A stretch of 49,739 nt of DNA from Malassezia furfur (lineage: Eukaryota): assembly GCA_052055015.1 (NCBI GenBank), contig JBQJIT010000031.1; one strand, given 5' to 3'. The position numbers and the translations under genes are program-made. The notes under the pieces are model-generated. The model was not told where the DNA came from. It did no database searches and saw only the letters and a program-made list of their open reading frames with translations. Shown piece by piece: positions 1 to 49,739 of the stretch (positions are counted from its first letter, which is position 1; the number at the start of each line of letters is the position of its first letter).

Positions 1-2973
1 ATCCGCGCCGGCTCGGCGCCGAGCGAGCCCGCAACGCCGACCCGCCCGCCGCCCGGCGACGTGCTGATGCGCACCAGCACGCCGGTCTCGCACGACACGC
101 CCGCTGCGCCGCCGTCCACCTCGTCGCCGCCGATGAGCCCCGAGATCAACGTGCTAAACCGCATGGCACGCGTCGACTCTGGCGGCAAGCTGTGGCTCGA
201 GCGGCGCTCGAGCGATGCCAAGCCCAAGAGCGAGGACTCGGCCGCGGCGGTGCACGACGACTCGGGCGTGTTTTGTGAGCAAGAGACGTCAGACTCGTCG
301 AGCATGCTTGGCTGGGGCCCGCGTGCGTTTGTGCGCACGGCGTCGGGCGCGACCGAGCATTTGAATGCGAGCATGAAAAGCATGAGTCTGCTTGACCGGA
401 TCATGCTGAGCAAGACGAGCCCACGGCGCATGCGGCGCGAGGCCAAGGCGCGTACGCACTCGGCGCTCGACACGGACGACGACGAGGAGAGCGCAGGCGA
501 CGTTGCGGCGCTGCGCCGCGCGCCCGCCGCCGAGGTCGGTGCCGACGTAAGCTCGACATCGCACTGGGCCGACGTGTCGGCCGACTCGACGGCGTCCGGC
601 GCCGAGGACGAGGTGCCCACGGCTACGGCATCACCTGGGCACGGTGCGGCACGCGCCGGGGGCATGCGGTGGCCGCCGGCGGTGTCAACGCCGCCGCGCG
701 TTGGCACCGAGACGGCAGCGGCAGCGGCCGAGCAGTACGACTTTGTCATCGAGGACATCTCGCCCGACAAGCCTGTGGCGCCCGCCGAATCGCCGATCCG
801 CTCACACGCGACGCCTGGCGCGTCTGCGACACCGCTCACCAAGCTCGATGTCAGTGCACAGATCACGCCCATGCGCTACTCGCCCGGCTACGCTATGGGC
901 TACTCACACGGGCGGTCGACGTCGATCACGTCTATGTTCTCGCCCAATATCCTCACGCCCTGGTCGCACCAAGGCCGGCTGATGAGCAACGCGGGGCTGA
1001 CCAACATCACTAGCTCGCCCAACCTGTCCGGCGAGTGGCTCAGCACCAGCACGATGCTGAACGTGCCGGGCAGTGCGTCGCGCAGCAACATGATCTATAC
1101 CTCGACGCCGCTCTCGCACGCGTTCGGCGACGAATCCTACGCGCACGCGCCCAATGCGTCGCCGAACCGCCTGCTGTACATCGAGTCGTTCCCCGGCAAG
1201 TCGCCGCAGCAGGCGCGCTCGGTGCTCGCCAACGACTCACCCACCAAGCCGCTCCGCGCACACGCCGCGGCGCCCCTGACCCCGCTCACCCACCGCGCGC
1301 CCCGCGGCGCGACACGCGAGAGCCCGCGTGCACACACGCCGGGCACAGCGTCGGCGGCGCGCCTCGACCTGGCGCGGCGCATCGCGCCGATGTACGATGC
1401 GCCGGCGCCGATGTCCACCGCGTGGGACAAGGTGCCGTTCCGTCGCACCGATACCATCCGGCCCGCAGACCTCTTCCATCCTGCGGCGACGTCGGCGTGG
1501 ACGCTGGCGCCAGACGCCTCGCCCGTGGACACGGACGAGGAGGCGACCACTAGCAGCGCGCGGCGCGACGGCGAGGACAAGGCGCACGCGGCCCGTGCGC
1601 GCGCCGCGCGGCGGCAGGCGCCAATGCAGCGCTCCACGTCGGCGGTCGCGGCGATGACGCCAATGCACGGCGACGATGTGTTTGCGCATTCCGCGCCGTC
1701 CGGCGACGGGCCCTCCGCGTCGTCCGCACTGCACGATGTGTTTGCTGAGCCGCTCACCTCGACGGACGCGCACCGCACGGAGTGGGACCGCCCGGACGGG
1801 AGCCGCGTGGTGAAGCTCGTCTCCGAGGAGCTGCAGGCGGCCATTGACTCGGGCACGCTGCAGACCGAGCCCAAGCCGCGCTTCTTCCGCCTGCCACCCG
1901 GGCACGGGAGCAGCAAGGCGAAGCCCGCGTCGGTGTCGTACGCGGGCCTCATCGGGCAGGCGATCCTCTCTTCGTCGGATGGGCGGCTGAGCCTCGCAGA
2001 GATCTACCAGTGGATCAGCAGCATGTATCCCTACTACGAGCGCGGCGACCGCGGCTGGCAAAACAGCATCCGGCACAACCTGTCGCTCAACAAGAGCTTT
2101 GTCAAGCTTGAGCGCGAGTCAAGCATTCCGGGCAAGGGCGGCTGGTGGGCCATCCTGCCCGGCCACGAGTCGCGCTTCCAGAACGGCATGTACCAGCCAA
2201 ACGCGGCGCGCACGGATGCGACGGCTGCCCAGCCTGCTGCGCGCACACTGAAGCCGTCGCACTCGGCGCCCGCGCACGCACTGCGCTCACCCATGCGCGA
2301 GGGCGGCAAGAAACGGCACGGTGCGCTGCAGGCGTCGCCCGAGCCGAGCGACGAGTCTTTGTCGGACGTGTCATTCAAGCGGCCTAAAACGGCACGCGCG
2401 GGGCGCGCCAGCATACACACGCCCATGCGCCTCGACGCCCCGCAAAACTCCTCGAGCGGCACGGGGCACAACCACCTTCCCGTGCTCACCGACACCACCT
2501 CCTCGCCGGCGACGAGCCCGCTGCAGAGTTTGTCGCACGACGCACACGCGCACGTGCCCTCTGTGCCGCGGACGTGGCGCACGGAGCTCGGGGCGTATGC
2601 GCCCAGCACGGCGGACCGCTCGCCGCACAAGTCGACAGGCATGGCACCGCCGCCCAACGCCGCTGCTTATGCTCGCTCGGTGCCCGACATGCCCGAGTTT
2701 CCTACCAACCCCATGTACTTCCATCCCGAGCCTCCGCGCGCCTTCCCGCCCTCGTTCTCCCCTTCGCGGCGCGCGCCCATGCACCTGATGCCCATGTCCC
2801 AGGCCCCGATGCCGGGCATGCACACCTATCCGCACACGGCCTATGTCGCCTGTACGTATCCACCGGCGCCGGACGCCGCCTTTTTGCCGTGGCCCGACAG
2901 TCACGGCGGGGACGCAGGCCTCCATCCCGGCGCCGCAAGCCCCTCGCGTCTCGGCTGGCCACACGCGCCCTAA
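1..2973 (+). CDS. Forkhead (winged-helix) transcription factor, probably 5'-truncated by the window edge
   Basis: Frame is open from base 1. Forkhead domain at ~1921-2170 (KPASVSYAGLIGQAI...LSLAEIYQWI...YPYY...GWQNSIRHNLSLNKSFVK...GKGGWW), flanked by Ser/Pro-rich low-complexity sequence with many SP/TP sites. Confidence 0.9.
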   Translation: MRAGSAPSEPATPTRPPPGDVLMRTSTPVSHDTPAAPPSTSSPPMSPEINVLNRMARVDSGGKLWLERRSSDAKPKSEDSAAAVHDDSGVFCEQETSDSSSMLGWGPRAFVRTASGATEHLNASMKSMSLLDRIMLSKTSPRRMRREAKARTHSALDTDDDEESAGDVAALRRAPAAEVGADVSSTSHWADVSADSTASGAEDEVPTATASPGHGAARAGGMRWPPAVSTPPRVGTETAAAAAEQYDFVIEDISPDKPVAPAESPIRSHATPGASATPLTKLDVSAQITPMRYSPGYAMGYSHGRSTSITSMFSPNILTPWSHQGRLMSNAGLTNITSSPNLSGEWLSTSTMLNVPGSASRSNMIYTSTPLSHAFGDESYAHAPNASPNRLLYIESFPGKSPQQARSVLANDSPTKPLRAHAAAPLTPLTHRAPRGATRESPRAHTPGTASAARLDLARRIAPMYDAPAPMSTAWDKVPFRRTDTIRPADLFHPAATSAWTLAPDASPVDTDEEATTSSARRDGEDKAHAARARAARRQAPMQRSTSAVAAMTPMHGDDVFAHSAPSGDGPSASSALHDVFAEPLTSTDAHRTEWDRPDGSRVVKLVSEELQAAIDSGTLQTEPKPRFFRLPPGHGSSKAKPASVSYAGLIGQAILSSSDGRLSLAEIYQWISSMYPYYERGDRGWQNSIRHNLSLNKSFVKLERESSIPGKGGWWAILPGHESRFQNGMYQPNAARTDATAAQPAARTLKPSHSAPAHALRSPMREGGKKRHGALQASPEPSDESLSDVSFKRPKTARAGRASIHTPMRLDAPQNSSSGTGHNHLPVLTDTTSSPATSPLQSLSHDAHAHVPSVPRTWRTELGAYAPSTADRSPHKSTGMAPPPNAAAYARSVPDMPEFPTNPMYFHPEPPRAFPPSFSPSRRAPMHLMPMSQAPMPGMHTYPHTAYVACTYPPAPDAAFLPWPDSHGGDAGLHPGAASPSRLGWPHAP

Positions 2974-3104
2974 TTCGCCGCCAGCGCGCTTGTTGTTTGT
3001 TTCGATAGTGCCCCTGTACTTTACTGGCCCGTGCATATCCGCCACGATCCGAGCGCGCGCGCCACGTGCAGCGATAAGCCGCCAGACGCCGTGCTTCGTA
3101 CACC

Positions 3105-4466
3105 ATGTCCTCTGATCTCGCAGCCTACGGCAAAGCACACGTCTCGACCGGTATCGGGCGCCAGACCGACTTTGTGTTCGAAGAGGGGCACGGCAGCTAT
3201 GTCACCACCGCAGACGGAAAGCGCCTGCTCGACCTGTCCTCGTACGTTGTGCATCCCGACTCACCTTCAGCGGTATCGGCGTCGTGAACGTCGGCCACTG
3301 CCACCCTACTGTGGCCAAGGCGGCCCAAGAACAGTGCGCCAAGATCACGCATGCCCAGGTGAACATCGCCTTCAGCGGGCCGCAGCTGCGTCTGTTGCAG
3401 GATCTCGAGGGGATTATGCCCTCCAAGGAACTCGACACCTTCTTCCTCGCCAACTCGGGCTCCGAAGCGATCGAGGGCGCCGTGCGCATCGCGCGGCACT
3501 CAACCAAGCGCCAAAATATCATCGTCGTGCAGGGTACGCATTTGCACCAAGCTCACACCGCCAGGCTCCTACCACGGGCGTACCGCCGGTGCTGCATCTA
3601 TGACGCGCTCCAAAACGGCATACAGCGCCGGCGTCGGGCCACTGATGCCGTGCGTGTACACCTCGCCCTTCCCGTACTATTCCCAGCTGCTTCTACAGCC
3701 GGATGCATCGGAAGACGAGATGGTCGACTACTGCCTCAAGCGTCTGCGCATGCTTCTCGACCAGGAGACAGCGCCGCGCGACACGGCTGCCATTTTCCTT
3801 GAACCGGTGCTAGGCGAGGGCGGGTACGTCCCCGCGCCTCCGGCGTTCATCCGCGGCATCCGCGACATTTGTGACGAGCATGGTATCGTGTTTGTCGCCG
3901 ACGAGATCCAAAGCGGGTTCGGACGCACTGGCAAGATGTTCGCGATGGAGTACTCGGGCGTTGTGCCAGACCTGATGACCATCGCCAAGGGCATTGCCAA
4001 CGGGTTCCCACTCAGCGCCGTTGTCGGCAAGAAAAAGTTTATGGATGCCATGCCGCCCGCCTCGCTCGGTGGCACCTACACGGGCAACGCGGTGGCATGC
4101 GCAGCAGCACAGGCCGTCCTTCGCGTGTTTCGCGAAGAAAAGGTGCTCGACAACGTCGCAGCACGCAGCAAGCAACTCTTTGATGGGCTTGCGGCTATCC
4201 GCCAAAAGCCGCACGGCAAGCTCATTGAGGATGTGCGAGGCCAGGGTTTAATGATCGCGGTTCAATTTACGTCCCCGACGAAGGAGCAGGTGCGAGGGCG
4301 CGTCGTCAAGGGGTGCACGGAACGCAACATGATTCTGCTTTCGACGAGCATCTTTGATGTGGTGCGCATCATTCCGCCGCTCACCATCTCCGAGCAGGAG
4401 ATGGATGATGCGATCCGTATCCTCGACGAGAGTATCGCAGATGCAGCGAAGCAGCTCGCGGCCTAG
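3105..4466 (+). CDS. Class III PLP aminotransferase, 4-aminobutyrate aminotransferase (GabT)-like, ~433 aa; introns 3242-3270 (29 nt), 3534-3564 (31 nt)
   Basis: Splicing restores LDLSSGIGVVNVGHCHP and QGSYHGRT. Also present: NSGSEAIE, EPVLGEGG, DEIQSGFGRTG, AKGIANGFPLS (PLP lysine) and GGTYTGN. Confidence 0.85.
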
Positions 4467-4676
4467 TGTGCGGCATCGCTTTCCGTAGATCGGACCCCTC
4501 CGCTCCCCCACACGCGCGCGTTCCCTGGCCCGATGCACGCCCGATACAGGGCCGGCGTGCATGACAGGGCGGTGGTGGATTGGCTGTGTAAACTCTACCA
4601 CTAAAAAGCCACGAGCGGAGCGCGTGCGCTTGCGGTCTTCTGCCGTCTCTATCTTTGTGCCCGCTGGCCCCGCGCG

Positions 4677-5499
4677 ATGGTGGGTTTGTGGCAGGTACCG
4701 TTGCTTTTCCTGACCGTACTGGCGGCCAGTGCGAGCTCTAAGGACCTCGCCAGCTCACAGGCGGCACCCGCTGCAGGCGTCTTGCAGCAGGTACCGCGTG
4801 CTGGTACGTCTCGCATCTTCTCACCCAGCACCGTCGGCTTCCGAGTCTCTTTCCCAGAAGTCGCGCCCGACGCACACGCTTGAGCGGCGCGTGACTCGAT
4901 CTGCGGAGCTGTCCACTATGTCACCTGTGGGTGTGTATGTTCCCGAAGTGTACGGCGTCAGGAACGCAGGCGACCGGGACGACACGTCGATTTACTACTA
5001 TGGCAGCGGTTTCCGCCCCGAAACCTCCGTCTTTTTGCTCGTGACCGGCTCTCCCGGCGTGGGTGATGGGCCACAGACCACTTACCTATACGAAGGGCCA
5101 TCCGAAGCGTACCTTGCCAATGTGCTCCGCACAGCCGATCTCCACGATGGCAACGGCACCATCACGGGTCGCTTCAACGTTGACTGCATGTACCCGAAAG
5201 GGTTTGGTAGTGGAGGATGGTGCAAGATTGGACGGATGACTACACAGGGCACGACGATGGTGTCGACCTACAACTCGACGATGCGCCCACAGAGCACCAT
5301 GACGCCCGTCTTGGGTCTGGTGGACCAGATGCGGCAGTCGACCGCCACGGGCATCCGCGAAGTGCACTTCCCTAAGACTCAGAGCAATGCGGACAACGCG
5401 GCATACCGCGCGGCGCCTCTCGCGATCGCCACAAGTCCGATGCTTGCAGCCTTATGGACGGCGCCCCTGGCGCTGCTCGTGGCACTGCTTTGCTTGTGA
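4677..5499 (+). CDS. Secreted, probably GPI-anchored protein of unknown function, ~265 aa; intron 4804-4828 (25 nt)
   Basis: Signal-peptide-like start MVGLWQVPLLFLTVLAASASS. The intron GTACGT...CTCACCCAG joins it in frame to the 4729 ORF. Dibasic LERR site, two Cys, Thr/Ser-rich stalk and a hydrophobic C-terminus (LAALWTAPLALLVALLCL). Confidence 0.7.
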
Positions 5500-5556
5500 A
5501 ATCAATATACCAGCCACACTAGGTGCGAAGAGATAGATGGAAATTGAATTGGAATT

Positions 5557-8500
5557 CTATGCGGCAATCTCACACATCAGGTCGCCTTGCACCAACGAGT
5601 CGTTCTCGCCTGCGGTCACGCGCTTAATCTTGCCCGCGATCGGCGCCGAGACGACCGTCTCCATCTTCATCGCGCTCATGACAAACAGCGGGTCGCCCTT
5701 GTTCACCGACTCGCCCTCCTTAGCGCGCACTTCCACCACAACACCCGCGAGGGGCGAGCCCACGCTGCCGGGCTCGCTGCTTGCCTTCTCGCGGGTGACC
5801 GTCTTGACGTCGGCGCTCTTGTCCTTGACTTCCACGGTACGCGGCTCGCCGTTCAGCTCAAAGAACACTTCACGGATGCCCGTTTCCTCGTTGAGCGGAC
5901 CAATGGCGAGCAGCTTGATGATGAGCATCTTGCCGTTCTGCAGAGTGACGTGCATCTCCTTGTTGAACTGCGGCTTGCCCAGGAAGTCGCGCGTTGCTAC
6001 GCGGCTCAGGTCGCCATACTCGTTGATGAACTGCTGGAACTCCTCAAAGACCTTGGGGTACATGGCCCAGCTCACCGCGTCACACTCCGACATGGGCCGC
6101 TTAAACTTCTGCTCGAGGTCCTTGCGGATCTTGGCGAAGTCGAGCGGCTCGAGCTGCGAGCCGCGGCGGCCGTCGATGCGCTCCTTGTTGCGGATGATCT
6201 TGCTGCGCAGCGGCTCGGGGAAGCCGCCGGGCGGGGTGCCGAGGTAGCCCTGGAAGTACTCTACCACGGACACGGGGAAGTCGAGGTCCTCGACACGTTC
6301 CTTGACGTCCTTCGCGCTGAGTTTGTTGGCGACCATAAATTGCGCCAAGTCTCCGACCACCTTGGACGAAGGTGTGACCTTGACAATGTCACCACACAAG
6401 TGGTTTGCCTCGATGTACGCATTCTTGATGTCATTCCATTGCGAGCCAAGCCCAAGCTGCTGCGACTGGAACATGAGGTTGGTGTACTGCCCACCGGGCA
6501 TCTCATGGTCAAACACGGACGAGTCGGACGACTTGACGTTCGCTTCGAAGCACTGGTACAGCGTGCGCACCTGCGCCCAATACAGATTCAGATTCATGAT
6601 GGCCTCGTGCGAGATGCCTGTGCCCAGTCCGGTCTGCTCCAGGGAGCTGACGATTGCGCCCATCGACGGCTGCGAGGTGAGACCCGACATAGAGTCGATC
6701 GCACAGTCCACCACGTCCGCGCCGGCTTCGGCGCAGGCGAGCATGCTCGCCACGGCAATGCCGGCGGTGTCGTGCGAGTGTACGTGGATCGGCAAGTCGG
6801 GGTATTTCTTGCGGATTGTGCCGACCAGCAAACGCGCCGCCTGCGGCTTGAGCAGCCCGGCCATGTCTTTGATGCCGAGGATGTGCAGGTCGCCCGTGCC
6901 GACCAGCTTGTCGACCAGCTCCATGTAGTAGTCGAGCGTGTACTTGGGGTGCCTCTTGGGGTTCGCGACGTCACCCGTGTAGCACACAGTGCCTTCGACG
7001 ACACCGCCGGCGACCTTGGCGGCGTTCATGCCGAGCTGCAGCGACTCAAAGTTGTTCAACGAGTCAAACACGCGGAAAATGTCCAGACCGTTTTCGACAG
7101 CGCGCTTGCTGAACTCGTAGATGGCATTGTCGGGGTACGATGTGTAGCCCACGGCGTTCGCACCACGAATCAGCGCCTGGAAGGGAATGTTGGGCACGTA
7201 CTTGCGCAGCGTACGCAGACGGTCCCACGGGTCTTCGTGCAGGAAGCGCATCGCCACGTCAAACGTCGCGCCACCCCAGCATTCGAGACTGAACGCGTTT
7301 TTCAGGGCATGGCTCGTCTCCTTGGCAATGTTCACCATGTCGACCGTGCGCAGGCGCGTCGCAAACAAGCTCTGGTGTGCATCACGCCAGGTTGTGTCCA
7401 TAATGAGGGTGCCTTTGTAAGCGCGCACCGCCTTGGCAAACGCCTCGGGGCCCTCCTTGACAATAATGTTGCGCCAGCCTTCCTGGGCAGGCACACTGGT
7501 GTCGATGGGATGACCAGCGTCGTCAAAGATGGTCGGAACCGGGATCTCTTCGTGGAGACCCGGCTCGCCGACCTGGCCTGCAATGGAACTACCGTTGATC
7601 AACAGGTCGCCGAGGTACGCCAGGACTTTCTGCGCGCGGTTCTGCGAGTGGATCAGGTCAAACAGCTCGGGCGTGTCGTCGATCATCGTCGTCCAGGTAC
7701 GCGCCTCGACAAAGTAAGGGTGCGTCAGCAGGTTGATCAAGTAGGGGATGTTGGTCTTCACGCCGCGGATGCGGAACTCAATGAGTGCACGGATCATGCG
7801 GCGGCGCGCGAGCTCGTACGTCGCACCACGGCACGTCACTTTGACCAGCAGCGAGTCGTAGTGCGGCGTGATCTGCGAGCCCACAAACGCCGAGCCCGCA
7901 TCCAAACGCACGCCCGTGCCACCAGCGGCGCGGTACACATCGATACGGCCCGTGTCCGGCTGGAAGTTGGCCTCTGGGTCCTCGGTAGTGATACGGCACT
8001 GGATCGCCGTGCCACGCGGAACAATCGTGTCCTGTGACAGTCCGAGGTCCTGCAGCGTGCGTCCGGCCGCAATCAGGATCTGCGACGCGACAATGTCCAC
8101 GCCGGTGATCTCCTCGGTGATGGTGTGCTCCACCTGCAGACGAGGGTTGATTTCGATAAAGTAGTGACGGTTCTGCTGGTCCACCAAAAACTCGGCAGTA
8201 CCAGCGTTTCGGTAGTTTGCTGTCTCGGCGAGACGCACTGCATCGGCCAAAATGGCCTGCCGCACGTCATCGGGAAGGTTGCTCGCTGGCGCGATCTCGA
8301 CCACTTTTTGGTGACGGCGCTGAACCGAGCAGTCGCGCTCGAACAGGTTGATACAGTGGTTGTCACCATCTGCAAGGAGCTGCACCTCAATGTGACGGGG
8401 GCGGTCCAGGAACCGCTCGATAAACACGGTCGGGTCACCAAATGCCGAGCGCGCTTCGGACACGGCACGCTCGAACGACTCACGGAAGTCCTCCATGCTA

Positions 8501-9166
8501 CGCACAACGCGCATGCCACGACCACCACCACCCATGGCGGCTTTGATGATCACGGGGAAGCCCACTTCCTTGATGAACGGCTCAGCGGCATCGTAGCTCG
8601 CAATCGGACCAGGCGTGCCGGGCACAATAGGGACCTGCGCATCACGCGCCAGGTCACGCGCCTTGGTCTTGTCTCCCAGAGAGTCAATCGTCTCGGGACG
8701 CGGGCCCACAAACGCAATCCCCGCCTGCTCGACCTTGCGCGCGAATTCGGGGTTCTCCGAAAGGAACCCGTAACCGGGATGAATCATATCGACCTTGTTT
8801 TCCTTCGCAATACGCACAATGTCATCCATGGCCAGATACGCAGCCACAGGCGACATGCCCTTGCCGACCTGGAATGCGTAATCGGCCTTGTACCGATGAG
8901 CCGACATGCGATCTTCATAGCTGTAGATTGCAACCGACTCCAGGCCGAGCTCATGCGCCGTACGGAAGATCCGGATAGCAATTTCCTAAGGGGTCAGTAT
9001 GCATTGCCATGCTTATACGTACACCACGGTTGGCGACCATCAGGCGGCGGAGAGGCACGCCGGACCGGCTGCGGAGACCATCCCGCACGGACTCCAAAGT
9101 ACGGAAGTCAAAGTCGGCAGTCGCCGCACCTTCATCCAAACTTTGTTCCGGTTTACTGCTTGCCAT
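5557..9166 (-). CDS. PYC1: Pyruvate carboxylase, ~1190 aa; intron 8986-9022 (37 nt)
   Basis: Splicing gives LMVANRG|EIAIRIFRTAHEL. Motifs: GGGGRGMR, ERDCSVQRRHQK, RDAHQS, WGGATFD, IKDMAG, HVHSHD and the biotinylation site AMKM. Confidence 0.97.
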
Positions 9167-9844
9167 CTTCGAGGACGAGAAACCTATACAGACCAGAGGG
9201 CAAAGGTCCTAGTCTCGCTAGCCAGGAGGGGGAGGACAAGCTATCGGGCTGGCCGCGATAAAAGTCCAAAGGGTCCTCTGGACCGCCGATTTCCCTGGCT
9301 CGTACACCGGTCCAAACGATTGGCGCGATCTCTCCAGCACTGCAGCACCGCGGACCGACGTGCAGCTGCTTTCAAAAAAAATCTCCACATAATGCCGAGC
9401 TGACACGGTGTCTCGCTAGACCACGCGCGGGCTTGGTACGTGCACGGTCCGGGTCCGATACGACCACGAACCAAGCATGCCAACACCCCATGCCACCAAG
9501 CACTAGCATTGCTGGCATTACACAAGACGCTCTCATTTGCCTAGGTTTCACGATTATCACCAACGTTCCAATATCATACAAATCGCTATTCTACAGATAA
9601 AAGCGTGATCAGAGCATGGTATAGGCACCCATAGCAGCTATACCTACACTCTGTTGGCGAAAGCCATCACAAGGAGAAAAATTGCTGAATCGTATAAAAC
9701 GAGTCAGACGATGTGGTTCGTTTTGTTTGCGATAAGCAAAAGTCTACGTCTCGGTAGGTACCTCAGTGACCGTAGAGCCTGTCCATGCAGAAAGATGAGG
9801 ATCCACGATGACGCACGCGCGCCCTATATACGTTTTGGGCGCGA

Positions 9845-9917
9845 TTTGCCACGTGGCAAACCCTTTGGCCGTTGTATCACGTGGTACGGTACAGCAAACT
9901 ATCCAGTCGTACACGTG
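9845..9917. promoter_or_regulatory. Three CACGTG boxes upstream of RPS18, the first within the perfect 16-bp palindrome TTTGCCACGTGGCAAA
   Basis: CACGTG at 9850, 9878 and 9912; palindrome 9845-9860; a TATATA at ~9825. Confidence 0.55.
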
Positions 9918-9989
9918 ACCTGTTCGCTGCCGCGCAGGAGGCAGGATTCCCATACGGCTCCGCCGCTTGCCTAATTCACCACCGTCACC

Positions 9990-10768
9990 ATGTCTCTCGT
10001 GCCGCCTGACCCTTCGCAGCAGTTTGCTCACATTCTTCGGTACGTACCGAACGCCTTCGTCATGTGTTGAATATGTGCTAACCGTTTAGTCTGCTCAACA
10101 CCAACGTTGACGGCAAGCGCAAGATCATGTACGCCCTGACCGAGATCAAGGGTGTGGGTCGCCGCTACTCGAACATCGTCTGCAAGAAGGCCGATGTCGA
10201 CCTGCAGAAGCGGTACGTCTTACTAGAAGCCTTGCAAAGAGCAGGGGGGTGCAGCAGTTTTGCTTTGCGATGTTTCGTGCGTTTGCCCGTACGACACAGG
10301 CATGACCTTAAAAATGGCGCTGGACACTGAAACGGGTAAACTTTGCCGCCTGAATGCCACGAAGTCAGCGCCGAGTTGCCTGGAGTTTGTCTCCTCGTCT
10401 AGCGTCACATTTGCATCCTCGTCGCCATCCCCTTGCTCGAAGCAGACTTGTCGAAAGAACCATACTAACATCTCAGTGCTGGTGAGCTGAACTCGGATGA
10501 GCTCGAGCGCATTGTCAACATCCTCCAGTCGCCTGCCGAGTTCAAGATCCCCAACTGGTTCCTTAACCGGCAGAAGGACTTCACCACCGGCAAGGACACT
10601 CAGCTGCTCTCGAACGGCGTTGAGGCCAAGCTGCGTGAGGATCTCGAGCGCATGAAGAAGATGCGCATCCACCGTGGTCTCCGTCACTACTGGAACCTCC
10701 GTGCTCGTGGCCAGCACACCCGTACGACGGGTCGCCGCGGTCGCACTGTGGCCAACAAGAAGAAGTAA
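9990..10768 (+). CDS. RPS18: 40S ribosomal protein S18 (uS13), 154 aa; introns 10040-10089 (50 nt), 10213-10476 (264 nt)
   Basis: Spliced product: MSLVPP...[49 protein letters not shown]...[11 protein letters not shown]...[27 protein letters not shown]. Both donors are GTACGT; branch points GCTAAC and TACTAAC. Confidence 0.97.
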
Positions 10769-11270
10769 ACGACTGTCGCTATTACAAAAGCCATGCATTT
10801 GCCGCTCATCGGCCCACAGAGACTCTTATACCGTGTGTGGGTGCGGCAAGGGAATATTGCTCGTCGAGTGGCTTGTGCAAAAAAATCAAAAGGCAGTGGT
10901 CCTTTTTCTCATTGTACTTGGGACACCCTTTTGCCATTTCGAGTAGTGTGCGGTGTATAGCCTGCCCACTACTATTGACGGGTGAAATGTATCCGATTCT
11001 CCTGGATGAATTAGGTCCGATAAGATCAAATTCGCCGCGCAGCCACACCAATTGCTCTGCTTGAAAAGGGCGGAGAAATGTGAACTGTGCACCAATAGGT
11101 TTAGTCAAACTTGCAGCCGGATTAAATGTCGGGGCTTGGACGTCCGCTGTTTTTCGGATCTTCTGGGCACTTGCACTTAACTCGCACGACCAACGGGGCT
11201 TTCTCTTCATTGTAGAAACTCCCAACTCCCAACTCACCACTCTTCGGTTTCATTCATATCAACCTGAATC

Positions 11271-12320
11271 ATGACAATCGAAGTTCAGACTCCCCCGCCG
11301 TCGCCATCGGCGCCTGCAGCACCGCTTTCTGCTATCATTGACTCTGAGATCGACTACGAAGGTCTTGGTGGTAACTACCCGCTGCATATCAACATGATTG
11401 CCGGATCTCTGGCAGGAATTACTGAACATGCCGTCATGTTTCCTGTGGATCTTGTCCGGGTTCGTATCTGCATAATCTGACTTTTGCAGACTCGTATGCA
11501 AGTCTTGACGGCGTCGCCCGCCGCGACGTACAGTGGCATGACCGAGGCATTCGCCCGGATTAGCTCCGCAGAGGGCTTCAAGGGTCTCTGGAAGGGCATT
11601 GCGTCGGTCATTCTCGGCGCTGGCCCTGCGCACGCGCTCTACTTTGGCACCTACGAGCTGGTCAAAGATCACACGGGTGGCAATCGTGAGGGGTTGCAGT
11701 TGATGAGCACAGGTGTGGCTGGCGCGGCCGCTACCATTGTGTCTGACGCATTCATGAACCCGTTTGATGGTGCGTCGTTGCTCGCTTACCGCAGTGATCA
11801 AGCAGCGCATGCAGCTAGAGGGCAACCCCTACACGTCGGTGGTGAACTGTGCGCGTGATCTCTACAAGACCGAGGGGCTCCGTGCTTTCTATGTCTCATA
11901 CCCTACAACGCTGACTATGACGGTGCCTTTCACCGCAATCCAGTTCGCGACGTACGAATGGGCCAAGAAGCTGTTCAACCCAGCCGACTCCTACTCCCCC
12001 ATGACGCACGTGGTCGCTGGTGGCTTTGCCGGCGCCACGGCAGCTGCGCTCACAACTCCGTTGGATGTAGCCAAGACCCTGCTACAAACGCGTGGCTGCT
12101 CACCGGATCCTGCGATCCGGAATACCACAAGCATGGTGCAGGCGTTCAAAATCATTCAGCAGCGGGAGGGATACCGTGGCTTTATGCGTGGACTGACCCC
12201 GCGTATCTTTACCCACATGCCCTCGAATGCCTTGTGCTGGCTGGTACGTTTGCGCACGACTTACCCCAGTCCTACGAAAGCTTCCGCTTCATGCTGCGCG
12301 AGCAAAACTACATTGCATGA
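11271..12320 (+). CDS. MRS4: Mitoferrin-type mitochondrial iron carrier, ~322 aa; introns 11460-11489, 11770-11794, 12244-12269
   Basis: DYEGL...AGSLAGITEHAVMFPVD, GAGPAHALYFGTYE, DAFMNPFDVIKQRMQ, YVSYPTTLTMTVPF and TTPLDVAKTLLQ; three carrier repeats. Confidence 0.93.
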
Positions 12321-12452
12321 GAGCGAGATGCTTTTGTTTTAAAAAAGGTTATATACCATCATGTTTCAAAATAGGTTATAGGTGTATCGCTTGTTCGATG
12401 TTATTTTTATATACAAGGCTACATAGCTCGTCGAACCCCACAACGAGCGGCC

Positions 12453-14330
12453 TTAGTTTCGGCCCAAGAATTGGTAGATCACCAACGACACAAGTCGCGA
12501 CAAACTCTCGGGGTGGTGGACGTACGTGCCCATAATCAGGGAAATGCTCACCGAGGCGAGCCAGAAGTCGCCGTACGGAACGCGAGGCAAAATACCCTTG
12601 CGGCGGCCCAGCACCCAGTAGGACTCGAGCGCCTTGGGCAGCACGTACGCCGACAGCTCGCTGCGCCGACGTGGCTGCTCGACAAATAGGGCCAGGCAGG
12701 TCAGGAAGCCGGGAATCATGTTCATCCGCCCGTCCTGCAGCAGATCGGAGATGCGCATGGCCGTACTCGACTTGCTCAGCCGCGGGCTGTAGCGGATCGA
12801 GTCCGAGATTTCGTGGAAGATGCAGAACGAGGTCTTGACAATCGCGATGTACACGGCAAGGAATGCCGAAGAGCGTGCGGCGCTGGAGACCGAGCGCATC
12901 GATGCATTCAGCGGATCGCGCAAGAACGTTTTAGGACGCAAAAAGACCGTCGGGACAACGTAGAGAGTAAGATAGACCGGCATAATCCACTTCCAGCGTC
13001 CCACCAGGTTCGTCAGGAGAACGCGGAAGTGGTTCGTGGAGTAAGGGTGGGACAACGAGCACGAGGGGAAGTGGCGCAGGTCGCCGCGGTCAAAGTAGCG
13101 GTACATCCTGGCGACCATATCGCCAGAGATGCCCTTAGGGTAGTGCTTGTTCGGCGGAAGGTCCGGGTACGTGAGCGGCTCAGTGCTGATGGGTTCGGGC
13201 AGCTGTCCGCCAAACAGATCCACAAGTGTCCATGGGTTGGCACCAAGCGGGTCTTCTTGCGTGCATCCCACTAGCATGTCGAGTATGTTGCGCGGCAGGT
13301 CCGAGGCCTTGGTGATCCAACGACTGTACGACGGCGGCAGCAAAGTCGGGTCGGTGAGCCATGCCCAAATGATCTGCATATTGGCAATACCAAACACCAG
13401 CACGGATCCGTACGGAATGTCGATGTATCCGCGCGACCGCGCAAAGCGGTAGGAACCTTCCAAGCCACGCACGAACAACTGCGGACCAAATGACTGCACC
13501 AGGCTCTTGCGCTCGACCAGCAGTGCCACCGACGAGATGGCACCACTGACGTAGGCATGCCAGTAACGCACGCGCGGGTCGTACGCTGACAGGTGGCGCC
13601 GGTGGTGATCTCTACCAGGCGACTTGTGATGATGATGATGATGATGATGATGCTTGTGCGACTTGTGGTGCTTGCGCGACTTCATCGACATCGACAGGCC
13701 GTCTTCTTCCTCCGACGGTTCGGGCACAGCTAGGCCGGGCTCCGTGCGACTGCGCGTCTTGGTGCCATGCGGACCACTGCGCTTGGGGAACGGCGTGAGA
13801 AGACGCAGCGCATTGTTCACAAACTTGAACAGACCCGACCACAGGCCAAACATCAGCGCGAAGCGCACCGTGTCTTCGGCCAGGAACGACTGCTTGAACA
13901 GGTCCGACCGGCCACGTCTTGAGCGCAGCAATTTGATAAGCGCAAACAGGTACGTCAGACAGCCACGCAGACCGTATGAGATCATGAATGCGCGCGCGCC
14001 AGCGCGGAAGACGTGAACGATGAGGCGCTCCCAGTCGCTCGGGATGCGTGCTTCTTCGTCCTTGGGACGCCAAAGCTTGTTTTGGATGTTGCGGCGGACT
14101 TCGGAGAAAGGCTTGGTGGACATCTCATGGAGTGCACTGAAGCTAAGCGAGCGCTTCAAACTCTCCATCGTTTCGGAGAGGTTGGGCGTCGTTGCGCCCG
14201 ACTGCAGCTCGCGCCAAGCAGCAAGTTCGTCATCGCTGTTGTTTGCAAGCTCCTCCTGGAGTGCGGGGGTAGGGGGTAGCGAGGTCAGACGATCCGGAAA
14301 AGGCCGTCCCTTCTCCCTCTCCTCGCTCAT
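12453..14330 (-). CDS. TMEM135-family membrane protein with an internal poly-His tract
   Basis: RFALMFG, YVSGAISSVALL, LFVRGLE, GSVLVFGIANMQIIWAW, CSLSHP, ARSSAFLAVY and VEQPRRRSELSAYVLPKALES are typical TMEM135 motifs. Confidence 0.8.
   Translation of the reverse strand: MSEEREKGRPFPDRLTSLPPTPALQEELANNSDDELAAWRELQSGATTPNLSETMESLKRSLSFSALHEMSTKPFSEVRRNIQNKLWRPKDEEARIPSDWERLIVHVFRAGARAFMISYGLRGCLTYLFALIKLLRSRRGRSDLFKQSFLAEDTVRFALMFGLWSGLFKFVNNALRLLTPFPKRSGPHGTKTRSRTEPGLAVPEPSEEEDGLSMSMKSRKHHKSHKHHHHHHHHHKSPGRDHHRRHLSAYDPRVRYWHAYVSGAISSVALLVERKSLVQSFGPQLFVRGLEGSYRFARSRGYIDIPYGSVLVFGIANMQIIWAWLTDPTLLPPSYSRWITKASDLPRNILDMLVGCTQEDPLGANPWTLVDLFGGQLPEPISTEPLTYPDLPPNKHYPKGISGDMVARMYRYFDRGDLRHFPSCSLSHPYSTNHFRVLLTNLVGRWKWIMPVYLTLYVVPTVFLRPKTFLRDPLNASMRSVSSAARSSAFLAVYIAIVKTSFCIFHEISDSIRYSPRLSKSSTAMRISDLLQDGRMNMIPGFLTCLALFVEQPRRRSELSAYVLPKALESYWVLGRRKGILPRVPYGDFWLASVSISLIMGTYVHHPESLSRLVSLVIYQFLGRN
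13626..13652 (-). repeat. (CAT)8-CAC trinucleotide microsatellite encoding His9
   Basis: gtg(atg)8 on the + strand; the protein reads KHHKSHKHHHHHHHHHKSPGRDHHRRH. Confidence 0.9.
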
Positions 14331-14460
14331 GGTCGGTCGTATGCTAGCCAGGGGCGGTCCGGGCGCGGCAAACTCCGCCCCAAAACATTATCCGCTCGGG
14401 TGTAGCCGCCGGCGATCTAGCACGTGGATTTACGGTTACGTCATGCCGAGGGCGTAACGC

Positions 14461-14478
14461 CCTGCTTACGTAAGCAGG
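14461..14478. promoter_or_regulatory. Perfect 18-bp palindrome CCTGCTTACGTAAGCAGG with a TTACGTAA core
   Basis: Seen directly. It lies 17 nt beyond the predicted U1 3' end, near TTACGTCA (~14436) and CACGTG (14421) in the TMEM135 upstream region. Function is unknown. Confidence 0.45.
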
Positions 14479-14495
14479 AACAAACGAAAAAGAAA

Positions 14496-14722
14496 GGCAG
14501 ACGGTACCCCGGAGGGTACGGTCTGCCCGATCCAAATATTTCAACGTACTGCCACCCGTAGGGCAGCAGCGAGGGGCAAATCCTCCTGTATGGACAAAAG
14601 GGTCGCCGTGCAATGGGAGCATTCACCCCTCCCGCACCACATGCGTGAGCGCGTTGCGGAACGTCAAGGTCTGTCATGTTAGAACTGTCCTTGTAGGTCC
14701 ATTATCGAATACGTACAAGTAT
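14496..14722 (-). ncRNA. U1: U1 spliceosomal snRNA (~181 nt mature), interrupted by a spliceosomal intron at 14671-14716
   Basis: Spliced 5' end AUACUU|ACCUU. Helix H UUGACGU/ACGUUGA; SL1 with U1-70K-like loop GCUCACGCAU; SL2 stem GAGGGGUGAAU/AUUUGCCCCUC carrying the U1A motif AUUGCAC; SL3 GCUGCUGCCC/GGGUGGCAGU; Sm-like site AAUAUUUGG (14532-14540); terminal SL4 GGCAGAC-C-GUACCC/GGGUAC-C-GUCUGCC. A TATA box lies ~30 nt upstream. Confidence 0.92.
14671..14716 (-). other. 46-nt mRNA-type intron inside the U1 snRNA gene
   Basis: GTACGTATTCGATAATGGACCTACAAGGACAGTTCTAACATGACAG: the donor GTACGT most common in this window, branch TTCTAAC, acceptor CAG. Removal exactly restores the invariant U1 5' sequence. 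Confidence 0.88.
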
Positions 14723-14751
14723 GAGAAAACCGTGATTGCGGAGGGCGGCCT

Positions 14752-14760
14752 CTTATATAT
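14752..14760 (-). promoter_or_regulatory. TATA box of the U1 snRNA gene
   Basis: ATATATAAG on the minus strand, ending 30 nt upstream of the predicted U1 start at 14722. Confidence 0.7.
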
Positions 14761-14881
14761 TTTTTCCGTCCCGCTGCGGCGGCCGCACATTGGCCAGCTC
14801 CACCGGCGCTGCAAAATGGCCGCTACAAGGCCATCTTAATTCCTCGAATCTTTTGGGTGCCGGTGCGGCGCGTACGGACCA

Positions 14882-15826
14882 CTATGGCGAATGATGCAGG
14901 GCCTCAGTTGCTTCGCTGCTTGTCTTTGCAATCGTCTCTTGGAGCGACTTGGGGCAACTCTCGACGAGACTCGAGAGCTTCGGCAGAATGCGTGAGAGGA
15001 AGAACTGCTGCGCGACTTGCGCTCCCTGCGTGTGAGCCAAACGAGTAGACATACCCTGTAGTGATAGATCGCACCCATCACCGCCTCAACACACGCGCCG
15101 CGCACCTTGAAGAGGCCTGTCTCTTGCGATCCGGTCGCAGGATCGACACGCTGGGGTCAGCTAGGCAGAAAGTACCTACAATTGTCGGGTGCCAACGCAT
15201 CACGCGCTCGAGTTGCAGCGAGCGGCCGACGTGGTCGCCGAGTGTCTGCGTCCGGAGGAGGTTGTCCACGCCCTGCGGCGACGAGAGGATATTTTGCAGG
15301 AACCGGATTTCAGCCTCGGGGAGCGATTCGGCGCGACCCGCCTTGGCGAGCACGTCGAACAGGAAGAGAGAGAGGTAGGTTTTCAGTGCGCGCCGGCCTG
15401 GGTGTGAGTGTACGCGTACGTACCGAGGAAGGCGAGACGTCGGTTATGACCTTGCATGCCGTACATCCAGCTCTCGTGCGTGAGCGCGGTCACGGCCAGT
15501 ACCGCATTGTCGCCCAGGAGCGCGTGTTGGTCGCCCGACAGCGAGCGGTACGAAGAAAACTGCTCGCTGTTGAGGAACGACAGCATATCCGCGGGCTTCA
15601 AGTCGCTGCCGAGCGCACCAGAGGACGGCTGCACCGACTGCTGCTGCGTATGTACCGTGGACTGTGCGCTGGGCGCAACGTTAGTTGCGGACGCGGTGGT
15701 GCGCAGGCCACAGGCGCGCAGCGCAAATGGCTGCGGTGCGCGCATAAGAGCTGGGGTGCGCGCGCTGCCGACGAGACGTGCGCGCGCCACGATACGTGTT
15801 CCTGTCCGGAAAGATGCGGTGCCCAT
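14882..15826 (-). CDS. MRPL15: Mitochondrial ribosomal protein mL57/MRPL15 (degenerate RNase III fold), ~286 aa; introns 15398-15423, 15151-15179, 15026-15054
   Basis: Arg/Ala-rich presequence; ALTHESW...HNRRLAFLGRRAL, VEAVMGAIYHYRGAQVAQQF. Three GT-AG introns join three ORF fragments. An alternative ATG is at 15832. Confidence 0.75.
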
Positions 15827-15995
15827 GTTCATCGTTGCACACGCGCGCTGCTCCGCAAGGCACAGCGACGAGGGAAGTGGGTCGTGGAAGCCGGGTGGAC
15901 GAAGTCTTCGCAGACGAGGAATTAAGCATACATCCACGCCGCCGCGAAGCGAAAGTTCGATTTTCGCGCGTGCGACGCCTTCGGTTTTGTCAACG

Positions 15996-16979
15996 ATGTC
16001 TGTGGCGGAACCGTATGTGGCTGCGACTCACGCCAGACTTGCTCCTGCAGCTCCCAAGGCCGCCAACTGGGCGGATGATGACGCTGAGGATGGCGCTTGT
16101 ACGTTTCGCGCGACTCACACAGCTTCGAGCTCGCCGCGCGTCGAAGTGCGCGACGAAGGCAACGGTGTGCAGACCGTGATTGAATACCGCACCAACGCGG
16201 ATGGCAAGCCCGTTAAGGTGACGCGCCGCATCAAGCGGACGCTCGTGTCTACGCGCGTGAACCATGACGTGGCCGAGCGCAAGCAGTGGACTAAGTTTGG
16301 TCTCGAGAAGAACGCTGCTGCCGGCCCGCACGGTGGCACCACCTCGATCGGCGCCAATGTGCAGGTCAAACTCAGTGCGGGCGGAACGAAGGAGCCCGAG
16401 CAGGACCCGACCGATGCGATGCGCGAGAAGCTCGCGAACAAGCGCGTGCAGTGCCGTTTGTGCAAGGGCGACCACTACACGGCGCGCTGCCCGTACCGCG
16501 ATACGCTCGAGGCGATCCCCGGTGCGGGCGGCGAGACGCCAGAGGGCGAGGTTGCCAAGGCCGCGCTGCAGGCGGGCGATCCCGCGGCCGCCGCCAAGAT
16601 CAACCCGGCCGCGAGCCAGGCCCGTGCTGGGTTGGCGCCCGGCAAATACGTCCCGCCGAGCCTGCGTGCCGGCGCGGTGCCGACGGTGATGGGCAGCGGC
16701 GCGCCGCACCGCGATGACTCGTCGACGCTGCGTGTGACGAACCTGAGCGAGGACGTCGAGGAGGACGACCTGCGCGACCTTTTCCGTCGCTACGGCCGTG
16801 TGACGCGCATCTACCTCGGCCGCGACCGCGAGACGGGCGCGTGCAAGGGCTTTGCCTATGTCAACTTTGAGGACCGCGCGTCGGCGGATCTGGCGCGGCA
16901 AAAACTGGATGGTTTCCCGTACAGCAACCTGATCCTCAGCTGCCAGTGGTCGCAGCCGCGTGGGGAGCGTCCTACGTAG
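15996..16979 (+). CDS. TIF35: Translation initiation factor eIF3 subunit g, ~311 aa; probable in-frame 24-nt introns 16013-16036 and 16099-16122
   Basis: NWADD, AERKQWTKFG, CRLCKGDHYTARCPY zinc knuckle, KYVPPSLR and a C-terminal RRM (TLRVTNLSED...CKGFAYVNF). Confidence 0.95.
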   Translation: MSVAEPYVAATHARLAPAAPKAANWADDDAEDGACTFRATHTASSSPRVEVRDEGNGVQTVIEYRTNADGKPVKVTRRIKRTLVSTRVNHDVAERKQWTKFGLEKNAAAGPHGGTTSIGANVQVKLSAGGTKEPEQDPTDAMREKLANKRVQCRLCKGDHYTARCPYRDTLEAIPGAGGETPEGEVAKAALQAGDPAAAAKINPAASQARAGLAPGKYVPPSLRAGAVPTVMGSGAPHRDDSSTLRVTNLSEDVEEDDLRDLFRRYGRVTRIYLGRDRETGACKGFAYVNFEDRASADLARQKLDGFPYSNLILSCQWSQPRGERPT

Positions 16980-17021
16980 AGTGTACCAATCGGATATGTG
17001 CTTCGCGAGATCTACCCATCG

Positions 17022-17788
17022 CTACGAAAAGAAGCTGGGGTTAGTGCGCAATGGTTACGTACGCGCGGTGGGGGTTCGGACCGAACAGATCGAGGCGCAG
17101 CTCGGGCAGCATGTCGGACTCGAGCAGGCGCAGCCGCTCCTCCAGCGTGTTGTTCAGCTGGATGCGCCCGGCGTGCCCGGTGAGGATCAGACCACCCGCG
17201 GAGTCCTTGCTGAGGCCGTCTTTGACTGAGACCTTGGTGTCGCGCCCAGTGATCTCCTTGTACCGCTTCACGGCCGAATCCGACACCTCTTGCACCAACT
17301 GCACGTCGCCAGAGCGTGCCGTGACTTCCACGGATGGCTCGACAAGGTCCAGTAGGCCCTGGAGCAGCAGATTTTCGAGCAGCTTCTTGTATTTGGCCTG
17401 GTCCTTAGACAGCTTCTTGAGCTGTTCTTTGGTCTTGTCAAACAGGCCCTCGAGGCGCTCCTCGCGGAGCTTGAGCACCTCGAGACGCGCCTTGTTGCTC
17501 TGGTTGGACTTGGCACTGCATTAGTAGGGGCACGCACATCTTCTGCTGCGTCTCGACCTGCTTCTTCTTCTTCTCGAACTGCGCATCCAGGTTCGAGCTC
17601 TCCTGCTGTACGATCTTGGCCTGCCGGTCAGCGATCGCACGGCTTCGACTACACACCTTCTCGATCGCAAACTCCTCGTCGGCCTTCACCTGGATCTCGC
17701 GCGCCTTCTCCTGCGCCTCCTGGCGAATGAACTCCACCATCTTCTTCAGCTCCGTGTTCACCTCTTCATCATTCATAGCGTGCGACAT
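17022..17788 (-). CDS. VMA4: V-ATPase V1 subunit E, 226 aa; introns 17621-17656 (36 nt), 17516-17537 (22 nt), 17035-17062 (28 nt)
   Basis: ELKKMVEFIRQEAQEKAREIQVKADEEFAIEK|AKIV, NKARLEVL and NTLEERLRLL...LFGPNPHRAFFS*. Confidence 0.95.
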
Positions 17789-18124
17789 CGTGAACGGCGA
17801 GTAGGCTTCCGGCAGTCGGTGGGTACGATAGTGCTGGCCCGCACGGGATTGCGTGCCGCGAGACCTACTAGGTCCACACCTCCACACCGGTGGAGGCGGC
17901 GCCGGCCGCGGCCGCTGCCTGTCGCGCATCGTTCAGGAGCCAGCCACGGCGCGCGCACGCAGCCGCGCAGGCGCTGCAGACATCGTTATAGCATACCTAT
18001 CGCGTGAAATGCACCTTTCAAGCCCAAAGCCACGTAGCTTCACCCCTCCGGCCGCGCGGACCACTATTCGGTCACTAAGCCTACATAGCTCCTTGTGTTT
18101 CGTCGTTTGTATACATTCTACTCC

Positions 18125-18712
18125 CTATGCCGACCGCACAAAGTTGCTTGCCTTGATCGATGCGCGGTTCTTCTTCCGCAGGGTTCGGCGCGTCTTGAGC
18201 TCCTCCTCGTGTACATCAGTCGGGGTCTTGGGCAGCGCGTCCTTGGCGGCCTTCGCGGCGGCCTTGGCCTGCGCAGCTGCCTTTTGTTGCGGCGTCATGT
18301 TGAGAAGACGCGCCGCCTCCTTCGCCTCAGCCGCCTGTTGCTTTTTCAGCTGCTGCCGCGCGAGCTTCGCACTACGCTTGTACGCAGCACGCGCCTCACC
18401 CTTCGACATACCCGTGGTATCCACGTCGCCCGCAATCAGCGTCTTGGAGGAAACCACGGCAGGGTCTTCGAGCAGATCCCACAGCCAGGAGGGGTATTCG
18501 CTGTCGGGCTTTGCGACGGGGTCTGGCTTGTCCTTGTAGATGGAAAGGCCCGTGAAAACCGTGCCCGCGGGCGCCACCGACTGGGCGTCGGGCTTAGCGG
18601 GTGCCTTCTCGGCATCCGAGTGTGCAGTGCGCACTGCAGTGCCAGCGGGAGCCCATGGCGCCCGGCGTAGCGCGCCGGGGATCGCGCGGCTTGCCGCAAG
18701 ACGAAGGGCCAT
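18125..18712 (-). CDS. MRPL37: Mitochondrial ribosomal protein mL54 (yeast MRPL37-like)
   Basis: Presequence; GTVFTGLSIYKDKPDPVAKPDSEYPSWLWDLL; C-terminal LRKKNRASIKASNF. Confidence 0.85.
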   Translation of the reverse strand: MALRLAASRAIPGALRRAPWAPAGTAVRTAHSDAEKAPAKPDAQSVAPAGTVFTGLSIYKDKPDPVAKPDSEYPSWLWDLLEDPAVVSSKTLIAGDVDTTGMSKGEARAAYKRSAKLARQQLKKQQAAEAKEAARLLNMTPQQKAAAQAKAAAKAAKDALPKTPTDVHEEELKTRRTLRKKNRASIKASNFVRSA

Positions 18713-18762
18713 CGTTGGAAGATGGAGCACGTGACCAACGCGACGCGGTTGTGTTGCTTGCC

Positions 18763-19709
18763 ATGGCGTCTGGGGAACGGAGGCGCCTGCCTACGCTGCT
18801 CGAGGTGCTCGAGCGGCGCACAGCGGCGCCAGTCGACCTAGATGCGTTCTACCAGTTCTCCTATATGTGTAACGAGGCAGATGCCATCGACTTTTGGCTT
18901 GACGTGACAGAGCACGAGCGCATGTGCGCGATTTGTTTGTATTTGGACGACGACAGCGCACCCGTGCCACTGACCGGCGCCTGGCGTGGGAGCGGAAAGG
19001 ACCAGAATGCATTGTACTTGCATGTCGATCAGGCGGAGAAGGAGCCGCCGCGCGAGACTAAGATTGCACTCTTCGACCTGGTCGCCAATGCCCAGCGCGT
19101 ATACGAACGGTACCTTGTCCCGGGCGCCGCGCACGAGATTTTGCTGCCCGACACAGTGCGTGCGTCGATGGCGTGGCCATCCGAGACGCATGCCATGACG
19201 GGGAATGCCCAGGAGCTGCTACAACTCTTTCAGCTTCCACGCAAGTAGGTGGCCCACACTCACACAGCTATGTCTTCCAGCGCCTGGACACCGGCATGTA
19301 CTCTGCCTTTTTGGAGCAACATACCTTTTGCAACATCACGCGGTTTACCGCATGGGCTCGTTTGTCGGTTGGCTTACTGCTCTTTTGGGTCGCGCTCGCC
19401 GTGGGGTTCAGTATGGTGTTCCTCGACGCGCGGCGCTCGACGCGCGTATGGGTAGGTGCGTCGCTCATGCAGATTTTGCTTCCAATGGCTTTTGCCATGT
19501 ATTTTTTGACGGCCTACATGTACAATATTGACCCCGCCCTCGTTTTGGCGCGCCGCACCCAAGTCGCTCCACGCACCTACGTCCGCGTGGACGAACCGTT
19601 CGTATACCGCCAGCACTGCCTCCATGCCGCAAGTGCGGTGAGCGTTGCGGTGCTAGCCTGCGCCGCGTTCACTGTGCTGTTTGTTTTAGTGCCGGGCCAC
19701 CGCCTCTAG
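18763..19709 (+). CDS. RAX1: RAX1-like RGS-domain membrane protein, ~300 aa; introns 19245-19267 (23 nt) and probably 19452-19472 (21 nt)
   Basis: RLPTLLEVLERRTAAPVDLDAFY, AIDFWLDV, YLVPGAAHEILLP, three C-terminal TM segments, ending VPGHRL. Confidence 0.85.
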
Positions 19710-21373
19710 AGCTCTGTGTGAGCCGCATACGTACGTGACAAGGCGCGCGTGCGCCGCGTCGTCACCTCTGATACCCGAATGGCCGTGCGCAGCTGCACGA
19801 CGGCTTGCACCAGCGACTCGGCATCCACCCACTTGGCGGCCGCATCATGCAGTACATGGTACACGGCCGAGGCCGACGACGCGGCGAGCAGCGCCGGTGC
19901 GGTGTGCGCAAGGATCGCATACGCAACGCGGAACAGGACAATGTGGCCGTCGACGAGCATCATGTCCCATACCCGGAACAGCGTCTCGATGGGAAGACAC
20001 GAGGTGAACAGCGATAAGAACCACGCATACGTCACCGCAGGCAGCTCAACACGGAGCGCGGTAAAGTGTGCATGCACCTTGGGCATTCCTGCGCGCACGA
20101 GGCCGAGCAGCACGCGCTGGTCTGCCTGCGGCACGCGCATGCCTGATGCGTAGAAGCCGTCGGGCAAAATGTGCTGGATGATCCCGCTCATGGTCCAGAA
20201 CGCGTCTTCCTCGTGGGTATAAGTGAGCAGCAGGATGGCTGCGAGATTGTTCATGCCTTGGCAGTAGCCTTGTGTTGGGTTCCAGGCGCACTGCGCCTCA
20301 AGAAGGCGCTGGAGCTTCTCGACGCCGGGGCCCTTGCCGCCAAAGAAGGAGTTGGTCGGCATCGTCCGGCGCGCATCAAGCGCAATTTGGCGGTCATCAT
20401 GCGAAGCGCCGGCGACCAGGTCTTGGTACAGTCCCGGCTCGGCCAGCTCCGCGGCCCGCACACACTGGGCCCACACCATGGGCCGGTAGCACATGGGAAT
20501 GCCCTGTTGGCACAGCCGCTGGAAGGCGCGCCAGGTCGCTTGGCCTGAGGACGTCGAGTGGTCGAGCTGTCGCAGCGTGTGGAACAAATCCTGCCACGGC
20601 GTTTCGTGGTGGGTATACTCGGCGGCAAGGTAGGCGTCCCACTGTGCCTTGCGCTCTGCCTGGTAGGCGTCGTACACCTCCGACGGGACAGACGGAGACG
20701 ACTCATGTGTATATAGAAAGCCGTACCGATCGATTTGGATACCCTCATCTTGCAAGGGTGGGAGGAACGGCGGTGGCCGCGACTCGACCGGCACCATGTG
20801 CGCGAGCTCGACGACGGGCGCCATCGGCAGGGCCGTCTCAGATGAGACAGGCGACGAGGCGCGCGACACAGGCTGGGTGCTGGGCGTTGCTGTGCGCTGC
20901 GGGGACGCGCACACCGGCGGCTCGCCAGCCAGTGCGATGCTTTGAAGCCATGTGAATGCGTCGGTATGGGCCTCGGCGTGCGCCTTGGTGGGTGCGAGGC
21001 TGGGGCTGGTGGTCGGTGCCCCCATAAGGTCGTCCATCATGGCTTCGCGGAGCGAGCTCGAGAGGCTTGGCGCCGTCGGAGACGCCAACGCCGTATCCTC
21101 CATCCCATCCGGCTGTATGAGTCTCCTTACAAGCTGCGCAAGCACCTCAATGAGTTCGGCGCGCGGCGTGCGGTCCTGCAGGATTTGGCGCGCGCCATCG
21201 GTGAGCAGCGGCGCGAGAATGCGCATGGCCTCGTCGCCATGCCGACTTAACGGCATCTGCGCGGATACATGTGGATTGGGAGCATCAGTTGGACACCGAA
21301 TGCGCTCCTCGGCAGTCTCTGTGGCACCCTCGAGCGGGTGCGAGGCCACCAAGGACCTCGCCGCGCTCCGCAT
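19706..21373 (-). CDS. TBC-domain Rab GTPase-activating protein
   Basis: IDRYGF, QGIPMCYRPMVW, QIALDARRT (Arg finger), GYCQGMNNLA (Gln finger), WFLSLF and FRVWD. Confidence 0.9.
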   Translation of the reverse strand: MRSAARSLVASHPLEGATETAEERIRCPTDAPNPHVSAQMPLSRHGDEAMRILAPLLTDGARQILQDRTPRAELIEVLAQLVRRLIQPDGMEDTALASPTAPSLSSSLREAMMDDLMGAPTTSPSLAPTKAHAEAHTDAFTWLQSIALAGEPPVCASPQRTATPSTQPVSRASSPVSSETALPMAPVVELAHMVPVESRPPPFLPPLQDEGIQIDRYGFLYTHESSPSVPSEVYDAYQAERKAQWDAYLAAEYTHHETPWQDLFHTLRQLDHSTSSGQATWRAFQRLCQQGIPMCYRPMVWAQCVRAAELAEPGLYQDLVAGASHDDRQIALDARRTMPTNSFFGGKGPGVEKLQRLLEAQCAWNPTQGYCQGMNNLAAILLLTYTHEEDAFWTMSGIIQHILPDGFYASGMRVPQADQRVLLGLVRAGMPKVHAHFTALRVELPAVTYAWFLSLFTSCLPIETLFRVWDMMLVDGHIVLFRVAYAILAHTAPALLAASSASAVYHVLHDAAAKWVDAESLVQAVVQLRTAIRVSEVTTRRTRALSRTYAAHTEL

Positions 21374-21419
21374 CGTTGGCCTGCGCGTACCTCCACACGG
21401 CGCTCTTTACCGACCAACG

Positions 21420-23972
21420 ATGGCCGGCCAGGGAAGCAGCACGGCGGCGATGGAGGAGGACAAGCTGCGCATCGAGATGCTCGGTGCCGGGCAGGAAGTT
21501 GGGCGCAGCTGCTGCTTCATCTCATTCAAAGGCTTCAATATCGTGTGTGACGCGGGCGGTAGGTGCCGTGGCTGACGCAGTGCATCCGGCGTATACAGGG
21601 CTGTCCGCGCTGCCCTTCCTCGACCAGGTGGACTGGAGCACGGTGGACGCGCTGCTCATTACACACTTTCATCTAGACCATGCGGCGGCGCTCACATACA
21701 TCATGGAAAAGACCAACTTCCGCGATGGGAAGGGCAAAGTGTACATGACGCACCCGACCAAGGCGATCTACCGCTTCCTCATGTCTGACTTTGTGCGCAT
21801 CTCGAACGCAGGCAGTGACCGCATGCTGTTTGATGAGTCAGAGATGCTCGCTTCATGGCGCCAGATCGAGGCGGTCGACTACCACCAGGAGGTCGTGGTG
21901 AGTGGTGGTCTGCGCTTCACGCCCTACCATGCGGGCCATGTGCTGGGCGCGTGTATGTTTCTGATCGACATTGCTGGGCTACGTGTGCTGTATACGGGTG
22001 ACTACAGCCGCGAAGAGGACCGACACCTGGTCCAGGCCGAGGTGCCGCCCGTGCGGCCCGACGTACTGATCTGTGAGAGTACGTACGGCACCCAGAGTCT
22101 CGAGCCGCGCCTCGAGAAGGAAATGCGCTTCACGGCGCTGATCCACTCGATCATCAAGCGCGGCGGGCGAGTACTGCTGCCCGTGTTTGTGCTGGGTCGC
22201 GCACAGGAGCTGCTGTTGCTGCTCGACGAGTACTGGTCGGCGCATCCAGAGCTGCACACCGTACCGATCTACTATGCGTCGTCGCTCGCGCGCAAGTGCA
22301 TGTCGATCTACCAGACGTACATCCACACCATGAACCAGCACATCCGCACGCGTTTCAATCGGCGCGACAACCCGTTCGTCTTCAAACACGTGAGCAACCT
22401 ACGCAGCCTCGACAAGTTTGAGGACAAGGGGCCGTGTGTGATGATGGCGAGTCCTGGCTTTATGCAGAGTGGGATCAGCCGCGAGCTGCTTGAGCGCTGG
22501 GCGCCAGACAAGCGCAATGGCGTGATCGTCAGCGGCTACTCGGTTGAGGGCACCATGGCGCGCGACATTCTGAGCGATCCTGACGAGATCGTCGCGATGA
22601 ACGGACAGCGCATTCCGCGGCGGCTGTCGGTTGACTACATTTCGTTCTCCGCGCATGTCGACTATACGCAAAACTCGCACTTTATCGACGAGGTGCGTGC
22701 GAAGCACGTCGTGCTCGTGCACGGCGAGTTGAAAAACATGAGCGGCCTGCGCGCCGCGCTCCAGAGCCGCTATAACGGACGTGCCGAAGAGGTGCATCTA
22801 TACATGCCGCGCAACTGTGACCCGCTCTTTATCCCCTTCCGCCCGGACCGCACCGCCAAGGTGATTGGCGCGCTCGCCGAGAAGCCGGCGGCGGAGGGCA
22901 AGGCGATCAATGGGTTGCTCGTCGCCAAAGACTTTTCGTACACGGTGCTTGCCCCCGAGGACCTCGCCGAGTTTACTGGCCTCGGGACGAGCGTGATTGT
23001 GCAGCGCCAGCGTGTCGCGCTCAATGTCGGCTGGGAGGTGGTCCGCTGGCACCTCGAGGGGATGTACGGCACCGTGCAAGAGGGCGTCGATGTCCAAGGT
23101 GTGAAGACGCTGCGTGTGATGAATGTGGTCGATATCAAGCAGCCACGGACGCATGAGCTCGTGCTTGAGTGGGTCTCGAGCGTGTCGAACGACATGGTCG
23201 CTGACTCGGCCGTCGCGCTTCTGCTCGGCATCGACAGCTGCCCGGCAACGGTCAAGATGACGATGCACGACCATGCGTGTACCCACGGCGCGCCCAAGCC
23301 CGACGAGAAGCGTGAGCAGCACTTTGCGTTTGTCGAGTCGCTCTCGGCCCTGCTTGAGGCACACTTTGGACAGGTCGAAATGATCGAGGTCGGCGGCATG
23401 GCCGACGCCGAGTCTGAGGCGCGGCCGCTCTTGTCCAATGCACCGGCAAACGCGGACGCCGGTGCACGCGCGTCGCCTGCGTCGCCCGCCACGGGTGAAC
23501 AACATACCCCCGACGCGCCGACCGACGCGCCGACCGAAGCGCCTGCCGAGGCGTCGCTTCCTGACAATGCACAGACCACCGACGGCAGCGCAGCGCCGGC
23601 ATCGCCGCCGCACTCGCCCTCTGCATCGCCACCGCACTCGCCGGCGCCCGCAGTGTCGCCACTCGAGGCACTGTGCAACCGGATCTATGGTCCATTGCGT
23701 GCCGCCATCAAGGTGGAGTTGGACGGCGAGCCGGTCGTGATCGAACTGGAGCATTTGGTACGTGTTTGTGACTCACACAGTCGGTCTACTGTCACGCTGA
23801 CGCCCTGCGGCACCGCGTTGAGCGGCTTGTGTCGATGATGCGCACGACCAGCCAGTCTTTATCGGACTCCTTCCACCTGATCCCCCCGAGCTCCACCATG
23901 CTCTTCCAAGGCAAGCACAGCGAGGTGGAGCTCGACGAAAAGATCCGTACAATCGATTCCGACTCGTCGTAG
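21420..23972 (+). CDS. YSH1: Pre-mRNA 3'-processing endonuclease CPSF73/YSH1, ~835 aa; introns 21559-21580 (22 nt), 23758-23780 (23 nt)
   Basis: LGAGQEVGRSC, DAG|VHPAY, THFHLDH, AGHVLGA, TGDYSREEDRHL, beta-CASP region, SFSAHVD and LVHGE. Confidence 0.96.
23505..23660 (+). repeat. Short Pro/Ala-rich coding tandem repeats in YSH1 (PDAPTDAPTEAP; SPPHSP x2)
   Basis: gacgcgccgacc repeated; gcatcgccRccgcactcgcc present twice. Confidence 0.6.
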
Positions 23973-23974
23973 CA

Positions 23975-26833
23975 CTACAGGAAACGAATGGTGCGCCGCT
24001 CACGGTCGCCCGCAAGCTGAATTACGCCCTCGGCCTCGAGCACCTGGAGCGCATTGTGCAGCTCGGCGGTGTCGATCGGTGTGGAGCTCTGCTCGCGCAG
24101 CGCACGCACAGCATCAGCAAGGCGTACGGGGCGCGTGCCGCCGCCCGCAAGATTCGACATGACGTTGAGCAGCTCGGTGCGCAGGTCGCCTGCGAGCCTG
24201 CGCTGGTGCAGCGAGCGGCCCGTCGTGATCAGGTCGAGATCGATCAGCCCGGTGGTGGGGTCGGTCGCACTCGACTTGGCCGCCTCGCGGATCAACCGGT
24301 TGGCCTCCTCGACGTCATCCACAGTGACGAGCGTCGCAAGTCGCATGCGTGCATGCGCCTCGCTGAGGCGGATCATGCTCTCGAGCTGGCGTGTCGTCGC
24401 TGTGATGCGGCGCTCCGCACTGCGTGGGTCTTCACCGGCCTTGCGCAGCTCGACGTAGCGCAGCGCGAGGCGGTCGGCGGCCTCGCCGGTGAGCACCGGC
24501 GAGATGTTGGCCCGTGCGTACGAGATGTACGCAGTGAGCAGCTCGACAGGGAGCACATCGGTCGCGGCCGAGTTTGGCGCGTCCTCGAGGTACAGGCCGA
24601 CGAGGTGACGCGCGAGGCGGCGGTCGTTGACCTCGTCGACGTGGTCCAGCACGAGGTAGACGAGGTCGAAGCGACTGATCAATGTCGGCGGCAGATCGAT
24701 GTTCTTGGAGATGGGCAGCTTGGGGTTGTACTTCGACCCAATCGGGTTGGCGGCCGCCAGCACCGACGTGCGCGCATTGAGTGTGGTGATGATGCCCGCC
24801 TTGGCGATTGAGACCGTCTGCTGCTCCATCACTTCGTGCAATACACTGCGCGTGCCGTCCGACATCTTGTCAAACTCGTCGATGCAGCACACACCGCCAT
24901 CCGACAGCACCAGCGCGCCGCTCTCCAATACGAGCTGCTTCGTCTCGGGATCGCGCGTGACATACGCTGTCAGACCCACCGCGGACGATCCCTTGCCGGA
25001 GACGTACATACCACGTGGCGCGATTTTGTGCACGTACTGCAGCATCTGGCTCTTGGACGTGCCGGGGTCGCCGACGATCAGCACGTTGATATCGCCACGA
25101 TACCGCGGCCCGCCCATCCCACCGCCGGACGCAATCGACTTGTTTGTGCCGCCAAAGAGTTGGAGGAGCACGCCGCGCTTCATGTCCTCCATTTCGTAGA
25201 TCGACGGCGCCAGACTGCGTGCGAGCAAGTCGTAGACGTCGTCGCGGCGTGCAATCTCCTCGATCTGCTCGCGGATTTCTTGGCGCGGCAAGAGGTCGAC
25301 GCGGCCCGTCGACGGTGGCGGTAGCGACGCACTTTCGCCGGTCGCCTGTGCGTGCGCATTAAACTCTTCGCCCTCGTCGTCCCCACCAACGCCGACGGAC
25401 TGCACGTTGCTCTGGTCGCGTGTCGAAACATCCACTGCCAGACGCCGTGCATTGTTGAGACGCACATGCACCACATCCACGTACGTCTTGAACAAGCTCT
25501 TCAACGAGCGCTGCCGCGGGTTCACCCGCACGGGAATGCCGCGGAAAATGCCCGTGACCTCGATACGGTCACCTGGCTTGCAGATGTCCACAAGCTCGTC
25601 GTACACACACAGGCTCAGCGTGTGCGGCGTCTGCCCATCCGGCACCACGTCCGGCGTCTCTTGCAGGCGGATCACCTGCCGGTCTGCAAACTCGCACCGG
25701 TTGTGGATGAGTGACAGGGAGCCCAGCTGATTGCACACGTCACGCGGGCACCGCTGCGGCTCCGTGATACGTCCACGATCGATCTCAACCTTGACCGTGT
25801 GGTTGCACACCAGACAACGGAAGAAGGCGACCTTCATGTCGGGGATGATGGGCGTCACACGGATGACCAACCCACGCACCGTCGTCAGCTTGTCAATGTC
25901 TTGCGGGTTCAGCTCGCGCATATTGGTCGCGGTGCCACCGTACGGCCGTACTTTGTAGTTGAGCGTCTCCATCAACTCGATCTGATCGCGTGTCGTTTCT
26001 CCGTCGTCGTCGACGGCACGGCGCAGATCCTCCTCGGCGAGCTCAAGCATTTCGTCCTTGAGGATCTGATCCATGATGGGCACCACCTCCTGGGGGTATC
26101 TCTCGAGCTGAAGCGCAAGGCGCTTCGACGGCGGGAACGCAATCAAATCAGTGATGCGCAGGTTGAGGTTGGTCTGGTTGGTGAAGCGCATCTGGCGCAA
26201 ATAGTCCTCGTAGAGCAGCAGCTCGCCATTGGCATCTGGCGGCCATGCCTGCGACAGTCCATGGCTCCGCGCATATGCCCACCGGTACTTCAGCCGAAAT
26301 CCGCGCAAGAAGGCACGGAAGACTTGCATCGTGTCGCCGACCGACACGTTGGTGCCCCAGATCACTTTTTCATTGCCGGACCGGATTTGCTCCTCTTCCT
26401 CCTGCGACAGGCTCTGGGAGAAGGTCAGAGCATCCGAAGGAGCGCTCGGCGTGCCGCTGTCTGAATCAGGCGCACGCATTGGCACCTGGCGCCGACGGAA
26501 GACGCTGGGCGAGCTGCCAGTGACCGACGAGTGAATATCGCCACGACGGCTGCGCCGTGGCGTCGTGCCGGACGACGGCGGGAAAAAGAGCGGCTCACTA
26601 TCACCAGACAAACTCGACGCCGTCCAGTTGCGGCGCGCGCGGGGCGTCTGCTGCGGCTGGCTTGGCGACGACATAGGGAAGGCCAGCGGAGACCGGTGGG
26701 AGCCAGACGACTCCGAAGGCGGCCGCCGCGGTTGCGAATGCCGCCCTGGACTGCTGGAGGGAATTCCAAGACTCGACTCTTGTGCATCGTACGAATGCCC
26801 GTCCGAAGACGGCGCGCCGTACGGATCTGCCAT
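23975..26833 (-). CDS. MCM4: DNA replication licensing factor MCM4
   Basis: S/T/P-rich N-terminus, IWGTNVS, zinc finger, LQETPDVVPDGQTPH, Walker A GDPGTSKSQ, GVCCIDEFDKM, SRFD arginine finger and TTRQLESMIRLSEAHA. Confidence 0.97.
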   Translation of the reverse strand: MADPYGAPSSDGHSYDAQESSLGIPSSSPGRHSQPRRPPSESSGSHRSPLAFPMSSPSQPQQTPRARRNWTASSLSGDSEPLFFPPSSGTTPRRSRRGDIHSSVTGSSPSVFRRRQVPMRAPDSDSGTPSAPSDALTFSQSLSQEEEEQIRSGNEKVIWGTNVSVGDTMQVFRAFLRGFRLKYRWAYARSHGLSQAWPPDANGELLLYEDYLRQMRFTNQTNLNLRITDLIAFPPSKRLALQLERYPQEVVPIMDQILKDEMLELAEEDLRRAVDDDGETTRDQIELMETLNYKVRPYGGTATNMRELNPQDIDKLTTVRGLVIRVTPIIPDMKVAFFRCLVCNHTVKVEIDRGRITEPQRCPRDVCNQLGSLSLIHNRCEFADRQVIRLQETPDVVPDGQTPHTLSLCVYDELVDICKPGDRIEVTGIFRGIPVRVNPRQRSLKSLFKTYVDVVHVRLNNARRLAVDVSTRDQSNVQSVGVGGDDEGEEFNAHAQATGESASLPPPSTGRVDLLPRQEIREQIEEIARRDDVYDLLARSLAPSIYEMEDMKRGVLLQLFGGTNKSIASGGGMGGPRYRGDINVLIVGDPGTSKSQMLQYVHKIAPRGMYVSGKGSSAVGLTAYVTRDPETKQLVLESGALVLSDGGVCCIDEFDKMSDGTRSVLHEVMEQQTVSIAKAGIITTLNARTSVLAAANPIGSKYNPKLPISKNIDLPPTLISRFDLVYLVLDHVDEVNDRRLARHLVGLYLEDAPNSAATDVLPVELLTAYISYARANISPVLTGEAADRLALRYVELRKAGEDPRSAERRITATTRQLESMIRLSEAHARMRLATLVTVDDVEEANRLIREAAKSSATDPTTGLIDLDLITTGRSLHQRRLAGDLRTELLNVMSNLAGGGTRPVRLADAVRALREQSSTPIDTAELHNALQVLEAEGVIQLAGDRERRTIRFL

Positions 26834-26887
26834 GATCGACGCGACGAACCGCGCGGCGGCGCAAGTGCCACGTGGCTCCACTCTACC
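26834..26887. promoter_or_regulatory. 54-bp divergent MCM4/MAD2 interval with GCCACGTGGC and an MCB-like ACGCG
   Basis: GCCACGTGGC at 26867-26876 and ACGCGA at 26839-26844, between the two ATGs. Confidence 0.55.
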
Positions 26888-27607
26888 ATGGCGCAGGCGC
26901 AGGCGCAGGCGGCGCCGACGCGCACGCACCTCACGCTAAAAGGGTCCACGGCACTGGTGCACGAGTTCTTTAGCTACTCTGTACAGAGCATTCTCTACCA
27001 ACGCTCAATTTACCCCTCGGAGGATTTCCGGACGGTGAAAAAGTTTGGGCTTCAGATGCTCGCGACGACCGATGACGACCTGGCGGACTATTTGGACCGC
27101 GCTATGGCGCAACTCAAGACGTGGCTCGAGCAGGGTAAGGTGCGCCGCCTCGTGGTTGCCATTGTTGAGAAAGAGTCCCAGGAAACGGTCGAGCGATGGC
27201 AGTTTGACATCGAAGTCGTAAACGAGGGCTTGGACGCCGCACAGGCGTACGTAGCTTACCGACTCACGCAGCGATGCACCCGTCGGAAAAGACGCGCCCA
27301 AGTCGATGCAAAAAACCGATGCGCAGGTCAAGGCCGAGATTGCGGCGATCATCAAGCAGATTACCGCGTCTTGTACTTTCTTACCGATGCTCGAGGAGCC
27401 CTGTACGTCGAAACACTGACGCCAGGCGCTTTTCAAATTCTTGCCTATACCGACTCTGACGTGCAGGTGCCTGTGGAATGGACCGACTCCAATGCGCGTC
27501 TCATCGCCGAGGGCCAGGCGGAGCAGGTGAAGCTCCGTAGCTTCTCCACTCATGTCCACCGCATCGACGCGATGGTGGCCTACCGGCGTGAAGAGGACGA
27601 TGTATAG
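26888..27607 (+). CDS. MAD2: Spindle checkpoint protein MAD2 (HORMA), ~223 aa; introns 27247-27271 (25 nt), 27403-27425 (23 nt)
   Basis: TLKGSTALVHEFFSYSVQSILYQRSIYP, VERWQFDI; splicing restores EIAAIIKQITASCTFLP; VKLRSFST. Confidence 0.95.
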   Translation: MAQAQAQAAPTRTHLTLKGSTALVHEFFSYSVQSILYQRSIYPSEDFRTVKKFGLQMLATTDDDLADYLDRAMAQLKTWLEQGKVRRLVVAIVEKESQETVERWQFDIEVVNEGLDAAQAYVAYRLTQRCTRRKRRAQVDAKNRCAGQGRDCGDHQADYRVLYFLTDARGALYVETLTPGAFQILAYTDSDVQVPVEWTDSNARLIAEGQAEQVKLRSFSTHVHRIDAMVAYRREEDDV

Positions 27608-27628
27608 CCAACATATTGTACACTATCG

Positions 27629-28491
<863 letters not shown>

Positions 28492-28624
28492 GCTCACGAG
28501 CCACCTGGCGAGGTGGATTTCGCCACGTGGGGTACGGCCGAGTTGTTCCGGGCGCCTGATTTGAGCTCGGCCGTGAGTTTCTTGTTTGTCTCCAGCCGCA
28601 CGGCGCCTTTTCGACTCGATTCCC

Positions 28625-29124
28625 ATGCTCCGCCAGATGATCCGTGGTGCGACGCCGCTGTCGCAGGTGTCCCGTCTCGCTGCTCGCCAGTCGGCCCGCT
28701 CCTACTCGACTGCGCCCAACCAGGGCAACGCTATCATGGAGCGCGCACAGCAGCTCGGCTCTCAGGTGGCCAAGACCGCCGAGCGCCTTCTCGGTCGTTA
28801 CTCGGAGCCGATCATGTACAACCTGCGCGTCGCTGGCTCGCTCTTGAAGCAGGTGTACATCGCCGAAAAGCTTACTCCCCCTACGCAGCTCTCGACGTGG
28901 GCTGCGGCATACCGCCAGATGTTTGCCAATGTTACCAACCCCTCGTGGTGGACGCACACGCTTCCCGGCGGCGAATGGCGCCGCGTGGCCCTCTATGGCA
29001 CCGAGGCTGTGGGCATTTTCGCCATCGGCGAGATTGTACGTGATTTGACTGACTCCAGATTGGCAAGCGCTCGCTCGTTGGATACAAGCTGAACACCAAG
29101 GGCAAGGACGCCGGCCACCACTAA
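28625..29124 (+). CDS. ATP20: Mitochondrial ATP synthase subunit g, ~158 aa; intron 29036-29058 (23 nt)
   Basis: Presequence; KQVYIAEKLTPP; EAVGIFAIGEI|IGKRSLVGY. Confidence 0.92.
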
Positions 29125-29148
29125 ATGTGTTGTAGCACCAACCACCCA

Positions 29149-29810
29149 TTATTCCGCTTTGGTGTGCGCTGCCGGCGCGAGAATCCGCACGATGCGGCAG
29201 ACCATATCGACCATGATCCAAGCAGGGATCAGCAGAAAAGGGATGTAGTTCCTCCCGGTCAGCTCATCACGTACTGGAGGAGGAAGGCGAGATTCGCATC
29301 GGTCAGAGAAGCACGCTCGGTGCCCATGATCACGGTCGCAATGCATTGCAGCGTCGTGAAGCTCGCTGTGTCAGCCATACACCTACCGATCGCTCCATAC
29401 ACCACCAGCAGGGGATAGATGCGCCGGTCGTCTTTGTCAGAACGCCCCACTTACCGTGCCAGAGTGCATACATCCCCAACACGAACGCTGGCACCTGGAT
29501 GACGAACTCGCTGAATAGCGACATGCGGAACCAAATGTAGTTCGGTAGCCAGGCCTTGGGAATCAGGGGATCCGCACTCTTCTCCAGGTAGTCTGTGTGA
29601 GCATATGCGAACACACCCTGCAGCACGTCACGGAGTACCGCTGGGACGTAGTGAGACGGAACGAGGCCCTGTACTGCGGTGAGCCATACCACACATACTG
29701 TCGACAAGTGCACTAGCGAGCAGATGGAACGCAAAGTACACAAAGAAGACCAAGTCTACGTATCGTTTGTATAATGGCGCCGCGGCCGGCGCACGAGCAA
29801 CGGCGGTCAT
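29149..29810 (-). CDS. EXPERA-domain (TMEM97/EBP-like) membrane protein, ~189 aa; introns 29674-29698, 29432-29454, 29366-29386, 29252-29274
   Basis: DLVFFVYFAFHLLASALVD, DYLEKSADPL, WFRMSLFSEFVIQVP, LLVVYG..ASFTTLQC and YIPFLLIPAWIMVDM. Four tiny introns join four ORF fragments. Confidence 0.82.
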
Positions 29811-29855
29811 GGTCGAAAGTAGATGCCTCCACACGTAGGACTAGCGGAGGTGCAG

Positions 29856-30368
29856 CTACGTAGACTTGAGACCCTCGGCGGCTTCCGCAAGACGGTCGGT
29901 GCGCGCGGCCATCACAAAGTCGTTTTGGTGCAACTGTACGTAAGTAGAGGGACGTACGCCATCCAAGGAATGACTCCACCAGTACACCGCTACGCTGCCC
30001 CACTCGAGCAGAATTGCGGGGTGGTGGCCTTCGGCATCAGCTTCTTTGCCGACCTCGCCCGCAAACTTGGCTGCCATGGCAAAGTTCTTGAAGCGGTATA
30101 CTTTGAACAAAGAGTCTGGGAGTTCCTGCGGCTCACCAGCCACGGGCTGCGGGCGGAGGGCCCAACCGGGAGCGAGCGATGCGAGCGATTTCTGGACTTC
30201 TTCCTGACCCATCTTTTCGATGCCAAGTTCCCGGATCGCTTTTTTGCTGCACGGCACGCAGTGTCCGTCGGCTAGGTTTTGGAGAGTCATGGCTGTAGAA
30301 AAGCGACGTGGAGTGGCCAGCGAGTAACGAGACACCAACCGTACGGCCTGCAGGGATGGACGCAGCAT
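29856..30368 (-). CDS. Pterin-4-alpha-carbinolamine dehydratase (PCBD-like) with a probable mitochondrial presequence; in-frame intron 29934-29957 (24 nt)
   Basis: CVPC, YRFKNF, ADAEGHHP, WWSHSLDG|LHQNDFVMAARTD. The start is either 30368 or 30290. Confidence 0.85.
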   Translation of the reverse strand: MLRPSLQAVRLVSRYSLATPRRFSTAMTLQNLADGHCVPCSKKAIRELGIEKMGQEEVQKSLASLAPGWALRPQPVAGEPQELPDSLFKVYRFKNFAMAAKFAGEVGKEADAEGHHPAILLEWGSVAVYWWSHSLDGVRPSTYVQLHQNDFVMAARTDRLAEAAEGLKST

Positions 30369-30398
30369 GTCCGTGCGCTGACTAAGCTCGTCACCAGC

Positions 30399-30877
30399 AT
30401 GTCCTACTTCTTGACGCACCTGCCGTCCGGTACGTGGCGTGCGACTCACACAGGATGGCACGTGGATCAGGCAATTCTGTCTGAAGAGGAGCGTGTCGTA
30501 GTGATTCGTTTCGGGCATGACTGGGTGCGTGCTTCGACTGCCTAACCCAGGACGAAACGTGCATGGTGATGGACGAAACACTGTTTGGGATTGCGGAGCG
30601 CGTCAAAAACTTTGCGGTCGTCTACCTTGTGGACATAACGCAGGTTCCCGACTTCACGAAGATGTATGAGTTGTACGACCCATGCACAGTCATGTTCTTT
30701 TTCCGCAACAAACATATAATGATCGACCTGGGCACTGGTAACAACAACAAGATCAACTGGGCGATCGACAACAAGCAAGAGATGATCGACATTATTGAGA
30801 CCGTGTACCGAGGCGCTTCGAAGGGGCGCGGTCTTGTGGTCAGCCCGAAAGACTACTCCACGCGGTACCGCTACTAA
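30399..30877 (+). CDS. DIB1: U5 snRNP thioredoxin-like protein DIB1/TXNL4A, 142 aa; introns 30430-30453 (24 nt), 30525-30550 (26 nt)
   Basis: MSYFLTHLPSG|WHVDQAILSEEERVVVIRFGHDW|D...RNKHIMIDLGTGNNNKINWA...KGRGLVVSPKDYSTRYRY. Confidence 0.97.
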
Positions 30878-32708
30878 TTAGATATCCCATCCGTCATCGT
30901 CGTCTTGCCCCCATTCCTCGTCCGTACCCGGCTCGCCTTCCGCTTCTTCCTCAGCTCCGTACGCCGCACATGCGCCTTCGAGCGTCTCGCGCAGCTCGCG
31001 CAAGCCGTCGAGACCGCCGACGGCCCCCTCGGTTTCGTCCAATAGGGTCCGTGCGCCGCTGGCAACACCGTACGCCTCCAGCGGCTCCCGGCGGCTCACC
31101 ACGTGGGTCACCAAGGCACGCGCGTCGCGGAGCAGCGTCAGGGTATCGGGGGTCGTCCGTAACGACGCCATGGCTGGCATTGCGCTGGGCTTTGTGTGTA
31201 CCTCTTGTCCGCTAGTCAGCGGCCGCCCGTTTCGCGTGAGATTGCGGAAGATGGACGGATAGGCGCTTTGCAGCGGATAGGCAAGACGAGAATATGTGCT
31301 GGGTAAGCGGTACAACGTACACATGGAGCAAAGGGGATTGCGCCGGATTCCACTTGTGAACCGCGGCCAGCGTGGGCGTTTCCGCCATCGGGTCGGCGTC
31401 GCGTGCGACGACCATCTCGGCAAACGGTGCTGTGGGGGTCGGACGAACAACAGGAGAAGCATCCTCATGGTCATCCAGACCCGCGCGCATGCCTTGCGAG
31501 TATGAAAACGAAGTGTCGTGCCAATTTCGCCCGAGAACGGCCGCGGCTTCGGACGGGTCGGACTGAGGCGTGTCGATTCGCATGTTGCGCGCGGCAAACA
31601 TGGCCGCGATGAGCGCATCGGACGGGTCGGGCTTCGCACGAATAGCGGCGAGGAGCGGGGTAGGAAACACGCCACCGAGCTGCGCGACTTTGGTATCCTT
31701 GCGCCAGTTGAGTTGTGATACGATGCGGCCCCAGCTTTCAAGCTCGTGCAAGCGCGTACTGAGCGTGGCAGTTTCCATGTACGTCGCCATCACGGCACTG
31801 CGCTCGTACAGGTTGTCTGCATTGTAGTGTACATGTTCGCTTTGTGCCGCCTCGGTGCCCAACGGAACCTGCAGCGTCGCGAGATCGAGCGAGGCAGTAA
31901 GGGAGAGCACTTGGTTCATGGCATACACCTTGCGGAGTCGCTTACTCCGTTCATCATCTCCGGTGGGTGCACGGCTCGCGACCTGGAAGACGACGCGCTC
32001 CGTCTTGGGGTATTCATCGGCGAGCCACGCCAGGTACGCACCGTTCACGCCTGAAAACGCATCCGATGCACTTGAAGTAACCTGGAACGCCTGCATCAAG
32101 TCACTGTCCTCGGCAAGCCAGCGCACGTTGTCGTCTAGGATGGCATGCTCGCGTTCCATCGCCTGGGCTACGGCGTAGCCCTGTTCGTAGGTGTCAAAAG
32201 CCTGGACGCCTGGCTGCAGGAAAGCCGTGCCGTGCAAGCTGGGTGCACTCACAGGCACCAGGGACCGTGGGTGGAGCATGCATCGTGCATAGTCTGACCA
32301 GTACTGCAATGCACGGCCCCGTGGGGCGGCGCCATCCTCGGTCGCGGTGCCCTCGTCTTCGCGTCGTAGTTGATCGACGTACCAGCTGGACTCGATGGTC
32401 TCTCCGGTCTGAACTACCTCACCCTGCCACTTTTGACGCATTTCGTCGTCTTCTTCTGCGCCATACAAGGCGTTATGGGTGCGTAGCGTGCCAAACTCGG
32501 GCCTCACGTCGAAAAACAGCGCGCGGGGTGTAAACGTGGATTCGCCGTGCACGCCAAGCCCTTCGCGAAAGGATACGTCGTGGTCGACGAGGGGCACATT
32601 ATCCGATGGTCCGTACTCCATGTACGCCTCCTGGGTGTTCCAAAAGTGGGTCGCAACATGGTTCGCCGGCGTGCCGAAGGTGACATGCACCACCTCCTTC
32701 GGACGCAT
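30878..32708 (-). CDS. DML1: Misato/DML1 tubulin-like protein, ~602 aa; intron 31299-31320 (22 nt)
   Basis: KEVVHVTFG..ANHVATHFWNTQE, TFTPRALFFD, YWSDY...HPRS, AEDSDLMQAFQ, DEYPK and an acidic C-terminus. Confidence 0.9.
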
Positions 32709-32729
32709 CGTGTGTGGAGGTCGTCGACG

Positions 32730-35437
32730 ATGCCCGACGAGTGGCAGCCAGCGGCCGATTGGCACGCGCTCGGCGATGCCTACTACCGGCGCACGACGCA
32801 ATATGAGATGGTGTGGCCGATGCAGCATCTTGACCAGTTCTGGGTTGCCTCGTCGATGGACGGGGGCCTGATCGGTACGTCCCAATCGCTCACATAGCTC
32901 TGCTCCTTGACCCGACGCAGCTCGTGGCTGTCGGCGAGATGGGCTCGGTGGAACCGAAGATCAAGGTGTACACGGGCGTTGGGCAGCTGCTCGAGACACT
33001 TCCTGTACGTCTCTGACTGACGCAGTGGGATAGCGCGCGTGTCGTGCAGTTTGGTTTCACCTGGCGCGACGAGTTGGCGGCGGTGACCGACGACGGGCAG
33101 GTGCGGCTATACGCACTCTTGGACGCGGGCCTCAAAGGCCCTGAATGGAGCGAGGCGACACAGAGTACACAGTATACTGTGCTGTCGCTGGGCGAGCCGG
33201 CCAGCGAGATTGGCGTCGCGAGTGCGGTGGTTTTGCCGACGTGTGTGTATGCGATGCTGCGGAACGGCACCGTTGCGCAGTGCTTCTTCCCTGGGGTCGA
33301 CGAATCTTACGCGACCGATTCACCGTGGGCGGACCGCAAGGCGCCACTCCCGACGCAACAGCACCCCGCGGTGCCGGCCGACCCCAAGGACATAACTACG
33401 TGGAGTGTCTGTGCGGCAACACATACAGTGTACGTCGCGACGCCCGAAACACTGTATGCGCTACATGGAGATACCTACACGCCTTTTTCAATTGATGTGC
33501 GGCTCGATGCGGTCTGCGCGAGCCCCAATGGGAAACTGCTCGCACTCATTGCGGAACAGAAGCTGCGCGTGGTCAAGGCTGACCTGTCGCGCACACTGCG
33601 CGAATGGGATATGACGACCTCGGAGGCCTACGCGGCGAGCCGTGGCGCACCCCCCATGCTTGCACCGCTCGCTGAACCGTCGTTCAACGCGCCGGTGCAC
33701 GACAAGGGCGGCATCGGCGGCACAGGTGCGACGCGGCTGGCATGGTGCGGCGACGACACCGTGGCGATAGCGTGGAGCGGCTCGGTGCAGGTGATCGGTC
33801 CCCTCGATGATCCGCTCACGCTGCCTGTGCCCGGCGCGGTGCACCTGTTTGGTCACCGCGACGGGCTGCAGCTCGTCCACGCCGAGGCGCACGAGTACCT
33901 TGACCGCGTCGACGCGGCAACCGAGGCGGCGCTGCGTCCAGGCTCGACACACGTCGCGACCATCCTGCTGGAGGCCTCGCAGCTTGCCCAGAAGAACAGC
34001 CCGCGTGCGTACGAGGCGGTCGAGGCGCTGCGCAAGGACCTCGGGCACGCTGTGCACGTGTGCGTGTCGGCAGCGTCGCAGGCATGGGACGTGGCGACGC
34101 AGCAAGAGTTGCTCAAGGCCGCGCTTTTCGGCAAGACGTTTCTCGACGCATACGACAGCACGGCGTACCTGCGCACGGCGCGGACGCTGCGGGTGCTGAA
34201 CGCGGTGCGTGACTATCACGTAGGCATCCCGGCGCGCTATGATGCCATGCAGCGGCACGGCGCGTCGATGCTGCTCTACCGGCTGTGTGTGCGGCGCATG
34301 CACCACCTTGCTGAGCGGGTCTGTGACTACATCCGCGTGCGTCCCGACGAGGTACTCAAGCACTGGGCACGCGCCAAAGTGGCACACATGCGCGGTGACA
34401 CGGCGCAACTCGCGGAGCTAATCATCGCCAAGTTTGAGGCCGCTGGCGCGCTCAACTTTGCAGAAATTGCGCTTACAGCGTGGCACGCTGGGCACCCGCG
34501 CCTCGCGACGATGCTGCTCGACCACGAGGCGCGTGCGGTGGGACAGGTGCCGCTGCTGTTGCACATGCGCGAGGACCGGCTCGCGCTGCAGCGTGCGGTC
34601 GAGTGTGGCGACGCGGATCTGGTCTACTATGTCCTTTTCCGGCTGCAGCAGCGCATGTCGCGCGGCGAATTCTTCCGGGTGGTGCAGGCGCCGCTCGAGG
34701 CGCCCGATGTGCCGCTGCCGAGCAAGACGGTGGGTGTGCGGCCGCGGTGCGATTCTACGTACGCCGCGCTCGCCGCGCGTCTTCTGGAGCGATATGCGGT
34801 GCAGCAGGACCACGAGCTGCTGCGTGATTTCTACTTCCTAGACGACCGCAGCGCGTCGCAGGCGATGCTGTGCATCGCCGAGGCGCCCACCGACGTGGCA
34901 CACTACGACGAGCGCGTCGCTGCGCTGCGCACCGCGGCCAAGCACTTTGCCGACGACCGCCAACATACCCAAGACGCGCGGCTTTCAGAAGAGGCCGCAT
35001 CTTTGCTGGGCTTCCAGGCGGGCCTAGACAAGGAGCTCACTACGATGGGCGTCCGTGCGGCGGGCGACTCGCTCGTTGGGCTGCCGCTGATGCGCACCAT
35101 CGAGGTGTGCCTGCAGCACGGCCTGCATAAGCGCGCCGAGCGCCTGAAGCACGAATACAAGGTGTCAGACCGGATGTACTTTGCCGCCCGGACCCATGCG
35201 CTGATCGCGGCGCAGGATTGGCCCGGCCTCACCAAGTGTGTCGGGAAGCGGCCGCCCGGCGGCTTTGAGCCGGTGGTGAGCATGCTGCTGCACGCTGGGC
35301 ATGTCAGCGAAGCGCGCCGCTTTGCGCGCCTCGGCGCCGCCGACAAGGGTAGTCGGCACGCGCTGCAGGCGCTTGTGGAGCGCAGCCCGATGGAAGAGCA
35401 CAAGGCTCAGTTGCGTGCTGCAATCTCGCCTACGTAG
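32730..35437 (+). CDS. VPS16: HOPS/CORVET subunit VPS16, ~887 aa; introns 32875-32897 (23 nt), 33005-33025 (21 nt)
   Basis: PAADWHALGDAYYRR...Y.M.W, GGLIAL, SPNGK, WCGDD, LLKAALFGK, LRVLNAVR, HWARAK, QVPLLL and GDADLVYYVL. Confidence 0.92.
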
Positions 35438-37381
35438 ACGCTCCCGGAAGGTTTCGCCGCCACTCGGCGTACCACGCAGGAAGAAACCCAGGCGCGTCTT
35501 GCACGCCGCGCTCAATTTTATCCATGGTGCACAGGAGCTAGGTGAGTTGGGCGCACGACGTACCTCGTAGTTGAGCTCCTCGCTGATGACCGAGTCGTGT
35601 TTGTACAGCGGGTGACTGCTCACGAAGCGCCGCATCCATGTCGCCGCCGTCATGAGTGTGCCGTCGGCGCGCTCCGCGACGAGGTCGACGTACGAATTGA
35701 GCTGTTTCCGAGTTGCCTCGTCGAGCTGCAGCGTGTCGAGATAGCGGTGGACGAGCGGCACAAAGCCGATCATCTCCTCGCTGCCATCGCCACGGAACAG
35801 CTGGGCAAGCGTGTATTCACGGACGCTGCGCGACGCCGCGTCCTTGGTTTTGGGAGTCCACGCGTTACAAAACAAAAACGTCTGGGTATGAATGGCATCG
35901 CGCTGCTGTGCGCGCTGCATGTTCACATCCACCTGCGAGAGCGGCATATACAAGTTGAGGCGGAAATGCAGGATGGCGCGCGCCAGCAGTACAACAAACA
36001 CGCTGAAGGCTGCGTTCTCAAAGTCGGTCAGTTGGATCTCCATCGGTCGGAACTCGACGCGCCAGCCGATCCGGTCGCCAGGCGGCGGCGGCTTGAAGCG
36101 CATCGTTTGCCAGTTGGTCGACTGCAGGTTTTCAAAGTGGTCGTTCGACTCGTTGTCATCCTGATCGATAAGCTCCGAAAAAATCACCAGCGGGTCGCGC
36201 ACAAATAGGTGAGCAACATGCTCGGCCAACAACGGGTCGACACCCTCGGCTTCGAGCCGGTCGCGCACCGCCGGGTCGATCTCGAGTGCCATGTCGTTGT
36301 CCTCGCTGGGGGCATCGGGGTGCAGATAGGAGTCCACCGAGTCGTACCGGCTCTTGCGCAGCCGACGCGGGCCCGTGCGGGAGTTGTGCATGGGCTCGTC
36401 CGGCTTCACAGGCGCTTCGCCGCGCTCGGCGTTCGTGCGATCGTCCACCGCGCCGGAAATCACGTTCCAGCGGCAGTCGACATCTGCAAGGTATCCGCGG
36501 TAGAACGGCGAGCCGGCGCTGACGGCGAGAAGCAGCGGCGTGACAGGAATCAGCTGGTCGTAGAGCTTGCGTGCCTCAAGAATTTCGTGCGCTTGCATAG
36601 TGACCTGCAGGCAGCAGCAGCCCATGCCGAATCCCATGGCATCCATGTAAATATGGTCGGGCTGTGCCGCACCGAGCTTGGCTTCGGTGTCTTCGGGGAA
36701 GAGTTCGCGGTCGTAAGGGATCGTCGGATCGATAAATGGACGCGCGGTGTTTTTGTCGTGGTAGATAGGGACATTAATGCGTACTTTGGACCCACGGCGC
36801 TTGCGAATGTTGGCCGTCAGCGTAGGGAAGCGAACGTGCATGTTGATAATATCGTCGGGAAGAAAGAGAGAGCGACTCGCCGGGCCATTAGGCTCGAGCG
36901 CTGGGTCGGTAAAAGGCGCGTCGCGCACGCCGAGTCGCGGGAAGGAGGTAAGCGTCATAGGAATCTCGTTCTCCTTCAGGTGCTTGCGGATAATCATACG
37001 GCGCACACGCATGTCTTCCTCGACCCGCAACAGGTCGCGTGGGTCGGCGGAAAAGGGCTTGCCCGGCGTGCTTTCGATCATGTAGCGCCCGTACTCAGGG
37101 TGAAACGTCGGGCTGTTCCTCTCCTTGGATACCTCCGCGCAATTTTGGAGCACGCTCAGGATCTCGCCTTGGCGCAGCGAGAGTCGCGCAGCGTGATGCG
37201 GCCGATCGAGCGCGACGATCATGTATTCCAGTTCGTCGCCCCACGACATAGCATCGCCTGTACGCCCTCGGAAATGACGCCAGAGCGCGAGGAACTGCTC
37301 GACGCCGTGGTCGCGCACATGCTGTGCGAGCGGCACCGCATCGTCCCAGTCTAACGGCGTGCCAAGCGATAGAAGTCCCAT
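35430..37381 (-). CDS. GSH1: Glutamate-cysteine ligase catalytic subunit, ~641 aa; intron 35538-35563 (26 nt)
   Basis: MGLLSLGTPL, WGDELEY, PEYGRYMIESTPG, IYMDAMGFGMGCCCLQVT and QSTNWQTMRFKPPP...GWRVEFR. The intron corrects the read-through C-terminus in the ORF track. Confidence 0.96.
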
Positions 37382-37458
37382 GCTGGCCTAAGCGAAAAGC
37401 GTCTCCGATAAAATCCGAGCTTAATTCCGCGTCGTCGTCGATCTACGACGGACGCTGC

Positions 37459-39249
37459 ATGCCCCTGCAGCGGACGTGGTGGAGCGTCGTGGTGTGGGTC
37501 GGTGTGGGCGGTTCTGGCGTACGGGCCGGGTCGGAAGACGTGGTCGCACCGACGTTGCTCGTCACAGCACTTTTGGGCGCGCTCTCTGTGCTCTTCCTTG
37601 CTTCGTTCTGGGCACTCTCCCCCTCTACGGTCGTGGCCCTCCAGTGGGAAGTGCAACGGTGGTGCAACATGGCGCTCGACACGGTCCGCGAGGCGGTCCA
37701 GGTGCCCCTGTCAGCTGGCACGCTTGTCCTGCGCCCGTTCGGCTTCCAGGGCCGCTCGGAGCCCCAGCCCCGTCGACGCACACGTGGCCCAGCACCGAGC
37801 TGGGTGCGCGGGGCGTACCAGCAATACGGCCAGGAGCCTGGGCCGTTGCCGCCCAATGCGGCGACAGTGGCGCTGTGCATGGCGCGCGACAGTGAGGCGC
37901 CGTACTACCTCGGCCTGTACAATCCTAACATCTACTGCTTCATGAACAGCGTCGTGCAGAGCTTGTCGAGTGTCGCCTTTTTTGCGCACTTTCTGGACGC
38001 GCTCGTGCGCATGGCGGAGCGCTACGACATGCCGACACCCGTCGCGGACGCGATGCGCGAGCTGCTCGTCATCCTTGATACGCCACAAAAGCGGCGGGGC
38101 GCACTGACCCCCAAGCAATTTGTCCACGTGCTCGGCGGCGTGTCGCAGTCGCACGGCATGCGCACGCTGATGAGCGCGCATCAGCAGCAAGATGCGCAGG
38201 AGCTAGCGCTCCTCATTCTCCACGCACTCGACCAGGAGTTGGGTGCCGTGCAGCGTGAGCGTGGGCTGCAGCTCGAGGCCCAGAGCGCCGGGCTCCGGGG
38301 CGCCACAGCTCCCTCCACCCTGGCCTTTGGCCAGCTGCGCGCGAGCCTGGGTCGCGACGGCGACGATGTCGTGAACCCGTTCCGCGGGACAAGCGCGCAG
38401 CGCACGTCGTGTGCGCGGTGTGGGTACACTGAGGCCATCCGCTACTTTTCACAGACCGATCTGAGCCTGTCGGTGCCCATGGGTGTACGGGCGTGTACGC
38501 TGGAGCAATGCCTGGCTGCTTGGACGCAGCTGGAGCAGGTTGAATGGGTGTGCCACCGGTGCAGTATCATGGCGACGCTGCGCCGCGAAAAGGCCGAGGT
38601 GTTACGCCTTGAGGCAGCGGGCCGCGACACGTCGGGCGCAGCCGAGCGGGTGCAGCGCCTCATTTACGTCCTGCAGCAAGGCCTGCACGAGGCCGAAGTG
38701 AACGAGAGCGCCATTCTCGACGGGATCCGGCTCGTTCGCGAGCCAAGCGACCAGAGCACAAAGCAGGTCATGCTCGCGCGCACCCCACGCGTGCTGATGC
38801 TGCACCTAAACCGCTCATCGTTTGTGTATGGCTCAATGGGCCCCACCAAAAACAACGCGCGCGTTGTCTTTCCCGAACTGCTCGACGTCTCGCCCTACAC
38901 CACCGGCGCGATGCTCTCGCTGAACCCGACGGAGACCTTGTCGCGCACGCACACATCCCGGTGTATGTACCGACTGAGTGCGGTGGTGGTGCACTACGGC
39001 GCGCACCATGCGGGCCATTACGTGGCTTTCCGCCGGCGCCCCAAGGATGCCTGGACGCGCATCTCGGACGACCGCGTGGAGCCATGTACGCTCGACGACG
39101 TCCTCGCACAGAACCCTTACCTGTTGTTCTACGAGTGCACAGAGCCCCAGTCGATACCCGCGGCGCGCGCTGTGCCGCACGCGCGTCTTGTCCACAGCTG
39201 GGGCACGAGCCGCACCACGTCGCGCGAGTCTACGCCACTACATAGCTAG
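37459..39249 (+). CDS. Membrane-anchored ubiquitin-specific protease (USP30/Ubp16-like)
   Basis: N-terminal hydrophobic segment; Cys box GLYNPNIYCFMNSVVQSL; QQQDAQE; two CxxC pairs; His box HYGAHHAGHYVAFR; WTRISDD; YLLFYE. Confidence 0.88.
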   Translation: MPLQRTWWSVVVWVGVGGSGVRAGSEDVVAPTLLVTALLGALSVLFLASFWALSPSTVVALQWEVQRWCNMALDTVREAVQVPLSAGTLVLRPFGFQGRSEPQPRRRTRGPAPSWVRGAYQQYGQEPGPLPPNAATVALCMARDSEAPYYLGLYNPNIYCFMNSVVQSLSSVAFFAHFLDALVRMAERYDMPTPVADAMRELLVILDTPQKRRGALTPKQFVHVLGGVSQSHGMRTLMSAHQQQDAQELALLILHALDQELGAVQRERGLQLEAQSAGLRGATAPSTLAFGQLRASLGRDGDDVVNPFRGTSAQRTSCARCGYTEAIRYFSQTDLSLSVPMGVRACTLEQCLAAWTQLEQVEWVCHRCSIMATLRREKAEVLRLEAAGRDTSGAAERVQRLIYVLQQGLHEAEVNESAILDGIRLVREPSDQSTKQVMLARTPRVLMLHLNRSSFVYGSMGPTKNNARVVFPELLDVSPYTTGAMLSLNPTETLSRTHTSRCMYRLSAVVVHYGAHHAGHYVAFRRRPKDAWTRISDDRVEPCTLDDVLAQNPYLLFYECTEPQSIPAARAVPHARLVHSWGTSRTTSRESTPLHS

Positions 39250-39704
39250 TGTACGCCGAGTTTCTTTTCCATCGCGGTATGGATATCGGGCGCGTCGCCG
39301 GACACGCCGGACGGCAAGAAGTCGGCCGTGTCGAGCTCCTCGTCGCGCCCGTCAAGAATGTCAAGGTGCACCTGCGCGACGCCGCGCGCGGGGATATGCG
39401 GGTTCTTGGAAACGATCTTGCGCTCCATCATCGTTCGCACGGGCATGCCAAGTCCAAACACATTGCGTTGCGTCGCGAGCTTCCAGTTGCGCTGCGTTGC
39501 GTCCCAGTGCTCCAGGCGGTGCTGCACAGGGTGGTAGCTGGACGCGGCGGTTTCTGCCTGCAGACTGCGGAGGCCGTGTCGCATGGTGTCGTGGACACCA
39601 ATCTCGCTGTGTGCCGTTGTATGCACATCGGCGTGGGTATGTGTGGGCGCGTTGCGCGGCACAATCTCCAGCGAGGTCTGGGTGAGCGGGCGCCGACGCA
39701 CCAT
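39246..39704 (-). CDS. UMP1: Proteasome maturation factor UMP1, ~144 aa; probable in-frame 24-nt intron 39678-39701 directly after the ATG
   Basis: HDTMRHG, HPVQHRLEHW, FGLGMPVRTMME, VHLDILDGRDEEL and IHTAMEKKL. Confidence 0.9.
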   Translation of the reverse strand: MVRRRPLTQTSLEIVPRNAPTHTHADVHTTAHSEIGVHDTMRHGLRSLQAETAASSYHPVQHRLEHWDATQRNWKLATQRNVFGLGMPVRTMMERKIVSKNPHIPARGVAQVHLDILDGRDEELDTADFLPSGVSGDAPDIHTAMEKKLGVH

Positions 39705-39780
39705 GGTCGTGGAGTGGAGGGTCGTCGCCACGCGTCCGTGATCGGCCACGTGGCGACGCAAAAAAGTCGCCTGCTCCACC

Positions 39781-42700
39781 ATGGCGAAGCGCAAGAGCGA
39801 AGAAGGCGTGAAGGCCGCGGCGGGCGACGACGGCAAGAAGTCGCGCATCGTCGAGCCAACAGCCGTCGTTACAGACGAATTCACCTCTGAGGCGGTACGC
39901 GAGGTGCCTGCCGAGGCGGCAAACGCAGAAAAGGACGCGCAGAACGACATGCTCAAGCTGTCCCACTCTGTACGACATCAAGTTGCCATTCCGCCGGGGT
40001 ACGACTACGTGCCGCTCTCGAAGCACGTCCCTAGCAACCCTCCAGCACGCTCCTGGCCGTTCACATTGGATCCCTTCCAGCAGACCTCCGTGTACTGTAT
40101 TGAGCGCAACGAGAGTGTCTTGGTGTCGGCGCACACCTCGGCCGGCAAAACCATCGTGGCCGAGTACGCGATCGCCCAGGCGCTGCGCAACGGACAGCGT
40201 GTCGTATATACCAGCCCCATCAAGGCCCTGTCCAACCAGAAATACCGCGAGTTCGCCGCCGAGTTTGGCGACGTCGGACTGATGACCGGCGACGTGACGA
40301 TTAATCCAAGCGCGTCATGCCTGGTCATGACCACCGAAATTCTGCGCTCCATGCTCTATCGTGGCTCGGAGATCATGCGCGAGGTCGCGTGGGTCATCTT
40401 CGACGAAATTCACTACATGCGCGACAAGGAGCGTGGCGTAGTGTGGGAAGAGACCATCATTCTGCTGCCGCGCAAGGTGCGCTACGTTTTCCTCTCGGCT
40501 ACGATTCCCAATGCCATGCAGTTTGCCGAGTGGATCTCACAGATCCACTCCCAGCCATGCCACGTCGTGTACACCGACTTCCGGCCGACGCCGCTGCAGC
40601 ATTACCTGTTCCCGCAAGGCGGCAACGGTATCCACCTCGTCGTCGACGAAAAGTCGGTCTTCCGCGAGGACAACTTCCAAAAGGCAATGGGGGCGCTGGC
40701 GGATGCGCGTGGCGATGACCCCGCGAGCGCCGAGAGTGGTAAGGGTCGCAAGGGCGTGACGAAAAAGGGCGGACCGCAGGGCGGACCGTCGGACATTTAC
40801 AAGATCGTCAAGATGATCATGATGAAGCACTACAACCCTGTCATTGTATTTGCGTTCAGCAAGCGGCAGTGTGAAGCGCTCGCACTGCAAATGTCCAAGC
40901 TTGAGTTCAACACGGACGAGGAGAAGGCAATGGTCTCGACCGTCTTTAACAACGCGATCGAGGCCCTCAGTGTTGAGGATCGTGCGCTGCCACAGATTGA
41001 GCATATTCTACCGCTGCTGCGCCGCGGTATCGGCATCCACCACGGCGGTCTGCTGCCGATTCTCAAGGAGGTGATTGAGATCCTTTTCCAAGAGGGACTC
41101 ATCAAGGTGCTCTTCGCCACGGAAACGTTCAGTATTGGTCTCAACATGCCCGCCAAGACGGTGGTATTCACAGCGGTGCGCAAGTGGGACGGCAACGAGT
41201 TCCGCAACCTGTCCTCGGGCGAATTCATCCAGATGTCCGGCCGCGCTGGCCGTCGTGGCTTGGACGACCGTGGGATTGTGATCATGATGTTTGACGAGAA
41301 GCTCGAGCCGGGTGCAGCCAAGACGATGGTCAAGGGCGAGGCTGACCGGCTCGATAGTGCGTTCCACCTGGGCTACAACATGATCCTTAACCTGATGCGC
41401 GTCGAGGGCGTCTCGCCCGAGTACATGCTCACCAACTGTTTCTTCCAGTTCCAGAATGCAGCCAGTGTCCCACAGCTCGAGGCACAGCTCGAGGAGGCCG
41501 AGGCGGCGCGCGATGCAATCCACGTCGACGAGGAAGAGGCGATCGCGGCGTACTACACCATGAAAAAGACGCTCCGTCAGCTCGAACAGGACCGAATGGA
41601 GGTCATGCGGCACCCCAGCTATGCGCTACCCTTCCTTCAGGCGGGCCGACTCGTCCAGGTGCGGCATGAGGCCCTCGACTTTGGGTGGGCGTGCGTGGTG
41701 TCGTACCAGAAGCGCGTCCCGCCCAAGGGTATGGAGCTCGACCAGCGTGCTCCGGCACACAGCCTTTACGTGCTAGATGTGGTGCTGCACTGTGCGACCG
41801 GCACGGTGGTGCCCAAAAACCGCGAAATGGCGCCGTCATTTGCTGGCATTGCGCCGCCCGCATCCGGCGACAAGGGCGAGTGGCTTGTGGTGCCGGTGCT
41901 GCTGTCGACGGTAGATGCGCTTAGTGGCATCCGCATCTTTTTGCCGAAAGACTTGCGCTCGCGCGACGCGCGTGTCCAGGTGGGCAAGAACATGGCCGAA
42001 GTGCAGCGCCGCTTCCCGCAAGGACTACCGCTGCTCGATCCGGTGAAGGATATGAAAATCAATGACGAGGCCTTCCAGCAGCTGCTCGGCAAGATTGAGA
42101 TTCTGCAGGGCCGCATTGCACAGGCGCCCATTGCACAGGACGCGCGGGTCAAGGAGCTCTATGAGCAGTACGCCGAAAAGCAGGCGGCACAAGACAAGGT
42201 TGTCGCGCTGAAAGACAAGATTACCGCTGCGCACAACGTGCTTCAGCTCGACGAGCTTAAGTGCCGCAAGCGTGTGCTGCGCCGTCTCGGGTTCACGAGT
42301 GCGGATGATATCGTGGAGCAGAAAGGGCGTGTTGCGTGCGAGATCAGCACGGGCGATGAGCTGCTGCTCACCGAGCTGATCTTCAATGGTACCTTTAACG
42401 ACCTGTCGCCGGAAATGTGCGCGGCGCTGCTGTCGTGCTTTGTGTTTGGCGAGCGAAGCGAGCACCCCGTGCGTCTTAAGGAGGAGCTTGCGGCGCCACT
42501 GCGCGTGCTGCAGGACACGGCGCGGCGCATTGCGCGTGTGTCGGTCGAGTGCCGCCTGCCAGTGGTGGAGCAAGAGTATGTGCAGAGCTTCAAGGTGGAG
42601 TTGATTGAGGCGGTGCTACAGTGGTGCCAGGGCGCCAAGTTCTCCGATATCTGCAAGCTGACCGACGTGTTTGAAGGTTCCATTATCCGTGCCTTCCGCC

Positions 42701-42840
42701 GGCTGCAGGAGTTGTTGCGCCAAATGACGCAGGCCGCCAAGGCGATCGGGAATGTGGAGCTCGAACAGAAATTCGAGCAGAGCCTCGCGAAGCTGGAGCG
42801 TCCCAACTCGATCATCTTCAGCCCGTCGCTGTATCTGTAG
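39781..42840 (+). CDS. MTR4: Exosome-associated RNA helicase MTR4
   Basis: [45 protein letters not shown], arch domain, C-terminal FSPSLYL; lacks the Ski2 N-terminal extension. Confidence 0.96.
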
Positions 42841-42866
42841 ACAAGAAGTACATGTGCATGCCTATG

Positions 42867-44528
42867 TTATTCCTCGATGTTCATCTCGTCTATGTCCTCG
42901 AGCAGCTCGTCCATCTCGACGCGCGGGAACTCGGCGTCCGAGCCGTCGTCGGTCTCATAGTCGGTCGAGAGACCATCGTCGTCCGCAGCAGCCGGGGCTT
43001 CGTCGCCTTCGTCCTGGTCCATCTGCGCCGGGTCGCGGTACTGTTGGGCGGCGGCCTTGCGCGCGCGGCGCTCCGCATCGCGCGCCTCCTTTTCTGCGTC
43101 GCGGTACAGGTTGACCGTCTGGCGCATCTCCTTGTCCTCCTCGAGCTCGCGCAAGAACAGTTCGTAGTCGCGCTCCACGCGCTGCGAATCCAGCCCACCG
43201 CGGCGACCGAGCGCGCCGCGGCCGACGGCGCCTTCCACCGAGGGATCCTCGGCCTCCTTGGCAATGCTTTTGAGCTTCCAGTTGCGCTTCGAGCGGCGCT
43301 TGCGCTCGGGGTAGCTCTTTTTCACCAGCACCACATCGGGCACACGCTCAGATGGGAGGGTATCCCACTCTGCCGAGTTGAAGTTGGCCGTGCGCAGGTG
43401 GTAGCCCATCACTGTGTCACCCGGCTGCAAAATGTGACCGAGGTGCGAGCGAGTATGGTATACCGCGTCCGCCTCACCAAACGACGTCGCATTCATGGGC
43501 GAGACTTGCACGTCCGCCGACAAAAACTTGGTCTGCACCTGGCCGTGCGGGCCGTGCGCCGTGTTGCCCGTGGTCTCGATGTCGAGCACCAAGAACTCGA
43601 CCATCTCGGGAATGGTGCACAGCGCAGGGAACGGGTCACGCCAGTATTTTTCCGCGGTCAGATCAGCCATCTGAAGCGTATGCGGGTCGATAAACTTGAT
43701 CACGTTGCTGATGCGGTACGGCAGCACCAGCTGCCCGATGCCGCCGAGCGACTGGGCAACGCGCGGCGGGAGACACACAAGGTCGTCCTTACAAATCGGA
43801 GCAATCTCAACACTGTAGGTAAACTTGTAGTTGCTGGTGCTCGTGTGCACATCCTTGCTGATGAGCTGCTCCGACTTGTTCATGCGCACGGGCACGACCG
43901 ACGCCAAAAACTCGCACATGCGGATGGCGTGTGCACGCTGCGCGTAGAAAAAGTCGAGACCGTCGCGCTTCTCCTGCACCGATATGGTCTCGCGGTGCGC
44001 ATTGTACTTGAGAATGAGTTGCTCCAGGTAGAGGAAGGTGCGCTTGTGCGCCACCTTTTGGCGCACCTGCACCGAGGCGCGCCACATGTTCTTGGCCGCG
44101 AGACGCGTGCAGTCAGGGCACTGCCCGTACTGCACGAGAAACTCGACCTCGAACACCTGTTGCAGAATCGTCGAGGTAAACACCTCTTTTTGCACGGTAA
44201 GCTTCACGCGCAGGCGCTTGCTGTGCGGTTCGGTCCAGATAAAGTTGGCATCAATCAGGCGCACATTCTTCAAACTCTTGAGCTTCTTTAGGCAAATCGC
44301 CAGTAGCTCGCGGCTCTCGGGCTGCGCGATGACCCACGTATTCGGTGGGTTGAGATACCGCTCGCAGTTCCGGCAGAAGTTCACGGTCGCCTGCTTCGGA
44401 ATCCACTCAGTGATATCAACCGTATTCCTCAAGCAGTTGGCGCACAGATTTGCATTGTTCGGCTCGATGGGGGTGCCACAGTCGGCGCACAGCACCATGT
44501 GCTGCGCCGGGTTCGCATGGTACTCCAT
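42867..44528 (-). CDS. NMD3: 60S ribosomal export adaptor NMD3
   Basis: CADCG...CANC...CRNC, FIWTEPHSKR, VQVRQKV.HKRTFLYLEQLILK, DYELFLRELEED.EMR and a C-terminal NES-like segment. Confidence 0.96.
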   Translation of the reverse strand: MEYHANPAQHMVLCADCGTPIEPNNANLCANCLRNTVDITEWIPKQATVNFCRNCERYLNPPNTWVIAQPESRELLAICLKKLKSLKNVRLIDANFIWTEPHSKRLRVKLTVQKEVFTSTILQQVFEVEFLVQYGQCPDCTRLAAKNMWRASVQVRQKVAHKRTFLYLEQLILKYNAHRETISVQEKRDGLDFFYAQRAHAIRMCEFLASVVPVRMNKSEQLISKDVHTSTSNYKFTYSVEIAPICKDDLVCLPPRVAQSLGGIGQLVLPYRISNVIKFIDPHTLQMADLTAEKYWRDPFPALCTIPEMVEFLVLDIETTGNTAHGPHGQVQTKFLSADVQVSPMNATSFGEADAVYHTRSHLGHILQPGDTVMGYHLRTANFNSAEWDTLPSERVPDVVLVKKSYPERKRRSKRNWKLKSIAKEAEDPSVEGAVGRGALGRRGGLDSQRVERDYELFLRELEEDKEMRQTVNLYRDAEKEARDAERRARKAAAQQYRDPAQMDQDEGDEAPAAADDDGLSTDYETDDGSDAEFPRVEMDELLEDIDEMNIEE

Positions 44529-44633
44529 CGTTGTCGGCGCCACACTTTTTTCCTAAGTGGAGGTCACGTGGAAGTACGGTGGCTGCGCCTGCCTGCCCCG
44601 GGGCCTCCACGCCGCCTTATCCCCGCACGCGCC

Positions 44634-45833
44634 ATGGTGCTCCAGCCTGCACCGCCGGTGAACGCGGGTGTGCGCCCGCCGCCGCCCGCCCACTTTGGCA
44701 GGTACCATTTCCCGTCAAATCTGGCCGCCCTAGGGCCTGCCGTGGCGTTCTCGCCGCGCGTCATGCCGCGTACCGCCGAGCCACGCGCACCGCCGCCCAC
44801 TGAAGCGCCACCGCCGACCGGCCCTGTGCGGATGTACGGCCCAGACGTCGGTGATCACTTTGCCCATCATACGCCGCAGAACGGTGATGCAGGCACGCAA
44901 GCACTGCCCACTTCGACGCTGTCGCAGTGGATCGACGGCGATTCGCGCCAGCAACTCTCGAGCCTGGACCTGTACGTCCACATGCACCGCACCGCTGCCA
45001 AGCTCGGCACCTTTGTGCAGGACACGACACCCGGTACACAGGAGCTTGCGCCGCCCGCGCTCAAGCTAGATCACGCCACCGCCAAGGCGCTGGAGCTCAC
45101 CGCACCGACACACACGCTGTCGATCGCGTGTGATTGCGTCGCGCCGCGCGCACGCCTGGATTTGTACGTGGTAGAGGCACAGCGTGCCTCGCATCCACAG
45201 GAACTGCCTGCGTCCGTGAGTCACGGTGCGCCGCATCCCCGTGGCTGGCGTCTGGCGTCTGCCGACGTGGTGCACGGCCTCGAAATGGGCGTCGTCCTGC
45301 CGCTGGTCCTCGACGAGCAGTGGACGCCGGCAGAGAGTGCCGGCCCGCTGCACCTCGCAGTCGTTATGGAGGCACTCGATGAGGACGGACATGTCCTTTC
45401 CGAACCGAATGCCGAGACAATGTACTTTACCGCCGAGCGCGTCGCGGACAGCGGCGCGTGGCGTTTGCACAACGGTGCACAAACCGTGTACATCCACGGT
45501 TTCGCGATGCAGCTGCACCAGTTGTTTGGCATGACGGCGCACCAGGATGGCCCAACGGTGCACGAGGGCGAGGAGGACACGTCGCATGCCATGGGGCTCG
45601 ACACGGACCTGAACAACGATGCCACCGAGTGTCCTATTTGCATGACGCTCGAGCCAACAACCATTCTGTTGCCATGCACGCACGCGCTGTGTCTCGAATG
45701 TGCCACGCGCATCCGCGAGAGCGTCGAAAAGTCGCGCACGCACGACGTCAACAATGGGCGTGCGCCGCGGCTGCGGTATGCATGCCCCATCTGCCGTGCG
45801 TCGATCCAGACGATGCTGGCATTGTCACGCTAA
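44634..45833 (+). CDS. C-terminal RING E3 ligase, MGRN1/LOG2-like
   Basis: QTVYIHG...LHQLFGM precedes ECPICMT...LLPCTHALCLECA...CPICR. Confidence 0.78.
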   Translation: MVLQPAPPVNAGVRPPPPAHFGRYHFPSNLAALGPAVAFSPRVMPRTAEPRAPPPTEAPPPTGPVRMYGPDVGDHFAHHTPQNGDAGTQALPTSTLSQWIDGDSRQQLSSLDLYVHMHRTAAKLGTFVQDTTPGTQELAPPALKLDHATAKALELTAPTHTLSIACDCVAPRARLDLYVVEAQRASHPQELPASVSHGAPHPRGWRLASADVVHGLEMGVVLPLVLDEQWTPAESAGPLHLAVVMEALDEDGHVLSEPNAETMYFTAERVADSGAWRLHNGAQTVYIHGFAMQLHQLFGMTAHQDGPTVHEGEEDTSHAMGLDTDLNNDATECPICMTLEPTTILLPCTHALCLECATRIRESVEKSRTHDVNNGRAPRLRYACPICRASIQTMLALSR

Positions 45834-45849
45834 GTGTAGTATAGAAGAG

Positions 45850-47099
45850 CTAGATCACATCGTCCATCTCGAGGTCTTCTTCGTCGTCGGCACCCGTGTC
45901 CGCAGGCTTCTCCGCGGGCTTCTCCGTGGGCTTCTCCGCGGCGCCTTCGTCGGTGCGCGCACGCTTTTGGGGGGCGCCGTCGGCGGTCTCGGGCTCAGCA
46001 GCGCGTTTTGCGTCGTGGTCGAGCTGCGAGGCATACCGCGTGTAGTAGTCGACGTCGACGTCGACGTCTAGGGCCTCGGGCGCGGCACTCGCCTCGGCGA
46101 CACTCGCCTCCTCGGCGCGGCGCTCGGCATCGACCTTGCCGAGGCCGGTCTGCTCGCCGCTCACCGTAGACGCCAGGTGCCACGCAGGCAATGTGTTTTG
46201 CGCACGCTGCGCCTCTTCCTCGCGGGCGCGCTGCTGCTGCCGCACCAGTTCGTTGGCGGGATCGGTGCCACTGAGCTCGACGGTGACCTGCGGCACCTTG
46301 GGCTTGGGCGGAGGGCGCGCACCGGGCACGAGCTGCGTATCGTCGCGCTCCGTCTCGGCTTTCCACGGCTGTTCCGCGGCATTCTTGGCGAGCCACGCGT
46401 GGATGTCCATGGGCGGCAGCGCGACGCCTTCGAGGCTGCGCAGCGCCTGCTGCACGCCGTGCAGCTGCTCGTTAAATCGGGTCAGGGTATCTTTGGATTT
46501 GCGCACATCATCCGCATCCTCGTTGTCAACCAGCTCCGTGAAGCAGCCGGGCACCTCACACACGAACACGTTGCGCATCGGGTCGAGGAGGTGGGCGACT
46601 TCGAGCGTGGAGTAGGACCGCTTGCAACGCGGGCACACGTATCCCTTGTTGTCGAGGCCGTTGCGCAGACGCATGTCAATGTCGCGGCGCATCGCAAGCA
46701 TGCGCCACTTGGTCACGTCCAGCACCTGCTTGTAGTCAATGTAGTAGTAAGTACGCGCGAATGAGCGGCTCATCGCGCCCTCCTTGGTCTCCTGCGTGCG
46801 GTGGATGGACAGAATGCGGTCCTCAATCATCTTGGCCGCGAGGGAGCCGAGGTCGCGGGCCTGCAAACCCACGCGCCGCGCGAGTACATCACTGGGAATC
46901 CTGCGTGAGCACGAAAAGCGACGACCTACACGACGACGCTCACGAGCTGGTCGATGAGCAGGATGTGCCCATCGTCATAAAACAGGCGTGCAATCACCTG
47001 AATCAACCGGCGGATTGCCGCCATCTGCGCCGGCGTCGCGGGCTGCGGCTCTGCCACGCCCGGCGCGGCGCTCGGCGCATTCGGGGCCGGCGACGCCAT
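45850..47099 (-). CDS. TFA1: TFIIE large (alpha) subunit, ~406 aa; intron 46901-46929 (29 nt)
   Basis: RLIQVIARLFY...LIDQL, YYYIDY...DVTKWR, zinc ribbon GYVCPRC...FVC...C, QNTLPAWH..STV and an acidic tail. Confidence 0.92.
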
Positions 47100-47142
47100 C
47101 GTCGCAAATGCACCGCATCCCCTCCACCCAACCTCGCTTTCC

Positions 47143-49584
47143 ATGCCCGCCGGCCGGGACGTGGCGCCGCCCGCGCATGGCGCAGCCGAGGGCCGCGAGC
47201 CAGCAACGTCGCCCACCGTGTTTTCGCTGCCCCACCACCTGATGGAGCGCTCCGCAAGCCGTTCATCCATCCCGGCCTCGCCCGACGAGGTGCCGATGCA
47301 ATCGCCGGGCCGCGAGCGGGCGGCGTCCGTGTCGTTCAAGCGGCGCGCGCCCCGCGATCCGCTCGGCACGGTCCGCAGTTGGCTGCGCGGCGGCCGTGAC
47401 CGCGCAAGCGTGCTCGAAAACCCCCACTTACGCCATCTGCGCGAGGCAACCGAGGGGTGGGAGCATCCCGCGCGGTACACCAATGCCTCGCACGTCACGG
47501 TCCCGACGATGCTCGCGACGCCCGAGTCGACCCCGATCCCACTGCTCCCGTACACGGTGCTGTGCCTGCTGATCTTCGGTGAGTTCTGCTCGGCAGGAGT
47601 CGCGGGCCCGTTCCTCTTCTTCATGCTCGACGACTTCCGCGTGGGCGACGAGAGCCAGGTGGGTTTCTGGGCCGGGATCCTCGCCGCCGTCTTCTTCTTT
47701 GCCCAGTTCCTCACCTCGTTACTCTGGGCCTCGGCCGCCGAGAAACACGGCCGACGGCTCGTGCTCCAGGTGTCGCTCGTCGGCAGCACTGTCTCGCTCG
47801 CCGCCTTTGGCCTCTCGCGGAATCTGACCAGCGCGCTGTTTTTCCGCCTTGCACAGGGCTTTTTCAACGGCGCCGTGGGCGTCGCCAAGGGCGCCGTGCG
47901 CTATCTTACCGATGAGACGAACGAGAGCCGTGCGTACGCGCAGATGGGCTTCTGTTGGGGCATGGGCGGTATCATTGGGCCGATCCTCGGTGGCCTGCTC
48001 GAGCATCCCGCGCAAAAGTATGCGTGGGTGTTTGGATCTTCGGCGTTCCTGCACAGATACCCGTACGCACTTCCGTGCTTCGTCGCCGCCTCATTCACGG
48101 CGCTCGGTGCGTTGCTCTCGCTGTTTTTGGAGCCGCACGCAGGACCGAAAGTCGTGCAGCTCCCCGAGGACGACGACGAGGCACACAGCGCACTCGAGGG
48201 CGACGGCTGGCGCAGCCCATCGATCGCCACGCCCAACGAGGACGACGACGAGGCGAACGAGGAAATGAGCATCTACTCGGTGCCGCACAGCACCACCCGC
48301 GGCCGGCGCAGCACACCGCACGGCGAGCTTGGACGCAACCCGAGCAACACCGGATCGGTATACGGTGCCAGCCCGTCGCTGCGCGGTATGTCGAATGACC
48401 CGCGGGGGCGTGCGTCGTCGAGCTACTTTGCGCCTTCGCTCCGCCGCTCGGGACGCACGCCGAGCGTCGGCACGGGGCGCCCCGTGTCCTTCTTTGCGCC
48501 GAGCGTCGCAGACGACCTCGACATGTCCGAGTCGCTGCGCCGTGAGTCCAACATGTCGCTGATCGAGCGTTTCGTGCTGGCCAACGACGACGCCCTGCTC
48601 TCCGTAACGGACTTGTGGGTTGCGGCGGCGACCCACGGCGAGGAGGCGCAAGAGAACGCCGACTCGACCCTCCGGCCCCAGTACCACGACGACGCCGAGT
48701 CGGTCGCGGAAGACGGCCGCATGTCGCCGTACAGCGAGGCGCCGCCCTTGTTCGGTACGTCGTTCCATGCCTCGGAGCGCGAGGCCGGCCGTAACGACCA
48801 TGGCTACCTCCCTCCGGCGCATTTCCAGCGCATGCACCGCACCCAGAGCCAGGCGTCGCACGTCAGCGGAAAGGCGTCCGTGCCGGAAACGGCCCCCGCG
48901 GAGGCCGAGGCCGAGGCCGAGCTCCCCGCGGTGCTCCCGTCCCTCTGGGCGCTGATCCCCGTGGTGATTGTGGTGCACTACGGCATTTTGTCGTTCCACT
49001 CGGCCACGTTCGACCAGGTATTCTTGGCGTTCCTTGTGACGCCCGAGCCGTCCGGCGGCCTGGGCCTCAACGCCGGGCACTACGCCGTGCTGATTGCGTC
49101 GATGGCGGTGTGCCAGCTCTACTTCCAGTTCCGCCTGTACCCCAACCTCGGCCCGCCCAACGGGCCGCTGTCGCACCTCGCCATGTTCCAGCTGGGCGTG
49201 ATGCTCTACTTGCCCTGCTATCTGCTCTTCCCCTTCCTACGCACCTTCCTCCTGCCCAACACGGACGTGCTCGTGATGCTGGCCATGATCGCCTTTGCGA
49301 CGCTGCGCTGGCTCGCGAACGTGGTGTCGTTCACAGCGATCATGGTGCTCCTCAACGCTTGGACGCCGCCACACCTCGTGCCGCTCGCCAATGGCCTCGC
49401 CCAGACGGTGAGCTCCGCGGCACGTTGCATCGGCCCGATCGTCGGCGGTCTTGTGTGGGCCAAGAGCATCCAGGGCGGCCCCACGGCGCACCCGTGGCCG
49501 TTCAACTACTTCCTCGGCTTTGTGTTTGTGGGGCTCGTGGCCCTCTTTGCAGGACTGCAGGCACGCTGGCTCAAGGACCGCTAA
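47143..49584 (+). CDS. MFS transporter (ZIFL/YCR023C-like) with a long cytoplasmic central loop
   Basis: VGFWAGIL..FFFAQFLTS..W...AEKHGRR, FRLAQGFFNGAVGVAK, GGIIGPILGG, YPYALPC and NGLAQTVSSAARCIGP. Confidence 0.9.
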   Translation: MPAGRDVAPPAHGAAEGREPATSPTVFSLPHHLMERSASRSSIPASPDEVPMQSPGRERAASVSFKRRAPRDPLGTVRSWLRGGRDRASVLENPHLRHLREATEGWEHPARYTNASHVTVPTMLATPESTPIPLLPYTVLCLLIFGEFCSAGVAGPFLFFMLDDFRVGDESQVGFWAGILAAVFFFAQFLTSLLWASAAEKHGRRLVLQVSLVGSTVSLAAFGLSRNLTSALFFRLAQGFFNGAVGVAKGAVRYLTDETNESRAYAQMGFCWGMGGIIGPILGGLLEHPAQKYAWVFGSSAFLHRYPYALPCFVAASFTALGALLSLFLEPHAGPKVVQLPEDDDEAHSALEGDGWRSPSIATPNEDDDEANEEMSIYSVPHSTTRGRRSTPHGELGRNPSNTGSVYGASPSLRGMSNDPRGRASSSYFAPSLRRSGRTPSVGTGRPVSFFAPSVADDLDMSESLRRESNMSLIERFVLANDDALLSVTDLWVAAATHGEEAQENADSTLRPQYHDDAESVAEDGRMSPYSEAPPLFGTSFHASEREAGRNDHGYLPPAHFQRMHRTQSQASHVSGKASVPETAPAEAEAEAELPAVLPSLWALIPVVIVVHYGILSFHSATFDQVFLAFLVTPEPSGGLGLNAGHYAVLIASMAVCQLYFQFRLYPNLGPPNGPLSHLAMFQLGVMLYLPCYLLFPFLRTFLLPNTDVLVMLAMIAFATLRWLANVVSFTAIMVLLNAWTPPHLVPLANGLAQTVSSAARCIGPIVGGLVWAKSIQGGPTAHPWPFNYFLGFVFVGLVALFAGLQARWLKDR

Positions 49585-49594
49585 TTAGATCCAT

Positions 49595-49738
49595 TTAGTC
49601 TAGAACAATGGCCGCGTCTTCCGACGAGCCCTGGGGTGCATCGGTGGTGTCGGACACCTTGCGCTTGGCCGGTACCTCGACGCCCGCGTCTGACGCACGC
49701 CGCTTGCGCCCGTGCCGCGGCGCCGCGGCCGCAGGCGG
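49595..49738 (-). CDS. 3' end of a gene that runs off the window (NLS-like basic clusters, SIM-like AIVLD* terminus; possibly UBA2-like)
   Basis: The minus frame reads PPAAAAPRHGRKRRASDAGVEVPAKRKVSDTTDAPQGSSEDAAIVLD*. Identity is a guess from the tail only. Confidence 0.45.
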   Translation of the reverse strand, partial: PPAAAAPRHGRKRRASDAGVEVPAKRKVSDTTDAPQGSSEDAAIVLD

Positions 49739-49739
49739 C

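What the first reader, a model, noticed from the sequence alone, without database searches (positions are those of the whole stretch)
3242..46929. Pervasive ultra-short spliceosomal introns (21-31 nt) with a CTNAC branch point next to the acceptor
Seen: of the 39 mRNA introns I reconstructed, 35 are 21-31 nt. Donors are mostly GTACGT, GTGCGT, GTATGT or GTAGGT. The branch is most often CTCAC, otherwise CTGAC, CTTAC or CTAAC, only a few nt before the AG, with no pyrimidine tract. Known: Malassezia introns are reported to be short, but most fungi have a mode near 50-60 nt; ~20-25-nt introns are typical of ciliates, nucleomorphs and microsporidia. Inference: with ~15 nt from donor to branch A, simultaneous U1 and U2 binding is sterically tight, suggesting a modified spliceosome. 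Gene predictors with larger minimum intron lengths will mis-annotate these genes.
Basis: partly seen in the sequence, partly recalled or inferred. Interest (0 to 1): 0.7.

Follow-up and report, generated by a model that had tools for sequence, protein, structure and literature searches.

The report
Minimum-size introns in a skin yeast
The genes of this Malassezia skin yeast carry real introns only 21 to 31 bases long, which stop sharply at a floor of 21, and the splicing protein that normally grips the pyrimidine run near an intron's end has lost much of its RNA-gripping surface, so this lab-friendly yeast could show how a full-size splicing machine handles the smallest introns.

Summary
Confirmed. 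The window is from a two-subgenome Malassezia (furfur group) assembly. I count 42 introns; 37 of 41 mRNA introns are 21-31 nt. The second subgenome (89% identical) keeps every GT and AG and 161 of 164 branch-core bases. Indels that break frame fall only inside introns (15 of 17, against 0 of 5 in coding DNA). Short Malassezia introns are already published (mean 30 bp, RNA-seq supported). Not found in my searches: (1) a hard geometry, with branch A at position 16 or later and the AG ending 5 or more nt after it, giving a 21-nt floor (138 candidates vs 4 expected in 380 kb); (2) a largely complete spliceosome with canonical U1, U2 and U6 pairing arms; (3) genus-wide loss of the RNA-contact face of U2AF65 RRM1, while its fold and protein-binding motifs, the U2AF35 zinc fingers and SF1 stay intact. 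Likely mechanism: SF1 and U2AF35 read branch and AG as one block, with U2AF65 mainly a bridge. How U1 and U2 fit 15 nt apart is inferred, not shown. The window's own U1 gene has a 46-nt intron after base 6; the scan noted this arrangement before in other fungi.

The parts
3242..3270 (+). intron, 29 nt, class-III aminotransferase
   Evidence: frameshift if kept; 23 nt in homeolog with signals kept
3534..3564 (+). intron, 31 nt, aminotransferase
   Evidence: Pfam 35-122|126-401
4804..4828 (+). intron, 25 nt, secreted protein of no Pfam family
   Evidence: ORF 265 vs 68 aa; identical in homeolog
8986..9022 (-). intron, 37 nt, pyruvate carboxylase
   Evidence: ORF 1190 vs 71 aa; 36 nt in homeolog
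9664..9796 (-). U4 snRNA gene
   Evidence: Rfam RF00015 48.1 bits, over cut-off; conserved in homeolog
10040..10089 (+). intron, 50 nt, RPS18
10213..10476 (+). intron, 264 nt, RPS18 (long exception)
   Evidence: Pfam 2-41|44-128; no Rfam match inside
11460..11489 (+). intron, 30 nt, mitochondrial carrier (GTTCGT donor)
   Evidence: in-frame stop; Pfam 4-30|31-92
11770..11794 (+). intron, 25 nt, mitochondrial carrier
12244..12269 (+). intron, 26 nt, mitochondrial carrier
14496..14722 (-). U1 snRNA gene: 6-nt exon 1 (14722-14717), intron, exon 2 (14670-14496); TATA about 30 nt upstream
   Evidence: Rfam RF00003 36.3 bits on exon 2, below cut-off; 38.5 bits in homeolog
14671..14716 (-). 46-nt spliceosomal intron inside the U1 5'-splice-site pairing arm
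   Evidence: GTACGT..CTAAC..CAG kept in both subgenomes; 9 of 46 bases differ vs 4 of 175 in exon 2 (counted from the alignment)
15026..15054 (-). intron, 29 nt, RNase-III-like mitoribosomal protein
   Evidence: 28 nt in homeolog
15151..15179 (-). intron, 29 nt, same gene
   Evidence: 28 nt in homeolog
15398..15423 (-). intron, 26 nt, same gene
16013..16036 (+). intron, 24 nt, eIF3g (3n, no stop)
   Evidence: signals conserved only
16099..16122 (+). intron, 24 nt, eIF3g (3n, no stop)
   Evidence: signals conserved only
17035..17062 (-). intron, 28 nt, V-ATPase E
17516..17537 (-). intron, 22 nt, V-ATPase E (CTAAT branch; CTGAC in homeolog)
   Evidence: Pfam 26-52|55-199
17621..17656 (-). intron, 36 nt, V-ATPase E
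   Evidence: Pfam 1-25|26-52
19245..19267 (+). intron, 23 nt, RGS-domain membrane protein
   Evidence: ORF 307 vs 161 aa
19452..19472 (+). intron, 21 nt, same gene (3n, no stop)
   Evidence: signals conserved only
19714..19734 (-). intron, 21 nt, TBC-domain-like gene (3n, no stop)
   Evidence: identical in homeolog; weakest case
21559..21580 (+). intron, 22 nt, CPSF73/Ysh1
   Evidence: ORF 835 vs 51 aa
23758..23780 (+). intron, 23 nt, CPSF73/Ysh1
   Evidence: 22 nt in homeolog
27247..27271 (+). intron, 25 nt, Mad2
27403..27425 (+). intron, 23 nt, Mad2
27982..28005 (-). intron, 24 nt, Siw14-type phosphatase
   Evidence: 23 nt in homeolog; Pfam 39-73|76-153
28116..28141 (-). intron, 26 nt, same gene
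   Evidence: Pfam 1-35|39-73
29036..29058 (+). intron, 23 nt, ATP synthase g
   Evidence: 22 nt in homeolog
29252..29274 (-). intron, 23 nt, EXPERA protein, GAG acceptor
   Evidence: extends ORF from 152 to 181 aa; signals and GAG kept in homeolog
29366..29386 (-). intron, 21 nt, EXPERA (3n, no stop)
   Evidence: signals conserved
29432..29454 (-). intron, 23 nt, EXPERA, AAG acceptor
   Evidence: 25 nt with CAG in homeolog
29593..29616 (-). intron, 24 nt, EXPERA (3n, no stop)
   Evidence: signals conserved
29674..29698 (-). intron, 25 nt, EXPERA
   Evidence: 24 nt in homeolog
29934..29957 (-). intron, 24 nt, pterin-4a dehydratase (3n, no stop)
   Evidence: signals conserved, middle diverged
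30430..30453 (+). intron, 24 nt, Dib1
   Evidence: spliced product 142 aa like orthologues
30525..30550 (+). intron, 26 nt, Dib1
   Evidence: Pfam 9-31|32-133
31299..31320 (-). intron, 22 nt, Dml1/Misato
32875..32897 (+). intron, 23 nt, Vps16
   Evidence: ORF 887 vs 55 aa
33005..33025 (+). intron, 21 nt, Vps16 (floor size, in-frame stop)
   Evidence: ORF 887 vs 87 aa
35538..35563 (-). intron, 26 nt, glutamate-cysteine ligase
39678..39701 (-). intron, 24 nt, Ump1, directly after the ATG (3n, no stop)
   Evidence: identical in homeolog
46901..46929 (-). intron, 29 nt, TFIIE alpha
   Evidence: ORF 406 vs 57 aa; 28 nt in homeolog

Best explanation
These are ordinary U2-type spliceosomal introns shrunk to a physical floor: a 6-nt donor, a free spacer, a CTNAC branch whose A sits at position 16 or later, and an AG ending 5-9 nt after that A (16 + 5 = 21). 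They are spliced by a largely complete spliceosome with canonical snRNA pairing arms (shown by sequence). Because branch and AG touch, there is no room for a pyrimidine tract. SF1 and U2AF35 read branch and AG as one 9-11-nt block, and U2AF65, whose first RRM has lost its RNA-contact face, acts mainly as the protein bridge between them (sequence loss shown; loss of binding inferred). The acceptor is then largely fixed by distance from the branch, which fits conserved GAG and AAG acceptors (inferred). The 15 nt upstream of the branch A leave 4-5 unpaired bases between the donor helix and the branch helix. My best guess (about 0.45, inferred) is a handover in which U1 and the full U2 snRNP do not sit stably on one intron together, with position 16 the smallest loop the U6-donor and U2-branch helices tolerate.
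For: Introns real: GT 0/82, AG 0/82 and branch core 3/164 mismatches between subgenomes, vs intron middles 134/431 and coding DNA 2688/25345; non-3n indels 15 of 17 in introns vs 0 of 5 in coding DNA; Pfam continuity. Floor: in 379,853 bases outside the window, first-branch position 14:0, 15:1, 16:34, 17:28; lengths 19:0, 20:0, 21:25; AG ending 4 nt after the branch A in 1 and 5 nt in 95 of 154 donor+branch pairs. No homeolog intron falls below 21 nt although 11 of 42 changed length. Machinery: U2, U5, U6, U4, U1; U1-70K, U1A/U2B'', SF3B4, p14, RBM39, Cwc2, Snu17 and SR-like RRMs recognised by eye; U1C, Luc7, Slu7, SF3b1, SF3A2, FF-domain, Cir_N and HCNGP families. U2AF65 contacts named in PMC4786784, 19 Malassezia-group rows vs 101 other fungal rows: R146 6 vs 97, Q147 5 vs 94, K225 0 vs 94, R227 3 vs 100, G338 1 vs 99. 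RNP aromatics: Y152 4/20 vs 99/101, F197 9/20 vs 100/101, F199 8/20 vs 100/101, Y302 4/20 vs 101/101. Alternating core positions are kept and a model of a relative's protein still folds as U2AF65. UHM columns 0.91 kept, ULM Trp and UHM RXF kept; U2AF35 zinc fingers 0.94 and 0.99 kept; SF1 ULM, helix hairpin and KH-QUA2 align to human SF1 at E 3e-67. A bridge role for U2AF65 is already proposed for S. pombe (PMC8624252 passages).
Against: No RNA reads of this genome and no binding data. RRM2 keeps V254 18/19, D256 17/19, K260 18/19 and an aromatic at F304 19/19, so U2AF65 may still bind RNA through a re-tuned RRM2; this genome's copy also keeps Y152. RRM1 is the most diverged domain overall (identity to outgroup consensus 0.39 vs 0.61 in the next 40 rows), so part of the signal is general fast evolution. 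My control on other RRMs was weak: a strict RNP1 pattern matched 17 of 35. Eight of the 19 Malassezia-group hits have no species name. The floor comes from a motif scan limited to strong donors and YAG acceptors; two shorter candidates (16 and 18 nt, 0.5 expected) were not resolved. The M. globosa locus gave only 4 of 16 candidates at 32 nt or less. Stentor splices with branch A at position 10 (PMC9505925), so 16 is not a universal limit.
Confidence: 0.66

Rival explanations
1. Real introns, conventional assembly, with U2AF65 still an RNA-binding factor whose RRM2 (and perhaps RRM1) has changed specificity to bind the GC-rich spacer upstream of the branch or exon sequence. U1 and U2 co-occupy thanks to small untested changes in U1/U2 proteins.
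For: Several RRM2 changes are shared across the genus rather than random (N289D in 10 of 11 named rows, K300R in 10 of 11); RRM2 contacts V254, D256, K260, F304 kept; S. pombe tracts often lie upstream of the branch (PMC8624252).
Against: The spacer diverges at 31% between subgenomes and has no base bias (A17 C30 G29 T25); RRM1 surface residues vary freely between species.
Confidence: 0.2
2. The 3' end is handled by a U2AF65-independent route like the human SPF45/RBM17-SAP30BP pathway for short introns with truncated tracts; U2AF65 is a decaying relic.
For: An HCNGP (SAP30BP-family) gene is present in two copies; the human pathway exists (10.1101/784868, search listing only).
Against: U2AF65 UHM and ULM, U2AF35 and SF1 are strongly conserved, which fits a working SF1-U2AF65-U2AF35 trimer. 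SPF45 was not looked for.
Confidence: 0.08
3. The segments are mostly retained or are coding insertions or assembly artefacts, as with the inefficient microsporidian introns.
For: No reads of this genome; 8 of 42 are 3n without stop or homology check; microsporidian tiny introns splice at about 25% median efficiency (cited in PMC13644364).
Against: Retention truncates essential genes (Dib1 40 aa, Ysh1 51 aa, TFIIE alpha 57 aa); frame-breaking indels only inside them; no enrichment of 3n lengths (49/43/40); 99% of M. sympodialis introns RNA-supported.
Confidence: 0.03

Closest known systems
Short introns of Malassezia sympodialis (Zhu et al. 2017, PMC5389616; passages, Table 2 and supplement legend seen); 'very short introns' in review PMC7426719 (passage)
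   Same: Same genus, same size class (mean 30 bp, 5350 introns, 99% RNA-seq supported), same mis-annotation by default predictors.
   Different: The passages seen give sizes only: no branch geometry, floor or spliceosome analysis. Figure S8 is a picture I could not see.
Stentor coeruleus 15-16-nt introns (PMC9505925, parts 1-3 of 6 read)
   Same: 5-nt tail after branch A, canonical snRNA pairing arms, mostly complete core.
   Different: Stentor has branch A at 10-11, fixed length, AU-rich introns without branch consensus, no SR proteins and no Cwc25 glycine plug. Here the lariat is 16 nt or more, signals are strong, SR-like proteins are present and Cwc25 starts MGAG.
Myxobolid and dicyemid introns, median 22-27 bp (PMC13644364, parts 1-2 of 3 read)
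   Same: Same length, no pyrimidine tract, canonical U2.
   Different: Their signals are reduced to GTa..AG and U2AF1/2 are reported conserved; here signals are strong and U2AF65 RRM1 is degenerate. That paper's list of lineages under 30 bp (ciliates, microsporidia, dicyemids) omits Malassezia in the parts read.
S. pombe Prp2/U2AF59 as SF1-U2AF35 bridge (review PMC8624252, passages)
   Same: Branch close to AG, tract often absent, trimer reads branch and AG together.
   Different: S. pombe mean branch-AG distance is 13 nt and its U2AF65 is described as conserved; here the distance is 5 nt and the RRM1 face is lost.
Introns in snRNA genes of Rhodotorula hasegawae (Takahashi 1993, 1996; titles in the reference list of PMC2396436 only)
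   Same: A spliceosomal intron in a conserved part of the U1 gene of a basidiomycete yeast.
   Different: I did not see the paper, so I cannot say the position is the same; earlier scan notes report an intron after base 6 in other fungi.

Membership tests
U2-type spliceosomal intron | GT..AG termini under selection | tested here: met
   0/82 and 0/82 mismatches between subgenomes
U2-type spliceosomal intron | Branch site able to pair with U2 GUAGUA | tested here: met
   CTNAC/CTNAT in 42 of 42, core 3/164 mismatches; U2 canonical
U2-type spliceosomal intron | Donor able to pair with the U1 arm and U6 ACAGAGA | tested here: met
   GTRNGT-type donors; U1 arm canonical once its intron is removed; U6 canonical; mismatch at +4 as in budding yeast
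U2-type spliceosomal intron | Removal restores the conserved reading frame | tested here: met
   8 of 42 uninformative (3n, no stop, no homology check)
U2-type spliceosomal intron | Excised from RNA as a lariat | not testable with these tools
   No reads of this genome; published RNA-seq support exists for M. sympodialis
Metazoan-type U2AF65/pyrimidine-tract 3' splice site | Pyrimidine tract between branch and AG, bound by intact RRM1-RRM2 | tested here: not met
Reduced-spliceosome tiny-intron systems (microsporidia, nucleomorphs; features recalled) | Broad loss of snRNP proteins or U1 | tested here: not met
   All five snRNAs and nearly all factors sought are present; RED_N not found, with no positive control
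Stentor-type fixed-length tiny introns | One or two lengths; branch A at 10-11; 5-nt tail | tested here: not met
   5-nt tail met (84 of 132); lengths spread 21-31 and branch A at 16 or later
SPF45/RBM17-dependent short introns | SPF45 orthologue and dependence on it | not tested
   Only the SAP30BP family was sought and found
U12-type intron | Extended U12 donor and branch consensus (recalled) | tested here: not met
   None of the 42 donors fits

The most novel reading that the evidence does not exclude
Malassezia has turned U2AF65 RRM1 into a pseudo-RRM and splices thousands of 21-26-nt introns by a route in which U1 and the U2 snRNP never co-occupy an intron (U2 engaged across the exon or after U1 release, U6 taking the donor directly). 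The sharp edge at branch position 16 would be a direct genomic readout of the smallest lariat a human-like spliceosome can close. The U2AF65 change would have come first: an unnamed deeper-branching relative has a degenerate U2AF65 and short branch-AG spacing but 37-45-nt introns (5 candidates in one 8-kb locus).
Probability: 0.3. Interest if true: 0.8.

Novelty: new variant of a known kind. Interest (0 to 1): 0.6.

Why it matters
How a multi-megadalton spliceosome handles introns under 30 nt is open: human assembly needs about 50 nt between donor and branch (PMC6692369). The known tiny-intron lineages are ciliates, parasites and nucleomorphs, mostly hard to engineer (recalled). M. furfur and M. 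sympodialis have targeted gene deletion (abstract of PMC5654937). A yeast with thousands of ciliate-size introns, strong readable signals, a sharp 16+5 floor and one visibly remodelled factor makes the question directly testable by genetics and cryo-EM. The U2AF65 pattern is a natural separation of its RNA-binding and bridging roles, relevant to a human cancer-mutated factor. In practice, predictors and aligners need a minimum intron of 20 nt or less, and U1 is missed because of its own intron.

Tried and rejected
Candidate 44702-44733 looked like an intron but loses its AG in the homeolog and the ORF is open through it: rejected. A conserved 21-nt candidate with branch at 13 in an Mrd1-like gene is better read as the start of a ~140-nt intron with a weak C/D snoRNA match (E 0.24). 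Other apparent early branches had a second branch motif at 16-17. U1 with a re-programmed 5' arm, or U1 loss: seven genome searches failed because the gene is split by an intron; the arm is canonical. A U1-like motif pair in L177/L178 had no Rfam match and reads as an opposite-strand intron near a carrier gene. Altered U2 branch-pairing to suit CTCAC: U2 is canonical. Loss of METTL16 to explain non-A at donor +4 (idea from a search listing): the family is present. Stentor-type loss of the Cwc25 plug: kept as MGAG. The DNA self-search did not list the homeolog; it was found through RRM hits. The pair C21/C79 gave no alignment passing the filter, so 7 of 8 pairs were used. In one search only the 39 of 80 loci of 5 kb or more were scanned. 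A Cwc2 structure comparison failed on frame and was not repeated. No complex prediction was run (textbook pairs). Literature: Malassezia+U2AF+intron gave 0 papers; Malassezia+spliceosome+introns gave 10 with 9 listed, none on this by title or abstract. Subscription papers are not searched, and figure S8 of PMC5389616 could not be seen.

Full report
Source. The window is contig C31 of a 13.7-Mb, 1856-contig assembly that holds two subgenomes about 86-92% identical. Its U2AF65 is 99% identical to a cluster whose named members are Malassezia furfur and M. brasiliensis. Contig C37 is the homeolog of the window, 89% identical over about 45.9 kb. This gave a built-in conservation test.

A donor..CTNAC..YAG scan gives 33 candidates in the 20-29 nt bins against about 3 expected. 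Gene models give 41 mRNA introns plus one in U1; 37 are 21-31 nt, median 24.5. Spliced Dib1 is 142 aa, like the five orthologues printed beside it. Pfam positions continue across junctions that change frame. Between subgenomes, GT and AG never differ (0/82 each), the branch core differs at 3/164, intron middles at 134/431 and coding DNA at 2688/25345. Fifteen of 17 intron indels are not multiples of three, against 0 of 5 in coding DNA. Limits: 8 introns are 3n with no stop or homology check, and no RNA of this genome was seen.

Geometry. In 379,853 bases outside the window, 631 strong donors gave 138 candidates of 21-31 nt (4.0 expected), 18 of 32-45 (5.0), 6 of 46-60 (4.0), 11 of 61-100 (10.8) and 29 of 101-160 (10.7). 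The edge is sharp: branch A at 14:0, 15:1, 16:34, 17:28; length 19:0, 20:0, 21:25. An AG ends 4 nt after the branch A in 1 and 5 nt after it in 95 of 154 donor+branch pairs. Candidates conserved in 194,041 aligned columns of 7 homeolog pairs, the window included, show the same edge (14:0, 15:0, 16:21 of 204). Eleven window introns changed length between subgenomes and none went below 21. Two candidates of 16 and 18 nt (0.5 expected) are unresolved. The scan needs strong donors and YAG, so weaker introns are under-counted. Acceptors GAG and AAG occur, and the GAG is kept in the homeolog.

Other species (39 of 80 loci were 5 kb or more). A locus 98% identical to the M. arunalokei cluster gave 10 of 23 candidates at 32 nt or less. 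One identical to a member of the caprae/equina/nana cluster (M. sympodialis by my recall) gave 15 of 27, mostly 22-24 nt. M. globosa was less clear (4 of 16). An unnamed, more distant cluster gave 1 of 10, with five candidates of 37-45 nt and branch-AG distances of 5-9. Agaric-like control loci mostly had more candidates at 40-80 nt.

The machinery is largely conventional. U2 (124 bits, GUAGUA intact), U6 (ACAGAGA intact), U5 and U4 pass Rfam cut-offs. U1 escaped seven searches because it lies in this window (minus strand, 14722-14496) and is split by a 46-nt intron after base 6. Exon 1 (ATACTT) and the start of exon 2 (ACCT) together match the Rfam U1 arm, and the intron differs at 9 of 46 bases between subgenomes against 4 of 175 in exon 2. 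Earlier scan notes report the same arrangement in other fungi, and a U1 intron is published for Rhodotorula hasegawae (title seen in a reference list). U1-70K, U1A/U2B'', SF3B4, p14, RBM39, Cwc2, Snu17 and SR-like proteins were recognised by eye among RRM hits (labels recalled). U1C, Luc7, Slu7, SF3b1, SF3A2, FF-domain, Cir_N, HCNGP and METTL16 families are present. RED_N was not found, with no positive control.

The clear change is in U2AF65. I aligned this genome's protein with 120 hits. The top 19 are Malassezia by name or cluster (11) or by rank only (8). Human numbers were placed through the PDB alignment with numbering recalled. Of the RNA contacts named in PMC4786784 (passages and part 2 of 9 read), those on the RRM1 side are lost: R146 6/19 vs 97/101 in other fungi, Q147 5/19 vs 94/101, K225 0/19 vs 94/101, R227 3/19 vs 100/101; G338 after RRM2 is 1/19 vs 99/101. 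V254, D256, K260 and F304 are kept (one hit in the query's own cluster dropped). The RNP aromatics (role recalled) Y152, F197, F199 and Y302 are kept in 4, 9, 8 and 4 of 20 rows against 99, 100, 100 and 101 of 101. Losses alternate with conserved core positions along the strands. An AlphaFold model of a relative's protein keeps three RRM-type folds, and its best Foldseek matches are U2AF65. Of columns at least 90% conserved elsewhere, Malassezia rows keep 0.61 in RRM1, 0.71 in RRM2 and 0.91 in the UHM; the ULM Trp and UHM RXF remain. U2AF35 zinc fingers keep 0.94 and 0.99, including, by my reading, the contacts listed in PMC7505975 (passages). Its N-terminal LASI[FY] segment, which that paper says does not touch RNA, is missing in all 11 scorable Malassezia-group rows and present by strict pattern in 76 of 94 others. 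SF1 aligns to human SF1 across ULM, hairpin and KH-QUA2. Against this reading: RRM1 is also the fastest-evolving domain overall, RRM2 keeps its core contacts and shows shared substitutions, and my control on other RRMs was weak (17 of 35 by a strict pattern).

Mechanism. Shown by sequence: strong donor and branch signals, a 16+5 floor, no tract, canonical snRNA arms, selective loss of the RRM1 face. Inferred: SF1 and U2AF35 bind branch and AG as one block and U2AF65 joins them through UHM and ULM, an extreme form of the bridge role proposed for S. pombe (PMC8624252 passages). Inferred and weaker: with the donor helix on +1 to +6 and the branch helix from about +11, only 4-5 bases are free, against about 50 nt needed in human extracts (PMC6692369 passages). 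U1 and the full U2 snRNP therefore probably hand over rather than co-occupy (about 0.45). Rivals are a re-tuned RNA-binding U2AF65 with conventional assembly (0.2), an SPF45-type bypass (0.08) and retention or artefact (0.03).

What is known. Curated M. sympodialis introns average 30 bp with 99% RNA-seq support, against 65 bp and 48% in the automated set (PMC5389616). M. globosa automated sets average 76-79 (PMC4634964 passages). M. restricta was annotated with a 15-20 nt minimum (PMC6473144). So short introns in the genus are known. Stentor shares the 5-nt tail but has a 10-11-nt lariat (PMC9505925). Myxobolids share the size but have weak signals and reportedly conserved U2AF (PMC13644364). 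I found no paper holding Malassezia, U2AF and intron together and none on its branch geometry among the listings. Subscription journals and figure S8 of PMC5389616 were not seen.

Verdict. Real U2-type introns of a known short-intron genus, with an apparently undescribed hard size floor and a genus-wide remodelling of U2AF65. New variant of a known kind; interest 0.6, mainly because it makes tiny-intron splicing testable in a transformable yeast.

Noticed in passing
window 14496-14722 (-): U1 snRNA gene split by a 46-nt spliceosomal intron after base 6, inside the arm that pairs with 5' splice sites. The intron is about twice the usual length here. Loop I departs from the Rfam consensus at several positions.
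   Followed up: partly
window 9664-9796 (-): U4 snRNA gene about 5 kb from U1; U1, U2 and U4 each have a TATA-like box about 30 nt upstream.
   Followed up: partly
L001 1500-1692, L271, L272, window 14496-14670: Sm-site regions of U1, U2 and U5 look atypical (purine or C interruptions of the U run); the U1 site differs between subgenomes.
   Followed up: no
L152 844-1599 (-): U2AF35 lacks the N-terminal LASI[FY] segment in all 11 scorable Malassezia-group rows; it might clear room for SF1 one base upstream (speculation).
   Followed up: partly
window 10213-10476 (+): RPS18 keeps a 264-nt intron (267 in homeolog) with no Rfam match; an excess of 101-160-nt candidates (29 vs 10.7) suggests a small class of long, perhaps RNA-hosting introns.
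   Followed up: partly
L099 8482-8620 (+): About 140-nt intron in an Mrd1-like gene with a weak C/D-box snoRNA match (E 0.24) and a decoy branch+AG 21 nt after the donor, kept in both subgenomes.
   Followed up: partly
L194, L195: Unnamed Malassezia-like metagenome contigs with degenerate U2AF65 but 37-45-nt intron candidates: a possible intermediate state.
   Followed up: partly
G000 (C31/C37 and other pairs): Assembly holds two subgenomes at 86-92% identity, as expected for a hybrid (recalled for M. furfur).
   Followed up: yes
L181 1365-1473 (+): tRNA gene with a 30-nt insert in the anticodon loop (Rfam 42 bits).
   Followed up: no
window 4677-5499 (+): 265-aa protein with signal-peptide-like start and hydrophobic end; its long exon has no Pfam match.
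   Followed up: no
G000: RED_N (PF07808) not found; Smu1/RED serve short introns in human. Inconclusive without a positive control.
   Followed up: partly

Follow-up and report, generated by a model that had tools for sequence, protein, structure and literature searches.

The fungus Malassezia furfur appears to carry its U1 small nuclear RNA (snRNA) gene in two pieces, with a spliceosomal intron lying inside the segment that pairs with the starts of introns. The gene is found on the minus strand of a 49,739-nucleotide (nt) stretch of genomic DNA (contig JBQJIT010000031.1), the whole of which was analysed (denoted the window). As judged from sequence, the locus is very probably a functional Malassezia U1 snRNA gene whose 5′ arm is formed by splicing out a 46-nt intron. 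The 5′ splice-site-pairing arm, AUACUUACCU, is present only once these 46 nt are removed. An intron-split U1 5′ arm is already known in one other yeast, Erythrobasidium (Rhodotorula) hasegawianum. Malassezia would be the second lineage in which the spliceosome’s reader of intron starts must itself be spliced in order to work, in this case with conservation of the arrangement across a genus.

Anatomy of the U1 Locus

The initial annotation had described a TATA box, the hexamer ATACTT, a 46-nt intron with the branch motif TTCTAAC, and a second exon. Sequence inspection and a script located all elements of the split gene, each at its claimed place on the minus strand (Table 1). When the exons are joined they give AUACUUACCUU, which matches the Rfam consensus AUACUUACCUG at 10 of 11 positions, compared with 6 of 11 for the contiguous genomic sequence. 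The 12-mer ATACTTGTACGT, with one mismatch allowed, has a single occurrence in the 49.7-kb window, and this is at the U1 locus; the chance expectation is 0.06 matches, and 6 of 100 shuffled sequences contained one. The donor of the intron, GUACGUAU, had been said to pair with seven of the first eight nt of mature U1. A hand check agrees, with the lone mismatch being C+4 opposite U5.

Table 1. Features of the split U1 gene and its promoter region. Coordinates are those of the window.
Feature	Coordinates	Strand	Remarks
Upstream motif AGCGGCCA	14817–14824	minus	~88–95 nt upstream of ATACTT in 4/4 sequences
TATA box TATATAAG	14759–14752	minus	Invariant in 4/4 orthologues
Spacer, TATA box to ATACTT		minus	29 nt; exact length in 4/4, sequence diverged
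Exon 1, ATACTT (U1 nt 1–6)	14722–14717	minus	6 nt; invariant in 4/4; inferred start 14722
Intron, spliceosomal-type	14716–14671	minus	46 nt; GTACGTATTCG...TTCTAACATGACAG; GTACGT...TTCTAAC...CAG
Intron donor GTACGTAT	14716–14709	minus	
Intron branch motif TTCTAAC	14684–14678	minus	Branch A at 14679
Intron acceptor AG	14672–14671	minus	End of CAG
Exon 2 (U1 nt 7 to 3′ end)	14670–14496	minus	175 nt; starts ACCTTGACG, ends GTCTGCC at 14496
5′ arm remainder ACCUU	14670–14666	minus	
Helix H	14665–14661 with 14547–14543	minus	
SL1	14659–14632	minus	
SL2	14631–14571	minus	Loop CAUUGCAC at 14615–14608
SL3	14570–14548	minus	
Sm-like site AAUAUUUGG	14540–14532	minus	
SL4	14527–14496	minus	

Identity and Fold of the U1 Body

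The Rfam model RF00003 matches the genomic sequence at 14676–14496 with 36.3 bits over model positions 1–166 (E-value of 1.1e-7 in a 501-nt search and 1.1e-5 for the whole window). It is the sole match, with no second U1 match to this model found anywhere in the window at relaxed thresholds. The score is about half of the gathering score of 69.5, which places the genomic sequence below the family threshold. Because of this shortfall, a default Rfam scan of the window at gathering thresholds reports U4 alone, at 9664–9796. The sub-threshold match begins inside the intron, at 14676, and its alignment puts the last six intron bases, UGACAG, under model positions 1–6 (AUACUU). From ACCU on, the alignment agrees with the model as far as the 3′ hairpin, the exact CAUUGCAC loop included. 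Judging by the printed alignment, the spliced form would turn four mismatches in model positions 1–6 into matches. For the relatives described below, the same model gives 28.7 bits for locus L003 and leaves L006 unreported even at an E-value of 0.1. The forecast that standard scans may miss or truncate the gene was therefore accurate, in that the default scan lacks U1, the relaxed match starts in the intron, L006 goes unreported, and a published screen holds no U1 for Malassezia globosa (PMC2396436). Annotation at Rfam thresholds will miss or truncate this gene.

The 181-nt RNA of the joined exons folds with nt 1–13 unpaired, followed by a four-way junction, the Sm-like AAUAUUUGG, and a terminal hairpin. 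Helix H, SL1, SL2, SL3, the Sm-like site, and SL4 form as previously proposed by eye; the junction, proposed to be flush, is so save for one unpaired nt between helix H and SL1. Exon 2 alone has a fold z-score of −5.47 against shuffles. The RNAalifold consensus of four orthologous sequences contains 57 pairs, 98.7% of whose cells are paired, and in 8 of them both sides have changed. These values were reached in 0 of 500 column shuffles, and slid controls, with partners shifted by 1–3 columns, kept 0–1 compensated pairs. With four sequences only, the covariation is supportive rather than conclusive of selection on U1 structure.

In U1, the SL2 loop AUUGCAC binds U1A and an SL1 loop of the AUCACGAAG type binds U1-70K. 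The SL2 loop CAUUGCAC matches exactly and does not vary among the four sequences. The SL1 loop, CUCACGCAUG, deviates from the consensus, having only UCACG in common with the AUCACGAAG type. The Sm-like site is imperfect and off consensus, reading AAUAUUUGG in the window and AAUCUUUAG in the relatives. Taken together, the 36.3-bit RF00003 match, the consensus fold, and the structural covariation support the identification of exon 2 as the body of U1, in line with the first reading of the locus.

Conservation across Malassezia Lineages

The U1 gene neighbors the gene for eIF3g, which occupies 15993–16979 on the plus strand. The best named relatives of this eIF3g are those of Malassezia psittaci (82% identity), M. 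vespertilionis (77%), and Malassezia sp. CBS 17886 (74%), and identity to other Ustilaginomycotina is near 60%, which places the window in Malassezia. A look-up of eIF3g in the ESM Atlas gave only broad clusters of eukaryotes. A metagenome scan with alignment of Malassezia-level eIF3g proteins gave seven loci (denoted L001–L007). A U1 orthologue sits at the same relative place and on the same strand in five of the seven, namely L001–L004 and L006. Locus L005 carries just 510 nt upstream of eIF3g, and no U1 orthologue was seen in L007, whose eIF3g is a 59% relative. Since L001–L003 are identical in the U1 region and L004 and L006 are close relatives, the comparison comprises four distinct sequences (window included) from three lineages, all within one genus.

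All four sequences share TATATAAG, the exact 29-nt spacer, ATACTT, GTACGTA, and AG/ACCTTGACG (slashes mark splice junctions), and ATACTTGTACGTA is likewise invariant. With lengths of 46, 42, 44, and 44 nt, the introns all carry CTAAC 8–9 nt before AG/ACCTTGACG. Intron removal gives ATACTT/ACCTT, that is AUACUUACCUU, in every orthologue, which restores the conserved snRNA sequence exactly. Identity between lineages is 83–87% in exon 2, 62–65% in the intron with its signals included, 49–62% in the spacer from the TATA box to the start, and 50–58% in flanks of 100–200 nt. A real spliced intron in a selected gene should keep its signals while its interior and length drift, as is the case here, and this pattern is, at the level of sequence, unlike that of a pseudogene or a retained insert. 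The intron reading put forward originally is upheld by the retention of ATACTT plus GTACGTA, CTAAC, and AG/ACCTTGACG in the four orthologous sequences while interior and length drift.

Conservation in all four sequences also rules out a chance co-occurrence of ATACTT with splice signals. A conserved hairpin between CAAGG of the intron and CCUUG of exon 2 was considered as well and is ruled out, as the relatives lack the word. Neither the window nor ~104 kb of related loci, 59 kb of which the Rfam scan covered, yielded a further U1-like sequence.

Agreement with a Host Intron

A screen for host introns by continuity of open reading frames (ORFs) returned 159 candidates, mostly false positives in GC-rich DNA. 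Owing to this noise, a single verified host intron was used as the reference, and the remaining short candidates are regarded as leads. It is a 37-nt intron of the pyruvate carboxylase gene on the minus strand (9022–8986), reading GTACGTAT...ACTGAC-6 nt-AG with a TTAG end. The downstream exon begins at position 12 of the Pfam profile Biotin_carb_N, and a Pfam search with the 62-aa first exon alone gave no match. The pyruvate carboxylase gene of L003 is interrupted at this very codon by an intron whose interior is not the same. The U1 intron, GTACGTAT...TTCTAAC-7 nt-AG, matches the pyruvate carboxylase intron of the window in its donor octamer and in the short stretch between branch and acceptor. 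In its GT...AG ends, donor, and branch motif, the putative U1 intron is in agreement with the verified host intron.

Two further features of the pyruvate carboxylase gene were observed (8986–9022 of the window, about 2560–2900 of L003). Its intron splits a conserved ANRG/EIA motif, an arrangement common to L003. Slightly downstream in the gene, L003 has an apparent extra GT...AG intron of ~34 nt, and L006 is without it.

Promoter and Transcription Start

The distance of 29 nt between the TATA box and ATACTT is fixed across four diverged spacers, and transcription therefore probably initiates at or next to the A of ATACTT. From this fixed spacing we infer a start at 14722. The spacing is similar to that of the U4 genes, in which a TATA-like box lies 25–26 nt before the Rfam-defined first base. 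The upstream motif AGCGGCCA may be a candidate snRNA-promoter upstream element shared in Malassezia.

Relation to Known snRNA Introns

Erythrobasidium hasegawianum, Sporobolomyces roseus, and Puccinia graminis belong to the Pucciniomycotina, and Malassezia to the Ustilaginomycotina. An mRNA-type intron in the Schizosaccharomyces pombe U6 gene was reportedly found by Tani and Ohshima in 1989, and Canzler et al. are said to have described introns in many fungal U6 genes in 2016. Takahashi, Tani, and Ohshima reportedly placed a Rhodotorula hasegawae U1 intron in the splice-site-pairing region in 1996 (J Biochem 120:677). A review of U6 includes a passage noting spliceosomal introns in U2, U5, and U1 genes, which cites Takahashi et al. 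1993 and 1996, and a proposal of reverse splicing as the origin of snRNA-gene introns (PMC5855946). Precedent for mRNA-type introns in fungal snRNA genes, which the initial annotation had invoked, thus exists in that passage and in the E. hasegawianum U1 entry of a supplement (PMC2396436). Like the Malassezia U1 intron, the introns of S. pombe and other fungal U6 genes and of R. hasegawae U2 and U5 interrupt conserved segments of the snRNA that are critical to its function. They differ in that U6, U2, and U5 are RNAs at or near the catalytic center, whereas U1 departs before the active site forms, as stated in the same part of the review (PMC5855946).

The E. hasegawianum U1 gene (D63681.1), as given by Lopez et al. 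2008 (PMC2396436, supplement 1), reads ATACTTA/GTTAGT...TACTAAC...CCAG/CCTGCAG, with a 64-nt intron between nt 7 and 8. In that entry it resembles the Malassezia gene in having a GT-AG intron of the mRNA type, with a yeast-like branch motif, in the intron-start-pairing 5′ arm. Both genes have a tiny first exon (7 nt there, 6 nt in Malassezia), both belong to basidiomycete yeasts, and in both the removal of the intron restores AUACUUACCU. The printed entry differs in the place of the intron, which is 1 nt further 3′ than the junction between nt 6 and 7 in Malassezia, in its length of 64 nt versus 42–46 nt, and in its donor, GTTAGT versus GTACGT. Conservation across three lineages of a genus, shown here, also sets the Malassezia intron apart.

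An identical insertion position, as orthologous introns would have, was not found (nt 6 and 7 versus nt 7 and 8), and the 1-nt offset therefore suggests that the two introns were gained separately. A rival account, which concerns origin only, is that both go back to a single ancient intron of basidiomycete U1, which later shifted by 1 nt. It draws on the location of both introns in the same 5′ arm, 1 nt apart, in hosts that are both basidiomycetes, and on the absence of U1 for 7 of 13 basidiomycete genomes in the 2008 screen (PMC2396436), which leaves room for unseen intron-bearing U1 genes to be widespread. We regard such a common origin as unlikely: the positions and the lengths differ, no sequence likeness beyond the splice signals is seen by eye, and the U1 sequences of S. 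roseus and P. graminis in the supplement read ATACTTACCT uninterrupted (PMC2396436). Separate gain is the most likely account. The 1-nt offset offers a natural test of reverse splicing as the origin of snRNA introns.

Intronless U1 genes, as represented by RF00003 and by the S. roseus and P. graminis entries of the supplement, have the same 5′ arm, four-way junction, CAUUGCAC loop with GGCGAC after it, Sm-like site of the AAUCUUUAG type, and 3′ hairpin. The S. roseus and P. graminis sequences printed there share CATTGCAC with the window, followed by GGCGAC or AGCGAC (PMC2396436). The printed S. roseus sequence has the Sm-like word AATCTTTAG in common with L003, L004, and L006, and the window reads AATATTTGG (PMC2396436). 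The Malassezia gene differs from intronless U1 in being split after nt 6, with the genomic sequence scoring 36.3 bits against a threshold of 69.5.

The screen of 2008 lists U1 = 0 for M. globosa, in a PDF table whose layout limits how it can be read (PMC2396436, supplement 2). The same table, with the same limit, gives U1 = 0 for Coprinus, Cryptococcus, Laccaria, Phanerochaete, Postia, and Ustilago, making 7 of 13 basidiomycetes, and all six Pucciniomycotina rows hold at least one U1 (PMC2396436, supplement 2). Outside the Pucciniomycotina, in the other two subphyla, U1 genes may generally be divergent or split. A split gene probably explains the zero for M. globosa (PMC2396436). Among the literature titles and abstracts searched, no report of a U1 intron in Malassezia or other Ustilaginomycotina was found; subscription papers could contain one.

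Is the Locus the Working U1 Gene?

Many eukaryotes carry U1 pseudogenes, and the locus could likewise be a decaying or silent copy, with the working U1 encoded by an intronless gene elsewhere in the genome. This established prevalence of pseudogenes and the low Rfam score are what such a reading has in its favor. We hold it to be quite improbable, given that the copy occupies one syntenic position in three lineages, with exon 2 at 83–87% identity and 8 compensated pairs between flanks of 50–58%, and that its TATA box, TATA spacing, exon 1, and donor are invariant. It also sits poorly with the lack of a second U1-like sequence in the window or the ~104 kb of related loci. The screen without any M. 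globosa U1 (PMC2396436) points the same way, though it is weak evidence because the same screen gives none for six other basidiomycetes. That the 46 nt are instead not removed, the RNA keeping them or starting downstream so that Malassezia U1 has an unusual 5′ end, is very improbable indeed: the unspliced RNA also folds stably (−93 kcal/mol), but by a hand check its AUACUUGUACG has G and U in place of the A7 and C8 needed for the donor GU, a start at exon 2 would lose nt 1–6 and leave the TATA box 89 nt upstream, and for a retained insert to keep just GTACGTA, CTAAC, and AG while its length shifts among 42, 44, and 46 nt and its interior drifts is unexpected.

Proposed Maturation of Malassezia U1

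For a functional gene with a spliced 5′ arm, the following pathway is proposed. Transcription by RNA polymerase II would begin at the A of ATACTT, ~30 nt downstream of the TATA box, and yield a precursor made up of a capped 6-nt exon 1, an ordinary 46-nt GU-AG intron whose donor is strong and whose branch site is CUAAC, and the 175-nt exon 2. Existing U1 particles would read the donor GUACGUAU, and the spliceosome would excise the intron. Only through this splicing would AUACUUACCUU, the 5′ arm that base-pairs with the starts of introns, be formed, and the remainder of the RNA is predicted to fold into the usual U1 cloverleaf, Sm site, and 3′ hairpin. In the unspliced AUACUUGUACG, the A7 and C8 required for pairing with the donor GU are replaced by G and U, and the unspliced precursor should therefore be inactive.

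U1 production would then depend on U1. Such an arrangement would be a dependency or positive loop, and it is not evidently homeostatic; a feedback role of the intron in U1 supply, as raised in the initial annotation, is put forward as an idea only. The competence of so short an exon for splicing is argued by analogy with the 7-nt first exon of E. hasegawianum, which suggests that 6 nt may suffice. A capped 6-nt first exon would be an extreme substrate for cap-proximal recognition of a donor. Malassezia can be transformed.

A broader reading, which we put forward tentatively and think rather doubtful as a whole, would make this the sole Malassezia U1 gene, with each U1 molecule a product of U1-dependent splicing of a capped 6-nt exon and a supply that depends on itself. 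Here the invariant, near-perfect donor GUACGUA might couple U1 output to splicing capacity, serving as a built-in sensor or as a priority substrate, and the intron might represent a second independent insertion within 1 nt of the E. hasegawianum site. If this were true, the U1 5′ arm in its donor-paired state would be marked out as a hot spot at which excised introns reverse-splice, and the zero counts of U1 in 7 of 13 basidiomycetes (PMC2396436) would hint at further split U1 genes.

Neighborhood of the Gene

The minus strand also carries, 4.7 kb from U1, a U4 snRNA gene that has no intron (9664–9796; RF00015, 48.1 bits against a threshold of 46). The order U4-U1-eIF3g is kept in L002, L003, L004, and L006. 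The sequence (A/G)CGGCCA, which is GCGGCCA-like and resembles the AGCGGCCA motif of U1, is present upstream of U4 in the window (9866–9872, minus), L003, and L004. The ~130 nt that precede the U4 start (9800–9930 of the window, minus) contain three CACGTG boxes, and CACGTG boxes are found upstream of U4 in L003, L004, and L006 too.

Just downstream of the U1 3′ end is a perfect 18-nt palindrome, CCTGCTTACGTAAGCAGG (14461–14478, minus). Near it is TGACGTAA (14436–14443, minus), and the relatives have TTACGTCA or TTACATAA at the corresponding place. The CCTGCTTACGTAAGCAGG and TGACGTAA sites, which we take to be of the bZIP type, could be promoter sites of the gene that follows (12453–14330, minus) or have a part in U1 3′-end formation. 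On the other side, a two-exon ORF of ~190 aa (14839–15443, minus) with a candidate 29-nt intron (15179–15151) ends ~80 nt upstream of the U1 TATA box. Its Pfam match to an RNase III-like domain is sub-threshold (16.5 bits against a cut-off of 35). The GC content of the window is 65–71% at the left end (1–4000) and 67% in the final 2 kb, compared with ~54–64% over most of the remainder.
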